A stretch of DNA of 64,000 nucleotides from an uncultured Acidobacteriaceae bacterium. Its GTDB lineage: Bacteria > Acidobacteriota > Terriglobia > Terriglobales > Acidobacteriaceae. A model generated the notes under the pieces. It saw only the letters and a program-made list of their open reading frames with translations, was not told the origin of the DNA and ran no database searches. The stretch's first letter is position 1, and the number at the start of each line of letters is the position of its first letter. This document shows, one piece after another, positions 1 through 64,000 of this stretch. Location of the stretch: NCBI GenBank assembly GCA_963763975.1, contig CAVXQR010000016.1, positions 240,442-304,441 of the forward strand. Direction: 5' to 3'. The position numbers and the translations under genes are program-made.

Positions 1-217
1 GCGTGTTGCCGTTGGCGTACAACTCGATGTCGTTGATCAAGGTTGTTTTGCCGCAGCCGGTGGGTCCGACGACACTTACGATGTCGCCCATTTTCAGGTC
101 TACCCGGCGCAGCGGTTCAGGCGAGTGGTTCTTGCCCTGTCCACCAAGGATGGTGATGGTATGGATTTTGCGGGCGGGAGCCGCGACGGGCTGCTCCACT
201 ACATGAGAGTTCGGCAT
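1..217 (-). CDS. ABC transporter ATP-binding protein, N-terminal part (gene runs off window start)
   Basis: Reverse-strand translation MPNSHVVEQ...DLKMGDIVSVVGPTGCGKTTLINDIELYANGNT contains Walker A GPTGCGKTT; start ATG at ~217; no stop within window. Confidence 0.7.
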   Translation of the reverse strand, partial: MPNSHVVEQPVAAPARKIHTITILGGQGKNHSPEPLRRVDLKMGDIVSVVGPTGCGKTTLINDIELYANGNT

Positions 218-316
218 GAGTTCTCCTGCTACGGTCCTTATCAATGAGAGTGTGTTCCAACAGGGACGGCAGGAAGTAGAAGTGGTGCTGACAGTCGTCG
301 CCTCTATCTTCATGGA

Positions 317-820
317 CTATTTCTCGCTACCAGTGCGCTTCGGGACCTTGGCCACAACTCGCGATGGCATCGTGTTTCTTTGCCGCGCTTCTTCGCGCTT
401 CGATTGCGTGGTTCCGTCTTTGATGATGTCGGCCAGAGAAGTCTTCTCCAGAATCCGTGCAGCCTCATCGCGCACGTCAAGAAACACCTGGTATAAGCCG
501 CGGTGTTCGACATCGTTGGCAATCAGCTCGCGAAGTTGCTGGGCATCACCGAATGGCGCCAGCGCGCCATCCATCAGGCGAATGATCTCAGCCAGATAAA
601 TTTCCGAAGGAGGCCGGCGCAACCGATAACCGCCCCGAGGCCCGCGAACGCTTTCCACCAGGCGCGCCTTTTTCATTTCCAGCAGAATGAGTTCGAGGAA
701 TTTCTCCGGCAGTCCCTCGTCAGCAGCAATCTGCCGTATGCGAATGGCGCCCTGGTTATAGCGGCGGGCCAGCCGCATCATGGCTTGCAGAGCGTAGAGG
801 CCTTTCTGAGAAATCTTCAT
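317..820 (-). CDS. Rrf2-family transcriptional regulator (IscR/NsrR-like)
   Basis: ORF 317..877; internal start MKISQKGLYALQAMMRLARRY typical of Rrf2 N-terminal wHTH; length ~167 aa. Confidence 0.85.
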   Translation of the reverse strand: MKISQKGLYALQAMMRLARRYNQGAIRIRQIAADEGLPEKFLELILLEMKKARLVESVRGPRGGYRLRRPPSEIYLAEIIRLMDGALAPFGDAQQLRELIANDVEHRGLYQVFLDVRDEAARILEKTSLADIIKDGTTQSKREEARQRNTMPSRVVAKVPKRTGSEK

Positions 821-1213
821 TGACGGCAGGCTCCAACGGTCGCAGTGTACGACTATGTCGATAGGGTTTGTAGACATTATTCACAGGGAACACAATTCGC
901 TTCCCGCCTTGGGAAAATGAGGGTCGCCGAGTGAGGGTCGCCGCCGTTTCCGGGCGACAGCGCGCACGCCGAGCGCTGAGGCAGGTGAGATCGCAAAGAA
1001 TGCTCCTCAGGGCGGAACTCTCTGCCATTCAATCCAAGCTTCGCCCCCCACCTCGGGCCTTGTCAGCGCGGCACTTTTGTGTGATTATTTCCGTCACTGG
1101 GAACCTGCCGGTAATCGGCCAAGTCTCAAAATAACGGCACCTTCCTACGCGGCAATCATTCGTCGCGCACCCGTGGGACTTATCCGTGGTTCGATGATGC
1201 AGGAGGCGCCCAA

Positions 1214-4200
1214 ATGTCTTCCCCTGTCAGGTTCCGTCTCTACCAACCAATCGTGAAATCCCTGAACCAGGCCTGGACCGTGGCGATGGGAGCCTTGCTG
1301 TTGGCAATGGCGCTGTCCACCATCACTTCCGCCCAGATGGTGATGGACGTGGATCATGAGATGGAGGCTGCCCGAAGGACCAAACAGCCCGCCTACGACA
1401 TCGTCTCGTGCGGGAAGAATGGGCAGCAATCCTTGCCCGCCGGTGATTACAACTCCGACCTGCACGTCGGTCGGGCCGTGCGTAGCCGATGGAACTCTGG
1501 GTGGAGGAATTTATAAGTATCACTGGGTGTTCATCCATAGCGGCGGGACGCTGACCTTCCAGGACAAGCAGCTTGACCTGTTCGCGTCTTCCATTCTGGT
1601 GCTGAATGGCGGCACGCTGGAAGCGGGCGGGCCGAGTGACACGGATGCCATCGGCGCCAATGGCGGGCTGGTAGCCATTCATCTGTGGGGAGCGAAAGAC
1701 GGAGCCGCCATCTACTGTCAGGACCAGGATGGCCAGGAAGATACGCTGTGCGGTATTCCCAGCGAAATCTGGAACAACCCCAAGAACAAGATGGACAAGA
1801 TTTACCCGACCGTACCCTGTGACCGCAACAGCGAGTATCCGACGGGCGATTGTTTCTACCAATATGACCTTCCGGCGGTCAGCACTCTTTATTTTGGGCG
1901 CAAGACTTTGGCCGTCTCCTACGGCGGCACACTGCGGCTGTTCGGCAAGAAAGGCTCAACCTTCGATGGGCTTACCCCAGATCCGGCGAATACCGGTAAG
2001 AGCTGGCAAAGGCTGATCACCAATCTGAAGCCGACCGACACGGAATTTGACGTGGATGGCCAAGTTGATTGGCAGGAAGGCGATCATATTGTGATCACGC
2101 CTACCGACTACCTGCCCGGCCATGCGGAAGAGGCGATCATCGCCAGCGCCATGCCCGACGGCGACCACACCGCCATCACCATCAGCGGCGTCGTGCTCGA
2201 CGACGGAACCGTGCAGCCGGGAGGCTTGCGCTTTCCGCACTACGGCGAGACCTACAAGATTCCGGGCGACGTGCAAACCCGGCTGAAACTCGACCGCGGT
2301 GAAGTTGACACGCGCGCCGCCGTGGCGCTGCTCACTCGCAGTATCTGCGTCATCTCCGAGGGCGACAACGGCCCTGCTGCGCCCCAAACGGGCTGCAATT
2401 CCTCGTTCCCCCCGACTCCCGGAAATTACTTTGGCGGCCAGGTTATCTTCCGCCAGGGATTCAAGCAGGTGGAAGTTCAGGGAGTGCAGTTTCACCAGTT
2501 AGGCCAGGGCGGAACCATTGGCCGGTACGCAGTGCACTTTCATATGGCCCGCAAGGTGCAGCCGGACACCTTCGTCAAGGACTCATCCATCGACGAATCC
2601 ATGACCCGATGGATTACGGTGCACGGTACGCAAGGCTTGTTGCTGGCGCGCAATGTGGGCTGGAAGTCGATCGGCCACGGATTTTATATCGAGGATGGCA
2701 CCGAAACCGACAATAAGATTTACGCCAACATCGGCATTCTGGCTCGTGCCGCAGTGGCCAACGCGCAGAATCCGCGCCGGGTGCCAGGCATCCTCGCCCA
2801 TCCCAATTTGACCGACGACCGCGATCCCTACGCCAGCGATTGGCAACATCCCAGCGTGTTCTGGATCATGAATGGGTGGAACGATTTTGAGTACAACATG
2901 GCGGCCGGAGCCGGCTCCTGCGGCATCTGCTACTGGCTGCCGGCCGGCGCCAACAGCGGACCTTCGCGCTATGAGTATTGGACGGGATACGCCTCACGCC
3001 AGCGTGGATTGCAAGATCAGCTTGGTCTTCGAGACTTCAACTCCGGCACTTCGCCATTGGAAAAATTCGTTGGTAATTCCTGTTCCACCGCCATGTTCTC
3101 GTTCATGGAAATTGGTCAGCTTAACAGCGGCTGTGACGGCTTCGGGCCCACCTCCGACCGGACCGTGGCCGCCATTCCCGGCGCTGGACCCGACATTGCC
3201 GGCCAACCCGACAAGCCGGTTCTGGACTACTATCCCCTGGTCACCGGCCTGCGCGATCCAACCACCTGCAACGACTTGACCAGGGACTGCGGCAGCAACA
3301 CCGACCCAACCAATTTGAAATGCAACGGGACCAACGACATCGACGAAAAGAACTGCGCGACCACGGTCCTGGACCACTACACCACGTCCTTCAACTTCGC
3401 CCAGAAAAATTTCTCCGCCATCTGGCTGCGTCCCTGGTGGAAGGCGGTGGTGGACAGTTCCATCACCGACCAACTGGGACCGGGAGTGACCTTCGTCACC
3501 GGCGGCGGCTATACCCGCTCCGATTCTTCGTTGGGCAATTGGAATGTCGGTCTCCGGGACGTTTATGTCGGGCAGACGCAGCCGACTCCCGACGATCCTG
3601 GAGCGAAATTCTTTGCTTCCGATTTTGGGCCATTTACCCCAAGCGGACTTCCGAAGTGCGATAACGGTGCGATCCCGGGCGGCTACTGCCTTTCCAAGGA
3701 CAACGGCATCAGCATTCCCATCACCAATTTCAACAGCGGCCAGCGCATGTTCAACATCTACGATGGGCCGTCGTTCCAGGACTCCAGCGCCTATCTGAAT
3801 ATCAAGGCGAAAACTTTGCCCGATTGCACCCCTGAGAAGCGTGACCCCTCAACCGGAGTCTGCGATCAGAGCGGGTACATGTATGGACACTCCCAGGGGC
3901 TGCTGCAAAGTCCCGATGGCAAGTCCTGTTACATCCCGAATGCCGCCATCGCATGGAAGCAGGAGAATGGTTTCTACTATCCGCCGGCCTTTCACTCCCG
4001 GAACCTTGCCTTCCGGGATGTGGACATTCGTCACTTTGTGATCGAGCCGCTGTTCAAGCTGAACACCTTTCAGTTGGACGAGAAGGCCACCGCGGCGCGC
4101 TACTGCACCTGGAAACCCGACCTCTTCCAGCCCTTCAATGACATTGACCGGCAAACCGTACTCAACGACAACGACGGCTCGCTGACCGGACTGCTGGCCG

Positions 4201-5354
4201 ATACCCAGCCCGAGCCCCGCGAAACTCTGTCCATCAATGAGGACCCGTTCTTTCGCGCCCCGCGGATTGCTCCCGAGTGCGCCTCCGATAAACATTACGG
4301 CACCGATTTCACCGGCACACCGGCCACCGCTATTACCAGCCCCTACGAGTACGTGAGCACGGCGATTATTGCGGATTGCGGGTTGCGATCGGTGCTGGAC
4401 AAGTGTCTCAAGATGAAGCCCGACGGCGAGTGCATTCAATGGGACTACCTCGCGGAGTGCGGCAAAGGCGCGGATGGCGCCAGAAACTGGACCTGGAGTT
4501 GCACGCACTGCTACGGAGTGCCGCTATTCCGGCAAAACTGGACGCTACAGGACAACAACGACTGCGACAACGATCCGCTCTGCAAGAGTGGCGATCCCCT
4601 TCATCGTCCCGGACGAATCACCATGATGGGACAGAGCACCGGCCAGCGCGCCACCCTGACCACCAACCAGGGATGGTATTACATCGACACCACCGTACCC
4701 TTCGACAAGCAAAACGGGATACCTTTGCAGGAGGGAAGAAGCGTCTTCCTGAGCGGACATACTTATTACGTTTACCTTATCTACGGGAAGCCCAGCTCCG
4801 AGATGCAGTACTGGATGTATGTCGGGTCGGGCGCCGATGAGCAGACGGTCGAGTCTGAGGTCAGCCGCTATCGCGTCAACATCAACAGCCAGGTGTACGG
4901 CTTCAACCCCAAGCCGACGAACGATCCCGACTTCCTCACCGATGTGAATTACGATCCGGTGAGCGGCTGGCTGAAGGTCACGCTCAACCTGGAGAAATAC
5001 GGTTGCGACCCTAACGATCCATCCAAGAACTGCGAATTCCAGAACGACGCTCAGAACTTCTGTAAGCCGGTGAGCTATTGTTCCTGGGACGCAGGCAGCA
5101 AGAGTTGCGGATGTCAGCCGGGTTCCGCCTGCAAGGACGATTCAGTGTGTACCTGGGCGCCCAGCGACATTGATTGTCCGACCAAGGGATGTTTCGGATT
5201 CAGCTTCAAGATCCAGCCGGAGTTCGATACCAAGCCCAGGCCCGGTCCGCCGGCGCCGCTGGCGTTCCCCGACAATTCCTATTGGAACGTCGCCTTCAAA
5301 CTGGTGGGCAAAGATATTTCCGGGCCCGAGTGCCATTACGGCGCGCAGCCATGA
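1214..5354 (+). CDS. Large secreted Cys-rich right-handed beta-helix protein (G8/CEMIP-TMEM2-like fold, tentative). Signal-peptide segment 1214-~1500 is in a different frame from the body (1356..5354)
   Basis: AGGAGG RBS 8 nt before ATG 1214; frame-2 ORF encodes signal peptide AMGALLLAMALSTITSAQ; 1332-aa body has GHGFYIEDGTETDNKIY / HFHMAR beta-helix-like motifs and many Cys; GC3 shifts frame near 1490-1510. Confidence 0.5.
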
Positions 5355-5458
5355 TGACCAAGCGAGTAATGGGCGAGGTTCGCTGCAACACCTTCACAAC
5401 CAGCGGATAGTCGGCTGAATAGGCGAAATTGGGAGATGCGAGGTGAGGCTGCAAAGAA

Positions 5459-5533
<75 letters not shown>

Positions 5534-6033
5534 GTGCGTGGTGCGCTGGCGACAGCGCGTCGTGTTGTGCTCCCATTTTAACGGCAGCGGGCAGCGCCGT
5601 CAAAACGCATTTCCACGCCGATTATCACTGGCCGGTGTGATCCAGTGCGGCCCTTCGGTCAGGCGCGCTCTTCTGTAGGACCACTCGAAAAGCGCCGCAG
5701 GGGCCGAAGCGCTATCTCTATTTGTCGCGGTTTGGCACGGCTGAACAGGCTGCGGAAAAACTCCTCTTTCGCCCGTCTCGTGTCAGGGCACGCCTTCAGT
5801 CGTGCCGATAAGCCATTTATTTTCTCTCTCCCGAGCCGGCTTCAGCCGGCGCCACTCCGCCGGTTCCGACTTTTCCGCAGTCTGTGAAGCCGCGCCCTGA
5901 CACGGGTTTGGCACGATGGCAATGTTCGACGATTGCTGGAGAACGCAGGATTTCGCGCCCGCCCTCTGCTATGTTCATGGCGCCCGCGAGCGCCGCGCGT
6001 GTACTCTAATTCGGATGGGCGAGGAGACTGCCG

Positions 6034-8181
6034 TTGAGGATCAACCTTTCGCACAACTGGTTTAGCCTTGCACTGACGATGGTTTTCTCCTGCGCCCTGG
6101 CCAGCGGCCAGAACTCCACTTCGACTACGACTCCCGCGATGAAAATTCCCAAGCCTCCTGCCACCCGTCAGCAGCCCGTTACCGACGACTACTTCGGCCA
6201 CAAGGTGACCGATCCCTACCGCTGGCTGGAAGACGGCAGCAGTGCGGAGACCCAGCAATGGGTGACCCAGCAACTTGGGTTCACCCGCGGCATCCTCGAC
6301 CAACTGCCGGGACGCGAGGCGCTGCACGCGCGCATCGAGCAGTTGCTGGAGATCGGTAACCTGGGCGAAACCGAAGTGAGCGGCGATTACTACTTCCACC
6401 TGCGCCGCGACGGCAAGCAGAACCAGCCGGTGCTGTACGTGCGCAAAGGCGTTGACGGCCGCGACGAAGTGCTGCTCGATCCTAATCAACTCGCCAAGGA
6501 CGGCACCATCGCGCTCGACTGGTGGGCGCCTTCGCACGACGGCAAGTACGTGGCCTACGGAACCTCACCAAGCGGCTCGGAGATGAGCACGCTGCACGTG
6601 ATGGAAACCGCCAGCCGCAAGCTGCTGCCGGACACCATTGATCGCACCCGCGCCGCCAGCATTGCCTGGAAGCCCGACGATAGCGGCTTCTTTTATACGC
6701 GCTATCCCAAGGCGGGCGAAGTTGCTGCCGGGCAGGAGATGTACAACCGCCATGTTTTCTATCACCCGCTGGGCGGCGATCCGGCGAAGGACGAAATGAT
6801 TTTCGGCGCGGGCCGCGATCCGCAGGAATGGCCCGGGGTGGCGCTCTCCGAAGACGGCCGCTGGCTCACCATCATGGCGGAGCAGGGCTGGACCAAGACC
6901 GAAGTCTTCCTCAAGGACGTGGCCGGTAATGCTGCGCCGCAACGCATCACCACCGGTAAAGAATTCCTCTACTTTGCGTGGCCCTACAAGGGCGATCTTT
7001 ACATCATGACCAACGAGGACAGCCCGCGCTATCGTGCCTTCAAGACCGAGGCCTCGCATCCCGAACGCGAGCACTGGCGCGAGATCATTCCTCAGTCCGA
7101 CGCGGTGCTGACCAGCCTGAGCGTGATCGGCGGGCAGATCATCGCGCGCTACGAGCACAACGCGCACTCGCTGCTCAAGCGCTTTGATACCGCCGGCAAG
7201 CCGCTGGGCGATATCGAACTGCCGGGCCTGGGAACGGTGAGCAGCCTGGGCGGCGATTACGACAATCCCAACGCGTTTTACTTGTTCTCGTCGTTCACCG
7301 CGCCCACTACGATTTACCGCTTCAACACTGCCGACGACCACAACACGGTGTGGGATTCAGTGCAGACGCCGATTGATACCGCCCGCTACGAGACCCGGCA
7401 GGTCTGGTATCCCTCGAAGGACGGGACAAAGATTCCGATGTTCGTGGTCATGCGCAAGGGACTGACGCTGACCGGCCACAATCCCACGCTGCTAACCGGT
7501 TACGGCGGCTTCAACGTGAGCCTGACGCCGGAGTTCAGCAAGACTATCTTTCCCTGGCTGGACCGCGATGGCGTCTTCGCTGTCGCCAACCTGCGCGGCG
7601 GCAGCGAGTTCGGCGAAGACTGGCATCGCGCCGGCATGCTCGACAAGAAGCAGAACGTCTTCGACGACTTCATCGCTGCGGCGGAATATTTGCAGAAAGA
7701 GGGCTACACCGATCGCGAACATCTGGCCATTCGCGGCGGCAGCAATGGCGGCCTGCTGATGGGCGCGACGATCACCCAGCGTCCGGACCTGTTCCGCGCC
7801 GTGATTTGCCAGGTGCCGCTGCTGGACATGCTGCGCTATCAGCACTTCCAGATCGCCAAGCTCTGGGTGCCCGAGTATGGCTCGTCCGACGATGCCAAGC
7901 AGTTCCAGTGGCTGCTTGCCTATTCGCCGTATCAGAACGTGAAGCCCGGCACCAGCTATCCCGCGGTACTGTTCATGACCGCCGACACTGACACGCGCGT
8001 CGATCCCATGCACGCCAAGAAGATGACCGCGTTATTGCAGGCTGAAAACGGCGCCCCCAATCCCATCCTGCTGCGCATCGAGCCCAAGGCCGGGCACGGC
8101 GCCGGCAAGCCCATCTCCAAACTGGTAGAAGAGTGGACCGATATCTATAGCTTCCTCTACTGGCAGCTCGGGATGGAGTAG
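6034..8181 (+). CDS. Prolyl oligopeptidase (S9A family), secreted
   Basis: N-terminal signal peptide; DDYFGHKVTDPYRWLED motif; catalytic GGSNGGLLMGA serine motif; 715 aa. Confidence 0.9.
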   Translation: MRINLSHNWFSLALTMVFSCALASGQNSTSTTTPAMKIPKPPATRQQPVTDDYFGHKVTDPYRWLEDGSSAETQQWVTQQLGFTRGILDQLPGREALHARIEQLLEIGNLGETEVSGDYYFHLRRDGKQNQPVLYVRKGVDGRDEVLLDPNQLAKDGTIALDWWAPSHDGKYVAYGTSPSGSEMSTLHVMETASRKLLPDTIDRTRAASIAWKPDDSGFFYTRYPKAGEVAAGQEMYNRHVFYHPLGGDPAKDEMIFGAGRDPQEWPGVALSEDGRWLTIMAEQGWTKTEVFLKDVAGNAAPQRITTGKEFLYFAWPYKGDLYIMTNEDSPRYRAFKTEASHPEREHWREIIPQSDAVLTSLSVIGGQIIARYEHNAHSLLKRFDTAGKPLGDIELPGLGTVSSLGGDYDNPNAFYLFSSFTAPTTIYRFNTADDHNTVWDSVQTPIDTARYETRQVWYPSKDGTKIPMFVVMRKGLTLTGHNPTLLTGYGGFNVSLTPEFSKTIFPWLDRDGVFAVANLRGGSEFGEDWHRAGMLDKKQNVFDDFIAAAEYLQKEGYTDREHLAIRGGSNGGLLMGATITQRPDLFRAVICQVPLLDMLRYQHFQIAKLWVPEYGSSDDAKQFQWLLAYSPYQNVKPGTSYPAVLFMTADTDTRVDPMHAKKMTALLQAENGAPNPILLRIEPKAGHGAGKPISKLVEEWTDIYSFLYWQLGME

Positions 8182-8188
8182 TGCGGCC

Positions 8189-8240
8189 GTGGATAGTGGA
8201 TAGTGCATAGTGACTGATGGCCAGTGGCCGGTATCCATGG
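8189..8240. repeat. 7-nt tandem array (GTGGATA-type), immediately after the prolyl oligopeptidase stop
   Basis: gtggata gtggata gtgcata gtgactg atggcca gtggccg gtatcca. Confidence 0.75.
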
Positions 8241-8432
8241 ACGCGCCTTCAGACGTGCCGCACTGGCTATAGGAATCCGAGTTGGCTTTAAGCCGACGAC
8301 ACTCCGAAATGGCCGGTTTGTGCCACTGGGATTCGCTCTAGGTTCTTGACAACAGAAGAGTTGCGTACTACTGTTCCCTTCTTATCTTCCTTGGGCCCCA
8401 GGGCTTCTTCAAGCTTTGCCAGAGGAGGAACC

Positions 8433-8977
8433 ATGCGACGTTGCCTCATCGGTCTCAGCCTTCTGTTGTTGTTCGTTGCCGCCACTCCTGCCTTCGCCGA
8501 TCTAGCCGGAGCGACGGTCACCGTCAACTACCTCTATCCCGAGCAGAATGACATCTACGAAGTGCTGGGGACTGGGACCGTCGACGCAGCGGCGGCTTCA
8601 CCGTCAATTCGTTTGGCCAGCATGATCTCACCGTCTATCCCGACGAGATCACCCTGACCAACGTTGCCGGTGAGGACATTAACTTCACGGCTGCCGACTT
8701 CAACGGTTATGGCCTGGTGGTGGATTCCGGCGGATCACCGATCACCGGCGTGACCATCGCCTATAACGACATCGCGGGCTTCACAGCCAGCGACATCACC
8801 TTCGACGGCACCGACGTGTGGCTGAACCTGGAAGGTTTGACCACGACGCCTGGCCTCGACCTGCAACTCGACTTGCAGTTTGCCAACGGCACCACGCCCG
8901 AACCCAGCAGCCTGACGCTGATGGGCGTAGGCGCGCTGACCTTGCTGGGCGCGGCGCGGCGGAAATTGCTGCCGTAG
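8433..8977 (+). CDS. Small PEP-CTERM sorting-domain protein, split by a frameshift near 8575-8600
   Basis: TTGACA then GAGGAGG RBS then ATG 8433; signal peptide MRRCLIGLSLLLLFVAATPAFA in frame 0; C-terminal PEPSSLTLMGVGALTLLGAARRKL in frame 2; frames join at a GC-rich run. Confidence 0.6.
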
Positions 8978-9233
8978 AGCCGGCAGCGGCGCTGGCCATG
9001 TATTGTGCTCGTGAGAAAACGGAAGTGTGCGCGAACTCTCCCTCTTTGCGCTTGAGGGAGTTCTGCCCAGCCAGTGCCGCGAGGTTCACATCTGCCGTCG
9101 GCTAAAGCGAGCGAATGCGACGACGTCCACCCGGGGCTTACGCCCCGGGCTCACTGGGCTGCCGCCCTGGCGCGGATGACATCGTCGAAGCGGTCCGCTT
9201 GACTCAAACCCGATTCCCGCTTCCACGAGCCCC

Positions 9234-10442
9234 CTACCGCGGGTGCACCATCTCCTCCAGCCGCGTCAGCCGCTGCTCCAACTCTTCAATCTTCTGCTCC
9301 TGCGTGCCGATGACCTTCGCCTCCGCCTCCGCCCGCTGATACTGCTTCTGCACTTCATTCAACAGCATGGTGCTCAGGTACTGATAGCGAACGCTGTAAG
9401 GCTGGCCGTCGCTGTCGTAGGCCACCAGCTCGGGATAGACCTTCGCTACCTCTTCCGCAATCAGCCCATATTGCAGGGTCCGCTCGCCGTTGCTGTACTG
9501 TGCCTTGTAGAAGAACGTCACCGGTCGCAGTCGCATCAACGCGTCGGTGCTGCCGCCCATGTCTCGCACCTGCTCCTTGTAACGCAGCGAGGAAGCCATG
9601 GTGCCCAATTCGCCATTTGAGTCCACGTACACGGGCAAGGCGTTGTTCAAGACGGTGGCGTGGTACACACCGGCGATGTAAGCCGAGGTCTGATAGCGTC
9701 CGTCGCCAATGCGAATCGTGCCGGTGTCATACGGCGTCCCAGCATGGTTGATGAAAATATTGTTGCTGCCGGTATGGCTGGTCTCTCCCGAACCTGCGCC
9801 GCTGCCGAGATAGGTATTGCCGCTGCCAGTGCCGAGGTACGGGCCGGCATTATTGCCAACCAGAGTATTGTTGCTGGCGATGGTGACCTGGCCGCCGGCG
9901 CCTCCGCCGATCATGACGTTGCCGTTACCGCCTACCGTAAGCCCGGCCTGATAGCCAATGCCGATGTTGTTTTCTCCGCCGGGACTGCGCCATCCCGGCG
10001 AAGCGCCAACGAAAACGTTGAACGCTCCCTGGTTGGTGGTGCCGGCGTCCCAGCCCAGAAAGGTGTTGAAGCTGCCACCCTGCCCGGTATCAATACCTAG
10101 AGCCAGGTTCCCTGGAGCGGTCGCGCTCAATAGGGTCTTTCCGCCAAGGCTGTACGTCGTCGCGGCATTGATGCCGCCGTTGACGTCGAGCGTAGTGGCT
10201 GGCGCCTGGGTGCCAACTCCGATGCTGGATCCGTTCTGGTACATCACGGAACTCAGCAGATAGCTGTTGGTTCGCCAGATCGGAATGTAGTACGGCGTGC
10301 CGTCACCCCCCAGCACCGGGCCTGGCGGAAGGATGGAACCGTTGGGTGTCGCTGTGGCAGGCGCATGTTCAGACGGTTGCTGGGCAAAGCTGATGCAGGC
10401 GAAGGACAAAGCCAGGGCAAGTGCGAAACTGATGCGGCGCAT
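9234..10442 (-). CDS. Secreted Gly-rich repeat protein with C-terminal intramolecular-chaperone (peptidase S74, tail-fibre/endosialidase type) domain
   Basis: Internal start MRRISFALALALSFACISFAQ (signal peptide); Gly/Asn-rich repeats; C-terminal LRPVTFFYK...GLIAEEVAKVYPELV resembles the S74 auto-processing chaperone domain; coiled-coil tail. Confidence 0.6.
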   Translation of the reverse strand: MRRISFALALALSFACISFAQQPSEHAPATATPNGSILPPGPVLGGDGTPYYIPIWRTNSYLLSSVMYQNGSSIGVGTQAPATTLDVNGGINAATTYSLGGKTLLSATAPGNLALGIDTGQGGSFNTFLGWDAGTTNQGAFNVFVGASPGWRSPGGENNIGIGYQAGLTVGGNGNVMIGGGAGGQVTIASNNTLVGNNAGPYLGTGSGNTYLGSGAGSGETSHTGSNNIFINHAGTPYDTGTIRIGDGRYQTSAYIAGVYHATVLNNALPVYVDSNGELGTMASSLRYKEQVRDMGGSTDALMRLRPVTFFYKAQYSNGERTLQYGLIAEEVAKVYPELVAYDSDGQPYSVRYQYLSTMLLNEVQKQYQRAEAEAKVIGTQEQKIEELEQRLTRLEEMVHPR

Positions 10443-11029
10443 GGTCGCTCTCCTTTCGGCGCAAGACCGGTTACGAGTCGTCCATTTCGAGGCCAGAAGT
10501 ATGTTCCTGCTGGGGGAGGGCCTGCAAGTTCTTCCGTCCGGCTCGGAGGCTTGCTCGGTCGGAAAATGAACGCCGCCCTCGCGCACAATTCAAACCTCCG
10601 CATCACCCCATCGTTCCATTGACCCAACGCCCTTCAAAATGTTATAAAGACGTGCCTTATATGCTGTACCTAGATGTGTGTTCAGTTGCACACAAACAGG
10701 TGCAAGTTTTTCCCGACGCGGCCAAACCTCAACACTTCCGTCTTGGAGTGGAAGCGCGTTTCCGGGATTCCAGCAGGTCCAAGTCCCGTCTTCTGTGGTG
10801 CTCGATGTTGCGAGTCGTAGGCGGAGACTGCGTCGCCCTGACCTGCCGGGCGGACATTGATCTCATAGGAAACGCTAACGGCGGAGGCTCGCCTGAGAGC
10901 GCAAATCTGCAAGACGAACAACGTCATCATCCGGGACGCCCGCCGAACGTGTGCGGCGCACCCAGCGGAGGAACTCTTATGCACACTTGGCTAGCCGCAT
11001 CGCGGCGCCTGTCCACCATTCCGTCCGGC

Positions 11030-13465
<2,436 letters not shown>

Positions 13466-13481
13466 AGCACCGCGCTTTCAA

Positions 13482-13516
13482 GGCCGACGCCATCCCGCCA
13501 AGGGATGGCGTCGGCC
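13482..13516 (+). terminator. Perfect 15-bp stem hairpin immediately after hppA stop
   Basis: ggccgacgccatccc-gccaa-gggatggcgtcggcc, 17 nt after stop; not followed by a clear U-tract. Confidence 0.5.
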
Positions 13517-13597
13517 GTCAGCGACGCTTATCTTGTCAGGGTTGGGGAATCGTCTTAGAATTCGCCACAGCGTTGTGCGTACGTACAGGAGTCATCA

Positions 13598-14005
13598 TTG
13601 ATGAGTTATTCCCGTGTGGCCGGATGCGCTCTGGTCGCCAGTCTGCTGCTGTGTTCCTGCAAAGGCGGCAACCGCAAGCTTGACAACGATACTGCCTCCA
13701 CCCTGCTGCAATCGGCATTGCAGCAGACGCTGCTGGACAGAGGTTTCTCCCCCGACACCCACGTTACCGTGACCAAGGTGGACATCGCGCCTGACGACAA
13801 GAACGCCAGCGGCGACTTCACCTTCACCAACGGCAGCCAGGCGCTTAAGATCGGCGAACGCGCGGTTTTGAATTGCAAGTATTACAGCGGAAAGGCCGCC
13901 TTTAAGCGCGCCGACGACGGCAACTGGATGGCGCTGAGTATGCACGACATCTCCAACAGCGATAACCTTTGCCTGTCATCCATTGATTTCACCACCGGCA
14001 AGTAG
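13598..14005 (+). CDS. Hypothetical lipoprotein
   Basis: Signal peptide ending LLLCSC (lipobox-like); 135 aa; no recognised domain. Confidence 0.4.
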   Translation: MMSYSRVAGCALVASLLLCSCKGGNRKLDNDTASTLLQSALQQTLLDRGFSPDTHVTVTKVDIAPDDKNASGDFTFTNGSQALKIGERAVLNCKYYSGKAAFKRADDGNWMALSMHDISNSDNLCLSSIDFTTGK

Positions 14006-14059
14006 CCGGGACTGGGCGAAAGACTGGCGCAGTTTGCGGCGCGGAATTCCTCGCCGCCG

Positions 14060-14443
14060 TCACGGACCTTTCATCTTGTCCTTGACGCTCTTGGCCAGCT
14101 TCTCGATCTCTTCTGCCTTCTTCATCACATCCAACGAGAGCACGTTCTCGTTGGACTTGTCCACGTACTGCTTGAGCTGGGTGGCAAGTTCGAGCAGCTT
14201 GTCGGTGTCTTTCTTAAGCTCCTGCTGACGCTTGAGGTTCACCTGCTTGGCCAGCTCGTGTTGCTTCTCGCGCACCCAGGGCTCGTTGTCGCTGCCCTGA
14301 GGAGCGATGATCGGCTCGTGCGACGGGGACGGCGGTTCCTCAGCTTGCGCCTGCAGGCGCGCGGCAGACGTTGCCAGCAAGAATGCAATCAGCAGAGGAT
14401 AGACAAAACGCATCATGGCAGTGAAAAGCTTGCGGTTATTCAT
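14060..14443 (-). CDS. Hypothetical secreted coiled-coil protein
   Basis: Internal start MNNRKLFTAMMRFVYPLLIAFLLATSAARLQAQA (signal peptide); K/E-rich heptad-like C-terminus. Confidence 0.4.
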   Translation of the reverse strand: MNNRKLFTAMMRFVYPLLIAFLLATSAARLQAQAEEPPSPSHEPIIAPQGSDNEPWVREKQHELAKQVNLKRQQELKKDTDKLLELATQLKQYVDKSNENVLSLDVMKKAEEIEKLAKSVKDKMKGP

Positions 14444-14553
14444 ACGCTTTGAGCTGATTATAAGCGCGCCTGGCGCGCGTGATGCAGCCCAGCCATCCTT
14501 CCCGCGCAGGCTCACATCTTTGCAGTGAAACCCATTGTTATAATCCGCCAGAA

Positions 14554-15480
14554 ATGTTCTTTGCCCTGCTGACCCGCATTTACGACGCGACTATCAATCC
14601 GCATCCCGCCAAAGAGAGCCTCCGCCAGATGCTCGATGGCTGGCGCGACGACAGCTTCGAGTTCGTGCGCCATCAAGTGCCGCGCATCGTTGGCATCCTC
14701 ATCATCGCCTTCATCCTGACGCGGCTGCTGAAGATTGTGTCGCGCAAACTGAGCAAGCTCAGCGAGAACGACGTCCTGCCCTCGGCGGTGCGCTCGCAGC
14801 AATTGCGCACCCTCTCCAGCGTCATCTACAGCGTTGGCCTGTTCATCATTCTGTTTCTGGCGGCGATGCAGGTCCTGCCGCTGCTGGGCATCAACATGGG
14901 CCCCCTGCTGGCCAGCGCCGGCATTGCGGGCCTTGCTGTGGGCTTCGGCGCGCAAACCCTGGTGCACGACTTCATCAACGGCTTCTTCATCCTGGTGGAG
15001 AACCAGTATGACATCGGAGACACGGTGAAGATCGCCGGCATAACCGGCGTGGTGGAAGCCATCACCCTGCGGCGGACGGTGTTGCGCGATGCCGATGGCG
15101 CCGTGAACACTATCCCCAGCAGCGAGATAAAAATTGTCAGCAACCTGACCCGCGACTGGACGCAACTGGCGCTGCACGTCTCCGTCGCCTATGGCGAGGC
15201 CAGCGACAAGGTGGTTGAGCTGTTGAAGCAGGTCAGCGCCGAGGTCGCTGCCGATCCGCAGTTCGCGAACATGGTGGTGGCTAAGCCCGAGGTGCCGGGT
15301 ATCGAGAAGGTGAGCGGCAGCGAGGTGGATTACCTGGTGCTGATGAAGACCCGCCCGGGCACGCAGGACACGGTGCGCCGCGAGATGCGACGCCGCATCA
15401 AAGCCAGCTTCGAGAAGAACCATATCGAGCCGGGCAATCCCAACCGCTTTTACGTGGTGGAACCGCCCAAGCCCAGTTAA
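14554..15480 (+). CDS. Mechanosensitive ion channel, MscS family
   Basis: TM helices followed by MscS beta-domain motifs (DIGDTVKIAGITGVVEAITLRRTVLRDADGAVNTIPSSEI); start at MFFALLTRIY. Confidence 0.85.
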   Translation: MFFALLTRIYDATINPHPAKESLRQMLDGWRDDSFEFVRHQVPRIVGILIIAFILTRLLKIVSRKLSKLSENDVLPSAVRSQQLRTLSSVIYSVGLFIILFLAAMQVLPLLGINMGPLLASAGIAGLAVGFGAQTLVHDFINGFFILVENQYDIGDTVKIAGITGVVEAITLRRTVLRDADGAVNTIPSSEIKIVSNLTRDWTQLALHVSVAYGEASDKVVELLKQVSAEVAADPQFANMVVAKPEVPGIEKVSGSEVDYLVLMKTRPGTQDTVRREMRRRIKASFEKNHIEPGNPNRFYVVEPPKPS

Positions 15481-15483
15481 GCC

Positions 15484-16359
15484 TTAGCTGCGGTTCTGAT
15501 TCAGACCGGCCCACTTTTCCAGCAGGCCGATGGTGGCGGCGTAATCCTGATCGCCCCAGCCTTCTTCGGCGGCCAGATCGTAAATTTCTTCCACGGTCTC
15601 CAGCGCCGGCAGCTTAACTCTATTCTCCTTAGCCATTTCCAGAAGAATGTGAATGTCTTTGTGCATCAGGCGCATGGGGAAGTTGGGTGTGTAATCGCGG
15701 CGCAGCACGAACGGCGCTTTGTAGTCGGTCACGCCCGAGCGCACCATGGAAGCCTGGATCAGTTCGATCAGTTTGTGGGGATCCACGCCCATCTTGGACG
15801 CCAGGGTATAAGCCTCAGCAAATCCTTCATAAATGAGCGCTATCATCAAGTTCATGCAGATCTTAGCGCTCTGCCCTTTGCCGGTCTCGCCGACGTGAAT
15901 TACCTGCTTGCCCATGGCCTTGAACAGGGGCTGAAGATACTCGACCGCCTCGGTGGCGCCGCCCACGATGAAGATGAGCTGGGCGTTCTCCGCGCCGATT
16001 TTGGAACCTGTTACAGGAGCGTCCACCCAGTGCACCCCTTTTTCCGCCATGCGCTGGGCGAAGCGGACGGTGGCCTTGGGTGAGATGGTGCTGGAATCCA
16101 CGATGATCATGCCTTCGTGGAGCGACTGTTCCACGCCGTCCTCGCCGAACATGACCCGCTCCACCGCGGCGGTATCGGCCACGCAGCTCCACACTACCTC
16201 GGCCTCACGCGCGGCGTCGGCCGGAGAGACGGCAGTACGTGCGCCCTCCACCGGCTTGCGCGCCGTGCGGTTCCATACGGAAACTTCATGTCCTGCTTTA
16301 ACCAGGTTGGCGGCCATCGGCCGGCCCATGATGCCCAGCCCTAGAAAGGCGATTCGCAT
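15484..16359 (-). CDS. NAD(P)-dependent 3-hydroxyisobutyrate dehydrogenase / 2-hydroxy-3-oxopropionate reductase family oxidoreductase
   Basis: MRIAFLGLGIMGRPMAANL Rossmann N-terminus; 291 aa typical of MmsB/GarR family. Confidence 0.85.
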   Translation of the reverse strand: MRIAFLGLGIMGRPMAANLVKAGHEVSVWNRTARKPVEGARTAVSPADAAREAEVVWSCVADTAAVERVMFGEDGVEQSLHEGMIIVDSSTISPKATVRFAQRMAEKGVHWVDAPVTGSKIGAENAQLIFIVGGATEAVEYLQPLFKAMGKQVIHVGETGKGQSAKICMNLMIALIYEGFAEAYTLASKMGVDPHKLIELIQASMVRSGVTDYKAPFVLRRDYTPNFPMRLMHKDIHILLEMAKENRVKLPALETVEEIYDLAAEEGWGDQDYAATIGLLEKWAGLNQNRS

Positions 16360-16636
16360 CCACTCTCTCCTTCAACTGTTGGTCGTGAAGATCGCCCGCG
16401 AAGGCGATCAGATGCAGTCTCGGGTTGACGACACGCGCAGCAATGAGGGCCGCGGCGCATTCGGCCCGATAGTTCATTTAAGCTGACCGCGCAACTAAGG
16501 TCAAGGAATAGCGCGGCAAAGATTCGGTTCCACCGATTCAACCTGGGACGTGACACCATAAGGCGAGGGCCGGTGCAGCATCGCCGAGCCGGCTCTGGTA
16601 GCTTCCCCGCAGTCGCAAGGCCGCGCCAGTGCGCTA

Positions 16637-18939
16637 CTAGGGCGCAAAGTAGCTGGAGATATCCAGGATCAATTGCGTCGTGCCCGAGGCGTAGGCGTCA
16701 ACCTTGCCATTGCTGGAGGGAACGATGGCCATGTTGGAGGTGATCGCGCCGTCCAACGCATTCAGCGTCGATACCAGCGGCTGATTGTCGCCATCCGGCC
16801 ACAGCGTCAGATATCCCAAGGCTCCCTGCGGCACCACCGTCGCGTTGAAGACGTAGGCCTGCGCGGTACCTGGTATGCCGCACGGGCTGCCGACGACATC
16901 CACCGGCGGATTCAGTTCCCCGTTAAACGGCTGACCACCGCCAACCTTGCGCGTATCGAGCACGCGACACGGTGCTCCGGTATAAAGCGATAGTCCGCCG
17001 GCACCGGCCGGCGCGAAATAGCCGTTAATATCGCCGACCAGGTTGGTATCGTTGCTGGGATAGACAGAGATATTCCCGCCGGCGCCGGTGGGCACAATCG
17101 CCGCGTTGGCCACGATCGTTCCCGTCAAATCGTTCAAGGTTGATGCCAGCGGTTGCGACTGTCCTGTCGGCCACACCGTCAGGTATCCCAACGGTCCGCC
17201 ATTCAGCGGAACAGCGGTGAAATTCAGCGAGTAGGCCTGCGCGCTGGAAGGAATGTTGCACGCCGTGGCTTCCAGTATCGGGATCTGACGCTCCATTTGG
17301 CTTGCAGGTAAGGACCGCCCAGATCTCCGTCGGCCTTGCGCGTATCGAATACGCGACACGGCGTCAGCGGATAAAACGCTAGGGTCGAGCCGCCGACCGG
17401 CGCGAAATAGCCATTGATGTCGAGGATCACGTCGGTAGTGTCTGACGCGTACACGTCAATTGCACCGTTGAAGCCATCGGTAACCACTGCCGCGTTAGCC
17501 TTGATTCTCCCGTCGAGAGAGTTCAGCGTTGAAACCGCAGGCTGGTGCTGAGCATCGGGCCAGAGGGTGAGGTACCCAAGTGGACCGTGAGGAACCACGG
17601 TAACATTCAGCGAAAAATTGGTGACGCCCTGAGGTATGTCGCACCCTCCACGCCAGAGGTAGAAGGGACGGTACGTACCTCCCTGAATCGGCGGTCCTCC
17701 GAAATCTCCATCCGGGTTGCGTGTATCCACGACACGACACGGCGTAAGTGGCACGAATTGCTGCGGAGAGTCGCCGGCTATAACAGAGACGGTATTGTCC
17801 GCATAATTCCCGACATAGATTCTGTTGGTCTCCGAATTCACGGCGACGTGATATGGCTGCGTACCAACCGCAACCCCATTCGTGTCATTCAACTCGTCAA
17901 TAGTGCTAACGCTACCCGGCTCCTGGCATTGGTCGTACCAACCGCAGGTATTAGCGACGAAGAGCTTATTGGTAGCCGTGTCGAGCCCGGCGAACGGTGG
18001 ATTTCGACCGACTTGCACAGTCGCCGTGTTATTCGTGGCACCGTCGATTACCGTCACTGTTCCAGATTGACAGCTGTAATCAACCCCGCAAAGGTTCATC
18101 ACGTAGACTCTATTCAGCCTGGAATTAACCACAGCCGAATAGGGAGAGTTGCCGGCGGTTACGGTTGTCGTATTGTTTGTAACTCCATCAATCACCGTCA
18201 CCGTGCCCTGGCTATAACAAAGGGGCGATGCGCAAGATGCATTCACCGCGTAAACCTTATTGGTGACGGAATTGACCTCGACGTCATATGTGTAGCTTCC
18301 GACGTTTACAGATGCAGTGCTGTTGTCTGCGCCGTCGATAACCGTAACTGCCCACGGACTGGCGCAGGTTGGATCGCTGCCGCACGTGGTTACATAAATC
18401 TTGTTCGTAACCGGATTGAGCGCAACTGCGTACGGGTGTCGCCCCACGGTAATTGGAGAAGGCTGATTGGTGGCACCGTCAATGACGGTCACGATGCCGG
18501 CGGAGCTGCAGCCTGAGCTGCTCGCGCAATTATTCGCGAGGTAGATTTTGTTAGTCGCGGGATTGATCGCTATAGCCTGCGGGTTGACTCCTACATTGAC
18601 AGTTGCCGTGTCGTTCGTCCATCCATCGATCACCGTAACCGTGTTCGAGCCATAATTCGCGACATAAATCTTGTTTGTCGTGGAGTTAACCGCGACCGCT
18701 TGAGGATTCGTACCGACGCCGACTGTCGTCGGGTTGTTCGTGGCGCCATCAATGACCGTTACGGTGTTGGAACCGTAATTGGCCACGTAGATCTGGTTGG
18801 TAACGGCGTTGGCTGCGATCGCGTAGGGACTGGTTCCGGTAGGCACCGTCGCGATCACATACTGAGCGACGCAAAACCTGGTGCTGGCCGCCAGGCCGAA
18901 CAGCAAAAGGGCTTTGCAGGCGCGAAGTGGGCGGGTCAT
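16637..18939 (-). CDS. Secreted YVTN-type beta-propeller repeat protein with three C-terminal ~110-aa repeat domains; split by a 1-nt indel near 17295
   Basis: Signal peptide; repeated YVANYGSNTVTVIDGATN units (YVTN family); C-terminal repeats FxPLTPCRVxDTR...LGYLTLWPDG...ILDIxGYFAP x3; ORFs 17224..18939 and 16637..17359 overlap in different frames at a TTT/AAA run. Confidence 0.6.
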
Positions 18940-19182
18940 TGACTACTCCTGCGGGTTGCGTTGTTGCCGTCCGCTTTTTCGGAATGACGGCCTGCCTACC
19001 AGCGCTTCGCAGAACGACGCAATCTGAGACGAAGCATAGCATCGGAGCTGCGTCGAGCAAACGTTTTTCGGTCTTCACAAGTGCCCGCCAATTACCACGG
19101 GGCAGAGTCCGGGACCGCAATGTCAAATCCTCGCCCCCGCCGTGATTTAATAGAGCCATTCATTCCCGGTCGGTGACCTGTA

Positions 19183-20013
19183 GTGCCGTCTCCCAAAAAG
19201 AAGCCGAAGCCCGCCAAGAAGAGAAAGCGCACGCTGCTGCGGCAGAAGCCCGGCGAGAAGCCGGTGTCGCAGGCCACGCTGAAGCTGCGCCTGCTGAAGC
19301 GGCTGAAGTGTACGCTGAAGTACGAGAAGCTGGCCTGGGCCACGGGCGCGCAACTGGTGGCCGGCGTGGACGAAGTCGGCCGCGGTTCCCTGTTCGGCCC
19401 AGTCGTCGCCGGCGCGGTGATTCTCGATCCCAACTACCGCATCAAGGGCCTGCGCGATTCCAAGCTGCTCGATCGCGAGACCCGCGAGAAGCTGGCCGTC
19501 CGCATTCGCCAGCACTGCATCGCCTGGGCGGTCGCGGCGGTGGACGTCGCCACCATTGACCAGATCAATATCTACTGGGCCTCGAAGCGCGCCATGGAAG
19601 AAGCGGTATCGAAGCTGACCGCCGCGCCCGATCATCTGCTGATTGACGCCTTGCGGCTGACCTGCGAGTGCGCTCAAACGCCGATCATCCACGGCGACGC
19701 GCTGTCGGCGTCCATCGCGGCGGCGTCCATCATCGCCAAGGTGGAGCGGGACGCCATGGTCAGCGCTTGGGACCCGGTCTTTCCCGAGTACCGGCTGGCG
19801 TCGAACAAGGGCTACAGCACGCCGCACCATCTGAAGGTGCTGCGCGAAAAAGGCCCGACACCACTGCATCGGCTGTCGTTCGCGCCGGTGTGGACTTCAT
19901 CGGCGCCGCAGGAGGTACTGGAGTTCATGCTGGAGGAGCAGGCGCCGGCCGCGGACGAAGGTGCGGTTGCTGAAGCCGCGGAAGTTGCAACTGAAGTTGA
20001 CGCCGAGGTGTAA
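19183..20013 (+). CDS. rnhB: Ribonuclease HII with Lys-rich N-terminal and acidic C-terminal extensions
   Basis: AGVDEVGRGSLFGPVVAGAVIL, IIHGDA, SIAAASIIAK, NKGY motifs; N-terminal PKKKPKPAKKRKR tail. Confidence 0.85.
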   Translation: MPSPKKKPKPAKKRKRTLLRQKPGEKPVSQATLKLRLLKRLKCTLKYEKLAWATGAQLVAGVDEVGRGSLFGPVVAGAVILDPNYRIKGLRDSKLLDRETREKLAVRIRQHCIAWAVAAVDVATIDQINIYWASKRAMEEAVSKLTAAPDHLLIDALRLTCECAQTPIIHGDALSASIAAASIIAKVERDAMVSAWDPVFPEYRLASNKGYSTPHHLKVLREKGPTPLHRLSFAPVWTSSAPQEVLEFMLEEQAPAADEGAVAEAAEVATEVDAEV

Positions 20014-20280
20014 GCCATCACCGCCGCGGCGCGACTGGTCACAAACTGTGCGCAGCACGCTTGTTCCCTGCCGCATTGGCGACGTAGAATCGCGAAAGCT
20101 TTACGGCTCTCCTCCTCCACGCCACGGGAGACCGGCGATCAGGCACATCCCGCGTCCATCCTCGCTCGAACAGGTTAACCCGGGTCACTTACTGCGCTGC
20201 ACTCGCCTCACTGAGGGCTGCACCTTGCACGACAGTTCAGCACGACAAATCATGATCCCTATTGAGGAGATGTCACATAC

Positions 20281-21507
20281 ATGAAGCATGTTCAGAATCG
20301 CTGCCGAAAATTACTAATCGCTTCGGCAATTTTCCTGCTTGGACTCGCTGCCTTCGCCCTAGCGGCTTCGGCGCAAACCTACACCGTCATTCATAACTTC
20401 ACCGGCGCGCAGGATGGCGGCTCGCCGCCTTATGGCCTGGCGGTGGATCGCTCGGGCAATTACTACGGCACCGCCGCTCTGGGCGGACAGAACGGCAACG
20501 GCATTGTGTACAAGCTGAGCAAGAGCGGCTCGCATTGGCTGCTGAACCCCGTTTACAACTTCGCCGACCAGGACGGCGAGCCCAACGCCGGGGTGACGAT
20601 CGCGGCGGATGGCAGCATCTATGTCGGCGCTGGATATAACTCGGTAATGGGCGGCCCCTGCGGCAGCGCGCTGCATCTCCAGCCCTCGGCATCGCGTCCG
20701 GTTTCCATCCTCTCCAACTGGCACGAGACGCTGATGCACACCTTCCGCAAGAGCCAGGACGGCTGCAACTCCGGCAACCTGCTGCTCGACGCCCAGGGCA
20801 ATGTGTATGGCACGACGCAGATCGGCGGCGCCGACGGCGGCGGCTCAGTCTATGAGCTCTCGCGTAACGGCGATAGCTGGACCGAGACCATCCTCTGGAC
20901 CTTCACCGGCGGCAACGATGGCGCGACGCCCTACGATGGGCTGGTCGCCGACAGCGCCGGCAATCTCTACGGCACCGCCTACAACCGCGGCCAGTACAAC
21001 TGGGGCGTGGTGTTTGAGCTGACGCCTTCGGGCTCGGGATGGACCGAGACCACGCTGTATAGCTTCAAGGGCGGCAGCGACGGCGCCTATCCCGCGGCTG
21101 GGGTGATCTTCGACAGCGCCGGCAATCTGTATGGCGCGACCACCGAGCGCGGCGCCAATGGCGGCGGCACGGTGTTCGAACTCAGCCCCTCGGGCGGCTC
21201 GTGGAACATCAATGTGCTGACCAGCCTTACCGGCGCCGATGGCCCGGTGGCGTCGCTCACCATGGACCCGAGCGGCAACCTCTACGGCACGACCTTCATG
21301 GATGACTCCTACGGTTACGGCTCGGTGTTCAAGCTGACCAAGTCGGGCGGATCGTGGACCTATAGCGACCTGCACGACTTCACCGGCGGCACCGATGGCG
21401 GCTATCCCGGCGGAAGCGTGAGCGTCGAATCCAACGGCAACATCCTGGGCACCGCGGTGCTGGGCGGAGCCAGCGGCAATGGCGTGATCTTCGAAGTCAC
21501 GCCCTAA
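20281..21507 (+). CDS. Secreted GloVer (Gloeo_Verruco) tandem-repeat beta-propeller-like protein
   Basis: Signal peptide; ~8 repeats of GxxDGxxPxxGLxxDxxGNLYGTTxxGGxxGxGxVFxLxxxGxxWTExxL. Confidence 0.6.
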   Translation: MKHVQNRCRKLLIASAIFLLGLAAFALAASAQTYTVIHNFTGAQDGGSPPYGLAVDRSGNYYGTAALGGQNGNGIVYKLSKSGSHWLLNPVYNFADQDGEPNAGVTIAADGSIYVGAGYNSVMGGPCGSALHLQPSASRPVSILSNWHETLMHTFRKSQDGCNSGNLLLDAQGNVYGTTQIGGADGGGSVYELSRNGDSWTETILWTFTGGNDGATPYDGLVADSAGNLYGTAYNRGQYNWGVVFELTPSGSGWTETTLYSFKGGSDGAYPAAGVIFDSAGNLYGATTERGANGGGTVFELSPSGGSWNINVLTSLTGADGPVASLTMDPSGNLYGTTFMDDSYGYGSVFKLTKSGGSWTYSDLHDFTGGTDGGYPGGSVSVESNGNILGTAVLGGASGNGVIFEVTP

Positions 21508-21816
21508 GCCGGAAGAGGAACGGCGCGGGAGCGGGCTCGAAAGGCCTGCTCCCGCGGCTTGGAACTTGGACTTCGACAGGCCGCAAACACCAAATAAAAA
21601 GGCGTGCATCGCATGATTAGAATCAACAGCTTAGCGCGCAATTTGGCTGCATCTGCTGATTCTGCAGGGTTTAAGGGTTAAGTCCTGATTCCATTGAAGT
21701 TAACCCTTGAATTTGAGGGGTGTGGAGGCATGCCTCTTTGCCTCTTTGCGTTTTTGCCAGTTTGTTGACATGTCACCAATACAGCAACTTCTCCTCGACG
21801 GGGGTCCAGGGAACGT

Positions 21817-22911
21817 TTATTTCTGTGGCGGGTGCATAGCGAATTTCTGCAGCTCGGGACATCCGCACTTCTGGCGTTTGTCCACCACCGAGCACGCCTG
21901 CCCGTAAATCAGCGACAGCTTGCCCTTGCGCAGCACGTAGTACTCGACCCCAATTCTGCTGACCGGATCGTCCTCATAGGCCACACCATCATCCGCCGGG
22001 TTGGCGATGAAGAGGCCGCTGTCCACCTGGTAGCTGGCGCCGCGATCGGTTGCCTCACGGGAGAAAGGGTCGAAGACAGCGCCGGTGCGCGCGTCAATGA
22101 GCATATGCGACTGGCAGTTGCTGCCGCAGCCCCACTCGGCAACGATGTAATGTCCGGCGAAGTCGGGACGTCCCTTGGCTGCCGCCGTCAGACGCGTGCG
22201 ATACTCGCGCGCTTCAGGATTGCTGCGAAAATCCGGCGGCACCGACGCGCCGCTGTAGATCTGGGTCACCGGGAAATCGCTGAACTCGGGCGGACGCTCC
22301 CTCTGCCAGTCGTGCGGGCCGAGTCGCGCGCCGTGGTCCAGAAGCTCGCGCACCATGTCTTCATGGCAGCCCCACACCGCCATCGTCAGCGCAGTGTTGC
22401 CGTCGTTGTTCTCGGCGGAGATGGCGGCGCCGGCTTTCAGCAACGCCTGCGCGATGACAACGTCGCCGCGAGAGGAGGCGTACATCAGGGCGGTGCCACC
22501 GGAGGCATCAGTGAGATTCACGTCGGCGCCGGCATCGATTAGCAGGCTCACGATTGCATGGTGGCCCAACTGGGCCGCCCACATCAAAGGGCTGCGGCTG
22601 CCAGGCTTGGGGTTGATGCGGGCGCCGGCGTGAAGCAACGTCTCGACCGCCTCTAAGTGGCCACCCATCACCGCTGCATCAAGCGGCGTTCCATCCCCCC
22701 AGCCCAGCGCATTAGCATCGGCTCCCTTCCGAAGCTGGTACATCACGCTGGCAACGTCGCCCTGGCGCGCTGACGTCATTAACTCCGACTGCCTGTTCTT
22801 GAATTCTTTCTCTGCTGCTTGGGATGGGGTTTGTGCGGCAACAAAGACGACTGACAGCGTCACCAGTGCCAGCGGAGCAATGCACAACAGAAGCTGTCGC
22901 GAGAGTCGCAT
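21817..22911 (-). CDS. Secreted ankyrin-repeat protein with Cys-containing C-terminal domain of unknown function
   Basis: Internal start MRLSRQLLLCIAPLALVTLSVVFVAAQ; ANK repeats (GxTPLxxAxxxGHxxxVxxLLxxGA); ~170-aa C-terminal domain unassigned. Confidence 0.7.
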   Translation of the reverse strand: MRLSRQLLLCIAPLALVTLSVVFVAAQTPSQAAEKEFKNRQSELMTSARQGDVASVMYQLRKGADANALGWGDGTPLDAAVMGGHLEAVETLLHAGARINPKPGSRSPLMWAAQLGHHAIVSLLIDAGADVNLTDASGGTALMYASSRGDVVIAQALLKAGAAISAENNDGNTALTMAVWGCHEDMVRELLDHGARLGPHDWQRERPPEFSDFPVTQIYSGASVPPDFRSNPEAREYRTRLTAAAKGRPDFAGHYIVAEWGCGSNCQSHMLIDARTGAVFDPFSREATDRGASYQVDSGLFIANPADDGVAYEDDPVSRIGVEYYVLRKGKLSLIYGQACSVVDKRQKCGCPELQKFAMHPPQK

Positions 22912-23097
22912 GGCCAGGACTTCGGTCGAACAATCTGAGTTTAGTAGCCAGCAAGAAACTGCGATAGGGCAATCAGCAGGCGGCACGAATAAGTATTACA
23001 GCGGCAACTCCGCGGAAGTAACTTCGAATCGCAACCTGGCTAATCGCAGCGCGGCGACATTGGTTCCCACTGTCAAAGATGTGCAGTTTAACGTCTG

Positions 23098-23625
23098 CTA
23101 TTTGGTTGCAGGGTTTTGTGAAGTCAGCGTGGCCGGCGCCTTGCCCAGACCGGCGCTCATCAGGAAGTTGCCGGTGCGCGCGTCGAAGACCTCGGCGGCC
23201 ACCGGATAGTGGATCACCCGCCGGTCGGGCATGGGAATGGCGAAGTCGCCGGTCTCGATCACGACGCACACCGCACGGTCAGGCTCCGTCTCGGTGGGCT
23301 CGTTGTCAAGCATCTGGCTGGCCTGGTCGGCGCGCAGGAAGCTCACCGACTGCACCGCATCAAGACGGCTCAACTTGGCCAGCGATCCCGGCAGCCCATG
23401 CGACTGCACGTACGCGCGAACATCGTTCTGAGAAAATGCCGGCGTCGAACCTGGGGTCTTGACCGGCACGGCGGGAATGCCGGCGATGGGCGTCGGTTTG
23501 GCGCCCTGGAAATGTTGCAGGCTGGTTCGCTTCGGGTAGAAGAAATTTGTCGGACCGCGTTCGCAACCGCACCACAGGCCGACAAGAAGAAGCACGCCGC
23601 TGAGCCAGAGCGCACGAAGTCTCAT
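23098..23625 (-). CDS. Hypothetical secreted protein or lipoprotein
   Basis: Internal start MRLRALWLSGVLLLVGLWCGCERG; 4-nt ATGA overlap with upstream gene. Confidence 0.4.
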   Translation of the reverse strand: MRLRALWLSGVLLLVGLWCGCERGPTNFFYPKRTSLQHFQGAKPTPIAGIPAVPVKTPGSTPAFSQNDVRAYVQSHGLPGSLAKLSRLDAVQSVSFLRADQASQMLDNEPTETEPDRAVCVVIETGDFAIPMPDRRVIHYPVAAEVFDARTGNFLMSAGLGKAPATLTSQNPATK

Positions 23626-24413
23626 TGGCAGCACCGGGTGATGAAAGTTCCACCGGCGCCGGCGCTGGGCGAAAGTTGCCAGTAGCCAATGGGCGGCGAG
23701 TCGCTCTCGATGTTGCCGTCGGTCGTAACTTCCACGTTGTCCCACACTGTGGTACTGGTGCCGACGGCGGTGGCGTCGAAGTCCACGATGGGTGCGCTCG
23801 CGCCCGAGGTGCCGTAAAGCTCCTGACCAATCTGCACCCGGGTGGGAGGATTCATCGCGTTGTTCGTGGTCGCGATGTATTGATTGGCTGCCGTGGTCGC
23901 CGCGATGATCCAGCCGTCGCCGCTGACCGGCCGCGCGTCGCGGGTCATCACGTAGTCAACATGGTTGTTCAGTTCGTTGCCCGAGGGCGTGGCCAGCGGA
24001 TGAAAGAAGAAGCCGCCGCTGTTGCCACTGGAGGCGGGACGGTTCTCCGCCCAGAACAGATGCGTGGCGTCATCGCTGAACCATGCCGGGCCGGCGAGCG
24101 CTCCCATCTCCAGCCAGCACATGCCGTAGTTGCTGCAATTGGCGTTGCCGGAATCCACCATCCACATCTCGTCGTCCACAAAGCCGTCGCCGCCATTCAT
24201 GGGCATCAGCTTCACCGTGGCTTCCAGCGAAACCGCCGCCGGCCTCAGATTTTCCCAGTCCACGCGCCCGTAGCAGTGCGGGCTGCTGCAGTTGTAATTG
24301 CTTTTGCACGAGGTAAGCAGCGGAACCGCCGCGGCGAGAAGCAACATGGCCAGCGCGCGTTGCGGGCGCCGCCACAGCACGCCCCGCAGAAGTGAGGATA
24401 TGAATATCGCCAT
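23622..24413 (-). CDS. Hypothetical lipoprotein
   Basis: Internal start MAIFISSLL...LLAAAVPLLTSCKS (lipobox LTSC); Cys-rich; translationally coupled to 23098..23625. Confidence 0.4.
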   Translation of the reverse strand: MAIFISSLLRGVLWRRPQRALAMLLLAAAVPLLTSCKSNYNCSSPHCYGRVDWENLRPAAVSLEATVKLMPMNGGDGFVDDEMWMVDSGNANCSNYGMCWLEMGALAGPAWFSDDATHLFWAENRPASSGNSGGFFFHPLATPSGNELNNHVDYVMTRDARPVSGDGWIIAATTAANQYIATTNNAMNPPTRVQIGQELYGTSGASAPIVDFDATAVGTSTTVWDNVEVTTDGNIESDSPPIGYWQLSPSAGAGGTFITRCCQ

Positions 24414-24926
24414 GGGTTCGGGCGCAGACATCGGACGCACAGGTTTGCCTGGGTGCAAGCGATAATCGTCCGTCGTAAAAGGGTTTGTCAAGGGCGGCGC
24501 GCATTGCCCGCAAATGAGGAGTGCTTCAACCAGAGGCGAGTGTCGCCTGGCGGGGCGGCGCCTGCGCATTTCCACTCCGCTCAAACGCATACCGGCGCAT
24601 CAGCAGAAAGTAGAGGGCAATGGCTGAAATCACCACCGTGGAAATCAGGCCCACCACCGTACCGAACATGTACTCTCGCGGTGCGCGGAGAGCATGAAGC
24701 GACGCTGAGATCCGCGGCGAGTTTAGAAACCGCAGGTCCCTCGGCTCCGCTTCGCTGCGCTCGGGATGACAAGTCGTAAAGGTGTAGTCGCTGCGCTCGG
24801 GATGACAGGATTTAAAGTTGCGCTGCGCTCGGGATAACAGATCGTTAGGTTGTACCCGCTGCGCTCGAGAGGAAAGTTCGTACAGTGAGCACTCGGGATG
24901 AAGAGGCCTGCAGTGGGTCGCTCGAA

Positions 24927-24957
24927 CTATCCACTATCCACTACCCACTATCCACTG
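24927..24957. repeat. 7-nt array (TATCCAC-type) abutting the ffh stop
   Basis: ctatcca ctatcca ctaccca ctatcca ctgccc. Confidence 0.75.
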
Positions 24958-24959
24958 CC

Positions 24960-26318
24960 CTACATCCCCGGCATTTTCATTCCCGCCATGCGCCGGGCGA
25001 AGCTGGGCTTGCCCATGCTCTTGAACATCTTGCGCATCTGGGCGTACTGGCGCAGCAGGTGGTTCACTTCCTGCACGCTGGTGCCGGAGCCGCGCGCGAT
25101 GCGCTTGCGGCGGCTGCCGTTGATGACCTCGTGATGCTCGCGCTCGTAGGCGGTCATGGAGTTGATGATGGCCTCGACGCGGGTGATCTGCTTCTCGTCC
25201 ACCTTGTCGGCGGCCTGCTGCATGTTGGCGAAGGGGCCGATCTTGGGCATCATGCCCATGATGCATTGCAGCGAGCCCAGCTTCTTCACCTGGCGCAGCT
25301 GATCGCGGAAGTCTTCCAGCGAGAAGCCGTCGCCGCTGAGCGCCTTGCGCGCGAACTCTTCCGACTTTTTCTTGTCGAGCTTGGCTTCGGCTTTCTCGAT
25401 GAGCGAAAGAATGTCGCCCATGCCGAGGATGCGGCCGACGATGCGGTCGGGATGGAAGGGCTCGAGGGCGTCGTACTTTTCGCCGATGCCGATGAACTTG
25501 ATGGGCTGGCCGGTGACGTTGCGGATGGAGAGCGCCGCGCCGCCGCGGGCATCGCCGTCCATCTTGGTGAGCACCACGCCGGTGAGGGTGAGCTTGTCGT
25601 GGAATTCGTCGGCGGAGTTGACGGCGTCCTGGCCGGTCATGGAGTCGGCGACGAAGAGAATCTCCTGCGGATTCAGCAGCTTCTTCAGCGACTGCATCTC
25701 GTCCATCAACTGCTCGTCAATGTGCAGGCGGCCGGCGGTGTCAACGATGAGCACGTCGCAGCCGTTGTTGATGGCCTCGCGCCGCGCTTCTTTCGCCAGC
25801 CGCTCGACCGTGGCGGTGTTGGACTCGCTCACCGTGCCTTCGTAGAGCTGGGCCTTGATGGCCGCGGCGACAACCTTCAACTGCTCGCGCGCGGCCGGGC
25901 GATAGACGTCCACCGAAACCAGCATGGGACGATGGCCGCCCTTCTTGAGCCAGTGCGCCAGCTTGCCCGAGGTGGTGGTTTTGCCGGAACCCTGCAGGCC
26001 GGCCATCAGCACGACGGTAGGCGGCTGCGAGGCGAACTTGAGCTTGGCCGTGTCTTTGCCGAGCAAGTCGATCAGTTCGTCGCGAACGATCTTGACCACC
26101 TGTTCGGCGGGCGAGAGCGCGGTCATCACTTCCTGCCCAACGGCCTTCTCGCGAATGTGGTCGATCAGTTCCTTGACCACCTTGAAGTTGACGTCGGCTT
26201 CCAGCAGCGCCATGCGGATTTCGCGCAGCGCTTCGCCGATGTTCTCTTCGGTCAGCGTGCCCTGTCCGCGAAGGTTCTTGAAGGCGCGCTGCAGTTTGTC
26301 TGTAAGGTTCTCAAACAT
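24960..26318 (-). CDS. ffh: Signal recognition particle protein Ffh
   Basis: N, G (GLQGSGKTTT, DTAGR) and M domains conserved; 452 aa. Confidence 0.95.
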   Translation of the reverse strand: MFENLTDKLQRAFKNLRGQGTLTEENIGEALREIRMALLEADVNFKVVKELIDHIREKAVGQEVMTALSPAEQVVKIVRDELIDLLGKDTAKLKFASQPPTVVLMAGLQGSGKTTTSGKLAHWLKKGGHRPMLVSVDVYRPAAREQLKVVAAAIKAQLYEGTVSESNTATVERLAKEARREAINNGCDVLIVDTAGRLHIDEQLMDEMQSLKKLLNPQEILFVADSMTGQDAVNSADEFHDKLTLTGVVLTKMDGDARGGAALSIRNVTGQPIKFIGIGEKYDALEPFHPDRIVGRILGMGDILSLIEKAEAKLDKKKSEEFARKALSGDGFSLEDFRDQLRQVKKLGSLQCIMGMMPKIGPFANMQQAADKVDEKQITRVEAIINSMTAYEREHHEVINGSRRKRIARGSGTSVQEVNHLLRQYAQMRKMFKSMGKPSFARRMAGMKMPGM

Positions 26319-26382
26319 TGTCAGGAGTCCAAATCACAGGCTGGATGGGCGGAATTTGCGCTTCCGCCGTGACTTCAGAATA

Positions 26383-27402
26383 TCACGCAGGCTCGATGAT
26401 CCGCTTCCTTGCCGCGCTCATTACCTGGGCGGCCGCCGCTACAGTGTTGGCGTGGATGGTTACGGTGTCCTCGAGCTGCATGGCGTAACCGCCGGCGTAG
26501 GTCACCATCACCGGGATGCCGCGTGCCTGCGCGGCGCGGAACAGCAGCAAGTCGCGCCGCTTCAGTCCCTCGATGCTCAAATTGAGGCCGCCTAGCTGGT
26601 CCTCGCGATAGGGATCGGCGCCAGCGACATAACAGATCAGCTCCGGCTCAAACTGCCGCAGGCCGGAGCTGAGCGCGTTGTCTAGCCAGGCAAGATAGTC
26701 GGCGTCATTGCAGCCGTCAGGAAGGCCCACGTCAATGGACGACGCCGGCTTAACGTAAGGATAGTTGTCCTCCTGATGCAGCGAAATCGTGAAAACGTCC
26801 CTCACCCGACCTGGCCTGACGTTCGTGGCCGGCTGATGTCCCAGCACCGGCGCCGAGCCTGAGGGCAGCGGCGCCGCAGGACGCGCGGCGTTGCCAAAGA
26901 TAACGGCAGTGCCGTTGCCCTGGTGAACGTCGCAATCCACCGTCATGGCGCGACGGATCAGCCCGCGCTTCTGCAGCGAGCGGATGGCGACGGCGAAATC
27001 GTTGATCATGCAGAAGCCTTCGCCGTGGTCGGGAAAGGCATGATGGAAGCCGCCGCCCATGTTGACCGCGACCCCGTCCTTCAGCGCCAGTTCGGCCGCC
27101 AGCACCGAGCCGCCGGTGTGCAGCATGAAAGCGTCCACCACCTGCGGCGAGTAGGGAATCTCCATCTGCAGCTCTTCGCGGGCGCTCAGGGTGCCTTCCA
27201 TCAGCTTGCTCACGTAGTGCGGCGAGTGCACCAGCATCACGTCGGATTCGGCGGCCGGCTGCGGCTCGACGAAATCCGATTCGACCGCCAGGTGCTCGGC
27301 CAGCAGGCGCTCCCGAACCAGGCGGTATTTGTCGGCACGAAAGACGTGCTCGCCGATGGGAAGAAAATATTTCTCGCTATAGATCAGTTTGAAGGGCAGC
27401 AT
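26383..27402 (-). CDS. Histone deacetylase-family amidohydrolase (AcuC/HDAC-like) with Ala/Pro-rich insertion
   Basis: HHAFPDHGEGFCMINDFAVA, DCDVHQGNGT and GGGY motifs; start at MLPFKLIYSEKY; ~30-aa low-complexity insert between DVHQGNGT and FTISLHQ. Confidence 0.8.
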   Translation of the reverse strand: MLPFKLIYSEKYFLPIGEHVFRADKYRLVRERLLAEHLAVESDFVEPQPAAESDVMLVHSPHYVSKLMEGTLSAREELQMEIPYSPQVVDAFMLHTGGSVLAAELALKDGVAVNMGGGFHHAFPDHGEGFCMINDFAVAIRSLQKRGLIRRAMTVDCDVHQGNGTAVIFGNAARPAAPLPSGSAPVLGHQPATNVRPGRVRDVFTISLHQEDNYPYVKPASSIDVGLPDGCNDADYLAWLDNALSSGLRQFEPELICYVAGADPYREDQLGGLNLSIEGLKRRDLLLFRAAQARGIPVMVTYAGGYAMQLEDTVTIHANTVAAAAQVMSAARKRIIEPA

Positions 27403-27543
27403 GGACCGAGCGTTCGAGGTACCAGACGAACCCTTGATTCTAGACCTCGCCGTCACGGCGGCGAACAGTTTTCTTCTTTGTGCCAGGCCGGAGACGCCAA
27501 TCCGGGCGGGTTCCCGCCGATTTCATCGCCCCCGTGATTTACC

Positions 27544-28416
27544 ATGCTGACGATGGCCTCTGCCGTTCAAATCGCCTCGCTGCGCCGCGTTGCCGGACAT
27601 AACCTGCTGGCCACCGCGGGCGCGGTGATGGTGGTGCTGCTGGTGATCTGCGCAGTCTTCGCGCCCTGGCTGGCGCCGCAGGACCCGGCGCGCATTGACC
27701 TGCCGGCGCGGCTGCTTGGCCCGTCGGCCTCGCATTGGATGGGCACCGACGAACTCGGCCGCGACGTTCTGTCGCGCATCATTTTTGGCGCGCGCATCTC
27801 CATGCTGGTGGGCGGATGCGTGGTAGCTGCGTCGCTGACGCTGGGGCTGATCTTCGGCTCTATCGCCGGCTATTACGGCGGGCTCACCGACCGCCTGCTG
27901 AACGTGGTGGTGATGAACGCGTTCATGTCGTTCCCGGGAATCCTGCTGGCCATCGCCTTCGTCGCGTTTCTGGGGCCGGGCATTTTCAATCTGGTATTCG
28001 CGCTGTCGCTGGGCGGATGGGTGGGCTATGCGCGACTGGTGCGCGCCCAGGTGCTGGCGGTGCGCGAGCGCGAATTCGTGGAAGCCGCGCGGGCCTTGGG
28101 CGCTAGCGACCTGCGCATCGTGACCAGGCACATCCTGCCTAACATTATTCAGCCGGTTATTGTGCAGGCGGCCATCGGCATGGCGGGCGCGATTCTGGCC
28201 GAAGCCACCATGAGCTTCCTCGGGTTGGGCGTGCCGCCGCCGGCCGCAAGCTGGGGCACCATGCTGAACGATGGCCGCGCGCATCTGTTCGACTCGCCGC
28301 ACCTGGTGGTGTTTCCTGCGATTGCGGTGATGCTGGCGGTGCTCTCGTTCAACTTCATCGGCGATGGGCTGAGGGATTATCTCGATCCGCGGTCGAGGAT
28401 TGAGGTGGGAATATAG
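27544..28416 (+). CDS. ABC transporter permease (DppC/OppC-type)
   Basis: 6 TM helices; binding-protein-dependent transporter EAA-like region (EAARALGASDLRIVTRHILPN). Confidence 0.85.
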   Translation: MLTMASAVQIASLRRVAGHNLLATAGAVMVVLLVICAVFAPWLAPQDPARIDLPARLLGPSASHWMGTDELGRDVLSRIIFGARISMLVGGCVVAASLTLGLIFGSIAGYYGGLTDRLLNVVVMNAFMSFPGILLAIAFVAFLGPGIFNLVFALSLGGWVGYARLVRAQVLAVREREFVEAARALGASDLRIVTRHILPNIIQPVIVQAAIGMAGAILAEATMSFLGLGVPPPAASWGTMLNDGRAHLFDSPHLVVFPAIAVMLAVLSFNFIGDGLRDYLDPRSRIEVGI

Positions 28417-28453
28417 ACGGTTGTCAGTTGTCCGTTGTCGGTTGGTCAGTTCC
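28417..28453. repeat. 7-nt array (GTTGTCN-type) between convergent permease and vapC stops
   Basis: ggttgtc agttgtc cgttgtc ggttggt cagttcc. Confidence 0.7.
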
Positions 28454-28463
28454 GATTCCCAAG

Positions 28464-28877
28464 CTAACTAGTCTTGAATGGATTCACAATCCGCACTGCG
28501 AAGTGCGCGAAATCGGCTTCATTTCTCGTGGCAATGATAAGGTCGTACACGCGGGCCGTGGCTGCAATCATTGCATCGCCAAAGAGGTCGGGGGACTTGC
28601 GGTCAAAAATCCGAGCCCATTCCCGAAAACAATGCGTATCCATCGGCAGCACCTGAGCCGACGCCACAACATGATCAATCCAATGCTCCAGTTCGCCAGC
28701 TTTTTCCGGATTCTGTCGCCGGGTCTTCTCCGCTCCCGCCTGCATTTCTCCTAGCGTAACGGCAGACAAGAAGAGCTGGTTTGCGTCTTGCTTGTCGAGC
28801 CAAGCGAGAACGGCCCCATGCGGCCGCGCCCGGCGCAGCTCAGAAATTATGTTGGTATCCAGGAGATATCGGTTCAT
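28464..28877 (-). CDS. vapC: PIN-domain toxin VapC
   Basis: Start MNRYLLDTNIISELRR; PIN acidic residues; 4-nt ATGA overlap with upstream antitoxin. Confidence 0.8.
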   Translation of the reverse strand: MNRYLLDTNIISELRRARPHGAVLAWLDKQDANQLFLSAVTLGEMQAGAEKTRRQNPEKAGELEHWIDHVVASAQVLPMDTHCFREWARIFDRKSPDLFGDAMIAATARVYDLIIATRNEADFAHFAVRIVNPFKTS

Positions 28878-29131
28878 TCGAATTCCGGGATTGGGCGACT
28901 CCGCCATTTACGCCTGTCGGGAAGAGGAATATCAAAACGGGGAGAGGGCGCCAAAAGCAGTTCCTTCATGTTCGGCCGGGCCGCTTGCTGCAGCCGGCGC
29001 CACTCCGCAATGGGAACGAGGACAGCCGTTTCGACACCTCTGCGAGTTACGATTTGGGGTCCTTTTTTAACACTGGCTTCCAGAAATTCGCTGAAGCGGG
29101 CCTTCGCATCCTGCACTGGCCAGGAACTCAT
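28874..29131 (-). CDS. Phd/YefM-type antitoxin
   Basis: MSSWPVQDAKARFSEFLEASVKKGPQIVTRRGVETAVLVPIAEWRRLQ typical Phd/YefM N-terminus; start at internal M. Confidence 0.7.
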   Translation of the reverse strand: MSSWPVQDAKARFSEFLEASVKKGPQIVTRRGVETAVLVPIAEWRRLQQAARPNMKELLLAPSPRFDIPLPDRRKWRSRPIPEFE

Positions 29132-29295
29132 TGGGACATCTCCTCCTGCTGCACCGTTTATTATACGCCTAGTCAGATGACTAGTCAGAATAAAACAGTC
29201 GTTTGGCGAACCGCTGCTTATGCAGATGTGCGCGCACGTCAGGGGCCGGATGGTCGCCGGTTGCAACGAACGGGATTCTCGCGCATCCTATCCGC

Positions 29296-29832
29296 ATGAC
29301 CAATGAGACTGCAATTCTCGGGGGCGGATGTTTCTGGTGTGTCGAGGCCGCGCTCGGCCAGTTGCAAGGCGTCGAGTCGGTGGTTTCCGGCTACATGGGC
29401 GGACGCACCGCCAATCCCACCTATCAGCAAGTGTGCTCGGGAAGCAGCGGGCACGTCGAGGTGGCGAAGATCACCTTCGACCCCGCGGTCATCAGCTTCA
29501 ACGATCTGCTACACGTGTTCTTCTCCATGCACGATCCGACCACGCTCAATCGCCAGGGCAACGACGTCGGCGAGCAGTATCGTTCGGTCATCTTCTACCA
29601 AGGTGAAGAGCAACGGCGCACGGCCGAAGCGGTCATTCGCGAATTGACGGAGGAGAAGGCCTTCGACAAGCCGATCGTCACCGCCATCGAGCCGGCGACT
29701 ACTTTTTATCCCGCCGAGGACTATCACCAGAATTATCTCGCCAACAATCCCATGCAGCCCTACTGCATGTTCGTGGTCACGCCCAAGGTGCAGAAGATCC
29801 GCGAGAAGTACGCCAAGCGGGTGAAGGCGTAG
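29296..29832 (+). CDS. msrA: Peptide methionine sulfoxide reductase MsrA
   Basis: AILGGGCFWCVEA active-site motif; start at MTNETAILGGG. Confidence 0.9.
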   Translation: MTNETAILGGGCFWCVEAALGQLQGVESVVSGYMGGRTANPTYQQVCSGSSGHVEVAKITFDPAVISFNDLLHVFFSMHDPTTLNRQGNDVGEQYRSVIFYQGEEQRRTAEAVIRELTEEKAFDKPIVTAIEPATTFYPAEDYHQNYLANNPMQPYCMFVVTPKVQKIREKYAKRVKA

Positions 29833-29980
29833 CTGTCAGCTGTCGGTTGTCAGTTGTCAGTTGTCCGTTGTCGGTTGTCAAGCCCCAATTCTTGACCTTG
29901 CAAGTGCTGCCCATCCCCAGGGCCGTTGGCTAAAAGCTAAGAGCTAAGAGCTAAGAGCTGACAACTGACGGCTGACGGCC
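29833..29980. repeat. Two 7-nt arrays of opposite polarity (TTGTCAG x7 and CTAAGAG/CTGACNN x7) with potential to form a long stem-loop, after the msrA stop
   Basis: ctgtcag ctgtcgg ttgtcag ttgtcag ttgtccg ttgtcgg ttgtcaa ...(spacer with ttgacc)... ctaaaag ctaagag ctaagag ctaagag ctgacaa ctgacgg ctgacgg. Confidence 0.75.
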
Positions 29981-30016
29981 TCCCGGCTATCCCCTTGATT
30001 CGACGCCAAATCAAAT

Positions 30017-30060
30017 CCTTGACAATTGCTGATTGCAATATCATAATTGCAAATCGTAAT
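30017..30060 (+). promoter_or_regulatory. Sigma70-like promoter (TTGACA-17-CATAAT) overlapped by three ATTGCAAT palindromic half-sites, upstream of the XRE gene
   Basis: ccTTGACAattgctgATTGCAATatCATAATTGCAAatcgtaatATG; ATTGCAAT is self-complementary and repeated. Confidence 0.55.
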
Positions 30061-30552
30061 ATGAAACTGGGAGAGAAATTACGATACCTGCGGCTGGTCG
30101 AAGGCACCCTCCGCGGCCTGGACCGCGAGATGACCCAGCAGGACCTGGCCCGCGCACTGAAGAAGGAACTGGGCCGCGGCCTCAGCCAGTCTTACCTGTC
30201 GCAAATCGAGAACGGCTCGCGGCCGCACCTGACCAACGCCTCCCGCATGTTGCTGGCGCGTTTCTTCAAGGTGCATCCCGGTTACCTGGTGGACGATCCC
30301 GAGGGCTTCCACACTGAACTGACCAGCGACCTGAGGGCCACCGAGGACCGGCTGGACCTGTGGCTGATTGGCGGCGCCGAACAGTTCTCGCGCGACGCCG
30401 AGTTGAGCCGGGCCCTGCTGGAGTTGGCCAAGCATCATGACACTCGCAAGTGTTTGGTGCTGATGGGCGCCATCCTGGAGACGCCGGAGCTGGTGGAGCG
30501 GCTGGCCGAGGTGCTGAAACCCGGGCTGCGCGCGGCCGGAGGTGGGTTATGA
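30061..30552 (+). CDS. XRE-family helix-turn-helix transcriptional regulator
   Basis: N-terminal HTH (EMTQQDLARALKKELGRGLSQSYLSQIENGSR); C-terminal ~100 aa unassigned; stop overlaps NfeD start (ATGA). Confidence 0.7.
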   Translation: MKLGEKLRYLRLVEGTLRGLDREMTQQDLARALKKELGRGLSQSYLSQIENGSRPHLTNASRMLLARFFKVHPGYLVDDPEGFHTELTSDLRATEDRLDLWLIGGAEQFSRDAELSRALLELAKHHDTRKCLVLMGAILETPELVERLAEVLKPGLRAAGGGL

Positions 30553-31154
30553 CGTGGGCGTTGTTTTACCTGGTGTGCTTTCTGGTGGGGGTAACGCTGA
30601 GCGTGCTGTCGTTTGTCGGCGGAAGCTGGCACCTGCCGCACTTCCACGTGCATCTGCCGCACGGAAATCTGCCACATGCGCATGTGCCGCACGGCGCAGG
30701 ACATCCCGCGGGCGGCGGCCACGGCGCGGAGATGCCGTTCATCAACTTCGCCACCATCACCGCATTTCTGGCGTGGTTCGGCGGCTCGGGCTTTCTGCTG
30801 ACGCGCTATTCCATGCTGGCAGTCACGGCGGTAATGCTGATCGCGATTGGCTGCGGACTGGTGGGCTCGACGGTGATCTTCTGGTTCGTCGCCAAGCTGC
30901 TGATGGAGCACGACCGCGAGTTGGATCCGGCGGACTACGACCGCATCGGCGTGCTGGGACGCATCAGCAGCCCCATCCGCCAGGGCGGCACCGGCGAGAT
31001 GATTTTCTCGCAGCAAGGCACCCGCCACACCTGCGGCGTCCGCAGCGATACCGGCGAAGCCATGGCACGCGACGAGGAAGTCATCATCATGCGCTATGAG
31101 AAAGGGATTGCTTATGTACGGAAGTATGAAGAAATGGCGAAAGACAGGGGCTAG
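30549..31154 (+). CDS. NfeD-like membrane protein (short form) with His-rich loop
   Basis: 2-3 TM helices, C-terminal OB-fold-like segment (GVLGRISSPIRQGGTGEMIF...VIIMRYEKGIAYVRK); loop HLPHFHVHLPHGNLPHAHVPHGAGHPAGGGHG; precedes SPFH gene as in NfeD-SPFH operons. Confidence 0.7.
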   Translation: MTWALFYLVCFLVGVTLSVLSFVGGSWHLPHFHVHLPHGNLPHAHVPHGAGHPAGGGHGAEMPFINFATITAFLAWFGGSGFLLTRYSMLAVTAVMLIAIGCGLVGSTVIFWFVAKLLMEHDRELDPADYDRIGVLGRISSPIRQGGTGEMIFSQQGTRHTCGVRSDTGEAMARDEEVIIMRYEKGIAYVRKYEEMAKDRG

Positions 31155-31310
31155 GGACTAGGGGCCAGGGACTAGGGGCTAGAGACTCGGGACTGGGACT
31201 CGCAGTCAGCTGTCAGCCGTCAGCCGCCCCGAGCTGAAGGCTGAGAGCTGAGAGCTAATAGCTAAGAGCTAATAGCTAAGAGCTAATGGCTGATGGCTAG
31301 TTGCTAATTG
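31155..31310. repeat. ~22-unit 7-nt array filling the NfeD-flotillin intercistronic spacer (consensus drifts GGACTAG, then AGTCAGC, then AGCTAAG)
   Basis: ggactag gggccag ggactag gggctag agactcg ggactgg gactcgc agtcagc tgtcagc cgtcagc cgccccg agctgaa ggctgag agctgag agctaat agctaag agctaat agctaag agctaat ggctgat ggctagt tgctaat. Confidence 0.8.
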
Positions 31311-31332
31311 CAGCTTTTTCCAAGGAGGCACT

Positions 31333-32805
31333 ATGGGTTTCCACATTCCAACCGAAGCACTGATCATTGCCTGGACGCGGTTGCCGCGCTCCTGCTGCTG
31401 ATGGCGGTCTTCGCCAAACTGTATCGCAAGGCCGGACCCAACGAAGCGCTGGTGGTGTATGGCTTCCGCGGTCCTCGCATTATCAAGGGCCACGGCACCG
31501 TCATCATGCCCATGGTGGAGAACTGCCGCGAGCTCTCCCTGGAGCTGATGTCCTTCGACGTCGCGCCCCAGCAGGACCTCTACACCAAGCAGGGCGTGGC
31601 CGTGACCGTGGAAGCGGTCGCGCAGATCAAGGTCAAGTCAGACCCGGAATCGATCATGACGGCGGCCGAGCAGTTCCTGACCAAGACGCCGCCCGATCGC
31701 GAGGCCTTGATCCGCCTGGTGATGGAAGGCCATCTGCGCGGCATCATCGGCCAGCTTACGGTGGAAGAGATCGTCAAGCAGCCGGAGATGGTGGCCGACC
31801 GCATGCGCACCACCTGCGCCGACGACATGAACAAGATGGGCCTGGAGGTGATTTCGTTCACCATCAAGGAAGTGCGCGACAAGAACGAATACATCACCAA
31901 CATGGGACGTCCGGACATTGCGCGCATCAAGCGCGACGCCGACGTGGCCACCGCGGAAGCCGATCGCGATACCGCCATCAAGCGCGCCATCGCGCTGCGC
32001 GAGTCGGCCACTGCCAAGGCGCAGGCCGACCAGGAACGCGTCGCTGCCGAAACCGCTTCCCTTGCCCGCCAGGCCGAGGCGCAACGTGACCTCGAAGTGA
32101 AGAGGGCCACCTACAACGAGATGGTGAAACGCCAGCAGGCGCAGGCCGACAAGGCGTACGAGATCCAGACCAACGTGATGCAGCAGCAGGTGACCGCCGA
32201 AGCGGTGAAGGTGCAGCAGGTGGAGAAGGAGGCGCAGGTCAAGGTGCAGGAAGCCGAGATCAATCGCCGCGAGAAGGAGCTGATCGCCACCGTGCTGAAG
32301 CAGGCGGAGATCGAGCGTCAGCGCATCGAGACGCTGGCCGACGCCGAGCGCCAGCGCACCATCGTGGAGGCCGAAGGCCGCGCCAGCGCCATCCGCGCGC
32401 AGGGCGAAGCCGAAGCCGAGATCATCTTCAAGAAGGGTGACGCTGAGGCCCGCGCCATGAACCTGAAGGCCGAGGCCTTCCAGGAGTACAACCAGGCCGC
32501 GGTGGTGGACAAGCTGACTCACCGGCCTGCCGGAAGTAGTGAAGGCGCTGGCCGCGCCGTTGGCCAACGTGGACAAGATCACCATCGTGTCCACCGGTAA
32601 CGGCCATTCCGCCGGGATGAACAAGATTACCGGCGACATTGCCGAGATGGCGGCACAGGTGCCGGCGCTGTTCGAGGCGCTGTCGGGCATGCAGATGTCG
32701 GAGCTGCTGGGCAAGATCCGGACCATCGGCGACAAGAGCCCCAAGCCGGATCAACTGCCGCCAGGAGATGACGGCAAGTCGAAAGCGGCCGGCGCTGGGA
32801 AGTAG
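31333..32805 (+). CDS. Flotillin/SPFH-family protein (YqiK/FloA-like), interrupted by two 1-nt indels (~31376 and ~32517)
   Basis: AAGGAGG RBS then ATG 31333 (MGFHIPTEALIIA) in frame 1; body LLLLMAVFAKLYRKAGPNEALVVYG...SPFH domain plus long EA-rich coiled coil in frame 0 (ORF 31308..32600); C-terminus LTGLPEVVKALAAPLANVDKITIVSTGNG in frame 1 (ORF 32539..32805). Confidence 0.8.
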
Positions 32806-32954
32806 ATGGCTTTGAAAGGGCACGGCTTCAGCCGTGCCGTTAGCGGCCCAGGAAGACTGGGCTTTAGCCCCTGCGGATTTGGAAAGGGCCTACGGCAAAT
32901 GCCCCGCCCTAGCCAAAACCAGGCTAGAACGGGGCACCCAGGTGGTTTTCTCGC

Positions 32955-33015
32955 TGGCGAAGAGCGAATGGCGAATAGCGAAATCAAGCTGACGGCTGAC
33001 AGCCGAGAGCTAAAA
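32955..33015. repeat. 7-nt array (GCGAATN merging into CTGACNG and AGCTAA) between flotillin and pspA, next to a partial family-B element (32901-32948)
   Basis: tggcgaa gagcgaa tggcgaa tagcgaa atcaagc tgacggc tgacagc cgagagc taaaagg. Confidence 0.7.
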
Positions 33016-33025
33016 GGAGCTGGTT

Positions 33026-33685
33026 ATGGCATTACTGGATCGAGTAGCAACCCTGGTACGAGCGAACCTGAATGACCTGGTGGATCGCGCCGAGAATCCG
33101 GAGAAGATGCTGAAGCAGGTCATCCTCGACATGGAAAACCAGTTCATGCAGGTGAAGACGCAGGTGGCCATCGCGCTGGCTGACCTGCACCTGCTGGAGA
33201 AGAAGCGCAAGGAAAATGCCGACAAGCACGCCGACTGGATGCGCAAGGCGGAGCTGGCGGTGGACAAGAAAGACGACGAACTGGCGCGCGCGGCGCTGGA
33301 GCGGGCAATGAGCTTTCAGCAGACGACTGAGAGCTTTGCGCAGCAGATTGCCGACCAGCAAGTGCAAGTGGAGTCGCTGAAGACGGCGCTGAAGAAGCTG
33401 GAGCTTAAGCTGGCTGAGGCGCGTGCCAAGAGCGATCTGCTGATTGCGCAGCATCGCCGCTCGCGCACCGCCAATCGCGCGGCCGCGGCGCAGGCGGGGC
33501 CGTCGGGCGAGAACCGCACCTTCGAACGCATGCGCACCAAGGTGCAGCGCGAACAGGCGCTGGGCGAAGCTCACAGCGAACTGATGGGCGACGACGTCGA
33601 AGGCCGGCTGCATGCCATGGAGCGCGAAGAGAAGATTGACGCGCTGCTGGAGGAGATCAAGTCGCGGAAGCGGCTGAGCGCGTGA
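33026..33685 (+). CDS. pspA: PspA/IM30-family membrane-stress protein
   Basis: MALLDRVATLVRANLNDLVDRAENPEKMLKQVILDMENQ canonical PspA N-terminus; 219 aa coiled coil; AAGGAG RBS. Confidence 0.85.
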   Translation: MALLDRVATLVRANLNDLVDRAENPEKMLKQVILDMENQFMQVKTQVAIALADLHLLEKKRKENADKHADWMRKAELAVDKKDDELARAALERAMSFQQTTESFAQQIADQQVQVESLKTALKKLELKLAEARAKSDLLIAQHRRSRTANRAAAAQAGPSGENRTFERMRTKVQREQALGEAHSELMGDDVEGRLHAMEREEKIDALLEEIKSRKRLSA

Positions 33686-33688
33686 GGC

Positions 33689-33733
33689 GGCAATTAGCAA
33701 TTAGCCGTTAGCCGTCAGTAATTAGTACTTAAC
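33689..33733. repeat. 7-nt array (GCAATTA/GCCGTYA) after the pspA stop
   Basis: gcaatta gcaatta gccgtta gccgtca gtaatta gtactta. Confidence 0.7.
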
Positions 33734-33872
33734 GCTGGGATGACCGGAAAGACGGCCTGTCATCCCGAGCGAAGCGCAGCGAAGTCGAGGGATTCTGCGG
33801 TTCGAGACGGCGAGCGCCCGTTGAGCGTCCCTCCCGCGCTACAATGCTTACAGTTTCACCAGAGGGATCGGA

Positions 33873-34082
33873 ATGCTGTTTCACGTTACGTTGACCCACG
33901 CCGAAGACGGCTGGATCGTCGCCGAATGTCCTGCTCTACCAGGCTGCGTATCGCAGGGCCGCGATCAAAAAGAGGCCCTCGATAACATCAAGGAGGCCAT
34001 CACTGCCTGGCTGTGGGCGGAGGACCAAAAAGCCCTGTTGGCCCGCCCTGACCAGGACACTTCGATCGTCGTGGCAGTGTGA
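33873..34082 (+). CDS. hicB: HicB-family antitoxin
   Basis: MLFHVTLTHAEDGWIVAECPALPGCVSQGRDQKEALDNIKEAI (HicB/UPF0150). Confidence 0.7.
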   Translation: MLFHVTLTHAEDGWIVAECPALPGCVSQGRDQKEALDNIKEAITAWLWAEDQKALLARPDQDTSIVVAV

Positions 34083-34088
34083 ACCTGC

Positions 34089-34310
34089 ATGGGCAAACTG
34101 GCGAACGTATCGTGAAAGGAAGCCGCCAAAGCCTTTGAAAAGGCCAGCTGGCGAGCCATCGGACAAGTTGGAAGTCATCTTGTTTTGGTTAAGCCCGGCA
34201 TCCGCGTGAACCTTTCCGTTCCCCAACATAGAGAGCTCTCCGTGGGAACGCTGCGGGCGCTGATTCGCCTTTCCGGCATGTCCGTGGACGAGTTTCTCGA
34301 ACGACTCTAA
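34089..34310 (+). pseudogene. hicA: HicA-family toxin with in-frame TGA at codon 9 (34113-34115)
   Basis: ATG 34089 MGKLANVS-TGA-KEAAKAFEKASWRAIGQVGSHLVLVKPGIRVNLSVPQHRELSVGTLRALIRLSGMSVDEFLERL; HicA homologues have Gly at the TGA position. Confidence 0.55.
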
Positions 34311-34361
34311 TGGGGACCGGGCGCTGATTGCCCGCGCGTTCCCACGCGCTACAATATTCCG

Positions 34362-34961
34362 ATGGCGGATTCGCTCTATCTCAGCATCTGGTTTCCCAGC
34401 TTCCGCGAGGGCGAAATGCTGTCGCGAACGGCCGGCGTGCTGCGGCAGTTCCTGTACTCCAGCGTGCGCGAGGGCATCACCTACCTGTCGGTGCATCCGG
34501 TGGCGTGGACCGAGCCCACGGTGCTGGAACGCCGCTTCAATCCCGGCATCTCGCCGGAGGAAGCGGTGGACCTGGTGCGTGAATTTCAGCATGACGACTT
34601 CGCCTTCGTCTTCGAGGCCTTCTGGGACCTGTGGATGCCGAATGAAGACGAGCACGGCGAGCCCTGGACGGAGCGGCCGTCGGCGGTGAAGTTTCTGGTG
34701 CACGGGCTGCAATTCGACGAGGGCATCTACAGCGAAGACGGCCACATCGAGGTGGACTTCGGCCTGGACAGCGCCTTTCTGGCCGAGGGCCGCGAGCTCG
34801 CCCCCTTCACCGAGAAATACCTGCGCATCAATGTGGCCAAGCTGATCGCCTTCTCCACCGCCGTGGAGCGCTACTGCTCCATCAGCGGGCGCGTGCTGTG
34901 GTCGGAGAGCGACCAGAACCTGGCGCAAAAGCTGGTCGCCAAGCTGCAACAAACGCAGTGA
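34362..34961 (+). CDS. Hypothetical protein
   Basis: 199-aa ORF, coding-like GC3, no recognised motif. Confidence 0.4.
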   Translation: MADSLYLSIWFPSFREGEMLSRTAGVLRQFLYSSVREGITYLSVHPVAWTEPTVLERRFNPGISPEEAVDLVREFQHDDFAFVFEAFWDLWMPNEDEHGEPWTERPSAVKFLVHGLQFDEGIYSEDGHIEVDFGLDSAFLAEGRELAPFTEKYLRINVAKLIAFSTAVERYCSISGRVLWSESDQNLAQKLVAKLQQTQ

Positions 34962-35005
34962 GTTTGCTTACCATAACTATTTCCTGCTTCCGCCGGGATT
35001 CCGCT

Positions 35006-36580
35006 TCAATCCGCGGTGACTGCCAGCACCTGCGCGAGCCGCGTCGCGACATACGCAAACGCCGCCAGCCCTGCGCCCCACACCGCGAAGGCCACATTCA
35101 CCGCCCATCGCGGGGCCACGCCCACCCGCCGCAGCAGGAATGGCAGGAAATTCCACGTATCCATGTGCACATAGTCCCAGGGATCGTACTTCATGGAATC
35201 ATTGTCGAGGCCCCAGGCCTGCCGCTGGTTCAGCGCGAATGCCACGATATTCTTGAAGCGCAGCCACACGACGAAGGTCGGATGTCCGAGCGTGTCCTCC
35301 TGGTAAATTTCCAGCGGCAGCCAGAATGCCAACGACGCAAGTTGAACCGCCGTGCTGGCGATGATCAGCGCAACCCCGAGACTCCAGACAACTTTGCTTA
35401 GGTTGGCTCGCAGTTCCAGCAGCAGCGGCACTGAGATGAAAGCGACCATCTCCGCGGCGGTGGAGACGTAGCGGTCGCCCCAGGCGAAATCGCCGCTCCA
35501 CACGGTGTAGCGCGCGTAGAAGCCGATGTAGAGGAAGAGCAGGATCGCCGCCGCGAGCACGTAGGCGCGCACTTCCGGACGGAAGCGCTCCCACGCCAAC
35601 AGCACCAACACGATGGTCAGCAGCAGCAGCGGGTCGAAGAGGAAGATGGATTTCTCCGGCTTGAACAGCGCGCCGAAGAAGCCAACGTGGAACGGAATCT
35701 CCCAGGGATAGTTCGCCGGCAGCGACGGATTCAGCATGCGCTGCTCGTGCGCGAAGACGCTGACGTAGGTGTTGGTCCACGATCCGAAGCGGTAATACTG
35801 GTAGAGCCGATCCACGAACAGGAAGAAAAGATAGATGGGAGCGGCAGTCTTGGCGTACGCGAGCAGGTCGCTCCAGAACGCGCGGCCACGCTCGCGCCGC
35901 GCCCACAAGCACAGCAGCAGAAAAATTCCGCCGGCGATGAGATCGAGACCGGTGGTCAAGCGAGTGAGCAGGTTCAATCCGAAGGCCGCAGATCCAATCG
36001 CTAGCGCCCGCCTGCTGCCGGTTTCCAGCCACTCGTACTGAAACGACAAGCCGGTCAGCGTCAGCAGCAGGATGTAGTTGTTCTCCATCATGTTCTGCGT
36101 GTAGTGCAGATGCGTGGTGCAGAACAGCAGCGCCAGCACACCGGCGACGGAGTGGTTGGGACTGAATTTCAGTTGCCGCAGAAAACGGAAACACACCAGC
36201 GCGGTGAGCACATTCACCAGGATGTTGGTGCTGTAGCTGACAAAGATGGAGCGCACCGTGGGATCGGTGTCGTTGTAGTTGGCGAACAGCGGCAGCTTCG
36301 CCAGCGCGCTGCCGACGAGGTCGGCGGGAAACATCAGCAGCGACTGCCCCATGCCGTACCAGCTATAAATCCTGCCTCCCCTGCCGTGAATGCCGAACTC
36401 GGGATACTCGTAGGGAAAGACCTGGGGCTCGGAGGTCCAGAAGGAATGCGTGGTTTGCAGGCGATGCGTGGTGTCGGCGGTGCCGAGCTCGCCCGACTGG
36501 ATGACGAAGGCGCTGAGCGCCGCCACCAGCAGCAGAAGCGGAAGGGGACGCCGATACCACGGGCGGGGAGCGGAAAGCAT
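35006..36580 (-). CDS. Polytopic integral membrane protein, possibly a glycosyltransferase of the PMT/ArnT-like membrane GT fold
   Basis: 524 aa, >10 predicted TM helices, N-terminal signal/TM; assignment by topology only. Confidence 0.45.
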   Translation of the reverse strand: MLSAPRPWYRRPLPLLLLVAALSAFVIQSGELGTADTTHRLQTTHSFWTSEPQVFPYEYPEFGIHGRGGRIYSWYGMGQSLLMFPADLVGSALAKLPLFANYNDTDPTVRSIFVSYSTNILVNVLTALVCFRFLRQLKFSPNHSVAGVLALLFCTTHLHYTQNMMENNYILLLTLTGLSFQYEWLETGSRRALAIGSAAFGLNLLTRLTTGLDLIAGGIFLLLCLWARRERGRAFWSDLLAYAKTAAPIYLFFLFVDRLYQYYRFGSWTNTYVSVFAHEQRMLNPSLPANYPWEIPFHVGFFGALFKPEKSIFLFDPLLLLTIVLVLLAWERFRPEVRAYVLAAAILLFLYIGFYARYTVWSGDFAWGDRYVSTAAEMVAFISVPLLLELRANLSKVVWSLGVALIIASTAVQLASLAFWLPLEIYQEDTLGHPTFVVWLRFKNIVAFALNQRQAWGLDNDSMKYDPWDYVHMDTWNFLPFLLRRVGVAPRWAVNVAFAVWGAGLAAFAYVATRLAQVLAVTAD

Positions 36581-36852
36581 GTCGAGACAATACTAGACGA
36601 AGCATTGGATCGGCGCGCGATTCGAGGTAGAGCTGGCCTGCAGGCCAGCCGTCCGAAGGTCGTTTGATCTCTGATCTCCGGCGGCAGATCGCGCGCCAGT
36701 CGCGGCTTTCTCCCTCAAGCGCGCCCCGCGTGGGCAGGCAAGTGTCGCGTGCCAACGCTCGCCAAGTCGGTTTTGCGCGCGCAGGCGCGTCATTCAGCCA
36801 TGGACGCACGAATCTGGTCGCGTCGGAAAAAATTTCAGCCCCTCCGGGGACG

Positions 36853-36922
36853 CAGGGCTAAAAGACCTCTTTTTATCGAATGCGGCGTAGTCGGCACGAC
36901 CGGAGGTCGTGCCCTTACTCAT
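36853..36922. repeat. REP-like element family C (cagggctaaaag...cggcacgacc-loop-ggtcgtgcccttactcat), downstream of ppdK
   Basis: Related copies at 39958-40025 and 45023-45089; simpler GGCACG...CGTGCC hairpins at 5779-5812, 8255-8280, 39897-39925. Confidence 0.65.
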
Positions 36923-37054
36923 ACTCCGGCTGAACCCCGGCTCAGGATCAATTACAAGGGACGTCTGACGGCACAGCCGAAGCTGTGCCCTTTCAAACCC
37001 AGCAAGAAAGCCCCGGCCATGGACCGGGGCTTCTGATTGCATCATTCGCTAAAG

Positions 37055-39790
37055 CTACTTGGTCCTGCCGCCTTCCACCTTCAGCTCGGCGCTGGCGCCC
37101 GCCTGCGCCGCCGCCAACCGCGCGGTCAGCACGCGGTAGGGCGAGCAGGACACGTAGTTAAGCCCAGCATGGCGCAGAATTCCACCGACGACGGGTCGCC
37201 GCCATGCTCGCCGCAGATGCCGATCTTGATGTTGGGCCGCGTCTTGCGGCCCTTCTCCACGGCCAGCTTCACCAGTTGGCCCACGCCCTCGCGATCGAGC
37301 ACGGCGAACGGGTCCTGCTTCAGAATGCCTTCGGCGAGATAGGCCGTCAGAATCTTGCCGCAGTCGTCGCGCGAGAAGCCGAAGGTGGTCTGCGTCAGGT
37401 CGTTGGTGCCGAAGCTGAAGAACTCGGCTTCCTTGGCGATCTCGTCTGCCGCCAGCGCGGCGCCGGCAACTCGATCATCGTGCCCACCAGATATTCGACT
37501 TTCTGCTCCTTCTTGGCGAATACTTCTTCGGCGACGCGGCGAACGATGGCAGCCTGATTGGCCATCTCCTTCACTCCGCTAGTCAGCGGGATCATCACCT
37601 CAGGCTTTACCTTCATGCCTTCCTTGCAACCTCGACGGCCGCTTCGAAGATGGCGCGCGCCTGCATCTCGGTGATCTCCGGATACGTGATGCCCAAGCGG
37701 CAGCCGCGCAGTCCGAGCATGGGGTTGAATTCATGCAATCCTCCACACGATTCAGCAGCGTGCGCAGCTCTTTCAGCTTCGGCGACTTTCTTCTTCGTGA
37801 TTTCCAGCTTGGCGATTTCCACCATCAGCTCTTCGCGCCGCGGCAGGAATTCGTGCAGCGGCGGGTCGAGCGTGCGGATGGTGACCGGCAAACCGTCCAT
37901 GGCGTTGAACAGGCCGAAAAAATCGTTGCGCTGCATGGGCAGCAGCTTGCGCAGCGCGGTGCGGCGGTCCTTCTCGTTGTTGGCCAGGATCATGGTGCGC
38001 ACGTGCGGCAGGCGGTCCTTGGCGAAGAACATGTGCTCGGTGCGGCACAGCCCGATGCCTTCGGCGCCGAACGCGCGCGCCTGCAAGCGCATCGCGCGGG
38101 ATGTCGGCATTGGCGCGAACGCCCATGTGGCGGAACGGCTCGGCCCAGCCCATGATCTTCGACAGCTCAGGATCGTCGGGCGAGGCCGCACGGTTTTCGG
38201 CCTTGCCTTCGATGACGCGGCCGGTGGTGCCGTCGAGCGAAATCCAGTCGCCTTCCTTCAGCGTCTTGCCGGCAGCGCGAATTTCGCGCGCTTTCTCGTC
38301 CACTTCAATGTCGCCGGCGCCGGCAACGCAGCACTTGCCCATGCCGCGCGTGACCACCGCCGCGTGGCTGGTCATGCCGCCGCGCGAGGTCAGAATGCCG
38401 GACGCCACTTCCATTCCGGCGATGTCCTCGGGCGTGGTTTCGCCGCGCACCAGGATCAGGCTGGCCGTTTTGTCCTTCGCAAACTTCTCCACCGCTTCTT
38501 CCGCGGTGAAAACGATCCGTCCCACGGCCGCGCCCGGCGAGGCAGGCAGGCCGGTGGCCAGAACTTCGATGTTCACGCCCTTCTCGTCGAGGCGCGGCAC
38601 CAGGAAGTCGTAAAGCTGATTGGGCTCGACGCGGAAGATGGCCTCTTCCTTGGTGATCAGGCCTTCTTCCACCATCTGGATGGCGACCCGCACGGCGGCG
38701 CGACCGGTGCGCTTGCCGTTGCGCGTTTGCAGCATGTAGAGGCGGCCGTCCTGAATGGTGAACTCGAAGTCCTGCATGTCGCGATAATGCTTTTCCAGCC
38801 GCGTGGTGATTTCGCGAAGCTGGTTGTACACATCGGGCTGGATCTTCTCGAGCTCGGAGATGTGTACCGGCGTGCGGATGCCGGCGACCACGTCTTCGCC
38901 CTGCGCGTTCATCAGGAACTCGCCATAGAACTCTTTCGCGCCGGTAGCGGGATTGCGAGTAAAGCCCACGCCGGTGCCGCTGGTCTCGCCCAGATTGCCG
39001 AAGACCATGGCCTGCACGTTGACCGCGGTGCCCAGCATGTCGTCAATGTTGTTGATGCGGCGATAGGTCTTGGCGCGATCGTTCAGCCAGGAGCGGAACA
39101 CGGCATCGCGCGCCATCACCAGTTGCTCGTGCGGGTCCTGCGGGAAGTCGCGCTTGGCGTGCTTCTTGATCACCTTCTTGTATTCGGCAATCACTTCCTG
39201 CAGCGCCTTGGCGTCAAGATCGGTGTCCAGCTTGGCTTTGCGCTGTTTCTTCTTGCCGTCGAAAACTTCCTCGAACGCGCTCTTGGGGATTTCCAGCACC
39301 ACGCTGCCGAACATCTGGATAAGCCGGCGGTAGGAATCATAGGCGAAGCGCGGGTTGCCGGATGCGCTTGGCCAGGCCTTCCACCGACTGATCGTTCAGG
39401 CCGAGGTTGAGGATGGTGTCCATCATGCCGGGCATGGAAAACTTGGCGCCCGAGCGCACGCTGACCAGCATCGGATTATCGGCGCCGCCGAGTTTCTGCC
39501 CCTGCAATTGCTCCAGGTGCTTGAGGGCTTCGTCCATCTGGCGGTTCACTTCCGCCGAGACGCCGCCGGGTGCGCATGTATTCGCGGCAGGCTTCGGTCT
39601 GGATGGTGAAGCCCGGAGGCACGGGAAGCCCGGCGTTGGTCATCTCGGCCAGGCCGGCGCCTTTGCCGCCCAGATCGTCCTTCATCTTGCCGTGACCTTC
39701 GGCGTGTCCGTCGCCAAAGAAGTAAACGTACTTGGTGGCTTTGCCTGCGGGGGCCGCAGTGCGTTCCAACTCGGCTGTGCTAGTGGTCAT
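37055..39790 (-). CDS. ppdK: Pyruvate phosphate dikinase, fragmented into at least 6 frames by homopolymer indels (~39569, ~39361, ~38080, ~37616, ~37460, ~37160)
   Basis: Pieces: [10 protein letters not shown]...[23 protein letters not shown] (N-term), [53 protein letters not shown], 400-aa central ATP-grasp/His domain, [21 protein letters not shown]-utilising domain, C-terminus ...[21 protein letters not shown]...[22 protein letters not shown]; junctions at C/G or A/T runs. Confidence 0.8.
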
Positions 39791-40087
39791 GATAAGTCCT
39801 TTACATGTTGCGGGTCATGATTGCGGTTACAAATCGTGTTCACCACGGAGGCACGGAGAACACGGAGAAATTGTTGAAAGCCTTGGGTCAGGGCACGACT
39901 TCAGTGGTGCCGATAGCGATTCGCCTTTTGCTGGGCTTCAGCCCCTGCAAACCGGGCGCAGGGGCTGAAGCCCGATTTCTATCAAAGAGCTGTTACGGCA
40001 CGTCTAAAGACGTGCCCTGACACAGAACAAATCTTTTGATGCTCCGTGCCTCTGTGTCTCTGTGGTGAGAATGCTTTTCCTTCAAAC

Positions 40088-42235
40088 TTATTTTCCTTCG
40101 GTCACGATCTCGCTGAAATCGGCGATGGTGGAAAATTCGTTCAACAGATCGCGCAACAGCGCCAGGCGATTGGAGCGCACGCGTTCGTCGTCCACCATCA
40201 CCATCACTTTGTCGAAGAACAGGTCCACCGGCTGGCGCAACCGGCTGATTTCGACCAGCGCCGCGGCGTAGTTCCCTGCCGCGCGGAAATCACGCACCCG
40301 CCCGGCGATCACCGGGATTTCCGCCGCTAGTTTCTTCTCCGGCTCTTCTGTCAGAGCGGCGGCGTCCAGATGCTCGGCCACGTTCTTCTTCGTTTCCGCC
40401 GCCTGGCGCAGGATGTTCTTGGTCCGCTTGAACGCCACCGCGATGGACGCGAAATCCTCCGAGCCACGCACTTCGCTCACGGCTTCGGCGCGCGCGATAG
40501 CATCCACCACATCGTCGCTGCCGGCGGCCAGCACCGCGTTCACTACGTCATAGGCAAAGCCGCGTGCGTCGCGCAGATAAAACTCCAGGCGCTCGCGCAT
40601 GAAGTTCGCGACTGCCTCGTCGAAATTGATCTTGCGATTGAAGCGCCGCTCCGCTTCCGAGCCGTTGTACTCGGCGCGCGCATCGGCGAACAGCTTCGAG
40701 ATGGGCAGCGGCAGCTTATGCTCGGCGATGATCTTCACAATGCCGTTGGCGGCGCGGCGCAGCGCGAAGGGATCCTTCGAGCCCGTCGGCTGCAGGCCCA
40801 GCGCGAACATGCCGGCAATGCTGTCGGCCTTGTCGGCAATGGCCAGCACGCCGCCTTCGATTGAGCGCGGCACGCTGTCGTCCATGGACTCGGGCTTGTA
40901 ATGATCGTAGATGGCGTCGGCGATGGCCTCGTGGTTCGCCTCCGGCATGATCGGGTCCAGCTCCTGCACCCGCGCGTACAGGCCGCCGACGATGCCCTGC
41001 AGTTCGGTGAACTCCTTCACCAGCTCGGTGGTCAGGTCGGTCTTCGACAGCAGGCCGGCCTTGAAAACGATGCCCGGCCGCACCGTGCCGCCGGCGCTGC
41101 GAATGGTTTCGGCGAGCAGGCTGCCCAGCCTTTGCACGCGGATGGTTTTGTCAAAGTAGCTTCCAAGATCCTTCTGGAAGGTCACCGACTTCAGCATGTC
41201 CACGCGCGAGCGCAGCGGAATTTTCTGGTCGGTCTGCCAGAAGAAGCGCGCATCGTTGAAGCGGGCGCGCAGCACGCGCTCGTTGCCGTGGCGGATGAGG
41301 CCTTCGGGATCGCCCGAAGTGTTCAGCACCGCCAGGAAGTGCGGCAGCAGTTTGCCGCCGCCATCTTCCAGAGCGAAATATTTCTGATGGTCGCGCATCA
41401 CCGTGACCAGCACTTCGTCGGCGAGCGAAAGAAATTCGGCATCGAAGCTGCCCAGCACTACCGAGGGCATTTCGGTGAGGTTGATCACGGTATCGAGCAG
41501 CGGCTTGTCGTCGCGCCAACGTGCGCCGGGGATGGTGCGGGCCGCGGCATCGAGCGCCTTGCGGATGCGCTGCTCGCGCTCTGCCGCGCTGGCCACCACC
41601 GAGCCCTTCGCCAGTGTCGCCGTGTAATCGGCAGGACGGCGGATTTCCAGCGCGCCCGACGAGAGAATGCGATGTCCCTGGGTGGTGTGACCGGCGCGAA
41701 TGCCGGCGAATTCCACGTCCACCACGCGGTCGTCGAGCAGCGAGACCATCCAGCGCACCGGGCGCACGAAGCGCTCGGCGGACTTACCGCGCCAGTACAT
41801 GTTCTTCGCCCAGTAGATGCCGGCGATTTCCTTGGGCAGCGCTTCGGCCAGAATCTCCGACGCCGGGCGTCCCTTCTTCTCCACCGTGGCCGCCAGATAT
41901 TCGCCTTTGGGCGTAGTCACCTTTTCCAGCGACGCAACCGGCACGTTCACTTTGCGAGCGAAAGCTTCGGCTGCCGGAGTCGGCGCTCCATCTTTGTAGG
42001 CGACCTTGAGCGACGGGCCGGTCACCTGCTCGCGAACGTCGGGCTGCGCGTTGCTGACGCCGCTGGCCACCACAGCCAAGCGCCGCGGTGTCGAGAACGA
42101 CTCCAGCGTGGGAGCGTCGGACAGGCGCTCGCGCTGCAGAAGTTCGCCAATGCGGCGCGCCAGTTCGTCGCGCGCGCTGTCAATCATACGGGCGGGAATT
42201 TCTTCGGTACCGATTTCGAGTAGGAAGTCAGGCAT
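40088..42235 (-). CDS. glyS: Glycine--tRNA ligase beta subunit
   Basis: 715 aa, MPDFLLEIGTEEIPARMI N-terminus and conserved GlyS domains. Confidence 0.95.
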   Translation of the reverse strand: MPDFLLEIGTEEIPARMIDSARDELARRIGELLQRERLSDAPTLESFSTPRRLAVVASGVSNAQPDVREQVTGPSLKVAYKDGAPTPAAEAFARKVNVPVASLEKVTTPKGEYLAATVEKKGRPASEILAEALPKEIAGIYWAKNMYWRGKSAERFVRPVRWMVSLLDDRVVDVEFAGIRAGHTTQGHRILSSGALEIRRPADYTATLAKGSVVASAAEREQRIRKALDAAARTIPGARWRDDKPLLDTVINLTEMPSVVLGSFDAEFLSLADEVLVTVMRDHQKYFALEDGGGKLLPHFLAVLNTSGDPEGLIRHGNERVLRARFNDARFFWQTDQKIPLRSRVDMLKSVTFQKDLGSYFDKTIRVQRLGSLLAETIRSAGGTVRPGIVFKAGLLSKTDLTTELVKEFTELQGIVGGLYARVQELDPIMPEANHEAIADAIYDHYKPESMDDSVPRSIEGGVLAIADKADSIAGMFALGLQPTGSKDPFALRRAANGIVKIIAEHKLPLPISKLFADARAEYNGSEAERRFNRKINFDEAVANFMRERLEFYLRDARGFAYDVVNAVLAAGSDDVVDAIARAEAVSEVRGSEDFASIAVAFKRTKNILRQAAETKKNVAEHLDAAALTEEPEKKLAAEIPVIAGRVRDFRAAGNYAAALVEISRLRQPVDLFFDKVMVMVDDERVRSNRLALLRDLLNEFSTIADFSEIVTEGK

Positions 42236-42236
42236 A

Positions 42237-42307
42237 AAGAGCTATTAGCAATTAGCTGTTAGCTATTAGCAAGCAAGCTGCCAGCCGTCAGCTATCAGCT
42301 ATCAAAC
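42237..42307. repeat. 7-nt array (AGCTATT/CAGCTAT) in the glyQ-glyS intercistronic spacer; an inverted family-B partial copy follows at 42372-42420
   Basis: agctatt agcaatt agctgtt agctatt agcaagc aagctgc cagccgt cagctat cagctat. Confidence 0.7.
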
Positions 42308-42438
42308 ACTATTGCGCAACCTTCATTTTCAACGACGGACAGAAGCAGCGATGTGATTCGAGTCACAGTCACTTCGAACATCCGACTTGGGTGCCCCGTT
42401 CTGGCCCGCCTTTGGCCAGGGCGGGGCTTTCGTTCTGT

Positions 42439-43515
42439 CTATGCTTTGCTGGCTGCCAACTGCTCGGCTTTGGGCTCGGGCTGTTTCGGCGTCGAACTCT
42501 CCGCCTGCGCCTTCTGCTGGTCCACGTACGCCTTGGCAACGCCGACGGCCAGCGCACGAATACGTGCGATCACGCCGACGCGCTCGGTCACGCTGATGGC
42601 GCCGCGCGCGTCCAGAATGTTGAACAGGTGCGAGCACTTCAGGCATAGGTCGAAAGCGCCCAGCACCGGAAAGCGGCGGATCGCCGCGAGACGCTCTTCG
42701 CTATTCGCCATTCGCTGTTCGCCAGAGGATCGCTCTTCGCCGTTCGCTGTTCGCTTTTCGCCAGAATCCGTCGAAGGCGCAGGCGACGCCAGCGCGCGAT
42801 ATTCCTCCAGCAGCGCCTGGCATTCTGCTTCATAGAGCTCCAAATGTTTCCAGGCCTTGGCCACGTCGGCCATCTCGAAGTTGTACACCGAGAATTGCAG
42901 CTCATCCTGCAAGCGAATCTCGCCGTACTTCACCGCACGGCCGTCGGGGCCGACCACCCAGGTGATGTCGTAGATCGAGTCCACATCCTGCAAAAATGCG
43001 GCGATGCGCTCCAGCCCATAGGTCAGCTCAGCCGAAATCGGATCGAGATCAATGCCGCCGCACTGCTGGAAGTAGGTGAACTGCGTGATCTCCAGGCCGT
43101 CGAGCATCACCTGCCAGCCGATGCCCCACGCGCCCAGCGTCGGCGATTCCCAGTTGTCTTCCTCGAACTTGATGTCATGCTGGCGCAGGTCAATGCCGAT
43201 GGCGGCCAGCGATTGCAGGTACAGTTCCTGCACATTCTCCGGCGGCGGTTTCAGGATGACCTGGTACTGCATGTGTTTGAACAGCCGGTTAGGATTCTCG
43301 CCATAGCGGCCGTCGGCCGGACGCCGCGAAGGCTGCACGTAGCCCACGCGATAGGGCCGCGGGCCCAGCACGCGCAGGAAAGTTTCCGGCGCCATGGTTC
43401 CGGCGCCCACTTCGACATCGTACGGCTGTTGCAGGACGCAGCCATTCTCAGCCCAGAAAGTTTGCAGGCGAAGCACCAACTGCTGGAAGGTCAACGGATT
43501 TTGCGAGGATGGCAA
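42439..43515 (-). CDS. glyQ: Glycine--tRNA ligase alpha subunit with 26-aa in-frame low-complexity insertion
   Basis: [33 protein letters not shown]...; insertion [25 protein letters not shown] encoded by 7-mer repeats at 42692-42769. Confidence 0.9.
42692..42769. repeat. Duplicated 39-nt block of 7-nt repeats (NNTTCGC x4 plus linker, twice) inside the glyQ coding sequence
   Basis: cgctcttcgctattcgccattcgctgttcgccagagga / tcgctcttcgccgttcgctgttcgcttttcgccagaatcc; shares 20 nt with the intergenic array at 32955. Confidence 0.75.
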
Positions 43516-43926
43516 GTGAGTCGTCCCTTGTTAAGGTACAGTCCGATTCAGGGTTTTGCGGATTCACGTTTGTCTTTTCATCTGCCGTCTGTATATGTCG
43601 TGCATTTAATGCAGCCAGTGCCAGCCGCGCTTGAGGTACGCCTCCGCATCATCTTCGGACTGGAAAGAGTCATATCCAACATGACAGATCATCGCATCCT
43701 CGATGCAAGCGACCTCCGCATCGCGGACCACGACACAGTCTCTTACGCTGGCTCTATGAACGCTCTCGATAAATGTGGCCACTGCCCAAATTACGAATCC
43801 ACCTGGCAACGACCATAATCCGCAAATCGCGAACCGTTCAGTGCGATGGCAAGCCCTCCTTCACCGTGCGGGACGACAGATTCATATCGGCAGCATGAAG
43901 TCCGGCCAATCTAGGCAGTCAGTCGC

Positions 43927-44664
43927 TTACAGCCGTGCGAGCATGGCCGCGGTGGTCAGCTTCTTATCAATGTGGCGCTCCAGGATTTGCACCAGGTAGC
44001 GCCGCAAGTCTGCGCCGTCTTTGGCCGACCACGGCTCAGCGGCAAAATCGTCCACCGGCGCACGAAACATCTGCATCGCCCGCAGCCGCGATTCCGCCGA
44101 CAGCTCCGACGACGCCAGCCGCTTGTGCTGCGCGCACATCAGCCCATCGGCCAGCGCGTGATAAAACGTCCGGCTGCCATTCAGCGTGCCGCCGCACGCG
44201 GCGCACTCGGTCAGCTCCGGCAGAAATCCCGTCAGCCGCACCAGCCAAAGCTGGAAGTACGTCAGCGGCATCCAGATGGAACCCGAACGCAACTGATGCA
44301 GCACCGATACGGCCAGCCGGAAGATGGCGTCGTTGGCCTCGCGGTCGGGCAGCAGCTCGTCCAGCGATTCGGCCATGTGCTCCAGCGCCACTACCCGCGG
44401 ATAATCCACCGTGTCCGACAGCGGTGACTCCAGGATGTCGCAGGAATCCAGCCGCGCCAGTTCCTGGCCTTCGCGATCTTCGTAATAGGCGCGCACCCAG
44501 GTCATGGGCTCCAGCGCGCCGCCGAAGCGCCGCTTGGACTTCTTGGCCGACCGCGCCACGCCCTTGACCTTGCCTTCCGCCCGGGTAAACAGCGTGACCA
44601 GTGCGTCGGCTTCGCGCAACGGATACGTCCGCAAAACGATCGCTTCCGACTGCTTCAGTGACAT
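43927..44664 (-). CDS. recO: DNA repair protein RecO
   Basis: MSLKQSEAIVLRTYPLREADALVTLFTRAEGKVKGVARSAKKSKRRFGGALEP OB-fold N-terminus; C-terminal Cys zinc motif (CAACGG). Confidence 0.85.
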   Translation of the reverse strand: MSLKQSEAIVLRTYPLREADALVTLFTRAEGKVKGVARSAKKSKRRFGGALEPMTWVRAYYEDREGQELARLDSCDILESPLSDTVDYPRVVALEHMAESLDELLPDREANDAIFRLAVSVLHQLRSGSIWMPLTYFQLWLVRLTGFLPELTECAACGGTLNGSRTFYHALADGLMCAQHKRLASSELSAESRLRAMQMFRAPVDDFAAEPWSAKDGADLRRYLVQILERHIDKKLTTAAMLARL

Positions 44665-45150
44665 GGATTTCTACCGGCCACGCAGGTACATGCCGGAACT
44701 GCGCATCGGAGGCCGCGTCAGGGTATGCCAAATTGTGGAAGCTTGGCCGCACACTACCGCGAACTTTGATTTTACTGGCTGGGATTGCGATGTGCAAAGC
44801 CGAAGAAACCTTGCGATCCTCGAGTTCCGATATGAGCTTAAGTGCGGCCAAAACATGAGTACGGGCGCGACCTCTGGTCGTGCCGGCCATGGCCTTCTTC
44901 TACCATCGGGGCTTCAGCCCCAGTGCCTTGCGCCTGCGCAACTAAGTGAACTGTGTTGGAAGCTTCTGGACAGCGATTTTGCAGCCTCGCAGTGAAGGTC
45001 CGCTTCAGCCCCTTTCCGGGGCTCAGGGGCTAAAGCCGATTTATCTAATTAATCGGAATCGGCACGACCAAGGTCGTGCCCTTACTCATTATTTCGCCCG
45101 CCAGAATCTGTCCAATATCCAGCGCCCTAAGAAAAAAGCGCGGAAGCCCG

Positions 45151-45363
45151 TCACGGCTTCTTGAAGAGCTCTGCCCTGACTTGCTCCCAGGGGACTACAT
45201 CAGAAAGGTTCTGCTCATGACGAGCGATACGGTCGTCCAGTTCGGTGCGTTGCGCTTCCGTCAGCAAAAGTGCATCGGCTTCGAGGCTCTCCCAGACGGC
45301 GTCCAGCAGTTCCGCCTTCTCCACAACCGACAGACTCGAAATCTGCCTTCGCAGATCACTCAT
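45151..45363 (-). CDS. Putative addiction-module component (CHP02574-like small protein), apparently orphan
   Basis: MSDLRRQISSLSVVEKAELLDAVWESLEADALLLTEAQRTELDDRIARHEQN; no partner ORF downstream, only repeats. Confidence 0.45.
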   Translation of the reverse strand: MSDLRRQISSLSVVEKAELLDAVWESLEADALLLTEAQRTELDDRIARHEQNLSDVVPWEQVRAELFKKP

Positions 45364-45428
45364 CGGGTAAACGCTAGAGCGGCTTTTCCGCTCAGTCAAG
45401 CGCCGTGCACAAAAGGAATGCCCAGTTA

Positions 45429-45798
45429 CTAGGGCAGATTTGCGCGAATCCCGAGCATCTCGGCGACGTTGCCGAGCCGTGCATCGGAGGTCCAGAGTAG
45501 CGTGCCGGGCGCCCCCAGGCAGGATGCAACCAGGTGAGCGCTCGGTCAGGCCGATGCCCTTCGAGTACAGACAGCGGGCCTCGATCATCCTTCGCACGTC
45601 GGGCAACGGCACCAGCCGGGCTTGACGCATGTTGTCGAGCCTGGCTAGTGTTGGAGCCCGCTCGCGCAACGATCCTAAGGCCAATTCCGCCACCACATGC
45701 GGATGCATGACCACCTGGTTGTTTTCGAGTAGTTCCCGCATGCCAGGCTTGCCGGACCGGAAAAAATCAATCCAGATGTTGGCATCGGCAAGGATCAC
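45429..45798 (-). CDS. vapC: PIN-domain toxin VapC, interrupted by a 1-nt indel near 45540
   Basis: MILADANIWIDFF...YSKGIGLTE in one frame, DAHLVASCLGAPGTLLWTSDARLGNVAEMLGIRANLP in the next; ATGA overlap with vapB. Confidence 0.7.
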
Positions 45799-45992
45799 AA
45801 GTCGTCCACCCTCAATCGCCGCACGTATTGCAGATCGGGCATGGTCCCTTCCAGAGCTGCGAGACTGCGTGCCGCCTCTCGCTCAATCAGCGCTCGCAAG
45901 GCTTCTCGAATGAGCGCCGTCCGTTCCGACAAGCCGCTGTATTCCTGCGCTTTTCGCAATAATTCATCGTCGAGAGACACGGTTGCCCTCAT
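45795..45992 (-). CDS. vapB: VapB-type ribbon-helix-helix antitoxin
   Basis: MRATVSLDDELLRKAQEYSGLSERTALIREALRALIEREAAR. Confidence 0.7.
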   Translation of the reverse strand: MRATVSLDDELLRKAQEYSGLSERTALIREALRALIEREAARSLAALEGTMPDLQYVRRLRVDDL

Positions 45993-46061
45993 CTTTTCCC
46001 TCCCGAATCACCAATTATATCACCAGTTTGGTTGCATTATTGGTGATGACATCGGGGACCG

Positions 46062-46137
46062 ACGCGTTCCCAAGCGGAGTTTTCAGCAGCCAGAAAAAAT
46101 GCGAAAGCCACAGGGCTTCCGCATTCTCACCTCGATC
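46062..46137 (+). repeat. ~75-nt direct repeat, copy 1, with 9-bp stem hairpin gcggaagcc-aca-gggcttccgc; flanks the 46199-46969 cassette
   Basis: cgcgttcccaagcggagttttcagcagccagaaaaaatgcgaaagccacagggcttccgcattctcacctcgatc; near-identical copy at 47091-47165. Confidence 0.7.
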
Positions 46138-46198
46138 TAAATGCCGAAGCCACCGAAACGGTATCGCTGATAGCTGCTGGCTTACGGCTTTACAAGGC

Positions 46199-46757
46199 CT
46201 ACGGAGAACTTTCGCGCACAGCTTGCCACTGTTCTTCTAAACCCAGTTCGCGCACCCAGTGAGCGATATAGGCGACATCGAGGCTGCCGCCCTGGGTACT
46301 GAAAATGCCGGTTGCATCCTGCAGTTGCCGCTCGGAGCCGCCAAGCTTCGCCCACCGCAATTTGGCAATGAGTACGTCCTCGGCCGATGCGACATAGACG
46401 GCGTTACCAGCAATGTCGATCCGCATGCGGCGTGTCATCGCGGTACGGCCGTACTCAGACTCTTCGGCGATGATGAAGTCCACTTTCCAGCCGGAGGTAT
46501 GGTCAATTACGTTGAACTGGCTGCGGTGTCGCGAGTGCTTCCAACGCCTGCTGTTCGTCAGCGTAATATTCGGAGGTTGAAAATTGGTTGACCAGCGCCA
46601 GCACTTGTGCCCGCGTCGGAGCGATAACGATGTCCACATCGCGAGTAGACCTGGAAGTCCCGTGCGCTGAGCTAGCCACCGACCCGGTCAGCATATAAGG
46701 AACGTTGGCGCGTTCTAGCACCACCACGACTCGCGTCAGCAGGCTTTCGAGGGTCAC
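46199..46757 (-). CDS. Nucleotidyltransferase-fold protein (minimal NTase / AbiEii-like, tentative), split by an indel near 46535
   Basis: N-terminus MTLESLLTRVVVVLERANVPYMLTGSVASSAHGTSRSTRDVDIVI (GS...D.D NTase motif); C-terminus in the next frame (ORF 46199..46639). Confidence 0.5.
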
Positions 46758-46969
46758 GATTGCGGCACAGGTCCGTACAGGAGGCGAATGAGCTCAGGCA
46801 ACAATTGATCGTCGGGTAAGTCAGGCCGGCGGCTGCGCAGACCTGCTAACGCGATGTTGCGCACCGATTCGCTCATCTCTAACGCAAGGCGAAGCCGCTC
46901 TTCCGTGGTCATACGGCGGAAAATGTCCCGCTGGATTGCGGCCGCGGACGCACTGGTATCGGAAGGCAT
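46754..46969 (-). CDS. Small protein translationally coupled to the nucleotidyltransferase (putative antitoxin-like partner)
   Basis: 71 aa (or 52 aa from MTTEERLRLALEMSESVRNIALAGL); ATGA overlap with downstream NTase gene. Confidence 0.35.
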   Translation of the reverse strand: MPSDTSASAAAIQRDIFRRMTTEERLRLALEMSESVRNIALAGLRSRRPDLPDDQLLPELIRLLYGPVPQS

Positions 46970-47090
46970 AGCTTTCCACCAATTTAGCCGCAGGATTACT
47001 AAAGCACAAGGCAGATGGCTTCGCTCTTGGCGTTAGTCCGGTGAGACGTGTCCGAACCACTGGGTTTGGACGTTGCCGTGCCCGACACCC

Positions 47091-47165
47091 CGCGTTCCAA
47101 AGCAGAGTTTTCAGCAGTCAGAAAAAATGCGGAAGCCACAGGGCTTCCGCATTCTCACCTCGATC
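47091..47165 (+). repeat. ~75-nt direct repeat, copy 2
   Basis: ccgcgttccaaagcagagttttcagcagtcagaaaaaatgcggaagccacagggcttccgcattctcacctcgatc. Confidence 0.7.
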
Positions 47166-47208
47166 CGCTCTACGCGGAAAATATTCTCGTCGAGCCGATG
47201 CCTACCTG

Positions 47209-47258
47209 AAAGCTGAATGCCAAAAGCTAAGAGCTAAAAGCTAAGAGCTATCAGCTTC
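47209..47258. repeat. 7-nt array (AAGCTAA/GAGCTAA) abutting the rho stop
   Basis: aagctga atgccaa aagctaa gagctaa aagctaa gagctat cagcttc. Confidence 0.7.
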
Positions 47259-48515
<1,257 letters not shown>

Positions 48516-48580
48516 CTACGGGGGATTTTGCGGAAGGGCGGGCCGGAGGAACTGCGGGAAGCGCCGAAGGGCGCGGCGCG

Positions 48581-48799
48581 TTAAGCAGCGCGCCGCTGCG
48601 CTTCGGAAGCCGTCTCCGGTTCGAGAATCACGTTCTGGCGCTCGGAATCGGCAATGCGGTGCAACACATTGTTGGTCGTGTCCTGGATGCGCGTGTTGGG
48701 CTTGTGGAACCTGCGCGTCGCCTTGGACGCCAGTTGGCACAGCATGTAGCGATTGCGCAGAGTCGTTACTGCGTCGAAAACCAGTTCGGATCGCATCAA
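48581..48799 (-). CDS. rpoZ: DNA-directed RNA polymerase subunit omega (probable)
   Basis: 72 aa; SELVFDAVTTLRNRYMLCQLASKATRR fits the RpoZ xxNRFxLVxxAxxRARQ pattern; lies immediately upstream of rho. Confidence 0.55.
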   Translation of the reverse strand: MMRSELVFDAVTTLRNRYMLCQLASKATRRFHKPNTRIQDTTNNVLHRIADSERQNVILEPETASEAQRRAA

Positions 48800-49386
48800 A
48801 TCGTATCTCCTTGTATCTATGAATGTTTAGTTCGGAGCCCGGGCCTTTCGCCACCGCTCCTGCGTGTCTATGATTTCAACGGCGGGAACCAATTTCGCGG
48901 AATCGTCCGGCAGGAGCTACCTGCGTTAGATGCCGCACCCTAGGTTCCGGTGCGATATTTCTTTTTACTGCCTAGTGACGCTGTATGGCGCAATTAAGGG
49001 TTTTAGTTGCAAGCACTTACGTCTTACGGCACCGGGCGCACACGTCACAGCCGCCGAGTGGTGCCTTCCTGATTCCTGGTGATGGCGTTCCGTGTGTGGC
49101 CGCTTGGGCAGGACGCCTTGGAAATGGTGCTTACAGGACGACGCGTTACTAAAAGCAGTAACTTAGCCGTCGCGCTCCATTCCGTCAAGCAAATTCGTCC
49201 AACGGCGATTTCCCAGCACTGAACGGTAATTTCCGACTTGCCGCTTAGACGCCACAATTATGAAAATGTTGCGTCAAAATATATAACACTCAAAAATTCA
49301 ACAGGTTGCGCCAATTCTTGTGCCAGCTTTTCCACACCCCACGGACGAGCCATGGCTTTCGCCGTCGGCACCTGCGATTTCCCGTC

Positions 49387-50933
49387 TTAGGACCAGAAAG
49401 TTCGATCCAGCGTCCTATATTGAATTGCCTCGGCAATGTGGCCGGGCTCGATATTTTCCGCCCCGCTCAGGTCAGCAATCGTCCGCGAGACCTTTAATAT
49501 CCGGTCGTGCGCCCGCGCGCTCAGTCCCTGCTTGGACATGGCGCGCTCCAGCAGATTTTCCGATTCCCCGCTCAGCTCGCAGTACTTGCGGATTTCCCGT
49601 GATCCCATCTGCGCGTTGGCATACAGCCGCACGCCCGGGGAAGCAAACCGCGCAAGCTGCACTCTCGCGCGCGAATCACCCGCGTGCGGATCGCCTGCGA
49701 ATCTTCCACCACCGCGCCGCTGCGCAGCTCGCGGTAATTCACCGACGGCACATCAATATGGATATCAATGCGGTCCAGCAGCGGGCCGGAAATCTTGGCC
49801 ACGTAGCGCTGGATCATCATGGGCGAGCAATGGCACTCGCGGCTACGATCGTTGAAATAACCGCAGGGACAAGGATTCATGGCCGCCACCAGCATGAAAC
49901 GCGCCGGAAAACTGAGCGACATGGCGGCGCGCGCGATGGTCACCGTGCCGTCTTCCAGCGGCTGCCGCATCACCTCCAGCACATTGCGCGGGAATTCCGG
50001 CAGCTCGTCCAGGAACAGCACGCCATTATGGGCCAGCGACACTTCGCCCGGCCGCGGAATCATGCCGCCGCCAATCAGCCCGGCGTCGGAGATGGTGTGG
50101 TGCGGCGAGCGGAACGGCCGCGTGCCCACCAGGCCGCTGGTGGAATCCAGCACTCCGGCGACGCTGTGAATCTTGGTAGTCTCCAGCGCTTCGTCGAAAG
50201 TGAGCGGCGGCAGGATGGTGGCCATGCGCTTGGCCAGCATGGTTTTGCCGGAGCCGGGCGGCCCGATCATCAGCAGGTTATGGCCGCCGGCGGCGGAAAT
50301 CTCGATGGCGCGCTTGGCCGTCTGCTGGCCGCGCACGTCGCGGAAATCCACGGCAAAGTTCTGCGAGGTCTCCAGCAGCGCGCGGGTATCAATCTTCACC
50401 GGCTGGATGCCGTTGCCGGTGTTCAGCAGCTTCACCACATCAATCAGCGAGCGCACCGGATAAACGTCAACGCCTTCCACCAGCGCGGCTTCGCGGGCGT
50501 TCACCTCGGGCACAATCAGCCTGCGAATTTTGCTGGCCCGTGCCGCCACCGCAATCGGCAACGCCCCACGAATGCCGCGCAGTCCGCCATCCAGCGAAAG
50601 CTCGCCCACAAACAGCGCGTCTTCCGGAGGGCTATTGTTGAGCCCGCCATACGCGCCCAGGATGCCGAGCGCCATGGGCAGGTCGAAGCCCGAGCCTTCC
50701 TTGCGAATGTCGGCCGGGGCAAGATTGATGGTGGTAGTGGTTGGGGGAACGTCGTAGCCACTGTTCTTGAGCGCGGCGCGAATGCGCTCGCGGCTCTCGC
50801 GCACCGTGGCGTCGGGAAGGCCTACGGTGGTGAAGGTATCTTTTTCGCCCTTGAGCGGAGCGACGTCAACCTCAACCTCGATGAGGCTGGCGTCAATGCC
50901 ATAGACCGCGGCGCTTAATGTTTTGTAGAGCAT
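49387..50933 (-). CDS. comM: YifB/ComM-family Mg-chelatase-like AAA+ ATPase, interrupted by a 1-nt indel near 49659
   Basis: [23 protein letters not shown]...[13 protein letters not shown]...; C-terminus [18 protein letters not shown]...[13 protein letters not shown] in the next frame (ORF 49387..49662). Confidence 0.85.
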
Positions 50934-51096
50934 GCGGGAGCCGCACGCCTACCACAGTGGTTACAAGTGTACAGATTCCGCGTGGACTCGATGTGACCGC
51001 TCTCACCAGGCCGCGTGACAAGGAAGATGAAGCCGTGCCGTTTAGAAACCCGGTGCGCGCGTTCGGCGGGCACCCGCGCCCAAGCCGACGTTGCGC

Positions 51097-51170
51097 CCAT
51101 GTCGATGCCGTGCTCATGCCGATGCCGTGCTCATGCCGATGTTGCGCCGATGCCGAGGCCGTGCCGATGC
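51097..51170 (+). repeat. Tandem ~17-nt repeats (atgccgtgctcatgccg x ~4) in the long comM upstream intergenic region
   Basis: gtcgatgccgtgctcatgccgatgccgtgctcatgccgatgttgcgccgatgccgaggccgtgccgatgcg. Confidence 0.6.
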
Positions 51171-51539
51171 GAGCGCCGGAGGCGCGACTTAGTTTAGCCC
51201 AGCGTGCAGCGCCCTCTTTTGGCGCGGAACGCTGGGTACGCTCGCCCTAGGAATTTCGGAGTGCCGTAGGCACGGTGCCTTTCACTCGATCTACCGGAGG
51301 CGATAAATTCACCATTTCGCGGGTAACCGGACTGCGTGGGAATGGTCCGGGTGCAGTCCGCAAAGCGGACGGCATATCTTAGCCCGCCGTTTCAACGGCG
51401 GGTGAGCGCCATTAAGATTTCGAGTCCCCCGGGGACGGCAGGAGTCGCGGCAGCGACGCCACGCCTTTCGCGGCGCAAACCCGGCCTGGATGGGGCACCC
51501 TCGGAACGGTAGCCTGAGCCACCCACCGATGGCATCGAT

Positions 51540-52088
51540 TTATTTCTCGGCCTCGTCGGGTTGGTGTACTCGCTTGAACTCTCGGGCTACAACCTGCCAA
51601 TCTTCGTCCGACAGTTTTTTGAATGACCGTTGTTTTACCGGCTTCGCTTTCCGCGCAGCGAGCAATGGCGGCAACATCCCGGCAGCCATCGCCGTAACCA
51701 AATATCCGCCACTCGTCGCCACAATAATCCAGTGCCAACGCAGTCCACCGGTCAAAGCGAGAACCATAGCCGCGAATCCGACCGTAGCGCCGAGGCGCAT
51801 CGTGGCTTTCGCTAGAGCAAAGGCATCTTCATTTGAAATCACATCGTCATTTGGTGGGAGGGTTTCCCCAGTTGTTAACTCGGAGAATGTTTCCGGCTTG
51901 CGGTGTGGTAGGGACTGGCCGATTGCTCCAACTAGGAACCAGCAGATACTCATTGTTACGCCAGCGATCCAATGCGCGTAGGCGAGACAAGCGACAGCTA
52001 GGATGGGAAATGCGATGCTGAAAGGGCGAAGAATGAGCGCTTCGAACAGCCGCACCGTCCGGGATGGCCGCACTTTCACGCGGGGCAC
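51540..52088 (-). CDS. Hypothetical 4-TM membrane protein in a lower-GC island
   Basis: 182 aa; four hydrophobic helices; local GC visibly lower than the flanks. Confidence 0.4.
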   Translation of the reverse strand: MPRVKVRPSRTVRLFEALILRPFSIAFPILAVACLAYAHWIAGVTMSICWFLVGAIGQSLPHRKPETFSELTTGETLPPNDDVISNEDAFALAKATMRLGATVGFAAMVLALTGGLRWHWIIVATSGGYLVTAMAAGMLPPLLAARKAKPVKQRSFKKLSDEDWQVVAREFKRVHQPDEAEK

Positions 52089-52176
52089 TATACACGCTTG
52101 GGCTGTCAGAAATCGTGCAGATAATCGCCCTAGTTTGCAGATTTGTGCGAGTTAATTAGCGCGGATTGCTGCAAAC

Positions 52177-52698
52177 GTGCTAGATGTTCGAGATATGAGT
52201 AATTCATTTGTTCCTCGGTGGATTCAACAAGACGAGTCGGACCGCGAACAACGGACACTGAAAGCCGACGCTAATAATGCCAAGGAAGAATTAGCCCGCC
52301 TAAAGATCAAGGCGGACGCTCAAGAATTTATCAGGCGAATGGTCAAGGAGCTTCAGTTGGCCGCCGCTGGATTGGCAGAGCATCCCAACCTGCTTTGCCG
52401 CGTTATGTATCAGCCATCGGAGTTGGAGACTCACTGCCGCGTGTCAGTTCAAGCGTTTGGTGCAATTGCCAGACAGACCTACGTTGACGTATTCCACGCG
52501 GCAGGGAGCAACATAGTTCGCTTCCTCACAGTTGGCGGTAACGTGTACAACTTGAGCTTTTCTGTGTGCCCAGATGGAGACGACATCGGTTTGATCGGCG
52601 GGAACATTGCCGCCGTGATGAACCCGGAGGAAGCGGCTGAGTACATAGTCAAGCCAATGATGCAATGGGTTCTCGGTAACGCAAACGAACTGTACTGA
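52177..52698 (+). CDS. Hypothetical soluble protein in the lower-GC island, divergent from the membrane protein
   Basis: 173 aa (alternative start MSNSFVPRW); no recognised motif. Confidence 0.35.
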   Translation: MLDVRDMSNSFVPRWIQQDESDREQRTLKADANNAKEELARLKIKADAQEFIRRMVKELQLAAAGLAEHPNLLCRVMYQPSELETHCRVSVQAFGAIARQTYVDVFHAAGSNIVRFLTVGGNVYNLSFSVCPDGDDIGLIGGNIAAVMNPEEAAEYIVKPMMQWVLGNANELY

Positions 52699-52782
52699 GT
52701 CTCAGCTGCAGGACGCAATAATATAGGGAAGGGCCACATTTGGGGAACCAAACCCAAAAGCCGCTCGGTGCCCGGCACCTTC

Positions 52783-52992
52783 GTTCCTTTCGGATGTGTG
52801 GGAGGCTACAAGTCTCAAACGGTTCCGTCCCAACGTGCCCGTGACCAAGAAACAAAGGCCCCGCCCTAGCCAAAGGATGGCTAGAACGGGGCACCCACGT
52901 TTTCAGATCATCATGGCCAGAACGGGGCACCCTGGTTCACAGGAGAACTCCGGCATATCTTTGCGGATTCCTCTGTGTCTCTGTGGTTCAAA
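52783..52992 (+). repeat. Composite dispersed element (family B: tttcggatgtgtgggag...aaggccccgccctagccaaa..ggctagaacggggcaccc...ttcctctgtgtctctgtggttcaaa), copy with internal duplication
   Basis: Near-identical copy at 55463-55611; partial copies at 32901-32948 and 42372-42420 (inverted). Confidence 0.7.
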
Positions 52993-53745
52993 CGCCTCAT
53001 AGCCCGGCGGCCCATTTTGGGAACGCTTCCCTACCCCGCGAAGAAAATTCGAGACGAGCGGCTTGGCGCAAAAATAGACTGAATGCAGCGCAACACGCGT
53101 TCATTCTTCCCGCGTGCCGCGTGCTTGCATGGGAGTTTTGTGCCGATGTTGAGGTGCAAGCACGTACGCCGCTCGATTCTTCTTCTCCCGCTTACTCCGC
53201 GACCAGAGCCAAGCTTTGTTCAATCGTGTCCACTCTCTCTGCGGTCCAGTCCAATCTCTCTCCGATCACGGCCCATCTGTCTTCGCACCCGTCCAACCGC
53301 CTTGCCATCGCCGGGAATCCCAATCTGTCTCCGATCACGCCCATTCTGTCTCCAAACGCGGCAAATTCAGGCAAATTCGCTCCAGAACCAAGCACGAACG
53401 TTACTCTGTGACCCTCCTCACATTACCAGCGGCAAAATCGGGGCGTTTTCGCACCTACCCTGGCGCTCAAATCCGGCTATCTCACTGGAGACAGGACGGT
53501 TAGCTGTAAATCCGCTAACCGCTGTGTTATCTATGCATTGCCGAAATCCTCGCAAAGTATTGTATTTAGACGACTTTAACCCCTTTGTCCGCAATACTTT
53601 AGACGATTTTACCCGTAACCTCTTGCAAACAAAGATCGAGCCTTCCGGAACTCTCAGTTTCACCTTGTCTTCGCCCCCAAAAGACAAACGCCACTGCTTT
53701 CGCGCTGAACCCGTGCGCGCCCCTGGCGAAGGACGAAGGGCGTCT

Positions 53746-53988
53746 TTACCGCTCCCGTTCCAGCAGCGCGACCGGGCTCCCCTTGTACCCGGCGCGCCAA
53801 TATTCGCGGAAGCCGCACTTCGCCGCCAGGCGCAGCGACGCCGTGTTGTCCACATGAATGATGCACACGGTGCGGCGGTCGGGCAGCGTGCGGTCGGCCC
53901 AAGCCAGTGCGCCGCGGACCATTTCCGTGGCGTACCCTTTGCCGTGCGCGTACAGGGAAGCTTGCACATCACGCCGTCTGCGCACCAA
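53746..53988 (-). pseudogene. GNAT N-acetyltransferase C-terminal remnant
   Basis: GYATEMVRGALAWADRTLPDRRTVCIIHVDNTASLRLAAKCGFREY matches only the GNAT C-terminal half; upstream is AT-rich non-coding. Confidence 0.5.
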
Positions 53989-54102
53989 CCCGCCCGTAGC
54001 CGCGCCAAGTCTTCTATCTTCAATCCATTACACCGTAATCTAAAATTAAGTTGCGCTGCCGACGGTGCGTGGTACGCTTGCGCCGATTTTTGGAGGTTCA
54101 CC

Positions 54103-55387
54103 ATGGCCTGGCAGCGGGTCTTAGCTTTGATTTCAGACATCCACCTGCGAGCGAAAACGGCGCGACTCCTCCCGTCACTCATTTTGGGGACAGTCCTCGC
54201 GACCGCCCCCGCCCCGGCCCAGACCTTCACCGTGCTCCACAATTTCACCGGCGGGTCTGACGGCGCCAATCCTTTCGGTGGCCTGACCATGGATGCCGCT
54301 GGCAATCTTTACGGTACCGCCTCGGCGGGCGGACGGAGGGCCTCCGGCTGCGAAAACTACGAGGGCAGCTACGGCTGCGGCACCGTCTTCGAAATGCAGC
54401 CCCACGGTTCAAGCTGGGTGATGAAGCTTATCTACCAATTTCCGGGCGGAGCCAACAACAGCAATCCTGCCTATGGCGTTGTCTTCGGACCGGACGGCGC
54501 ACTCTACGGCACAGCCGACACCGGTTTATACCGTCTGGCGCCCCATCCAACGCATTGCCGCGACTTCATTTGTGTCTGGGAGGAAGAGCTGCTCTATACC
54601 TTCCAGGACCAGCCGGATGCGACGGCACCGACCAGTCCCTTGATCTTCGACCGCACAGGGAACATGTACGGAGTAAGTTATTTCGGCGGCGCGCTATGGC
54701 AACGGCGCCATCTTCCAGCTCAGCCACGGCAGCGGCGGCTGGACCGAGAGCGTCATCTACTCATTCAACTCAGCGGGCGGAGAAGGCCAGGGATTGCCGG
54801 AAGGCTCGCTGGTGGTGGATCACTCCGGCGATCTTTACGGAACCACGGACTGCAGCGCAACCCTCGGCTGTTTCTGGGGCGCGGTCTGGGAACTTCAGCC
54901 CTCGCCATCCGGCTGGAACCTCAGCAACCTCTACCAATGGGGCTACGGTACCGGCTACCAGCCTGTCGGCGTGATCAGCGATTCCTCAGGGAATTTGTAC
55001 GGCGCCGACTTTGGTGACGGCGGCGACCGCTTCCCGGGCGGCGGCGGCGGCAGCATCCCCGGAGCCATCTACGAACTCAGCCCTTCGAGCGGCGGCTGGA
55101 ACTACACCACGCTCCATGACTTCCAGCTCGGCGACCTGGCCAACGGCCTGGTGATGGATGCTGCCGGAAATCTTTATGGCGGCGATTACGAGTACGGCTA
55201 TGGTTACATCTTCAAGCTCTCGAACTCGGGCAACGGCTGGACCTTCACCACGCTCCACACCTTTAACCAGTCCGACGGGGAGTTCCCCGAGGGTCCGATC
55301 GTCATTGACCGGAACGGCAACCTGTACGGCACCACCATCGAGGGCGGCTCGCATGGGTACGGTGTTGTCTGGGAGATCACGCCGTAA
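54103..55387 (+). CDS. Secreted GloVer tandem-repeat protein, second paralogue, interrupted by a 1-nt indel near 54695
   Basis: MAWQRVLALISDIHLRAKTARLLPSLILGTVLATAPAPAQTFTVLHNFTGG... to YFGGA in frame 1, then RYGNGAIFQLSHGSGGWTESVIYSF... to EITP in frame 2 (ORF 54794..55387). Confidence 0.6.
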
Positions 55388-55462
55388 AGCGATCACTCTT
55401 CGCCAGAGGTTTTACGTGACCCGCGAAAATCTGGGTGCTCCACAGATCCCGCGGGTTTCGGA

Positions 55463-55611
55463 TGTGTGGGAGACGGCAACGACCTGCAATGCAAGGCCCC
55501 GCCCTGGCCGAATGATGGCGAGAACGGGGCACCCATGTTCAGAGGGAGAAATCCGACATAGCTTTCCGATTCCTCTGTGTCTCTGTGTCTCTGTGGTTCA
55601 AAGATCTTCCG
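55463..55611 (+). repeat. Composite dispersed element family B, copy 2
   Basis: tttcggatgtgtgggag...aaggccccgccctggccgaatgatggcgagaacggggcaccc...ttcctctgtgtctctgtgtctctgtggttcaaag. Confidence 0.7.
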
Positions 55612-55616
55612 CCCGC

Positions 55617-56279
55617 CTAGGCCGGTTCCTGGGCGAACTGGCGGATTTCCTCCAGTTGCTGCTGGGCGCGCAGCAGGCTGCGGCCTACCACCGCCTGGTC
55701 CACGAAGCGGCGCACGCCCGCATGCACGGTGGTGCGCGAGTACCGATAGAACCACAGCATGGCCAGCAGCCCGACGATGCCGACGCCGGCGCCCAGCCAA
55801 ATCACCGCCGGCGCGTGGGCGTACAGGTTCACATGGCCCAGGCCCAGCAGCACCATGAAGAACGGGATCCACAGGAACCACCAAGGCAGGCCGGCGATGA
55901 TGCCGCTCAGCACGTAAGCGCGGCGCACGTGCGCCAGCCGGTCCTGCATCTCCAGCACCGAGCCGTCGTAGTCAATCCGGTGGATGCCGGCGAGCACCAC
56001 TCCTGCGCCCACGATGCAGACGATGCCGTAAAGGTGGACGATCACTCCCGCCACGATCACCGCTGCGGCGGTCGGGTGGGTCATCCACAGCAGCGCCGCA
56101 AACAGCACCACCAGGATGCCGAAGAAGAGTTGCAGCATCTGGCCGACGATCAGCGGGCGCAAGGTGGAGCGCGTCCTGGCCAGCCGTTGATGGTTGTAGA
56201 GCGCCAGGTTGATGGCATTGCCGCGCTTCATCTGCTGCTCCAGCGTCTGCCAGGTGGCTTTCAGTTCATCCAGTTCCAT
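55617..56279 (-). CDS. Membrane protein co-transcribed with the ECF sigma factor (possible anti-sigma factor, unconfirmed)
   Basis: 220 aa, cytoplasmic N-terminus then 4-5 TM helices; starts 25 nt after sigma gene stop. Confidence 0.45.
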   Translation of the reverse strand: MELDELKATWQTLEQQMKRGNAINLALYNHQRLARTRSTLRPLIVGQMLQLFFGILVVLFAALLWMTHPTAAAVIVAGVIVHLYGIVCIVGAGVVLAGIHRIDYDGSVLEMQDRLAHVRRAYVLSGIIAGLPWWFLWIPFFMVLLGLGHVNLYAHAPAVIWLGAGVGIVGLLAMLWFYRYSRTTVHAGVRRFVDQAVVGRSLLRAQQQLEEIRQFAQEPA

Positions 56280-56303
56280 GACGTGTCTTCTCCTATGAGT
56301 GCG

Positions 56304-56843
56304 TTAGATTTCTTTGCGCATGCGCTGTTTGAGGCGGTTGATCTTGGTGGAAACGTTGGTCGGCGTGATGCCGAGAATCTCGGCGATCTCCCGCTGGCTG
56401 CGGTCTTCCAGATACAGCAGCAGCAGAGCGCGATCCAGCGGCGCCTGCCGATCAATAAAACTTTGCAGACGCTGCACGCGATCGCCGGCAACGGGGTCGG
56501 GAGCGCTTCCCGCGGTGTCGTGCAAGCTCTCGTCAAACGGCACCGAGACCTGGCGACGGCGAACCTCCTGCCGGACAAAGCTGATGGCCACGTTCAGCGC
56601 AATGCGGTACATCCAGGTGGTGAAGGGGCGCGCCGCATCGTAACGCGGCCACGCCCGCCAAAGCTGCGCGGCGATCTCCTGCACCAGGTCGGCGCGGTCC
56701 TCGGCATGCCAGCAATAGGTGTTAGCCACCTTGAACACGATGCCCTGGTTCGTCTCCAGGAGCGTTTCGAACTGTTGCCGGCGCGGCTCGTCCATGGCGA
56801 TCTCGGGATCCTCAATGCCGACCGAAGTAAGGGTTGCGTCCAC
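56304..56843 (-). CDS. RNA polymerase sigma-70 factor, ECF subfamily
   Basis: Region 2 (LVQEIAAQLWRAWPRYD...FTTWMYRIALN) and region 4 (SQREIAEILGITPTNVSTKINRLKQRMRKEI). Confidence 0.85.
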   Translation of the reverse strand: MDATLTSVGIEDPEIAMDEPRRQQFETLLETNQGIVFKVANTYCWHAEDRADLVQEIAAQLWRAWPRYDAARPFTTWMYRIALNVAISFVRQEVRRRQVSVPFDESLHDTAGSAPDPVAGDRVQRLQSFIDRQAPLDRALLLLYLEDRSQREIAEILGITPTNVSTKINRLKQRMRKEI

Positions 56844-56937
56844 TGTGCGTCACCTTTCAACCCAATGGTTCGCTGCGGGCGGAAAGATGTCACACGGCGG
56901 AGAGGATTTTTCCTGGATGAGGGTATATCAGGTAAAG

Positions 56938-56973
56938 AAGTTGTCGGTTGTCAGTTGTCGGTTGTCGGTAAGA
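56938..56973. repeat. 7-nt array (GTTGTCG-type) upstream of the ECF sigma operon
   Basis: aagttgt cggttgt cagttgt cggttgt cggtaag. Confidence 0.7.
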
Positions 56974-57371
56974 AAAGTCCCCAGAGGGAAATGAGGGTGA
57001 CCTATGGAGGTGCCAGTCGGGGCTGAGGGGAAATCGGGTGAAACACGACTGCAGGCGGAACCTACGTCAGAAAAGAAAAGTGGCGGAACTCTGTCCAGAA
57101 GCGCAGCGCCCAGTTGCACATCCAGAAGACCTTGCGGCCCAAGAATTCCGCCGACTCACGGACGACAGTGCGGTGGTTCGACCGGCACCTGCCTTCCTGC
57201 GCGCCGCTCTGCTGAAGCAGCGCTCAAACTTAATGAATGCATTCTTACATCGCGCCGCTGCGGCTGATATACCCCGTCCGCCGTATCCGGCCTACAACTT
57301 CGGTTGTAGAAGCGTCCGCCCCGACCCGAAGCGCGATCGGAGCGGACCATCCATGGACTGACTCGCGCTTA

Positions 57372-59671
57372 CACCGTGGCCGCCACAGCTTTTGCCGCCT
57401 TGCCGGCCAGCGGCGCGCTGCATTCCTGCGCGTCGACAACGGCAATGGTGGTCATGTTGACGATGTCCTCGACCTCCACACCCTTCTGCAGCAGGTGTAC
57501 CGGCTTGGCCATACCCGCCAGGATCGGGCCGACGGTTTCCGCCCCTGCCGATGGTCGCCAGCAGCTTGCAGGCGATGTTGGACGATTGCAGGTCGGGGAA
57601 AATCAGCACATTGGCTCCGCCCTTCAGCGCGGAGAACGGGAAAGCGGCTTCCAGACGCTGAGGATTGACGGCGATGTCGCCCTGGATTTCGCCGTCCACG
57701 ATGAGCGAAGGATCGGCGTAGCGTGCCAGTTCGGCGGCGCGCCGCATCTTCTCGCACTGCGGATGCTTGGTGCTGCCGAAGCTGGAGAACGACAACATGG
57801 CCACGTGCGGTTCAACGTTGAAGCGGCGGGCTTCCTGCGCGGCGCACAAAGCGATCTCCGCCAGGTCTTCCGCCGTGGGCTCGATGTTCACCGTGGCATC
57901 GGCCAGGAAGTACAGGTCGCCCTTGCGGGTGATGACCAGGTACACGCCCGACACCTTGTGGATGCCTTCGCGGACGCCGATGACCTGCAATGCCGGACGA
58001 ATGGTTTCGGGATAATTCTGGGTTACGCCAGCCACGATAGCGTCGGCATCGCCCATGCGGACCATCATGGAGCCGAAGATGTTGCGGTCGTTCATCATCT
58101 CGTCGGCTGCGCCCAGGGTGACCCCGCGGCGCTGACGGAGCCGGTAGAACTCGCGCACGTAATCCTGGCGGCGGGCCGCGGTTTCCGGCTCAACGATGAT
58201 CGCCTGGTCGAGGCAGATGCCCAACTCGGCGGCGTTGCGCTGGATTTCGTTGGTCCGTCCCAACAGCACGGGAATGGCAATCTTCTCTTCGATCAGCACA
58301 TGGCAGGCGCGCAGGATCTTCTGGTGCGAGCCTTCGGGAAAGACCACACGCTTGGGATCGGCCTGCGCCTTGTGGACCATCAGGCGCATCAACTCGTGGG
58401 CTTTGCCCAGCCGCGTCTCCAGTTGCTCGCGATACTCGTCGAGATTCACCGGGGTGCGGGCCACGCCGGTATCCATGGCGGCCTTGGCCACGGCCGCAGG
58501 CTTCCCACACCAGCACGCGCGGATCGAATGGCTTGGGGATGATGTAATCCACGCCGAACTTCAGGGTCTCGACGCCATAGGCGCGGCAGACCGAGTCGGG
58601 CACGTCTTCCTTGGCCAGCGCCGCCAGGGCGTAGGTAGCCGCCAGCTTCATCTCTTCGTTGATGCTGGTAGCATGCACGTCGAGCGCGCCGCGGAAGATG
58701 AAGGGGAATCCCAGCACGTTGTTCACCTGGTTGGGATAGTCGGAGCGGCCGGTCGCCATGATGATGTCGTCGCGCACCGCGCGGGCATCGTCGTAGGTAA
58801 TCTCGGGATCGGGATTGGCCATGGCGAACACCACCGGCCGCGGCGCCAGCGAGCGAATCATGTCCTGGGTGAACGCGCCCTTCTTGGAGAGGCCCAGCAG
58901 CACATCGGCGCCCGTGGCAGCGTCCGCCAGAGTACGCATGGTGGTCTCTTTGGCGAAGCGCTCCTTGTAGGGATTCATGCCTTCTTTGCGGCCTTTGTAA
59001 ACCACGCCCTTGGTGTCGACCAGGGTGATGTTCTCGCGCTTCACGCCCATGCAGACGTAGTGCTCGGCACAGGCGATGCCGGACGCGCCGGCTCCGTTGA
59101 CCACCACCTTGATCTGCTCCAGCTTCTTGCCGGTCAACTCAACCGAATTGGCCAGGGCAGCGCCCGAGATGATGGCGGTGCCGTGCTGATCGTCATGGAA
59201 GACCGGGATCTTCATGGTCTTCTTCAGGGTTTCCTCGATGTAGAAGCACTCGGGAGCCTTGATGTCTTCCAGGTTGATGCCGCCAAAGGTGGGTTCAAGC
59301 AACTGGCAGGCCCTGATGATTTCGTCGGGATTTTTGGTGTCGAGCTCGATGTCGAAGACGTCAATGTCGGCGAATCTCTTGAACAGGACGCCTTTGCCTT
59401 CCATCACCGGCTTGCCGGCGAGCGCGCCGATGTCGCCCAGTCCGAGCACCGCGGTCCCGTTGGTGACTACCGCTACCAGGTTCCCCTTGGCGGTGTACTT
59501 GAATGCGTCGTTGGGATTCTTTTCGATCTCCAGGCATGGGTCAGCAACGCCCGGCGTGTAGGCCAGGCTGAGATCGCGCTGCGTGCGACACGGCTTGGTG
59601 GACACGACTTCTATCTTGCCCGGCCGTTTCCCCTGGTGGTAGTCGAGTGCATCCTGCTTGGTGATAGACAT
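57372..59671 (-). CDS. maeB: NADP-dependent malic enzyme (malic enzyme plus PTA-like domains), interrupted by two 1-nt indels (~58497, ~57546)
   Basis: [22 protein letters not shown]... malic domain to DPRVLVW; [21 protein letters not shown]... PTA domain to KLLATIG; C-terminus [41 protein letters not shown] in a third frame. Confidence 0.85.
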
Positions 59672-59897
59672 TACGGCCTCCAGAATATGAATCGTCGAAA
59701 TATGAGTGCGGCGAGAACGCTCCAGCGCGGCAGGTTAGCAAAAGGGATAGAGGTGCGACGTGAAAGTACCGTGAAATCGGAAATCCCCAGGAACACACCG
59801 CTGCCGGGCCGGAGTCGGCTCCGGTATTGAGCATGTGCTTCTTATTGCCGCAGCAATAGTGCGGGGGTCACAGGAGGGTGTGATGGAGGACACCGGA

Positions 59898-59929
59898 GTA
59901 GTGGATAGTGGGTAGTGGATAGTGGATAG
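59898..59929. repeat. 7-nt array (ATAGTGG-type) upstream of the four-helix-bundle gene
   Basis: gtagtgg atagtgg gtagtgg atagtgg ataga. Confidence 0.7.
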
Positions 59930-59955
59930 AAAACGGGTGCAGAGGACCGAGACTT

Positions 59956-60345
59956 GTGACTAATGGCACAGTAAATAGTTATCGCGATCTGATTGCTTGG
60001 CAGAAAGCCGTGGATTCTGTGGTCAACGTTTATTCGGCGACCGAGTCGTTTCCTCGTGACGAGGTTTTCGGCCTAAGGAGCCAGATGCGACGCTGCGCCG
60101 TATCGGTGCCCAGCAACATTGCCGAAGGCCAAGGGCGCTCGACCAAAGGTGAGTTCATTCTGTTTCTCGGCCACGCGCGAGGGTCGCTGTTTGAATTGGA
60201 AACGCAGGCGCTCATTGCCGCGAGGCTGGGGTACATCCATGCGGACACAGTCCAAACTTTGACGGACGGCGCAGCAGAAGTTGCGCGCATCGTCAATGGG
60301 CTGCTGACCTCACTCGGGGTCTCGAGTCATGCAAGGTCCAAATGA
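59956..60345 (+). CDS. Four-helix-bundle protein of the 23S rRNA intervening-sequence / Avd-like family
   Basis: 129 aa; YRDLIAWQKAVDSVVNVYSATESFPRDEVFGLRSQMRRCAVSVPSNIAEGQGRSTKGEFILFLGHARGSLFELETQ matches TIGR02436-type IVS proteins. Confidence 0.7.
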   Translation: MTNGTVNSYRDLIAWQKAVDSVVNVYSATESFPRDEVFGLRSQMRRCAVSVPSNIAEGQGRSTKGEFILFLGHARGSLFELETQALIAARLGYIHADTVQTLTDGAAEVARIVNGLLTSLGVSSHARSK

Positions 60346-60360
60346 GGCGCCCTTCGGCTC

Positions 60361-60405
60361 TATCCACTATCCACTACCCACTATCCACTACCCACTATCC
60401 ACTGA
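60361..60405. repeat. 7-nt array (CTATCCA-type) between the four-helix-bundle gene and the nupC stop; last unit overlaps the nupC stop codon
   Basis: ctatcca ctatcca ctaccca ctatcca ctaccca ctatcca ctga. Confidence 0.75.
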
Positions 60406-61642
60406 TGAGTATTCCCACGATCGCCGCCGAGAGCAGATTCGCCATGGTTCCGGCGATCATGGCGCGGAAGCCGAGCTTAGCCAGGTCATGGCGGCGGGTG
60501 GGCGCCAGGCTGCTAAGGCCGCCAATCACGATGCCAATGGAGGCAAGGTTGGCAAAGCCGCACAGCGCAAACGTCGCGATGGTGAACGAGCGCGGCTCCA
60601 GCGCAGCTTTCTGCCCGGTCAGCATGGTGTAGGCCACCAGTTCGTTCAGCACCATGCGCGTGCCCAGCAAATTGCCGATGGCCAGGCAGTCGTGCCACGG
60701 AATGCCGATGAGCAATGCCACCGGCGCGAAGATCACGCCGAAGATGGTCTCCAGCTTGGCGGGAAACCAGCGGAAGCCGTGCGCCGCCAGGAGATTGTGG
60801 GTGCCGCCAAGCACGCCGTCCATGAGGGCGATGATGGCGAGAAACGAAATCAGCATGGCGGCCACATTCAGAGCGAGAAACAAGCCGTCGGTGGTGCCTT
60901 TGGTGGCAGCGTCCAGCACATTGGCCGGCCGCTCTTCCAGTTCGGCGACGTTGATGTGCACCGCGCCGGCGGTCAGCGGCTTCTCCGTCTCCGGCACCAG
61001 CATTTTGGCGATGAGAATTGTCCCGGGCGCAGTCATGATCACCGCCGTCAGCAGGTGCCGCGCCTCGATACCGAGCAGGATGTACGCCCCCAGCATGGCG
61101 CCGGAGACATGTGCCATGCCGCTGGTCATGATGGTCATCAGCTCGGAGCGAGTGACCTTGGGCAGGAAAGGCCGGATGGTCAGCGGCGCTTCGGTGATGC
61201 CCATGAAGATGCTGGCGGCCACGTTCAGCGACTCCACGCCGCTGGCGCCCATGAACTTCATCATCACCTTCGCCAGTTGGCGAATGATGAATTGCATCAC
61301 GCCGTAGTAATACAGGATGGAGAAAAACGCGGCGATAAAGATGATGATGGGCAGCACCTGAAAGGCGAAGACGATGCCGAACTTCGACGCCTTCGCGCCC
61401 AGCTCGCCGAAGACAAATTGCGAGCCGGCAAACGAGTAGCTAAGCAGCCGGTCCACGGCGTCGCCGGCTGCGGTCATCACCCGCACGCCCAGTCCCACGC
61501 GCAGCACCAGCACCGCAAACAGGAACTGCAGCGTCAGGCCGACCACGATGGTCTGCACCCGAATGGCTTTGCGATTGGTGGAGAAGATGTACGCGAGTAG
61601 CAGAATGACAGCGATGCCTAGCACGCCGGTCAGACGCGACAT
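60395..61642 (-). CDS. nupC: Concentrative nucleoside transporter (NupC/CNT family)
   Basis: Start MSRLTGVLGIAVILLLAYIF; multi-TM; CNT motifs (GITEAP, MTSGMAHVSG). Confidence 0.85.
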   Translation of the reverse strand: MSRLTGVLGIAVILLLAYIFSTNRKAIRVQTIVVGLTLQFLFAVLVLRVGLGVRVMTAAGDAVDRLLSYSFAGSQFVFGELGAKASKFGIVFAFQVLPIIIFIAAFFSILYYYGVMQFIIRQLAKVMMKFMGASGVESLNVAASIFMGITEAPLTIRPFLPKVTRSELMTIMTSGMAHVSGAMLGAYILLGIEARHLLTAVIMTAPGTILIAKMLVPETEKPLTAGAVHINVAELEERPANVLDAATKGTTDGLFLALNVAAMLISFLAIIALMDGVLGGTHNLLAAHGFRWFPAKLETIFGVIFAPVALLIGIPWHDCLAIGNLLGTRMVLNELVAYTMLTGQKAALEPRSFTIATFALCGFANLASIGIVIGGLSSLAPTRRHDLAKLGFRAMIAGTMANLLSAAIVGILISG

Positions 61643-61667
61643 GCCGACTCCTGCCGCGGGGCTCGCA

Positions 61668-62399
<732 letters not shown>

Positions 62400-62413
62400 G
62401 CGTTCCTGCGATT

Positions 62414-62956
62414 TTACGCCGGATTGCTACTGCTCAAAACACAAATGTCAGGCAAATTTCGGTAGCGCTCGGCGAAGTCCAATCCATAGCCGACCACGAA
62501 CTCGTCGGGAATCTCGAATCCGACATAATCGGCCTGCACCGGCTGCACCCGCCGCGAAGTTTTATCCAGAAGCGCAGCCACGCGCAGCGTCTTCGGCCCG
62601 CGGCCGTCAAACTGCTGCTTCAGGAAGCTCAGGGTCACTCCGGTGTCGAGGATGTCCTCCACCAGGATGACATTCTTGCCCTCCAGGGGATGGTCCACGT
62701 CCTTCATCAGCCGCACGCTGCCGGTGCTCTCTTTGCCTTTGCCATAGCTGGATGCCGCCACAAAGTCGAAGCTGACGTCGAGCTGGATCTGCCGCGCCAG
62801 GTCGGCAAGGAAGATGGCCGCGCCCTTCAGCACGCCAATCAGCAGTACCGGCTCATCGCGGAAGTCGGCGGTGATACACGCGCCCATCTCCGCCACCTTG
62901 GCGGCGATCTCCTGGCGCGAGAGCAGCACCCTCAGCTTGTCCTCTGCATGCCCCAT
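62414..62956 (-). CDS. hpt: Hypoxanthine phosphoribosyltransferase
   Basis: VLLIGVLKGAAIFLADL, VILVEDILDTGVTL PRPP-binding motif; 180 aa. Confidence 0.9.
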   Translation of the reverse strand: MGHAEDKLRVLLSRQEIAAKVAEMGACITADFRDEPVLLIGVLKGAAIFLADLARQIQLDVSFDFVAASSYGKGKESTGSVRLMKDVDHPLEGKNVILVEDILDTGVTLSFLKQQFDGRGPKTLRVAALLDKTSRRVQPVQADYVGFEIPDEFVVGYGLDFAERYRNLPDICVLSSSNPA

Positions 62957-63129
62957 GGGAAGCCTAGCTTGATGAACCTGGATGGTAGAGGAAGCATGGC
63001 GGGAAACTCAACTGAACTGTTGACATCGGGAAAGGGTCTTATACCATCATGCAGATACCGGCAGTCGAGATTTGGCCAGACGTCAGGTCCACGGCACCGG
63101 ACTGCCTGCTCGACGGGAAAGGCACCAGC

Positions 63130-64000
63130 ATGGTTCGTGCATTGCGCCTGCAAGCTTTGGTAGCGGTCATGATGCTGGCGGCGACGCTGGCCACAGCGCA
63201 GCCTCCCGCCCCCGCAGGCATCAGTGACGAAGCCCGCACCGGTCGATATTTCGAGACTGTGCGCAAGAATCCCAATCTGCTGCTGGCCTTCCTGCGGGAG
63301 ATGCCCAAGGGCGGCGACCTGCACAATCACCTTACCGGCTCCGTCTATGCCGAATCGCTGATCCGCTGGGCCGCTGAAGACGGCTCCTGTGTCACCCCGC
63401 AGATGGTGCTCACTCCGCCACCCTGCCGGGGCGCGAGCAACTCGCAGCCGGCGGTCAACGCGCTCACCAATCAGCCGCTTTATAACGACATGGTGGACGC
63501 CTTCTCCATGCGCAACTGGCAGTATTCGGGTCAGTCCGGCCACGATCATTTCTTCGCCAGCTTCGATAAGTTCCATTCGGTGACCAAAGCTAACCTGGGA
63601 CGGGCGCTGGCGGAAACCGCGGCCCGCGCCGGCTCGCAGCACGAGGTGTATCAGGAGCTGATGTACCCCGCCGGCGGCGACGATCTGGACGAGTTGGTGA
63701 AGAAGAGCGACTGGACCGAAGCTTTCGCCAACCAGTCCACCTTTGAGGATGGCTTTGCGCGCTATCGCAAGAAGCTGATGGACAATGGCATGGCGCAGGT
63801 GGTGGCCGCGGCGCGCAAGGAGCTGGACGCCAACGAGACCACCCGCAACGCCACCCTGCGTTGCGGCACCCAGCAGGCCGACGCCGGCTGCCATGTGTTC
63901 CAGCGCTTCCTCTACCAGGTGGCGCGCGGCGTACCCAAGGAACTGGTCTTCGGACAGCTCCTGATGGCGTTCGAACTGGCAACCGTGGACCCACGCTTCG
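63130..64000 (+). CDS. Secreted adenosine deaminase-family protein, 5' partial (runs off window end)
   Basis: Signal peptide MVRALRLQALVAVMMLAATLATAQ; GDLHNHLTGS metal-binding motif of adenosine/AMP deaminase superfamily. Confidence 0.65.
   Translation, partial: MVRALRLQALVAVMMLAATLATAQPPAPAGISDEARTGRYFETVRKNPNLLLAFLREMPKGGDLHNHLTGSVYAESLIRWAAEDGSCVTPQMVLTPPPCRGASNSQPAVNALTNQPLYNDMVDAFSMRNWQYSGQSGHDHFFASFDKFHSVTKANLGRALAETAARAGSQHEVYQELMYPAGGDDLDELVKKSDWTEAFANQSTFEDGFARYRKKLMDNGMAQVVAAARKELDANETTRNATLRCGTQQADAGCHVFQRFLYQVARGVPKELVFGQLLMAFELATVDPRF

Follow-up and report, generated by a model that had tools for sequence, protein, structure and literature searches.

Why does a bacterial chromosome carry so many tandem arrays of 7-nt units at the borders of its genes? 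The window analysed here, the whole 64,000-nt stretch, comes from a member of the Acidobacteriota (Terriglobales) with a GC content of about 0.60. The initial annotation had called the host Acidobacteria-like; its relatives are indeed Terriglobales, Acidobacteriaceae and Korobacteraceae MAGs, and there is also an Acido-Lenti-1 RNA match. TRF found about 14 period-7 loci in the window, in line with the at least 14 loci, the unit types and the range of 4 to 22 units first described. Exact self-match runs of at least 10 nt number 8 at period 7, as compared to 0.1 in 30 dinucleotide shuffles, and 10 at period 14, as compared to 0.07. Periods 4-6, 8-13 and 15 gave 0-2 runs each. Hence, the arrays exceed what composition predicts. 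They are the following, with the supporting methods in brackets.

8182-8212, plus strand: (TAGTGSR)n of the GTGGATA family, after the TAG stop of a prolyl oligopeptidase gene (6034-8181) and roughly in phase with it, with one 8-nt unit between (TRF, Pfam, 22-mer search).
24926-24962, minus strand: (GTGGRTA)5, reading GUGGAUA on the sense strand; it begins at the TAG that ends ffh (24960-26318, minus strand) (TRF, Pfam, 22-mer search).
28420-28451, plus strand: (GTTGTCN)4, filling a 47-nt convergent gap between an oppC-like permease gene (TAG stop 28416) and a PIN-domain gene (stop 28464) (TRF, Pfam).
29834-29880, plus strand: (TGTCRGY)6.7, 1 nt past the msrA TAG stop; 5' arm of a long hairpin (TRF).
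29929-29979, plus strand: (GCTAARA)4 then (GCTGACR)3, the second part being the 3' arm that pairs with 29834-29880 (TRF, RNAfold).
31146-31200, plus strand: (AGGGRCT)8, G-rich; the membrane-protein gene 30450-31154 ends on a TAG (31152-31154) that belongs to the first CTAG of the array (TRF).
31201-31255, plus strand: inverted pair (GTCAGCY)3 / (GCTGARR)3, a local mid-spacer hairpin (sequence, RNAfold).
31246-31310, plus strand: (AGCTAAK)8-9, reaching the Shine-Dalgarno site AAGGAGG of the flotillin gene (31308-32600) (TRF).
32955-33012, plus strand: (GCGAANR)4, then GCTGACG GCTGACA GCCGAGA GCTAAAA, with its 3' end at the Shine-Dalgarno site and start (33026) of pspA (TRF, Pfam).
33690-33715, plus strand: (GCAATTA/GCCGTTA)3.7, 4 nt past the pspA TGA stop (TRF).
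42240-42304, minus strand: on the sense strand (GCTGAYR)3-4 then (GCTAAYA)4, stopping 4 nt short of the glyS ATG (42235) (TRF).
42692-42761, minus strand: (GCGAANN)9-10, within the glyQ ORF (42439-43515) and in frame (TRF, Pfam).
47211-47256, no strand assigned: (AGCTAAR)6 in plus-strand reading, 2 nt past the TAG stop of rho (47259-48515, minus strand) (TRF).
56940-56969, minus strand: (CGACAAC)4 in sense-strand reading, with an ECF sigma-factor gene (56304-56843) about 97 nt downstream (TRF).
59899-59929, plus strand: (TAGTGGR)4.4, in the divergent region between a malic-enzyme gene and a 23S-rRNA-IVP-family gene (59956-60345), 26 nt before the start of the latter (TRF, 22-mer search).
60360-60403, minus strand: (GTGGRTA)6.3, including the last two codons and TAG stop of nupC (60395-61747) (TRF).

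TRF places three of these arrays within narrower limits (8189-8212, 24926-24960 and 32955-32982), and it reports 31146-31308 as three abutting sub-arrays totalling about 23 units. The G3-4 tracts repeated every 7 nt in its first part make a G-quadruplex possible. A sigma-70-like promoter match for the HTH gene lies at 30019-30047, just downstream of the 29929-29979 array. The AGCTAAG array reported at 47211-47256 exists, but in the rho 3' region it reads CUUAGCU.

Placement of the arrays is non-random, as first proposed: 8 of the 14 have a boundary no more than 7 nt from a stop codon (binomial p 1e-5 against random placement inside spacers, using Pfam-supported genes). The genes concerned are those of prolyl oligopeptidase, ffh, the oppC-like permease, msrA, the membrane protein upstream of flotillin, pspA, rho and nupC, and 7 of these 8 end in TAG. 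The name NfeD given to the flotillin-upstream gene is without Pfam support. Most arrays are intergenic, as claimed for all of them, with the exception of 42692-42761 inside the glyQ reading frame. The GTGGATA arrays were said to give TAG in two of three frames; because 7 = 1 mod 3, they do so in all three when they have at least three units, while the complementary strand is stop-free as stated.

Such arrays are not confined to this window; they characterise Terriglobales genomes across the lineage. Among 80 related loci (1.55 Mb, of which 343 kb non-coding), non-coding tandem arrays number 144 at period 7 and 66 at period 14, as compared to 6, 20 and 30 at periods 6, 8 and 9. Only 56 of 256 arrays fall within the 76% of sequence called coding, an about 11-fold higher density outside genes, and these 56 are mostly true 21-nt protein repeats or mis-called starts; the gene calls in relatives are home-made. 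The array lies at most 3 nt from the stop in 17% of cases (3.7% for random placement), and array-abutted genes end in TAG in 59% versus 34.5%. Pre-start arrays terminate 10-25 nt before starts, some of them just 5' of the Shine-Dalgarno site or in its place, and their sense strand is rich in A (0.33) and poor in T (0.17), with A>T in 53 arrays and T>A in 16. Counts over the 80 loci are inflated by orthology; after rough de-duplication the effects keep the same direction and are weaker. Thus, the bias to stop codons and operon spacers noted at first is upheld in both the window and its relatives.

Array positions are kept across species at about 85-88% protein identity, while the units change. 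Upstream of flotillin, where the spacer was compared in 80 relatives, different clades carry GCTAATT, GCTGAGT, GCTGACA, GCTCGAA, CTGAGAA or GCAACGA arrays, and in others the spacer is array-free and 10-25 nt long. The glyQ-glyS, pspA 5', pspA 3' and rho 3' arrays keep their positions with units that differ from those of the closest relative. The related locus L081 carries (GCGAAnA)2-3 and (GCAATTA)n at the pspA 5' and 3' sites, (GCTGAnn)4(GCTAATT)2 before glyS and degenerate heptamers after rho. At nupC, there are 6 units in the window, 3 in L095 and none in L081; the gene end is AGT GGA TAG in the window and AGC GGC TAA in L081, with the same protein end ISG*. This pattern, in which position is kept, unit and copy number change and arrays are lost, fits slippage filtered by selection; the slippage-type evolution suggested initially is consistent with it.

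Could a changing unit number switch genes on and off? A unit length not divisible by 3 and copy numbers that vary between relatives would suit such contingency (phase-variation) loci, a role also raised at first. However, since the arrays lie after stops or 5' of the ribosome-binding site, a unit change leaves the frame and the Shine-Dalgarno-to-start spacing unaltered. In addition, the neighbours are housekeeping genes (ffh, rho, glyQS, msrA), and the sole coding array stays in frame in all relatives aligned. Phase variation is thus largely refuted and very improbable. That coding array divides the Pfam tRNA-synt_2e match of GlyQ at profile position 225. In 28 of 28 aligned relatives, the corresponding insert is 7-aa-periodic, hypervariable, variable in length and in frame, giving proteins of 341-412 aa; in 5 related loci it is encoded by GCGAARR heptamers. 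Unlike the other window arrays, it is fixed in frame in an essential gene.

Between 30 and 40% of the arrays in relatives have a reverse-complement partner (62-89 of 212, as compared to 1-6 for reversed or complemented decoys), so that a hairpin with a 7-nt-periodic stem spans the spacer. Loops between the arms are short, and the arms co-vary between clades, which points to one of two causes, selection for pairing or the templating of one arm by the other. The sense fold of paired arrays is as stable as the antisense fold. In the window, most arrays are unpaired and only a minority fold. The one strong hairpin joins 29834-29880 to its partner (score 18/21), with -67.9 kcal/mol for 29833-29994 versus -47.4 in shuffles (RNAfold, z = -5.6). 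GTGGATA arrays are without fold signal (z = -0.35 at 8182-8212, +0.5 at 24926-24962, otherwise at least 0), and 28420-28451 gives z = 0. With few folding arrays in the window and no terminator-like U tract at those of the 20-kb stretch scanned (24001-44000), the termination role once suggested finds no support.

Short-looped inverted pairs would also suit miniature mobile hairpins (MITE/REPIN-like), spreading within and occasionally between genomes with a preference for TAG or TA sites close to the ends of genes. The enrichment of TAG stops would fit, as would arrays that begin and end on TAG and a unit such as GTGGATA, which occupies 4 loci in the 64-kb window and none of 81 related loci. The 22-mer GTGGATAGTGGGTAGTGGATAG, in the 59899-59929 array and common to those at 24926 and 60360, is of the (GTGGATA-GTGGGTA)n type and recurs in over 120 metagenome contigs with a GC of 0.38-0.71. 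Some of these are Blastocatellia-like or Chloroflexota-like (clusters named Blastocatellia and Promineifilum), and the cross-phylum occurrence extends to 6 viral contigs. Yet sequence conservation does not extend past the arrays and their inverted partners, target-site duplications were not seen, and no transposase or RAYT-like gene was noticed in the Pfam scan of array-flanking genes. The unpaired state of most window arrays, the gradual unit drift inside arrays and between orthologues, and a nupC C-terminus kept by synonymous recoding rather than interrupted also argue against mobility, which we consider improbable.

The recurrence of GTGGRTA across phyla occurs exactly at gene stop codons. 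Next to the stops of ORFs of at least 200 codons, 29 arrays are in the sense orientation and 4 antisense, and the same sense bias at stop codons across taxa gives 42 of 87 versus 8 of 87 for the control. A general background of heptamer arrays also exists in viral contigs, since scrambled heptamer triplets have 3-4 matches each where chance predicts roughly well under one (a rough estimate based on 4^21 and a presumed collection size). There, TTGTCAG outnumbers its own scramble about 20-fold.

Recurrence in distant phyla could be explained by a universal protein such as DnaA, if GTGGATA arrays were tandem cores of its box (TATCCAC within TTATCCACA) that titrate it; the unit equals the 7-nt core. 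The DnaA box consensus is TT(A/T)TNCACA, with an invariant T4. The commonest variant, GTGGGTA (TACCCAC), alters this very position, and both flanking box positions are mismatched. Orientation follows translation stops and not replication, and the other array families are unrelated to the box. Titration is the least credible of the readings considered.

The arrays, or at least preferred families like (UAGUGGR)n and the pre-start GCUAAnn/AACGACC types, might instead be cis-acting RNA platforms. An oligomeric protein or the ribosome (S1, Csp, CsrA-like, HutP/TRAP-like ring) would bind them with a 7-nt period and govern the initiation of translation, back-up termination or the stability of the mRNA. 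The HutP protein binds UAG triplets with 4 nt between them, which gives a 7-nt period. The sense bias at stops and the 14-mer GTGGATA-GTGGGTA common to several phyla point in this direction, as do the conserved positions, the A-rich sense strand of pre-start arrays and their place beside or instead of the Shine-Dalgarno site (the glyS start has no evident one). A like proposal exists for TAACTGA repeats in Beggiatoaceae (PMC4679880). However, the units comprise dozens of unrelated heptamers, too many for one binding specificity, and the commonest family, GGTCGTT/AACGACC, is without NAG. Post-stop arrays do not consistently carry stops on the sense strand (7 vs 11), and many orthologous spacers are array-free with no obvious substitute. 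On balance, RNA platforms appear unlikely, if less so than mobile hairpins.

We favour, with a probability of about 0.6 for the joint reading, heptanucleotide repeats of the STRR / long-SSR kind, made by slippage, filtered by selection and mainly structural in effect. Slipped-strand mispairing, strongly favouring 7-nt (and 14/21-nt) registers, would create and remodel the arrays; its expected outcome is observed as copy-number and unit differences between orthologous arrays and as 14-nt higher-order structure. Purifying selection would then clear arrays from reading frames, because a one-unit change shifts the frame, so that they accumulate in the short non-coding DNA between a stop codon and the next ribosome-binding site; in glyQ, in-frame changes at a surface-insert position would be tolerated. 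The tolerated strand of a unit depends on position, as the statistics show: pre-start arrays are A-rich and T-poor on the sense strand, and several post-stop arrays carry TAG or even supply the stop. Finally, in the about one third of relatives' arrays that are paired, the whole spacer could form a long stem-loop. The main effect would be structural, at the mRNA or DNA level, as spacers, as hairpins at 3' ends or between cistrons and as A-rich leaders without structure, with no specific information content, and most unpaired arrays are probably near-neutral. Against this reading, the units are non-random. GTGGATA recurs within the window and across contigs, TTGTCAG is common to Nostoc, and local slippage on random seeds does not predict either recurrence. 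The sense bias of GTGGRTA at stops and the TAG enrichment at array-abutted genes also count against it.

Among known systems, REP/BIME/REPIN elements of proteobacteria are likewise dispersed, intergenic, found at gene 3' ends and in operon spacers, and form stem-loops and pairs. However, REPs are fixed-sequence palindromes mobilised by RAYT transposases, whereas the stems here are tandem heptamers of many sequences and no RAYT gene was noticed among the array-flanking genes scanned. The G-rich GGGAATC / GGGGAYT repeats that Rehm et al. 2015 (PMC4692102) described in Xanthomonas and Nostoc are also intergenic, lie between the same genes in related species while varying extensively in length and sequence, and are in part inverted pairs; 31146-31200 is the only window array of this G-tract type, with a putative G-quadruplex. 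The TAACTGA direct repeats that MacGregor 2015 (PMC4679880) described in marine Beggiatoaceae and in some Cyanobacteria and Bacteroidetes are cross-phylum heptamer arrays too. In one orientation they have stops in all three frames and overlap upstream stop codons; they also lie directly 5' of starts lacking a Shine-Dalgarno site, with occasional in-ORF copies. TAACTGA differs at a single position from CAACTGA, the reverse complement of the window TTGTCAG family. That system has a single dominant unit and 1 indirect (inverted) repeat in 170 sets, in contrast to the dozens of units and many inverted pairs found here.

As summarised in later papers (PMC4679880, PMC4692102), Mrazek, Guo & Shah 2007 found heptanucleotides to be the commonest class of long SSRs (5-11-nt units) in prokaryotes, mainly intergenic and far above chance like the window arrays, with polymerase slippage as the proposed origin; these summaries do not name Acidobacteria among the richest genomes. 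The closest likeness is to cyanobacterial STRR, which share the 7-nt tandem units, several unit families per genome and many dispersed non-coding loci, often between co-transcribed genes. The resemblance, already noted at first, reaches the sequence level: Nostoc PCC 7120 has TTGTCAG x3 (44 copies) and ATTGCGA arrays (PMC2408588, Table 3), matching the window arrays at 28420, 29834, 32955 and 42692. Unlike STRR, the present arrays belong to an acidobacterial host with a GC of about 0.60, and GTGGRTA, AGCTAAR and GGTCGTT dominate; reverse-complement pairing across whole spacers is frequent, and one array is fixed in an essential gene. Overall, the arrays are the acidobacterial counterpart of the poorly understood cyanobacterial heptanucleotide repeats, to which they add hairpin pairs in many relatives, an in-frame glyQ array and cross-phylum GTGGRTA at stops.

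The heptamer arrays of the window are genuine and lineage-wide; they belong to a type of repeat that is already known, though unexplained, and the phylum-level host is new. With Tandem Repeats Finder (TRF), some 14 loci from 8189 to 60403 were found to carry arrays of period 7, and the unit types listed in the initial annotation agree with those detected: GTGGATA (four arrays), AGCTAAR (four to five), TTGTCAG (three to four) and GCGAANN (two to three). Counting exact self-matches that run for 10 nt or more, the window has 8 with period 7 versus 0.1 in dinucleotide shuffles, and 10 with period 14 versus 0.07; each remaining period from 4 to 15 gives 0-2 exact runs. The arrays described at first reading are real and lie far above chance. 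An assembly artefact is ruled out, arrays being present in long-read and Illumina metagenome-assembled genomes (MAGs), in contig interiors and in many studies. No Rfam family matches any array; the only Rfam matches in the window are a tRNA and an Acido-Lenti-1 RNA (RF01687; 51355-51402, minus strand; 43.3 bits for a gathering score of 37), the latter in agreement with placement of the host in Terriglobales. A 17/34-nt tandem repeat unrelated to the heptamers (GCCCATGCCGATGCCGT, 4.5 copies) lies at 51074-51170.

The genes of the window were mapped from GC3 and codon bias, plus Pfam scans.

Genes of the window (gene map and Pfam unless stated).
6034-8181, plus strand, prolyl oligopeptidase
24960-26318, minus strand, ffh
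27544-28416, plus strand, oppC-like permease
28464-28907, minus strand, PIN-domain gene
29203-29832, plus strand, msrA
29995-30552, plus strand, HTH gene
30450-31154, plus strand, membrane protein (gene map)
31308-32600, plus strand, flotillin
33026-33685, plus strand, pspA
40088-42235, minus strand, glyS
42439-43515, minus strand, glyQ
47259-48515, minus strand, rho
56304-56843, minus strand, ECF sigma factor
57292-59671, minus strand, maeB, split
59956-60345, plus strand, 23S-IVP-family gene
60395-61747, minus strand, nupC

Of the 14 arrays, eight have an end at most 7 nt away from a stop codon (p = 1e-5 versus random placement in spacers), and seven of the eight stops are TAG. At ffh, the membrane protein and nupC, the stop itself is overlapped or provided by the array, and arrays end just 5' of the starts of flotillin, pspA and glyS. 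This substantiates the non-random placement at stops and in operon spacers proposed in the initial annotation. Its NfeD call for 30450-31154 found no Pfam support and was dropped, and its description of the arrays as intergenic fails at 42692-42761, which lies in frame inside glyQ. The glyS start directly follows an array (…GCTAATAGCTCTTTATG), with no recognisable Shine-Dalgarno sequence, both in the window (42236-42239) and in L081, the closest relative retrieved (11234-11241).

The flotillin gene is apparently split (31308-32600 and 32518-32805, plus strand), the Flot C-terminal domain lying in another frame and overlapping the end of the Band_7 ORF, through either a frameshift or a sequencing error. 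In maeB, malic enzyme and phosphotransacetylase-like domains occupy overlapping frames (57292-58491 and 58190-59671, minus strand); L081 has one intact 767-aa maeB and splits elsewhere (glyS, Mg-chelatase and PPDK), which suggests indel errors in long-read MAGs. A nested-hairpin repeat with a REP-like look (GCCCCGCCCTRGCCAAA..GGCYAGAACGGGGC) is dispersed in at least four copies (32901-32945, plus; 42385-42427, minus; 52858, plus; 55496, plus), downstream of flotillin and glyQ among others. At 24752-24882 (minus strand), four tandem 36-nt units contain GTCATCCCGAGCGCAGCG, with a lone copy after pspA (33759-33776, plus strand); the CGCTCGGGATGACA motif also occurs in spacers of three related loci (L014, L071 and L081), making a second lineage-wide dispersed repeat. 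Among the small genes downstream of rho (46199-46969, minus strand) are a weak match to an Rv0078B-like antitoxin (E = 5e-5; 23.6 bits, short of the Pfam cut-off of 27.1) and nucleotidyltransferase-like fragments; the stretch may be a degraded toxin-antitoxin locus.

A flotillin-based scan, with one genome per species, gave 80 related loci (1.55 Mb), all from Terriglobales, Acidobacteriaceae or Korobacteraceae MAGs with protein identity up to 96%; together with the Acido-Lenti-1 RNA, they bear out the Acidobacteria-like host suggested earlier. The commonest tandem-repeat period in these loci is 7. In counts that are not phylogenetically independent and that rest on home-made gene calls, 144 non-coding tandem repeats have period 7 and 66 have period 14, versus 6, 20 and 30 for periods 6, 8 and 9. 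Only 56 of the 256 arrays of period 7, 14 or 21 fall inside the 76% called coding, an array density about 11-fold greater outside genes; most of these 56 are plain 21-nt repeats of proteins or cases in which a called ORF runs on along an array strand that lacks stops. At about 4.3-4.9 kb in L033, L042, L043, L052, L054 and L064 there are (TCAGCNN)n arrays some 110 codons inside a called ORF whose product has about 1100-1190 aa; most likely the call has been carried upstream past the true start by the stop-free array strand, a pitfall for gene callers. The relatives show dozens of unit families, the commonest being GGTCGTT/AACGACC, GCTAATT, GCTAGTT and CAGCTGT. In the flotillin-pspA spacer of L033, L039, L043, L048, L052, L054, L063 and L074 (about 11390-11750), a small ORF of about 60 aa resembling a glycine-rich membrane protein is bracketed by GGTCGTT and AACGACC arrays, with one AACGACC array ahead of each Shine-Dalgarno site.

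Comparison of orthologous sites, proposed as a check in the initial annotation, showed that arrays vary in presence and length between related loci. Upstream of flotillin, about half of the 80 loci have an array at the same place in the spacer, with a unit that varies by clade (GCTAATT/GCTAGTT, GCTGAGT, GCTGACA, GCTCGAA, CTGAGAA or GCAACGA); the remaining spacers are array-free and only 10-25 nt long. L081, whose GlyQ is 88% identical, keeps same-family arrays in the glyQ-glyS spacer, 5' and 3' of pspA and 3' of rho. The glyQ-glyS spacer has 9 units in the window versus 6 in L081; exact copy numbers may be slightly off in both, since the window and L081 contain split genes typical of long-read MAGs. 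The nupC array is likewise unstable, with 6 units in the window, 3 in L095 (a metagenome relative at 81-84% nucleotide identity) and 0 in L081. There, the protein end ISG* is coded AGC GGC TAA, and in the window AGT GGA TAG followed by five further units. A kept position with drifting copy number and unit and with occasional loss is the pattern predicted by slippage with turnover, in line with the slippage-type evolution read earlier from the window; the 14-nt and 21-nt higher-order periods that TRF finds in the arrays also point to slippage.

Base composition depends on where an array lies. Within 30 nt of a start, the sense strand of arrays is rich in A and poor in T (A 0.33, T 0.17; 53 with A>T versus 16 with T>A), and post-stop arrays are slightly G/T-rich; both effects keep their direction after rough orthology de-duplication. 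Therefore, which strand of a unit persists depends on its position relative to translation signals.

The glyQ array provides direct evidence for such filtering by selection, since only frame-keeping changes are found there. Its coding strand reads GCGAAAA GCGAACA GCGAACG GCGAAGA and so on, and it codes a 26-aa stretch that interrupts the Pfam GlyRS-alpha match at profile position 225. An insert is present at this point in all 28 close GlyQ homologues aligned (80-90% identity), with a 7-residue period (SGEERxA/KSEER) and strongly variable length (proteins of 341-412 aa), and in five related loci it is visibly built of GCGAARR heptamers. A heptamer array is thus resident in an essential gene throughout the family, changing only by steps that keep the frame. 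The GlyQ C-terminal tail is also hypervariable. The contingency-locus role offered in the initial annotation, in which a change of unit number within an ORF (unit not divisible by 3) or between promoter elements would switch expression, is not supported: arrays lie outside frames, after stops or 5' of Shine-Dalgarno sites, the glyQ array is always in frame, and the one strong promoter match contains no array.

Many arrays have an inverted partner, a feature that the initial annotation does not mention. A reverse-complement array was found within 400 nt for 62-89 of 212 non-coding arrays in the window and the 80 loci, depending on the threshold, versus 1-6 for decoys (reversed-only or complemented-only). 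The recurrent order is a stop codon, an array, a loop (median 64 nt), the reverse-complement array and a downstream border, this being a Shine-Dalgarno site with its start in some cases and a convergent gene's stop in others. The arms co-change between clades (AATTAGC...GCTAATT, ATTCAGC...GCTGAGT, GAGCCAC...GTGGCTC), so that either selection acts on pairing or one arm serves as template for the other. One such pair spans the msrA-HTH spacer of the window (29834-29880 with 29957-29979; RNAfold z = -5.6), and a smaller one is found at 31201-31255; the GTGGATA arrays, in contrast, show no structure (z about 0 or above). For 28 pairs, the sense and antisense strands fold with equal stability (MFE, 13 versus 15; 131 versus 162 G-U pairs), giving no sign that structure is selected specifically in mRNA. 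As for the termination role put forward earlier, a terminator scan of 24001-44000, a stretch free of GTGGATA arrays, found no site at any array, and the msrA hairpin has no U tract; intrinsic termination is not supported for the arrays of that stretch.

Overall, the best supported account, to which we give a probability of about 0.6, is that arrays would arise by slippage in a 7-nt register and then be confined by selection to non-coding DNA and sorted by local strand constraints, frequent inverted pairing giving rise to hairpins that would span the spacers.

The GTGGRTA family (GTGGATA/GTGGGTA) calls for more. The arrays at 24926, 59899 and 60360 share the exact 22-mer GTGGATAGTGGGTAGTGGATAG, and that at 8189 has it with two mismatches. 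None of 81 related loci has even two GTGGRTA units; the 22-mer is present in upwards of 120 metagenome contigs, with GC of 0.38 to 0.71 and 3 to 23 copies among the matches listed. Proteins of two such contigs fall in 90%-identity clusters named Blastocatellia bacterium and Promineifilum sp. (Chloroflexota). Among the matches listed, 87 arrays could be evaluated against same-strand ORFs of at least 80 codons: 42 begin at the ORF stop (control, 8), which is TAG in 27 and supplied by the array itself in 22. At stops, 29 arrays are sense versus 4 antisense for ORFs of at least 200 codons, and 20 versus 1 for at least 300 codons. An inverted TAYCCAC partner lies within 200 nt of 22 arrays. Flanks beyond array and partner are unrelated, and a larger mobile element was rejected since flank clustering returned array-to-array matches only. 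Viral contigs also carry heptamer arrays.

Exact matches in viral contigs.
GTGGATA/GTGGGTA 22-mer: 6 matches; scramble GGTAGATGGTGGATGGTAGATG: 0
(TTGTCAG)3: 61 matches; scramble (TGTGTCA)3: 3
(AGCTAAG)3: 3 matches; scramble (AGACTAG)3: 4

Scrambled controls match as well, so heptamer arrays of whatever sequence form a general background, with a few strongly favoured families on top. These favoured families and their orientation are not explained by local slippage alone, and the cross-phylum, orientation-specific GTGGRTA data point to a specific function or a copy-and-paste mechanism, which taken together we regard as a tentative possibility. The narrower proposal that (UAGUGGA-UAGUGGG)n, perhaps with TTGTCAG and others, is a discrete sequence-specific 3'-end element shared across phyla, lying in sense at the stops of unrelated genes and often paired with an inverted partner, seems rather unlikely. 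If true, it would mean that gene ends bear an RNA or DNA signal of 7- or 14-nt period read by a dedicated factor, or that a novel copy-and-paste mechanism targets stops, and bacterial heptamer arrays would be more than slippage debris. A fail-safe triple-frame stop fits only GTGGRTA and a few others and was rejected as a general role, sense stops numbering 7 versus 11 antisense in post-stop arrays of Terriglobales. A NAG-N4 (HutP/TRAP-like) common denominator was also rejected, the core of the largest window families being GC(U/G)AA and the commonest unit of the relatives, GGTCGTT, having no AG. DnaA-box arrays were dismissed because the common variant GTGGGTA (TACCCAC) alters T4, a position invariant in the box consensus.

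The arrays also have practical consequences. They mislead gene callers, because stop-free array strands extend ORFs, and they create hypervariable protein inserts. The co-varying inverted arms, the in-frame glyQ array and the cross-phylum 14-mer at stops, with its 7:1 orientation bias, are handles that make slippage bias, mobile element or bound signal testable questions. A second lineage rich in material for studying heptamer repeats is provided by Terriglobales, soil bacteria that are abundant and represented by hundreds of long-read MAGs.

Heptanucleotide repeats have been known in cyanobacteria since 1990, and heptamer units define the cyanobacterial short tandemly repeated repetitive (STRR) sequences. 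The STRR1-3 units reportedly described by Mazel et al. in 1990 are CCCCAGT, TTGGTCA and CAACAGT. The window resembles STRR in carrying several non-coding heptamer families; unlike STRR, its host is a member of Terriglobales, not a (heterocystous) cyanobacterium, and canonical STRR units were not found as window arrays, apart from one lone GTTGGTCA unit at 28441. REP/REPIN elements are imperfect palindromes of fixed sequence, dispersed between genes and associated with a RAYT (IS200/IS605-like) transposase. Inverted pairs exist here, but with variable tandem heptamers as stems and no conservation outside the array pair; Pfam revealed no transposase among genes flanking the window arrays. Our literature search found no paper linking Acidobacteria with heptanucleotide repeats or describing GTGGATA arrays. 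As far as Mrazek et al. 2007 is relayed in PMC4679880 and PMC4692102, heptanucleotides are the most abundant class of prokaryotic long simple sequence repeats, mainly intergenic, with polymerase slippage proposed. The window arrays have the features of that class: head-to-tail units of 5-11 nt (here 7) in at least three copies, above compositional expectation (TRF, shuffles, period histogram), a mainly intergenic location, 13 of 14 being non-coding, and copy numbers that are unstable between related genomes. G-rich heptamers of Xanthomonas and Nostoc occupy the same intergenic sites with variable length and some inverted pairs (PMC4692102). TAACTGA repeats of Beggiatoaceae, Cyanobacteria and Bacteroidetes overlap stops, give three-frame stops and precede starts without Shine-Dalgarno sequences, with S1, Csp or CsrA-like proteins suggested as binders (PMC4679880); GTGGRTA arrays likewise occur in distant phyla, are gene-oriented and overlap stops, with a different unit. 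Finally, the STRR resemblance noted at the outset holds down to shared units, the TTGTCAG and GCGAAT(T) families of the window corresponding to the TTGTCAG x3 (44 copies) and ATTGCGA arrays of Nostoc PCC 7120 (PMC2408588).

Follow-up and report, generated by a model that had tools for sequence, protein, structure and literature searches.

A conserved XRE–NfeD–flotillin–PspA gene module with a clearly resolved promoter-overlapping operator in an Acidobacteriaceae bacterium

The 64,000-nucleotide stretch of Acidobacteriaceae DNA analysed here (the window) contains a four-gene membrane-stress operon that is real, conserved in hundreds of soil bacteria and, as such, ordinary. New are the clearly resolved operator at its promoter and the finding that two probable sequencing errors interrupt the flotillin gene. 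Our preferred reading, to which we assign a probability of about three in four, is that the locus encodes an envelope-stress response of the PspA/flotillin type, organised as one autoregulated operon and expressed as one transcript.

Results

Gene content and conservation

Open reading frames, Pfam matches and, for NfeD, the modelled fold and homologs place genes for an XRE (HTH_3) regulator, an NfeD protein, an SPFH/Band_7 flotillin and a PspA_IM30 protein in series on the plus strand (Table 1). An NfeD with the same histidine-rich loop is encoded in more than 520 species-representative genomes, from which 78 related loci with sufficient flank, belonging to Terriglobia and Binatia, could be used for comparison. 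The initial annotation had proposed a co-directional XRE–NfeD–flotillin–PspA module with a promoter overlapped by a palindromic operator, and this proposal has strong comparative support: the order and strand of the four genes are kept in all 78 loci. Its view of the arrangement as less familiar did not stand, as the arrangement is very widespread and has already been described in silico for Acidobacteriota (PMC9239133).

Profile searches matched no protein of the module to the PspF (σ54 enhancer-binding), PspB or PspC families. Among the PADLOC anti-phage defence models, NfeD, flotillin and PspA had no match, and the sole match of the module was a weak, generic HTH hit (E = 2.5e-4).

Table 1 Features of the module and its flanks (window positions)
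Feature	Position	Strand	Basis
msrA–XRE spacer	29834..29979	+	TRF; RNA fold −76 kcal/mol, z = −6.56
Conserved block immediately 5′ of the −35 box, CCAAATCAAATCC (CCAAATCCAGTTC in relatives)	30006..30018	+	Alignment of 80 upstream regions
σ70-type promoter, TTGACA-17-CATAAT	30019..30047	+	11/12 consensus match
Operator O1, ATTGCTGATTGCAAT, 15-bp near-palindrome over the promoter spacer	30025..30039	.	Position −36 from ATG in 61 loci
Operator O2, ATTGCAAATCGTAAT, −10 box end to start codon	30046..30060	.	Position −15 in 51 loci
XRE-family regulator, 163 aa	30061..30552	+	Pfam HTH_3 PF01381, 1.7e-7
NfeD2/YuaF-YqiJ-type membrane protein, 201 aa	30549..31154	+	Fold and homologs
nfeD–flot spacer arrays: (AGGGACT)n, then (GTCAGCC)n, (GCTGAGA/GCTAAGA/GCTAATn)n	31146..31308	+	
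SPFH2/FloT-like flotillin, 490 aa after repair	31333..32805	+	Band_7 and Flot profiles
flot–pspA spacer: REP-like GC hairpin GGCACGGCTTCAGCCGTGCC at 32819–32838, more hairpins	32806..33025	+	
PspA/IM30 family protein, 219 aa	33026..33685	+	PspA_IM30, 1.7e-34
Short heptamer arrays past pspA: GCAATTA, TTAGCCG	33690..33715	+	

Promoter, operator and the XRE regulator

The annotated σ70-type promoter is present upstream of the XRE gene, where TTGAC[AGT] recurs in 75 of 80 loci. Across 80 upstream regions, the promoter and the operator pair form a sharp phylogenetic footprint, and conservation is lost further upstream. The block adjoining the −35 box might act like an UP element or provide a second binding site.

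The promoter had been described as overlapped by three self-complementary half-sites. The palindromic overlap is borne out, but there are not three copies: ATTGCAAT occurs once exactly (30032–30039), once with seven of eight positions matching (30046–30053) and once as a partial ATTGC at 30025. Two 15-bp near-palindromes, O1 and O2, give a better description of the operator; they are 21 bp apart, a distance found exactly in 56 loci. Matches to the operator motif are concentrated at this promoter, with 129 of the 159 found in 962 kb lying in the 120 nt that precede the XRE ATG; in the 64-kb window the 15-mer occurs as O1, O2 and a single site with three mismatches at 44784–44798.

The regulator itself scores 31.6 bits against HTH_3 (cut-off 23). 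Its residues 1 to about 80 form an EspR-like HTH (profile E = 2e-5 to EspR over residues 25–83), which is followed by a four-helix C-terminal domain restricted to the family. No fold match explains this domain, and the structure model of XRE is of only moderate confidence (pLDDT 69.7). The helical C-terminal domain probably mediates oligomerisation. The XRE start codon, 13 nt past the −10 box, lacks a Shine-Dalgarno sequence. The transcript is predicted to begin a few bases before this codon, and the mRNA would therefore be leaderless or nearly so.

We propose that XRE regulates its own gene, as suggested by the two operator sites conserved at the promoter of this family. Could XRE instead be an activator or a dual regulator, as ClgR is for M. 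tuberculosis clgR-pspA-pspMN? The closest functional precedent, the ClgR-type cHTH regulators that adjoin pspA, is indeed an activator (PMC11237479), and the conserved block upstream of the −35 box could serve as an activator site. However, the palindromes occupy the −35/−10 spacer and the DNA between the −10 box and +1, where repressors classically bind, and a promoter already this close to consensus should need no activation. We consider an activating or dual role quite improbable and infer repression.

The ATGA overlap of the XRE stop and nfeD start codons (stop ending at 30552, start at 30549) was annotated correctly. It is found in 53 of 77 loci, the remaining credible junctions being at most 14 nt, and would couple the two genes translationally. 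The notion of XRE as a separate unit with its own terminator before nfeD is contradicted by this overlapping or adjoining arrangement and by the absence of a terminator-like site on the plus strand.

NfeD and PspA

The product of the second gene comprises TM1, a histidine-rich loop, TM2, TM3 and a C-terminal OB-fold barrel. In the AF2 model, helices span residues 2–25, 64–86 and 89–121, and the OB-fold domain has a pLDDT of about 80. Foldseek matched the model to 2k14 (YuaF, E = 1.4e-5), 8z5g (YbbJ of the QmcA–YbbJ cage, 2.9e-4), 3cp0 (4e-3), 3wwv (7e-3) and 2exd (0.14). The annotation of a short NfeD after XRE is upheld by fold and by homologs; the protein's own sequence matched no curated profile in Pfam, NCBIfam or a PDB sequence-profile search. 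Homologs with 63–99% identity carry a precomputed PF25842 (NfeD_TM) assignment. By its modelled fold, the protein is of the YuaF/YqiJ type. An SPFH gene follows its gene directly and in the same orientation, here and in 78 of 78 relatives.

The loop with 10 histidines (residues 28–58, nt 30630–30722) is present as annotated. It is not an oddity of one gene, however: sequence comparison identifies it as a conserved feature of the family. The loop is probably cytoplasmic and may, as initially suggested, bind metal.

The gene after the flotillin encodes PspA, as had been noted. The protein covers profile positions 2–218 of 220 of PspA_IM30 (PF04012) with 119.8 bits against a cut-off of 33.9, and falls below the threshold of the E. 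coli-type PspA equivalog TIGR02977 (112 bits against 243).

Frame breaks in the flotillin gene

An SPFH/flotillin with a coiled coil after NfeD was correctly recognised as a protein, but it is not encoded by a single intact reading frame. Referred to an intact 488-aa ortholog with 93% identity, residues 3–14 lie in frame 2, 15–394 in frame 1 and 395–488 in frame 2. The two breaks are the loss of a single nucleotide between 31376 and 31377 and the gain of one at about 32517–32518. The intact versions of the two junctions would read TGGACNGCGG and CTGATCACC. The protein has a membrane anchor, a coiled coil and a Flot domain. Its SPFH/Band_7 domain (PF01145) scores 110.8 bits against a cut-off of 23.6 (E = 1e-31), and the Flot domain (PF15975) passes its cut-off of 27 bits only upon repair (34.9 bits, compared to 14 bits for the unrepaired fragment). 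The best NCBIfam model, FloT NF058507, gives 275 bits against an equivalog cut-off of 700; judged by these scores, the protein is a member of the family and not a FloT equivalog.

The frameshifts are most likely indel errors of the assembly, because other housekeeping genes of the window, ppdK and maeB, are likewise split. Two indels in one gene, neither inside a long homopolymer, could also point to a genuine pseudogene or to programmed frameshifting, and so to a module that is decaying or unusually decoded. We think this very unlikely: (i) the −1 and +1 events occur at non-slippery sequences, (ii) the 380-aa core between them is free of stops and 93% identical to intact orthologs, (iii) ppdK and maeB in the same window are split too, and sporadic splits hit different genes across related MAG loci, with the flotillin gene itself split in about 10 of 80, and (iv) an Illumina-derived close relative has the base that is absent at 31376/7 and with it an intact N-terminal junction.

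Intergenic spacers and heptamer arrays

The spacers between the genes had been described as filled with 7-nt arrays. Period-7 tandem arrays do occur in every spacer of the module, but they are not a property of the module: repeats of this known class are spread through intergenic DNA across the genome. In the window, six strict arrays of three or more units have period 7 and none has period 5, 6 or 8–11, and all six are intergenic. The msrA–XRE spacer contains (TGTCAGT)n at 29834–29880, (GCTAAGA)n at 29929–29959 and inverted (GCTGACG/ACTGACA)n at 29957–29979, which together form a long hairpin. In the nfeD–flot spacer, inverted GTCAGC/GCTGA arrays make a hairpin and a GCTAAnn array stops just before the flot Shine-Dalgarno sequence. 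Degenerate heptamers of the flot–pspA spacer comprise GCGAATA (32955–32982) and GCTGACn just before the pspA Shine-Dalgarno sequence. The heptamers past pspA, read on the opposite strand, correspond to the GCTAATT/GGCTAA type upstream of flot.

Similar intergenic repeats of period 7, which are frequently arranged as inverted pairs and vary among close relatives, are the cyanobacterial STRR, Xanthomonas GGGAATC and Beggiatoaceae TAACTGA repeats (PMC4692102, PMC4679880), from which the units found here, of the GCTRAnn or GGGACTA type, differ. The literature searched contained no report of intergenic heptanucleotide repeats in Acidobacteriota.

Rather than being products of neutral slippage, the arrays might be functional, either as low-affinity XRE sites or as unstructured, A/U-rich standby or insulator sequences and hairpins that set the flot:nfeD expression ratio. 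(ATTGCTA)n resembles the operator ATTGCAA-ATTGCAA-T, and arrays account for 17 of the 30 operator-motif matches outside the promoter. Among the 78 loci, 22 of 33 strict period-7 arrays, most commonly with the unit GCTAATT, fall in the nfeD–flot spacer, and in many species arrays adjoin the Shine-Dalgarno sequences of flot and pspA. However, the loci share phylogenetic history, and such an enrichment does not represent independent events. Furthermore, arrays of the same kind lie in unrelated intergenic regions across the window, the unit at the same position changes between close relatives (GGGACTA here, GGGTAGT in L082), and the Binatia orthologs have no arrays. We consider a function for the arrays unlikely.

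The spacers also bear on the number of transcripts. In Terriglobia they are long, variable and structured, with medians of 180 nt (nfeD–flot) and 294 nt (flot–pspA) and lengths of up to 1759 nt; because of this, internal promoters, processing or attenuation may operate there. Additional genes may sit in both gaps, such as the gene for a 57-aa protein with two TM segments that 37 relatives have in the flot–pspA spacer and that is absent here. Scaffold and effector proteins are, moreover, usually required in far greater amounts than a repressor. These properties would suit two or three transcription units, namely an autoregulated XRE–nfeD pair with flot and pspA transcribed from spacer promoters or uncoupled by processing of hairpin RNA. 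We regard such a division as doubtful, since the plus strand of the spacers displays no promoter-like or terminator-like site, the genes of the compact Binatia operons are just 20–45 nt apart, gene order and strand are invariant, and the operator 15-mer has only the one imperfect match elsewhere in the window. Preferring the single operon, we infer co-transcription across the long, repeat-filled spacers.

Discussion

Proposed mechanism

Combining these observations, we propose the following model. The σ70 promoter would drive a single transcript through all four genes. XRE would bind the two near-palindromes, which lie two helical turns apart between the −35 spacer and +1, and repress its own operon. 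NfeD and the flotillin encoded after it would act together in a cage or microdomain attached to the membrane. PspA, the ESCRT-III-like effector, would be brought to this site, where it would seal damaged membrane or stabilise it. Upon membrane stress, repression would be lifted by a co-encoded membrane-associated protein that sequesters or inactivates XRE, by analogy to PspA–PspF and ClgR–PspA.

Comparison with known systems

In E. coli pspF-pspABCDE, PspA is the effector of the envelope-stress response, and proteins of the system itself control the regulator. The present locus differs in having no σ54 enhancer-binding protein, PspB or PspC, and in placing an XRE HTH at a σ70 promoter.

EspR of M. 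tuberculosis, a nucleoid-associated protein that regulates virulence and not Psp, is of all solved structures the one most closely related to the XRE HTH (PDB 3qf3, 3r1f). Like XRE, it joins an N-terminal HTH to a C-terminal helical domain, which dimerises EspR; the fold search between the two was non-significant (E = 0.34) and their C-terminal domains are unrelated in sequence. In M. tuberculosis clgR-pspA-pspM-pspN, a Cro/XRE-type HTH gene heads an operon of pspA and membrane-protein genes (PMC11237479). By gene content, its partners are PspM and PspN instead of NfeD and flotillin, and ClgR is a short activator-type cHTH protein without the C-terminal domain of XRE.

NfeD2–SPFH2 operons are established in B. 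subtilis yuaF-floT(yuaG) and E. coli yqiJ-yqiK (PMC2636767). There, as here, a three-TM OB-barrel NfeD is encoded directly upstream of a flotillin composed of an anchor, a coiled coil and a Flot domain. Unlike those pairs, the one described here is preceded by a coupled XRE gene and followed by pspA, and its NfeD carries a conserved HLPHxHxHxPH loop; yuaFGI is controlled by SigW.

B. subtilis pspA-ydjGHI likewise unites pspA, an SPFH gene and membrane-protein genes in one operon, and there PspA depends on the SPFH protein for reaching the membrane (PMC8581546). By analogy, SPFH-dependent recruitment of PspA likely applies here. The B. subtilis operon has the reversed order, with pspA first, is under SigW control and lacks an XRE regulator, and its soluble SPFH protein YdjI relies on YdjG and YdjH for anchoring.

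A precedent for the whole gene set is the PspA/Band7-Flot/NfeD/HTH network predicted in Acidobacteriota by Popp et al. (2022, mSystems), who worked at the level of domains on 19 acidobacterial PspAs, 58% of them with Band7_Flot, and proposed the HTH protein as the regulator of the operon (PMC9239133). Band_7/Flot, NfeD and an HTH regulator are all found in the pspA neighbourhood of our locus, to which the present analysis adds the promoter and operator, the predicted leaderless start, the histidine-rich loop, the C-terminal domain of XRE and the occurrence in Binatia.

Gene content and conservation of the module

The four genes that follow msrA in the same orientation encode an XRE regulator, a small membrane protein, an SPFH/Band_7 flotillin and a PspA_IM30 protein. 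Their order and the ATGA overlap that joins the first two, both proposed in the initial annotation, are borne out by the open reading frames and domain matches. By profile score, the flotillin and PspA are ordinary family members, both below the equivalog cut-offs. We found no terminator-like site on the + strand between 29700 and 34400, no second promoter-like site within the module in a promoter scan, no known RNA in its spacers in Rfam and no match of the module to a defence system in PADLOC.

Features of the window and, where a locus is named, of related loci
Feature	Position	Strand	Match or remark
tRNA gene	5462-5533	-	
REP-like GC-rich hairpin AAGGGCACGGCTTCAGCCGTGCC	5784-5806; 32816-32838; 36970-36992		Intergenic
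36-nt tandem repeat	24752-24882		3.8 copies
Heptamer arrays in unrelated intergenic regions	24926-24956; 42240-42304; 42692-42761; 47211-47256; 56940-56969; 59899-59929; 60360-60403		(TAGTGGA)n at 59899 and (CTATCCA)n at 60360 form an inverted pair ~430 nt apart
PIN-domain (VapC-like) toxin and Phd/YefM antitoxin pair	28464-29266	-	Directly upstream of msrA
msrA	29302-29832	+	PMSR 5.8e-68
Promoter TTGACA-17-CATAAT	30019-30047	+	11/12 match
Operator near-palindrome, 15 bp	30025-30039		ATTGCTGATTGCAAT
Operator near-palindrome, 15 bp	30046-30060		ATTGCAAATCGTAAT
XRE/HTH_3 protein, 163 aa	30061-30552	+	1.7e-7
Membrane protein (NfeD), 201 aa	30549-31154	+	ATG overlaps XRE TGA
(ATTGCTA)n array	31296-31310		Before the flotillin gene
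SPFH/Band_7 protein (flotillin)	31333-32805	+	1e-31
Reading expected of an unbroken flotillin gene, first break	31370-31382	+	TGGACNGCGG
Reading expected of an unbroken flotillin gene, second break	32510-32524	+	CTGATCACC
PspA_IM30 protein	33026-33685	+	1.7e-34
GTCATCCCGAGCGAAGCG..GAGGGAT-type element	33758-33793		After pspA
HicB-like/UPF0150 antitoxin-like ORF	33873-34082		Just under Pfam cut-offs
199-aa protein	34362-34961		No Pfam match
Pyruvate phosphate dikinase	37126-39639	-	PPDK_N domain divided at ~39340-39395
17/34-nt tandem repeat GCCCATGCCGATGCCGT	51074-51170		~4.5 copies
Acido-Lenti-1 sRNA	51355-51402	-	43.3 bits (gathering score 37)
Malic enzyme/PTA fusion (maeB-like)	57292-59734	-	Divided at ~58190-58560
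57-aa two-TM protein	L001 8489-8662		Between flotillin gene and pspA
Accessory 114-123-aa gene	L002 6778-7122; L035 5102-5473		Also in L004, L016, L026, L027, L041

When one genome was scanned for each species, at least 520 loci with an NfeD relative were returned, the best 80 of which come from Terriglobia/Korobacteraceae, Binatia and one Verrucomicrobiia-labelled contig; some of these Binatia loci are titled ‘delta proteobacterium’. In all 78 loci with enough flank, tblastn recovered the four genes co-directional and in the order of the window, with identities to the window of 60–91% for XRE, 50–74% for NfeD, 79–95% for flotillin and 59–85% for PspA. The last 4 nt of the XRE gene are shared with nfeD in 53 of 77 loci, and the junction leaves at most 14 nt in the other credible cases. 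Because order, strand and overlap are conserved, the regulator is clearly neither an unrelated divergent neighbour with its own terminator nor part of a neighbourhood missing from relatives, the two outcomes against which the initial annotation had set its proposal. The nfeD–flotillin gap measures 20–1759 nt (median 180 nt) and the flotillin–pspA gap 20–843 nt (median 294 nt), both shrinking to 20–45 nt in Binatia. The operon is among the most conserved and abundant loci of uncultured soil Terriglobia and Binatia. A tblastn search of 72,556 plasmids with the XRE and NfeD proteins gave no match.

The module has further, less constant members. Between the flotillin gene and pspA, 37 of 81 related loci encode a 57-aa protein with two TM helices (..GAVGGLLVAxLLAAVRGEQF*), making a five-gene module in many relatives; the window lacks this gene in 32806-33025 and has REP-like hairpins there instead. 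The 57-aa protein resembles Pfam TM7S3_TM198 below threshold (22 bits, cut-off 29). Some Terriglobia carry an accessory 114-123-aa gene (..YNQLVVEVADP.. / ..RIIVEVKNAP..) between nfeD and the flotillin gene, and some Binatia carry it between the operator pair and XRE, which places the operators at about −477 and −456; the resemblance of its product to the bacterial PH domain bPH_5 was non-significant (E 0.098). The 199-aa protein downstream may be a conserved neighbour, since it follows pspA in about 35 related loci.

Six Binatia-labelled loci (L019, L027, L030, L035, L036, L065) are 80–85% (XRE) and 89–90% (flotillin) identical to the window, above a Sulfotelmatobacter-like clade of Terriglobia (62–66 and 79–83%). 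In most of these six loci the GC content of the module is 1–7 points below that of at least one flank; in L065 and L027 one flank is not higher in GC than the module. The identities and the lower GC content suggest that the module has moved laterally between soil phyla or that bins are mislabelled. The Acido-Lenti-1 sRNA elsewhere in the window fits an acidobacterial origin.

Promoter and operator architecture

The promoter described in the initial annotation was recovered by the promoter scan. The three half-sites said to overlap it resolve into one exact ATTGCAAT (30032-30039), one 7/8 copy (30046-30053) and a partial ATTGC at 30025, and the operator is better described, from its sequence, as two 15-bp near-palindromes 21 bp apart. 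With up to 3 mismatches, ATTGCAAATTGCAAT matches in the 64 kb only the operator pair and a weak site at 44784. Taken together, the half-sites can also be read as a TTGCAAT-N6-ATTGCAA palindrome with the −10 box at its centre.

This architecture is shared by relatives. When the 110 nt before the XRE start were aligned for 80 loci, unrelated upstream sequence was seen to change abruptly to ..CCAAATCCAGTTC TTGACA TTGCAAATTGCAAT AnTATA ATTGCAAATTGTAAT ATG. Within 962 kb, 129 of 159 matches to the 15-mer (at most 3 mismatches) fall in the 120 nt before the XRE ATG, with a site at −36 in 61 loci, at −15 in 51, and two sites exactly 21 bp apart in 56. The more distant Sulfotelmatobacter-like clade keeps the palindrome as TTGCGAT-N6-ATCGCGA. 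Covariation between the recognition helix and the operator was looked for between clades and not found: the predicted helix, SQSYLSQIE, is invariant across them and the half-site core TTGCnAT is kept. The operators span the spacer of a near-consensus promoter and its −10 to +1 stretch, a position that argues for autorepression by the XRE protein.

The XRE ATG of Terriglobales always lies 13 nt past the −10 box and has no Shine-Dalgarno sequence, from which we infer that the regulator mRNA should be leaderless or nearly so in this order; the Binatia leader is about 45 nt long.

The XRE and NfeD proteins

Homologs of the XRE protein, typically 174 aa long, are extremely conserved, with 83–94% identity among the top matches. 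In the predicted structure (pLDDT 69.7) four helices come after an HTH. Among solved structures, EspR is closest by sequence profile (E 2e-5, HTH only); it was also the best hit of a fold search that returned no significant match (E 0.34). Searched alone against 1.84 billion proteins, the C-terminal 72 residues retrieved 177 cluster representatives, all of them short XRE-like proteins or fragments and none of another architecture, so that by sequence comparison this domain is confined to the XRE family of the module. It probably serves in oligomerisation or partner binding.

The membrane protein matched nothing in sequence-profile searches of Pfam, NCBIfam and the PDB, so that a predicted structure and a fold comparison were needed to assign it. 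The AlphaFold2 model (pLDDT 66) comprises TM1, a disordered loop (residues 26–62), TM2, TM3 and a five-stranded barrel that matches the NfeD domain of YuaF (2k14, E 1.4e-5), the YbbJ subunit of the SPFH-NfeD cage QmcA-YbbJ (8z5g, 2.9e-4), and 3cp0, 3wwv and 2exd. These matches to solved domains identify the modelled protein as a YuaF/YqiJ-type NfeD2. More than 7,796 homologs are found in the protein collection, where PF25842 NfeD_TM is assigned to all among the matches listed and some, from Candidatus Korobacteraceae, bear the name NfeD family protein. NfeD2 proteins are established operon partners of prokaryotic flotillins (PMC2636767).

The ten histidines noted in the loop between TM1 and TM2 are all present (residues 28, 31, 33, 35, 38, 43, 45, 48, 52 and 58). 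Across 18 NfeD homologs P30, H31, H35, P37 and H38 are invariant, with H28 and H33 nearly so, and Binatia and a distant Terriglobia clade also have 6–10 loop histidines; by this alignment the loop is a conserved trait of the family, not a peculiarity of the window gene. As the model combines a cytoplasmic OB domain with three TM helices, the loop is expected on the cytoplasmic side. It could plausibly bind metal or sense pH. A bolder proposal, to which we give little credence, is that the conserved HLPHxHxHxPH loop, predicted to lie at the membrane surface, acts as a sensor gating the coupled XRE protein. In such a scheme, cytoplasmic acidification or a proton leak would protonate the histidine cluster, or the cluster would capture released Zn, Ni or Cu; the membrane or protein contacts of the loop would change and thereby capture or release the XRE repressor by way of the C-terminal domain specific to its family. 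If true, PspA/flotillin repair would have a new, self-contained signalling route, one that has apparently spread between soil phyla.

The flotillin reading frame

The flotillin gene, taken as a single gene in the initial annotation, is broken in the window. The intact 488-aa ortholog of the syntenic contig L001 (93% identical) aligns to it in three pieces: residues 3–14 in one frame, whose ATG at 31333 follows a good AAGGAGG, residues 15–394 in a second frame, and residues 395–488 back in the first. At the first break a base is missing between 31376 and 31377, where the closely related L082, which comes from an Illumina metagenome, reads TGGACAGCGG and the window TGGACGCGG; at the second, CTGA[C]TCACC contains an extra base at about 32517/8. 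Restoring one base and removing the other yields a 490-aa flotillin above the Pfam cut-offs for Band_7 and Flot.

Programmed frameshifting would account for the two shifts, but neither site is slippery, orthologs have an unbroken frame, and splits are found in other genes as well. A pseudogene would likewise show breaks, and against it stand the stop-free core between them, the other split genes, and similar sporadic splits in about 10 of 80 related MAG loci. Considering (i) the two housekeeping genes in the window that are also frame-split, (ii) the splits in related loci, (iii) the absence of slippery sites and (iv) the stop-free core, the breaks are probably assembly errors. The split housekeeping genes, pyruvate phosphate dikinase (whose main ORF also lacks its C-terminal domain) and the malic enzyme/PTA fusion, indicate about one assembly indel per 10–15 kb. 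The apparent flotillin pseudogene, most likely a sequencing artefact, is relevant to annotators of assembly GCA_963763975.1.

Heptamer arrays and other repeats

The 7-nt arrays reported in the spacers do exist, and they are confined to period 7: the window has six strict arrays, all intergenic, and none of period 5, 6 or 8–11. They are not special to the module: about 20 period-7 arrays (TRF) are scattered over the 64 kb and hence belong to the genome. Inverted arrays pair as long hairpins (msrA–XRE spacer, −76 kcal/mol, z = −6.6; nfeD–flotillin spacer, z = −2.5). The 78 related loci hold 33 strict period-7 arrays and at most one of any other period; 22 of the 33 lie in the nfeD–flotillin spacer, most often as GCTAATT units right before the flotillin Shine-Dalgarno sequence, and GCTGACn arrays precede that of pspA in many species. 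In a ~93%-identical relative the array found at this position is built of GGGTAGT in place of GGGACTA and the spacer is otherwise unrelated; a 99.7%-identical contig matches the window except for one G. The commonest array unit before the flotillin gene here and in relatives, (ATTGCTA)n, is one base per unit off the operator, itself the direct repeat (ATTGCAA)2T, and such arrays make up 17 of the 30 operator-motif matches outside the promoter.

Intergenic heptanucleotide repeats have been described in cyanobacteria, Xanthomonas and Beggiatoaceae and put down to polymerase slippage (PMC4692102, PMC4679880); a literature search found no report of them in Acidobacteria. The three REP-like hairpins compare with none expected by chance, and the core of the 36-nt tandem repeat is related, as reverse complement, to the element after pspA.

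Model and comparison with known systems

Membrane maintenance depends centrally on PspA and flotillin systems, and we know of no account of their regulation outside Proteobacteria, Firmicutes and Actinobacteria. We propose, with a probability of about three in four and judging from the comparative evidence, that the module is an XRE-autorepressed operon, probably read as a single transcript, whose flotillin/NfeD membrane platform would recruit PspA to the damaged membrane. Stress would relieve repression when a co-encoded protein titrates or inactivates the XRE protein, an induction step drawn purely by analogy. The proposal supplies a precise regulatory model (promoter, two operators 21 bp apart, leaderless regulator mRNA and NfeD coupling), and the alignments define a conserved histidine motif in the NfeD family.

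The initial annotation regarded the arrangement as less familiar, but it is known from earlier work. In an in-silico reconstruction of Psp networks, Popp et al. (2022) found Band7_Flot neighbours for 11 of 19 acidobacterial PspAs (PMC9239133), Ravi et al. described a ClgR cHTH-PspA-PspM/N system (PMC11237479), and B. subtilis PspA needs the SPFH protein YdjI to reach the membrane (PMC8581546); we found no further papers, beyond Popp et al., that join Acidobacteria, flotillin and phage shock protein. The window thus holds no new kind of system; it holds a well-defined locus that is very abundant in uncultured soil bacteria. New with respect to the earlier work are the operator architecture, the predicted leaderless start, the conservation of the histidine motif and of the XRE C-terminal domain, and the breadth of occurrence.

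Follow-up and report, generated by a model that had tools for sequence, protein, structure and literature searches.

A heptanucleotide repeat array in frame in glyQ of a Terriglobales bacterium, and its putative maintenance as nucleic acid

The glyQ locus and its repeat modules

The 64-kb stretch of DNA analysed here (hereafter the window) contains a single glyQ gene, an essential gene encoding the alpha, catalytic subunit of glycine--tRNA ligase (GlyRS). Its product is 100% identical to a database protein (P0001) carrying PF02091 (PF02091.21), whose match spans the catalytic core and the C-terminal helices, and it matched the solved alpha subunit 5f5w_A (E 6e-105) on both sides of the insert described below in a phmmer search of the PDB, confirming the original assignment as glyQ. 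The ORF of its downstream partner glyS, for the beta subunit, starts 203 nt downstream of glyQ, and PF02092 is present at the glyS-orthologous position of a related locus (L203).

The phmmer match to the PDB splits into two parts (query residues 8-238 and 284/285-332/335), between which the solved chains hold only residues 241-243 (5f5w) or 239-240 (1j5w). Based on this sequence alignment to solved chains, a lineage-specific insert replaces a three-residue turn between helices 1 and 2 of the C-terminal three-helix bundle of GlyQ. This supports the predicted location between the catalytic core and the last helices, but the whole insert, at about 45 residues relative to the solved structures, is larger than the 26 residues first proposed. 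An AF2 model built from a 36-sequence alignment of close homologues was poor as a whole (mean pLDDT 52, pTM 0.41) and therefore unsuited to fold searches or surface mapping; we used it only for the local low confidence of residues 247-279 (pLDDT <50), with residues 244-270 lacking secondary structure. The insert peptide is hydrophilic and probably disordered.

Within the insert, two tandem 39-nt modules lie in the glyQ reading frame, each composed of TCTG, four GCGAANN heptamers and GAGCG; each has four perfect GCGAA cores plus a fifth, degenerate core. Read on the sense strand, both modules together run GAT TCT / GGCGAAA AGCGAAC AGCGAAC GGCGAAG AGCGATC CTCT / GGCGAAC AGCGAAT GGCGAAT AGCGAAG AGCGTCT, and they are identical to each other at 31/39 nt. 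Together with the arrays called by Tandem Repeats Finder (TRF; Table 1), this confirms that a 7-nt repeat block is duplicated in frame inside glyQ. Because three heptamers make 21 nt, the encoded peptide has a 7-residue period, [S/G]-E-x-R-x-A-[N/K]. The modules consist of directly repeated heptamers with little U and weak structure, without palindromic or MITE architecture, and the predicted RNA of the array is less structured than shuffled sequences (z +1.48).

Table 1 Features of the glyQ locus and related repeats in the window
Feature	Position	Strand	Remarks
REP-like hairpin	32902..32939	+	CCCCGCCC-stem-loop-stem-AACGGGGCACCC; then CACCCA, 15-nt spacer, GCGAANN array
Intergenic GCGAANN array	32956..32982	+	GGCGAAG AGCGAAT GGCGAAT AGCGAA; 43 nt upstream of a pspA-like gene
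20-mer, intergenic copy	32963-32982	+	AGCGAATGGCGAATAGCGAA
glyS	40088..42235	minus	ORF; glycine--tRNA ligase beta subunit, 715 aa
GCTGANN/GCTAANN heptamer array	42240..42304	minus	ends 4 nt before the glyS ATG
REP-like hairpin	42389..42426	minus	12 nt downstream of the glyQ stop codon; MFE -21.4 kcal/mol
glyQ	42439..43515	minus	ORF; glycine--tRNA ligase alpha subunit, 358 aa, TTG start
Lineage-specific insert	42667..42801	minus	residues 239-283; phmmer vs PDB
Module 2	42688..42726	minus	TCTG GCGAACA GCGAATG GCGAATA GCGAAGA GCGTCTC; encodes 13 residues
Period-7 array	42692-42722		4.4 copies; TRF
20-mer, copy in module 2	42697-42716	minus	exact match to the intergenic copy
Module 1	42727..42765	minus	TCTG GCGAAAA GCGAACA GCGAACG GCGAAGA GCGATCC; encodes 13 residues; TRF period 7
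Period-7 array	42730-42761		4.6 copies; TRF
REP-like hairpin	52859-52896	+	
REP-like hairpin	about 52921	+	
REP-like hairpin	55497-55534	+	

Heptamer arrays and hairpins outside glyQ

Period-7 arrays are frequent in the window, with 14 arrays compared to 0-1 for periods 5, 6 and 8-11, and in 531 kb of related loci, with 50 arrays compared to 2-6 for other periods. The units in the window are GCGAANN, GCTAANN, CCACTAT and GTTGTCN. While 12 of the 14 window arrays are located at gene boundaries, the two in glyQ are the only ones deep inside a gene. Like the window, most genomes of the clade have an array at this place 5' of glyS, and at another related locus (L019) a heptamer array lies 8 nt before an ATG.

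The glyQ modules and the intergenic array upstream of the pspA-like gene agree in core, orientation and an exact 20-mer, for which shuffled sequences gave an expectation of 0. Given two GCGAANN arrays, however, simulation put the chance of such a match at about 0.03-0.06, and the 20-mer therefore reflects membership in the same repeat family, not direct copying. Thus, the predicted identity of a 20-nt core between the two arrays is exact, whereas its use as proof of recent copying from position 32963 was downgraded. A metagenome sample contained 122 further free-standing arrays of at least four GCGAANN units, none of them in glyQ; TCTG precedes ten of them, compared to about 0.5 expected, and, like the glyQ modules, several finish in GCGAA followed by GAGCG. 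Both these arrays and the one at 32956-32982 place the element family outside genes. Comparing 83 free-standing arrays with downstream long ORFs revealed no orientation bias (44 sense, 45 antisense), but this crude test carries no information, since spurious ORFs are plentiful at a GC content of 60%.

An origin of the glyQ array by chance or assembly artefact is hardly conceivable: the period-7 excess and the 20-mer exceed shuffled expectations by far, several projects contributed the more than 100 independent assemblies that contain the insert, and we found no evidence in favour of either.

In the window and the 531 kb of related loci, an in-frame array occurs in glyQ only. Elsewhere, a similar composite insert splits ThiC (PF01964) on a metagenome contig (L131), and a possible in-frame array is present in UvrA on another (L150); each case comes from a single contig of unknown taxon. 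A phmmer search of the 32-aa insert against 1.84 billion representatives returned three matches, all translations of other heptamer arrays and hence uninformative on spread, although one (P0122) is possibly a genuine protein into which a 7-aa repeat is inserted. A word-indexed search with the consensus repeat peptide gave no scored matches, and a literature search on heptamer repeats in Acidobacteria found nothing relevant.

Besides heptamers, the locus features REP-like hairpins, whose structures were taken from individual folds, as RNAalifold on 11 copies (using a MAFFT alignment, which is not structure-aware) recovered the outer stem only. No Rfam family covers the arrays or hairpins. In the window, the hairpins are intergenic and glyQ itself has none. 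In two related loci (L008 and L014), a hairpin, 15 nt and four heptamers lie in frame in glyQ. The in-frame glyQ hairpins of other Terriglobales have the same ends as the intergenic copies of the window and different, self-complementary inner stems. The equal 15-nt spacing between hairpin and array in the window and in L008/L014 could be a coincidence; by eye, the spacers match at 5/15 positions.

Conservation of the array among relatives

Alignment of GlyQ orthologues, the check suggested in the original prediction, revealed an insert at this site in all 120 closest protein clusters, 115 of which carry at least one recognisable module (0-3 modules per orthologue by motif count, up to four by eye). 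Repeat-bearing inserts were likewise found across about 21 species-level Terriglobales/Korobacteraceae genomes. Many species-level relatives have in common both the two-module layout and the module-specific residues (K vs E at position 3, K vs N at position 7), which argues against the strain-specific or recent duplication initially considered. In contrast, the proposal of repeat-driven protein change holds, as GlyQ length varies with zero to four modules among orthologues. Module 2 corresponds to the module found in nearly all orthologues of the clade (columns 70-81 of the alignment). Conservation is stronger in this last module than in the additional ones, and its E, R, A, E and R residues are kept in nearly all 120 clusters. 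Extra modules have decayed at core positions, both synonymous and non-synonymous, in unit 1 of the closest relative (P0002/L203) and in units of P0039/L201, and constraint on the glyQ modules is accordingly not uniform.

More distant Terriglobales either lack the peptide or have, in the same loop, inserts of unrelated sequence or a peptide derived from the hairpin. Across 74 Terriglobales species genomes, the ECQ...FD segment containing the loop varies from 30 to 86 residues. Judging from these alignments, the loop between the first two C-terminal GlyQ helices tolerates almost any sequence across Terriglobales. One module would have entered this loop in an ancestor of the Korobacteraceae-like clade, and module number may then have changed by unequal recombination between modules, leaving two in the window genome; because modules are 39-45 nt long, such changes stay in frame.

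A 7-nt unit, not being a multiple of three, also raises the possibility of a contingency locus, in which 7-nt slippage toggles glyQ between on and off states or between isoforms, or in which the duplication is recent and strain-specific. Three assemblies (L015, L053 and L021) indeed show frame problems or an in-frame TAG in the region, but these defective copies stem from single metagenome bins labelled 'MFD', assumed to be error-prone long-read assemblies. Moreover, instead of a long perfect, slippage-prone tract, each glyQ tract comprises 4-5 heptamers that differ at two of seven positions (positions 6-7; TRF match 83-84%), and a 7-nt slip in this non-dispensable gene, present once in the window, would remove the conserved C-terminal helices. 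Together with the layout common to many species, this makes the phase variation envisaged earlier very improbable.

To separate nucleotide-level from codon-level conservation, we compared 25 units from 21 genomes, which are phylogenetically related, so that counts are not independent. Codons within the units are strongly conserved (GGC 100%, CGA 92%, GCG 96%, AGC 100%, GAA 88-96%), whereas heptamer positions 6-7 are only 44-52% conserved, whatever their codon position. GCGAA cores are kept at 7-nt spacing in all three codon phases. The rest of glyQ in these genomes makes much less use of such codons at invariant residues, with CGA for 7.5% of Arg, GCG for 37% of Ala, GAA for 38% of Glu and AGC for 20% of Ser (Fisher P 5e-9 to 3e-20 for array vs the rest of glyQ, with non-independent counts from related genomes). 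Nucleotide diversity (pi) was 0.07 at core third positions compared to 0.375-0.468 at synonymous sites of the flanks, and 0.416 at the variable heptamer sites; the terminal Arg codon, which lies immediately beyond the array, reached 0.738 at its third position. A codon table drawn from the alignment without a motif filter gave the same picture for both modules, and the sister genomes L007/L009 and L010/L017 differ mainly at variable heptamer positions. Hence, conservation follows the 7-nt period and not the codon period. An overlapping antisense gene was rejected as the cause of the synonymous constraint: open antisense frames vary in length between 21 and 510 codons, with none above 69 in L004, and no conserved antisense ORF was found across the array.

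Since the motif is conserved in all three codon phases and through codons that are rare elsewhere in glyQ, we infer that the GCGAA repeat is maintained as nucleic acid, with the peptide acting as a passive, tolerated spacer. An ancient conserved linker had been named as the observation that would overturn the original prediction; close relatives do carry the segment, but its repeat structure is kept at the DNA level, beyond coding need. Selection on the protein cannot yield the codon choice of the array, because the codons follow the heptamer in three phases and against the gene's own usage. This weighs heavily against the idea that selection favours the charged peptide (SGEERKANSEER) as a functional arm of GlyRS that might, for instance, touch tRNA or the beta subunit, with the DNA repeat as a relic of its origin. 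The conserved residues and stronger conservation of the last module would fit such an arm, and charged helical tRNA-binding appendices are known in eukaryotic aminoacyl-tRNA synthetases. Given the codon pattern, the absence or replacement of the peptide in more distant Terriglobales and, as weak evidence, the low-confidence region without secondary structure in the AF2 model, we consider it improbable.

Alternatively, the array could be selfish or mutationally regenerated DNA without any function, its modules being refreshed by slippage, unequal recombination or gene conversion from the many GCGAANN arrays of the genome, which would make the cores look conserved, with old copies decaying neutrally and the enzyme tolerating them. 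The decay of extra modules, the variation in module number, the 20-mer common to glyQ and an array 10 kb away, the other repeat elements collected by the same GlyQ loop and the split ThiC are all in line with such turnover. However, conversion from outside would erase the module-specific residues that many species have in common; adjacent heptamers differ at positions 6-7, where diversity is neutral-like while the cores are conserved; the sister genomes differ mainly at these variable positions; and the 20-mer is not exceptional given the repeat family. We therefore regard turnover without function as rather unlikely.

On balance, we favour with moderate confidence that the segment represents an in-frame member of a heptamer family found genome-wide, sits in a permissive GlyQ loop and is maintained as nucleic acid, in our preferred reading by purifying selection. 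The element consists of a GCGAA core plus two variable bases, arranged in modules of the form (C/T)TCTG-(GCGAANN)4-GAGCG, and selection would act on a property that also preserves heptamer arrays in the 5' leaders of the clade. Candidates for this property are a purine tract with few U residues and little structure, or a platform for a putative factor reading 5-nt cores every 7 nt. More tentatively, and with considerable doubt, the array might be dual-use, coding for an enzyme spacer and at the same time serving as a cis-acting element under purifying selection, as part of a Terriglobales-wide system of heptad arrays that would be read by a dedicated factor or would shape mRNA leaders or translation.

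Significance and comparison with known repeat systems

Some bacterial phyla are rich in tandem heptanucleotide arrays, for which, to our knowledge, no role has been firmly established. When such an array sits in a conserved essential gene, it offers what intergenic copies cannot give, namely the codon frame as an internal neutral expectation. The motif beats this expectation about five-fold in diversity, which argues that the arrays are maintained as nucleic acid; if the dual-use reading were true, the glyQ copy would amount to a natural experiment in which constraint on the nucleotides can be told apart from constraint on the protein. As far as we know, the best-documented case of intergenic repeats colonising housekeeping genes in frame has so far been Rickettsia. 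Our finding suggests that free-living Acidobacteriota of soil show it as well, with a permissive loop as its focus. In practice, the insert yields length-variable GlyQ proteins, and annotation may call genes with stops or frameshifts inside the glyQ repeat pseudogenes.

Among known systems, cyanobacterial short tandemly repeated repetitive sequences (STRR), reportedly described by Mazel and colleagues in 1990, are tandem heptanucleotides present in many copies per genome and in several families, mostly outside genes. The window, with its tandem 7-nt arrays mostly at gene boundaries, shows the same layout. In contrast to STRR, it belongs to another phylum (Terriglobales/Korobacteraceae by the names of its relatives) and has another consensus, its heptamers combine a 5-nt fixed core with two free positions, and one heptamer family lies in frame in an essential gene. 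STRR are named as a target for fingerprinting in PMC5088731.

Rickettsia palindromic elements (RPEs; Ogata et al. 2000 Science 290:347; 2002 Genome Res 12:808), as outlined in PMC10969869, are an intergenic repeat family that is also found in frame in unrelated conserved genes, and the glyQ array is likewise in frame. RPEs add a peptide at a site compatible with fold and function that is inherited by related species, as is the case here. However, RPEs are palindromic, MITE-like elements of about 150 bp in an obligate intracellular alpha-proteobacterium, whereas the glyQ element is a non-palindromic tandem 7-nt array in a free-living soil acidobacterium. Furthermore, one loop of one gene here holds two kinds of element in different lineages, and motif conservation was measured at synonymous sites.

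Contingency loci of Haemophilus and Neisseria (e.g. PMC2651432) resemble the array in having an in-frame short tandem repeat whose unit is not a multiple of three, but their tracts are long and perfect and lie in surface or restriction genes that are dispensable, with coexisting frameshifted alleles. The glyQ repeats, in contrast, are imperfect and short, and remain stably in frame across species in an essential gene. DNA uptake sequences (USS/DUS) are single 9-12-mers in coding regions that competent bacteria retain through biased uptake and recombination. Like the glyQ array, they are motifs maintained in genes beyond protein need where the peptide is tolerated, but nothing ties the heptamer arrays to transformation. 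Lineage-specific inserts of aminoacyl-tRNA synthetases are likewise idiosyncratic additions to a surface loop of a conserved enzyme, between the catalytic core and a helical domain; while these are usually treated as protein modules, the glyQ insert demonstrably consists of a genomic DNA repeat, which its codons follow. Taken together, RPEs and the cyanobacterial heptanucleotide repeats are the closest analogues of the glyQ array.

An in-frame heptamer array in the GlyQ loop

The match between GlyQ of the window and the sequences of solved alpha subunits (E 6e-105) stops at residue 238 and restarts at 284/285, and because the Aquifex and Thermotoga chains have 2-3 residues in place of 239-283, the comparison points to a lineage-specific insert of about 45 residues, which takes the place of the turn joining the first helix of the C-terminal bundle to the second. 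In a published plastid GlyRS structure, this three-helix bundle is described as lying over the catalytic cradle and adding to subunit contacts (PMC10164559). An AlphaFold2 model of GlyQ, poor overall (mean pLDDT 52), shows one helix at 218-243 and another at 283-303, separated by a segment of low confidence that lacks structure.

Within the insert lie two 39-nt modules, each consisting of TCTG, four perfect GCGAA cores with two variable bases after each (heptamer GCGAANN) and GAGCG, so that the sense strand reads GAT TCT / GGCGAAA AGCGAAC AGCGAAC GGCGAAG AGCGATC CTCT / GGCGAAC AGCGAAT GGCGAAT AGCGAAG AGCGTCT. Since three heptamers span 21 nt, the encoded peptide has a period of seven residues, [S/G]-E-x-R-x-A-[N/K]. 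The in-frame 7-nt repeat of the original prediction was confirmed, because Tandem Repeats Finder detects both tracts, an exact 20-mer is shared with the intergenic array (32963-32982), and the window holds 14 period-7 arrays versus 0-1 for periods 5, 6 and 8-11.

All 120 of the closest protein clusters (80-88% identity) carry an insert at the same site; those with names belong to Terriglobales, Candidatus Korobacteraceae or Candidatus Angelobacter. Recognisable SGE[EK]RxA[NK]SEER modules were found in 115 clusters (one in 75, two in 38, three in 2), and the database protein P0039 has four by eye. In 74 species-representative genomes, the ECQ-to-FD segment ranges from 30 to 86 residues. Only the closest clade (about 24 genomes, identity 80% or more) has the heptamer-bearing insert; in more distant Terriglobales the loop holds a short linker or inserts unrelated to it. 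Across species, first and last modules differ at position 3 (K27/E8 versus E22/K4) and position 7 (K27/N7 versus N20/K13). With these module-specific residues recurring between species, the two-module state is old and not strain-specific. Across the clade the array is shared and varies in length.

Features of the window
Feature	Position	Strand	Remark
tRNA gene	5462-5533	minus	Rfam
Period-7 array	8185-8216
36-nt tandem repeat	24752-24882		3.8 copies; contains GCGCTCGGGATGACA
Period-7 array	24923-24960
Period-7 array	28416-28445
Period-7 array	29830-29881
Period-7 array	29926-29970
Period-7 array	31201-31298
REP-like hairpin	32902-32939	plus
Period-7 array	33688-33719
Period-7 array	42240-42304	minus	GCTAANN/GCTGANN; ends 4 nt before glyS ATG
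Palindrome TGTGACTCGAATCACA	42352-42367	minus	glyQ-glyS spacer
REP-like hairpin	42389-42426	minus
glyQ ORF	42439-43515	minus	358-aa GlyQ; identical to database protein with PF02091
Module 2 (last)	42688-42726	minus	31/39 identical to module 1
Module 1 (first)	42727-42765	minus
Period-7 array	47216-47256
17/34-nt tandem repeat	51074-51170		4.5 copies; GCCCATGCCGATGCCGT
Acido-Lenti-1 RNA	51355-51402	minus	Rfam, 43.3 bits vs gathering score 37
REP-like hairpin	52859-52896	plus
REP-like hairpin	~52895-52933	plus
REP-like hairpin	55497-55534	plus
Period-7 array	56938-56971
Period-7 array	59896-59933
Period-7 array	60356-60405

Codon use and nucleotide conservation of the modules

Codon use was tabulated for 25 modules from 21 genomes, chosen only by a loose protein pattern, and compared with invariant residues outside the modules, in glyQ of those genomes. 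Modules used GGC (Gly) and AGC (Ser) in 100%, GCG (Ala) in 96%, CGA (Arg) in 92% and GAA (Glu) in 88-96% of cases, whereas in the rest of glyQ AGC made up 20% of Ser, GCG 37% of Ala, CGA 7.5% of Arg and GAA 38% of Glu codons (Fisher P 5e-9 to 3e-20, on counts from related genomes that are not independent). At heptamer positions 6 and 7, which fall on codon position 1, 2 or 3, the most common base reached 44-52%, and the Arg codon that follows the final core was split between A (40%), G (24%), T (20%) and C (16%). Alignment-column analysis without a motif filter gave the same bias in both modules. Nucleotide diversity (pi), taken from the last module of each genome, was 0.07 at third and 0.064 at first and second codon positions of the core, versus 0.416 at the variable heptamer positions, 0.738 at the third position of the terminal Arg codon and 0.375-0.468 at synonymous sites in the flanks. 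A search across the array for a conserved antisense ORF able to impose the codon bias found none. Conservation thus has a period of 7, not 3, and the GCGAA core is conserved beyond coding needs. Because of this codon bias, the low diversity at core third positions and the lack of such an ORF, we infer that the motif is maintained at the nucleic-acid level. Exactly those residues that the core dictates are conserved in the peptide: E, R, A, E and R.

Constraint is strongest on the last module, because extra modules decay: in P0002/L203, the closest relative at 88% identity, silent and replacement changes have removed most cores of the first module, and P0039/L201 carries several degraded modules. 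The same decay would fit turnover or gene conversion as the force maintaining the motif, but conversion is at odds with the module-specific residues common to several species and with variable positions that are saturated, yet differ by single changes between sister genomes.

Period-7 arrays and hairpin elements beyond glyQ

All 12 period-7 arrays of the window outside glyQ lie at gene boundaries; the array families are GCTAANN/GCTGANN, CCACTAT/TAGTGGA, GTTGTCN and GCGAANN. GCGAANN and GCTAANN are one base apart, with a stop codon in the GCTAANN core and none in the GCGAANN core. Some adjoining arrays are mutually complementary (e.g. GTCAGCN x3 then NGCTGAN, 31201-31260), and such neighbours could pair. 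The RNA of the glyQ array is U-poor and folds more weakly than shuffles (z +1.48). With both loci belonging to the GCGAANN arrays, the probability of sharing the 20-mer by chance is about 0.03-0.06; the match marks family membership and not a recent copy. A metagenome scan for four consecutive GCGAA cores returned 120 contigs, none with glyQ. TCTG precedes 10 of 122 metagenome arrays versus about 0.5 expected (CTCTG in 8 of those 10), and several of the 122 end GCGAA/GAGCG; TCTG start and GAGCG end are the glyQ module boundaries. A literature search found no published description of heptamer arrays in Acidobacteria.

Arrays often stand immediately 5' of start codons, as at a related locus (L019, 8 nt before an ATG), on metagenome contigs ahead of aspartokinase, ndk and an ABC ATPase, and at glyS of the window, which starts 203 nt downstream of glyQ. 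Among the glyQ-glyS spacers (L001-L022, L042, L203), most clade genomes have a GCTAANN-type array at the same place, followed by pyrimidine-rich GCT(T/C)CTTT without an evident Shine-Dalgarno sequence, a pattern that suggests a conserved leader element. The TGTGACTCGAATCACA palindrome, kept in many clade genomes (L001, L002, L008, L014, L020, L042 and L203; L004, L011 and L013 have variants), could be an operator or small RNA hairpin; the Rfam scan of the window gave no match to it, the Acido-Lenti-1 RNA and one tRNA gene being the sole matches. The GCGCTCGGGATGACA motif also occurs, as GGGATGACAA / TGTCATCCTGAGCGAAGCGAAGGATC, in spacers of L002, L006 and L012 and on metagenome contigs, and is another dispersed repeat family.

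The five REP-like hairpins of the window have the layout CCCCGCCC-stem-AAAnnnn-stem'-AACGGGGCACCC, with conserved ends and variable, self-complementary inner stems. One lies 12 nt 3' of the glyQ stop and another 5' of the array at 32956, with a 15-nt spacer from CACCCA to the array. Eight other Terriglobales genomes (L008, L014, L031, L032, L035, L039, L060, L072) carry in-frame copies in the glyQ loop, encoding peptides of the type SPKNGETRTGHP or SPKTGERMGHP; their ends are those of the window hairpins, and their different stems are internally complementary. In L008 and L014 the hairpin is followed by 15 nt and four GCGAANN heptamers, matching the intergenic arrangement at 32902-32982, with spacers that lack similarity. 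The glyQ loop is a hotspot where repeat elements collect.

ThiC is a second conserved enzyme with these elements: on metagenome contig L131 (Ga0190265_10001159, 13550-13800), PF01964 is found in two stretches split in frame by ~80 aa that hold a GCGAATNN array together with its inverted complement, an array of TTCGC, as well as a GHP motif. Contig L150 (Ga0209542_10013136, ~10090-10115, reverse strand), from a lower-GC organism, has a perfect (GCGAAAA)4 that is read in frame within the linker of a UvrA-like protein (…VEKSEKRKAKSEKQQ…), identified as UvrA by reading the sequence; for its C-terminal half, Pfam gave only generic ABC/AAA matches. The database protein P0122 (512 aa), radical-SAM/HemN-like as judged by eye, contains a long insert of 7-aa period at residues ~225-320 (VSGEERLA CGENWLV SGEERFV …), the mark of a heptanucleotide array translated within another enzyme.

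Phase variation, origin and known systems

Phase variation, also proposed originally, is disfavoured: the tracts are short and imperfect, glyQ is an essential gene, and a 7-nt slip would lose the conserved helices. Frame defects occur in the array region of three loci, each from a single metagenome bin; L021 has an in-frame TAG within the array (~3790-3825, GGA GAA TAG CGA ATA GCG), and in L015 and L053 the array is accompanied by paired frame shifts or by a stop, the flanks remaining in frame. These may be assembly errors or real defects. A module would have entered the glyQ loop once, the number of modules being altered by unequal recombination; the peptide would serve as a passive spacer, and the motif may be retained either for a function at the nucleic-acid level, connected with the leader arrays, or through drive-like turnover.

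In repeat type, the nearest parallel to the glyQ array is the cyanobacterial heptanucleotide STRR. The nearest published parallel is the Rickettsia palindromic elements (RPE), whose in-frame insertions affect many genes (PMC10969869). In contrast to both, the glyQ array is a non-palindromic tandem in a free-living acidobacterium, for which synonymous-site conservation has been measured. The glyQ repeat is real and of more interest than a simple duplication.
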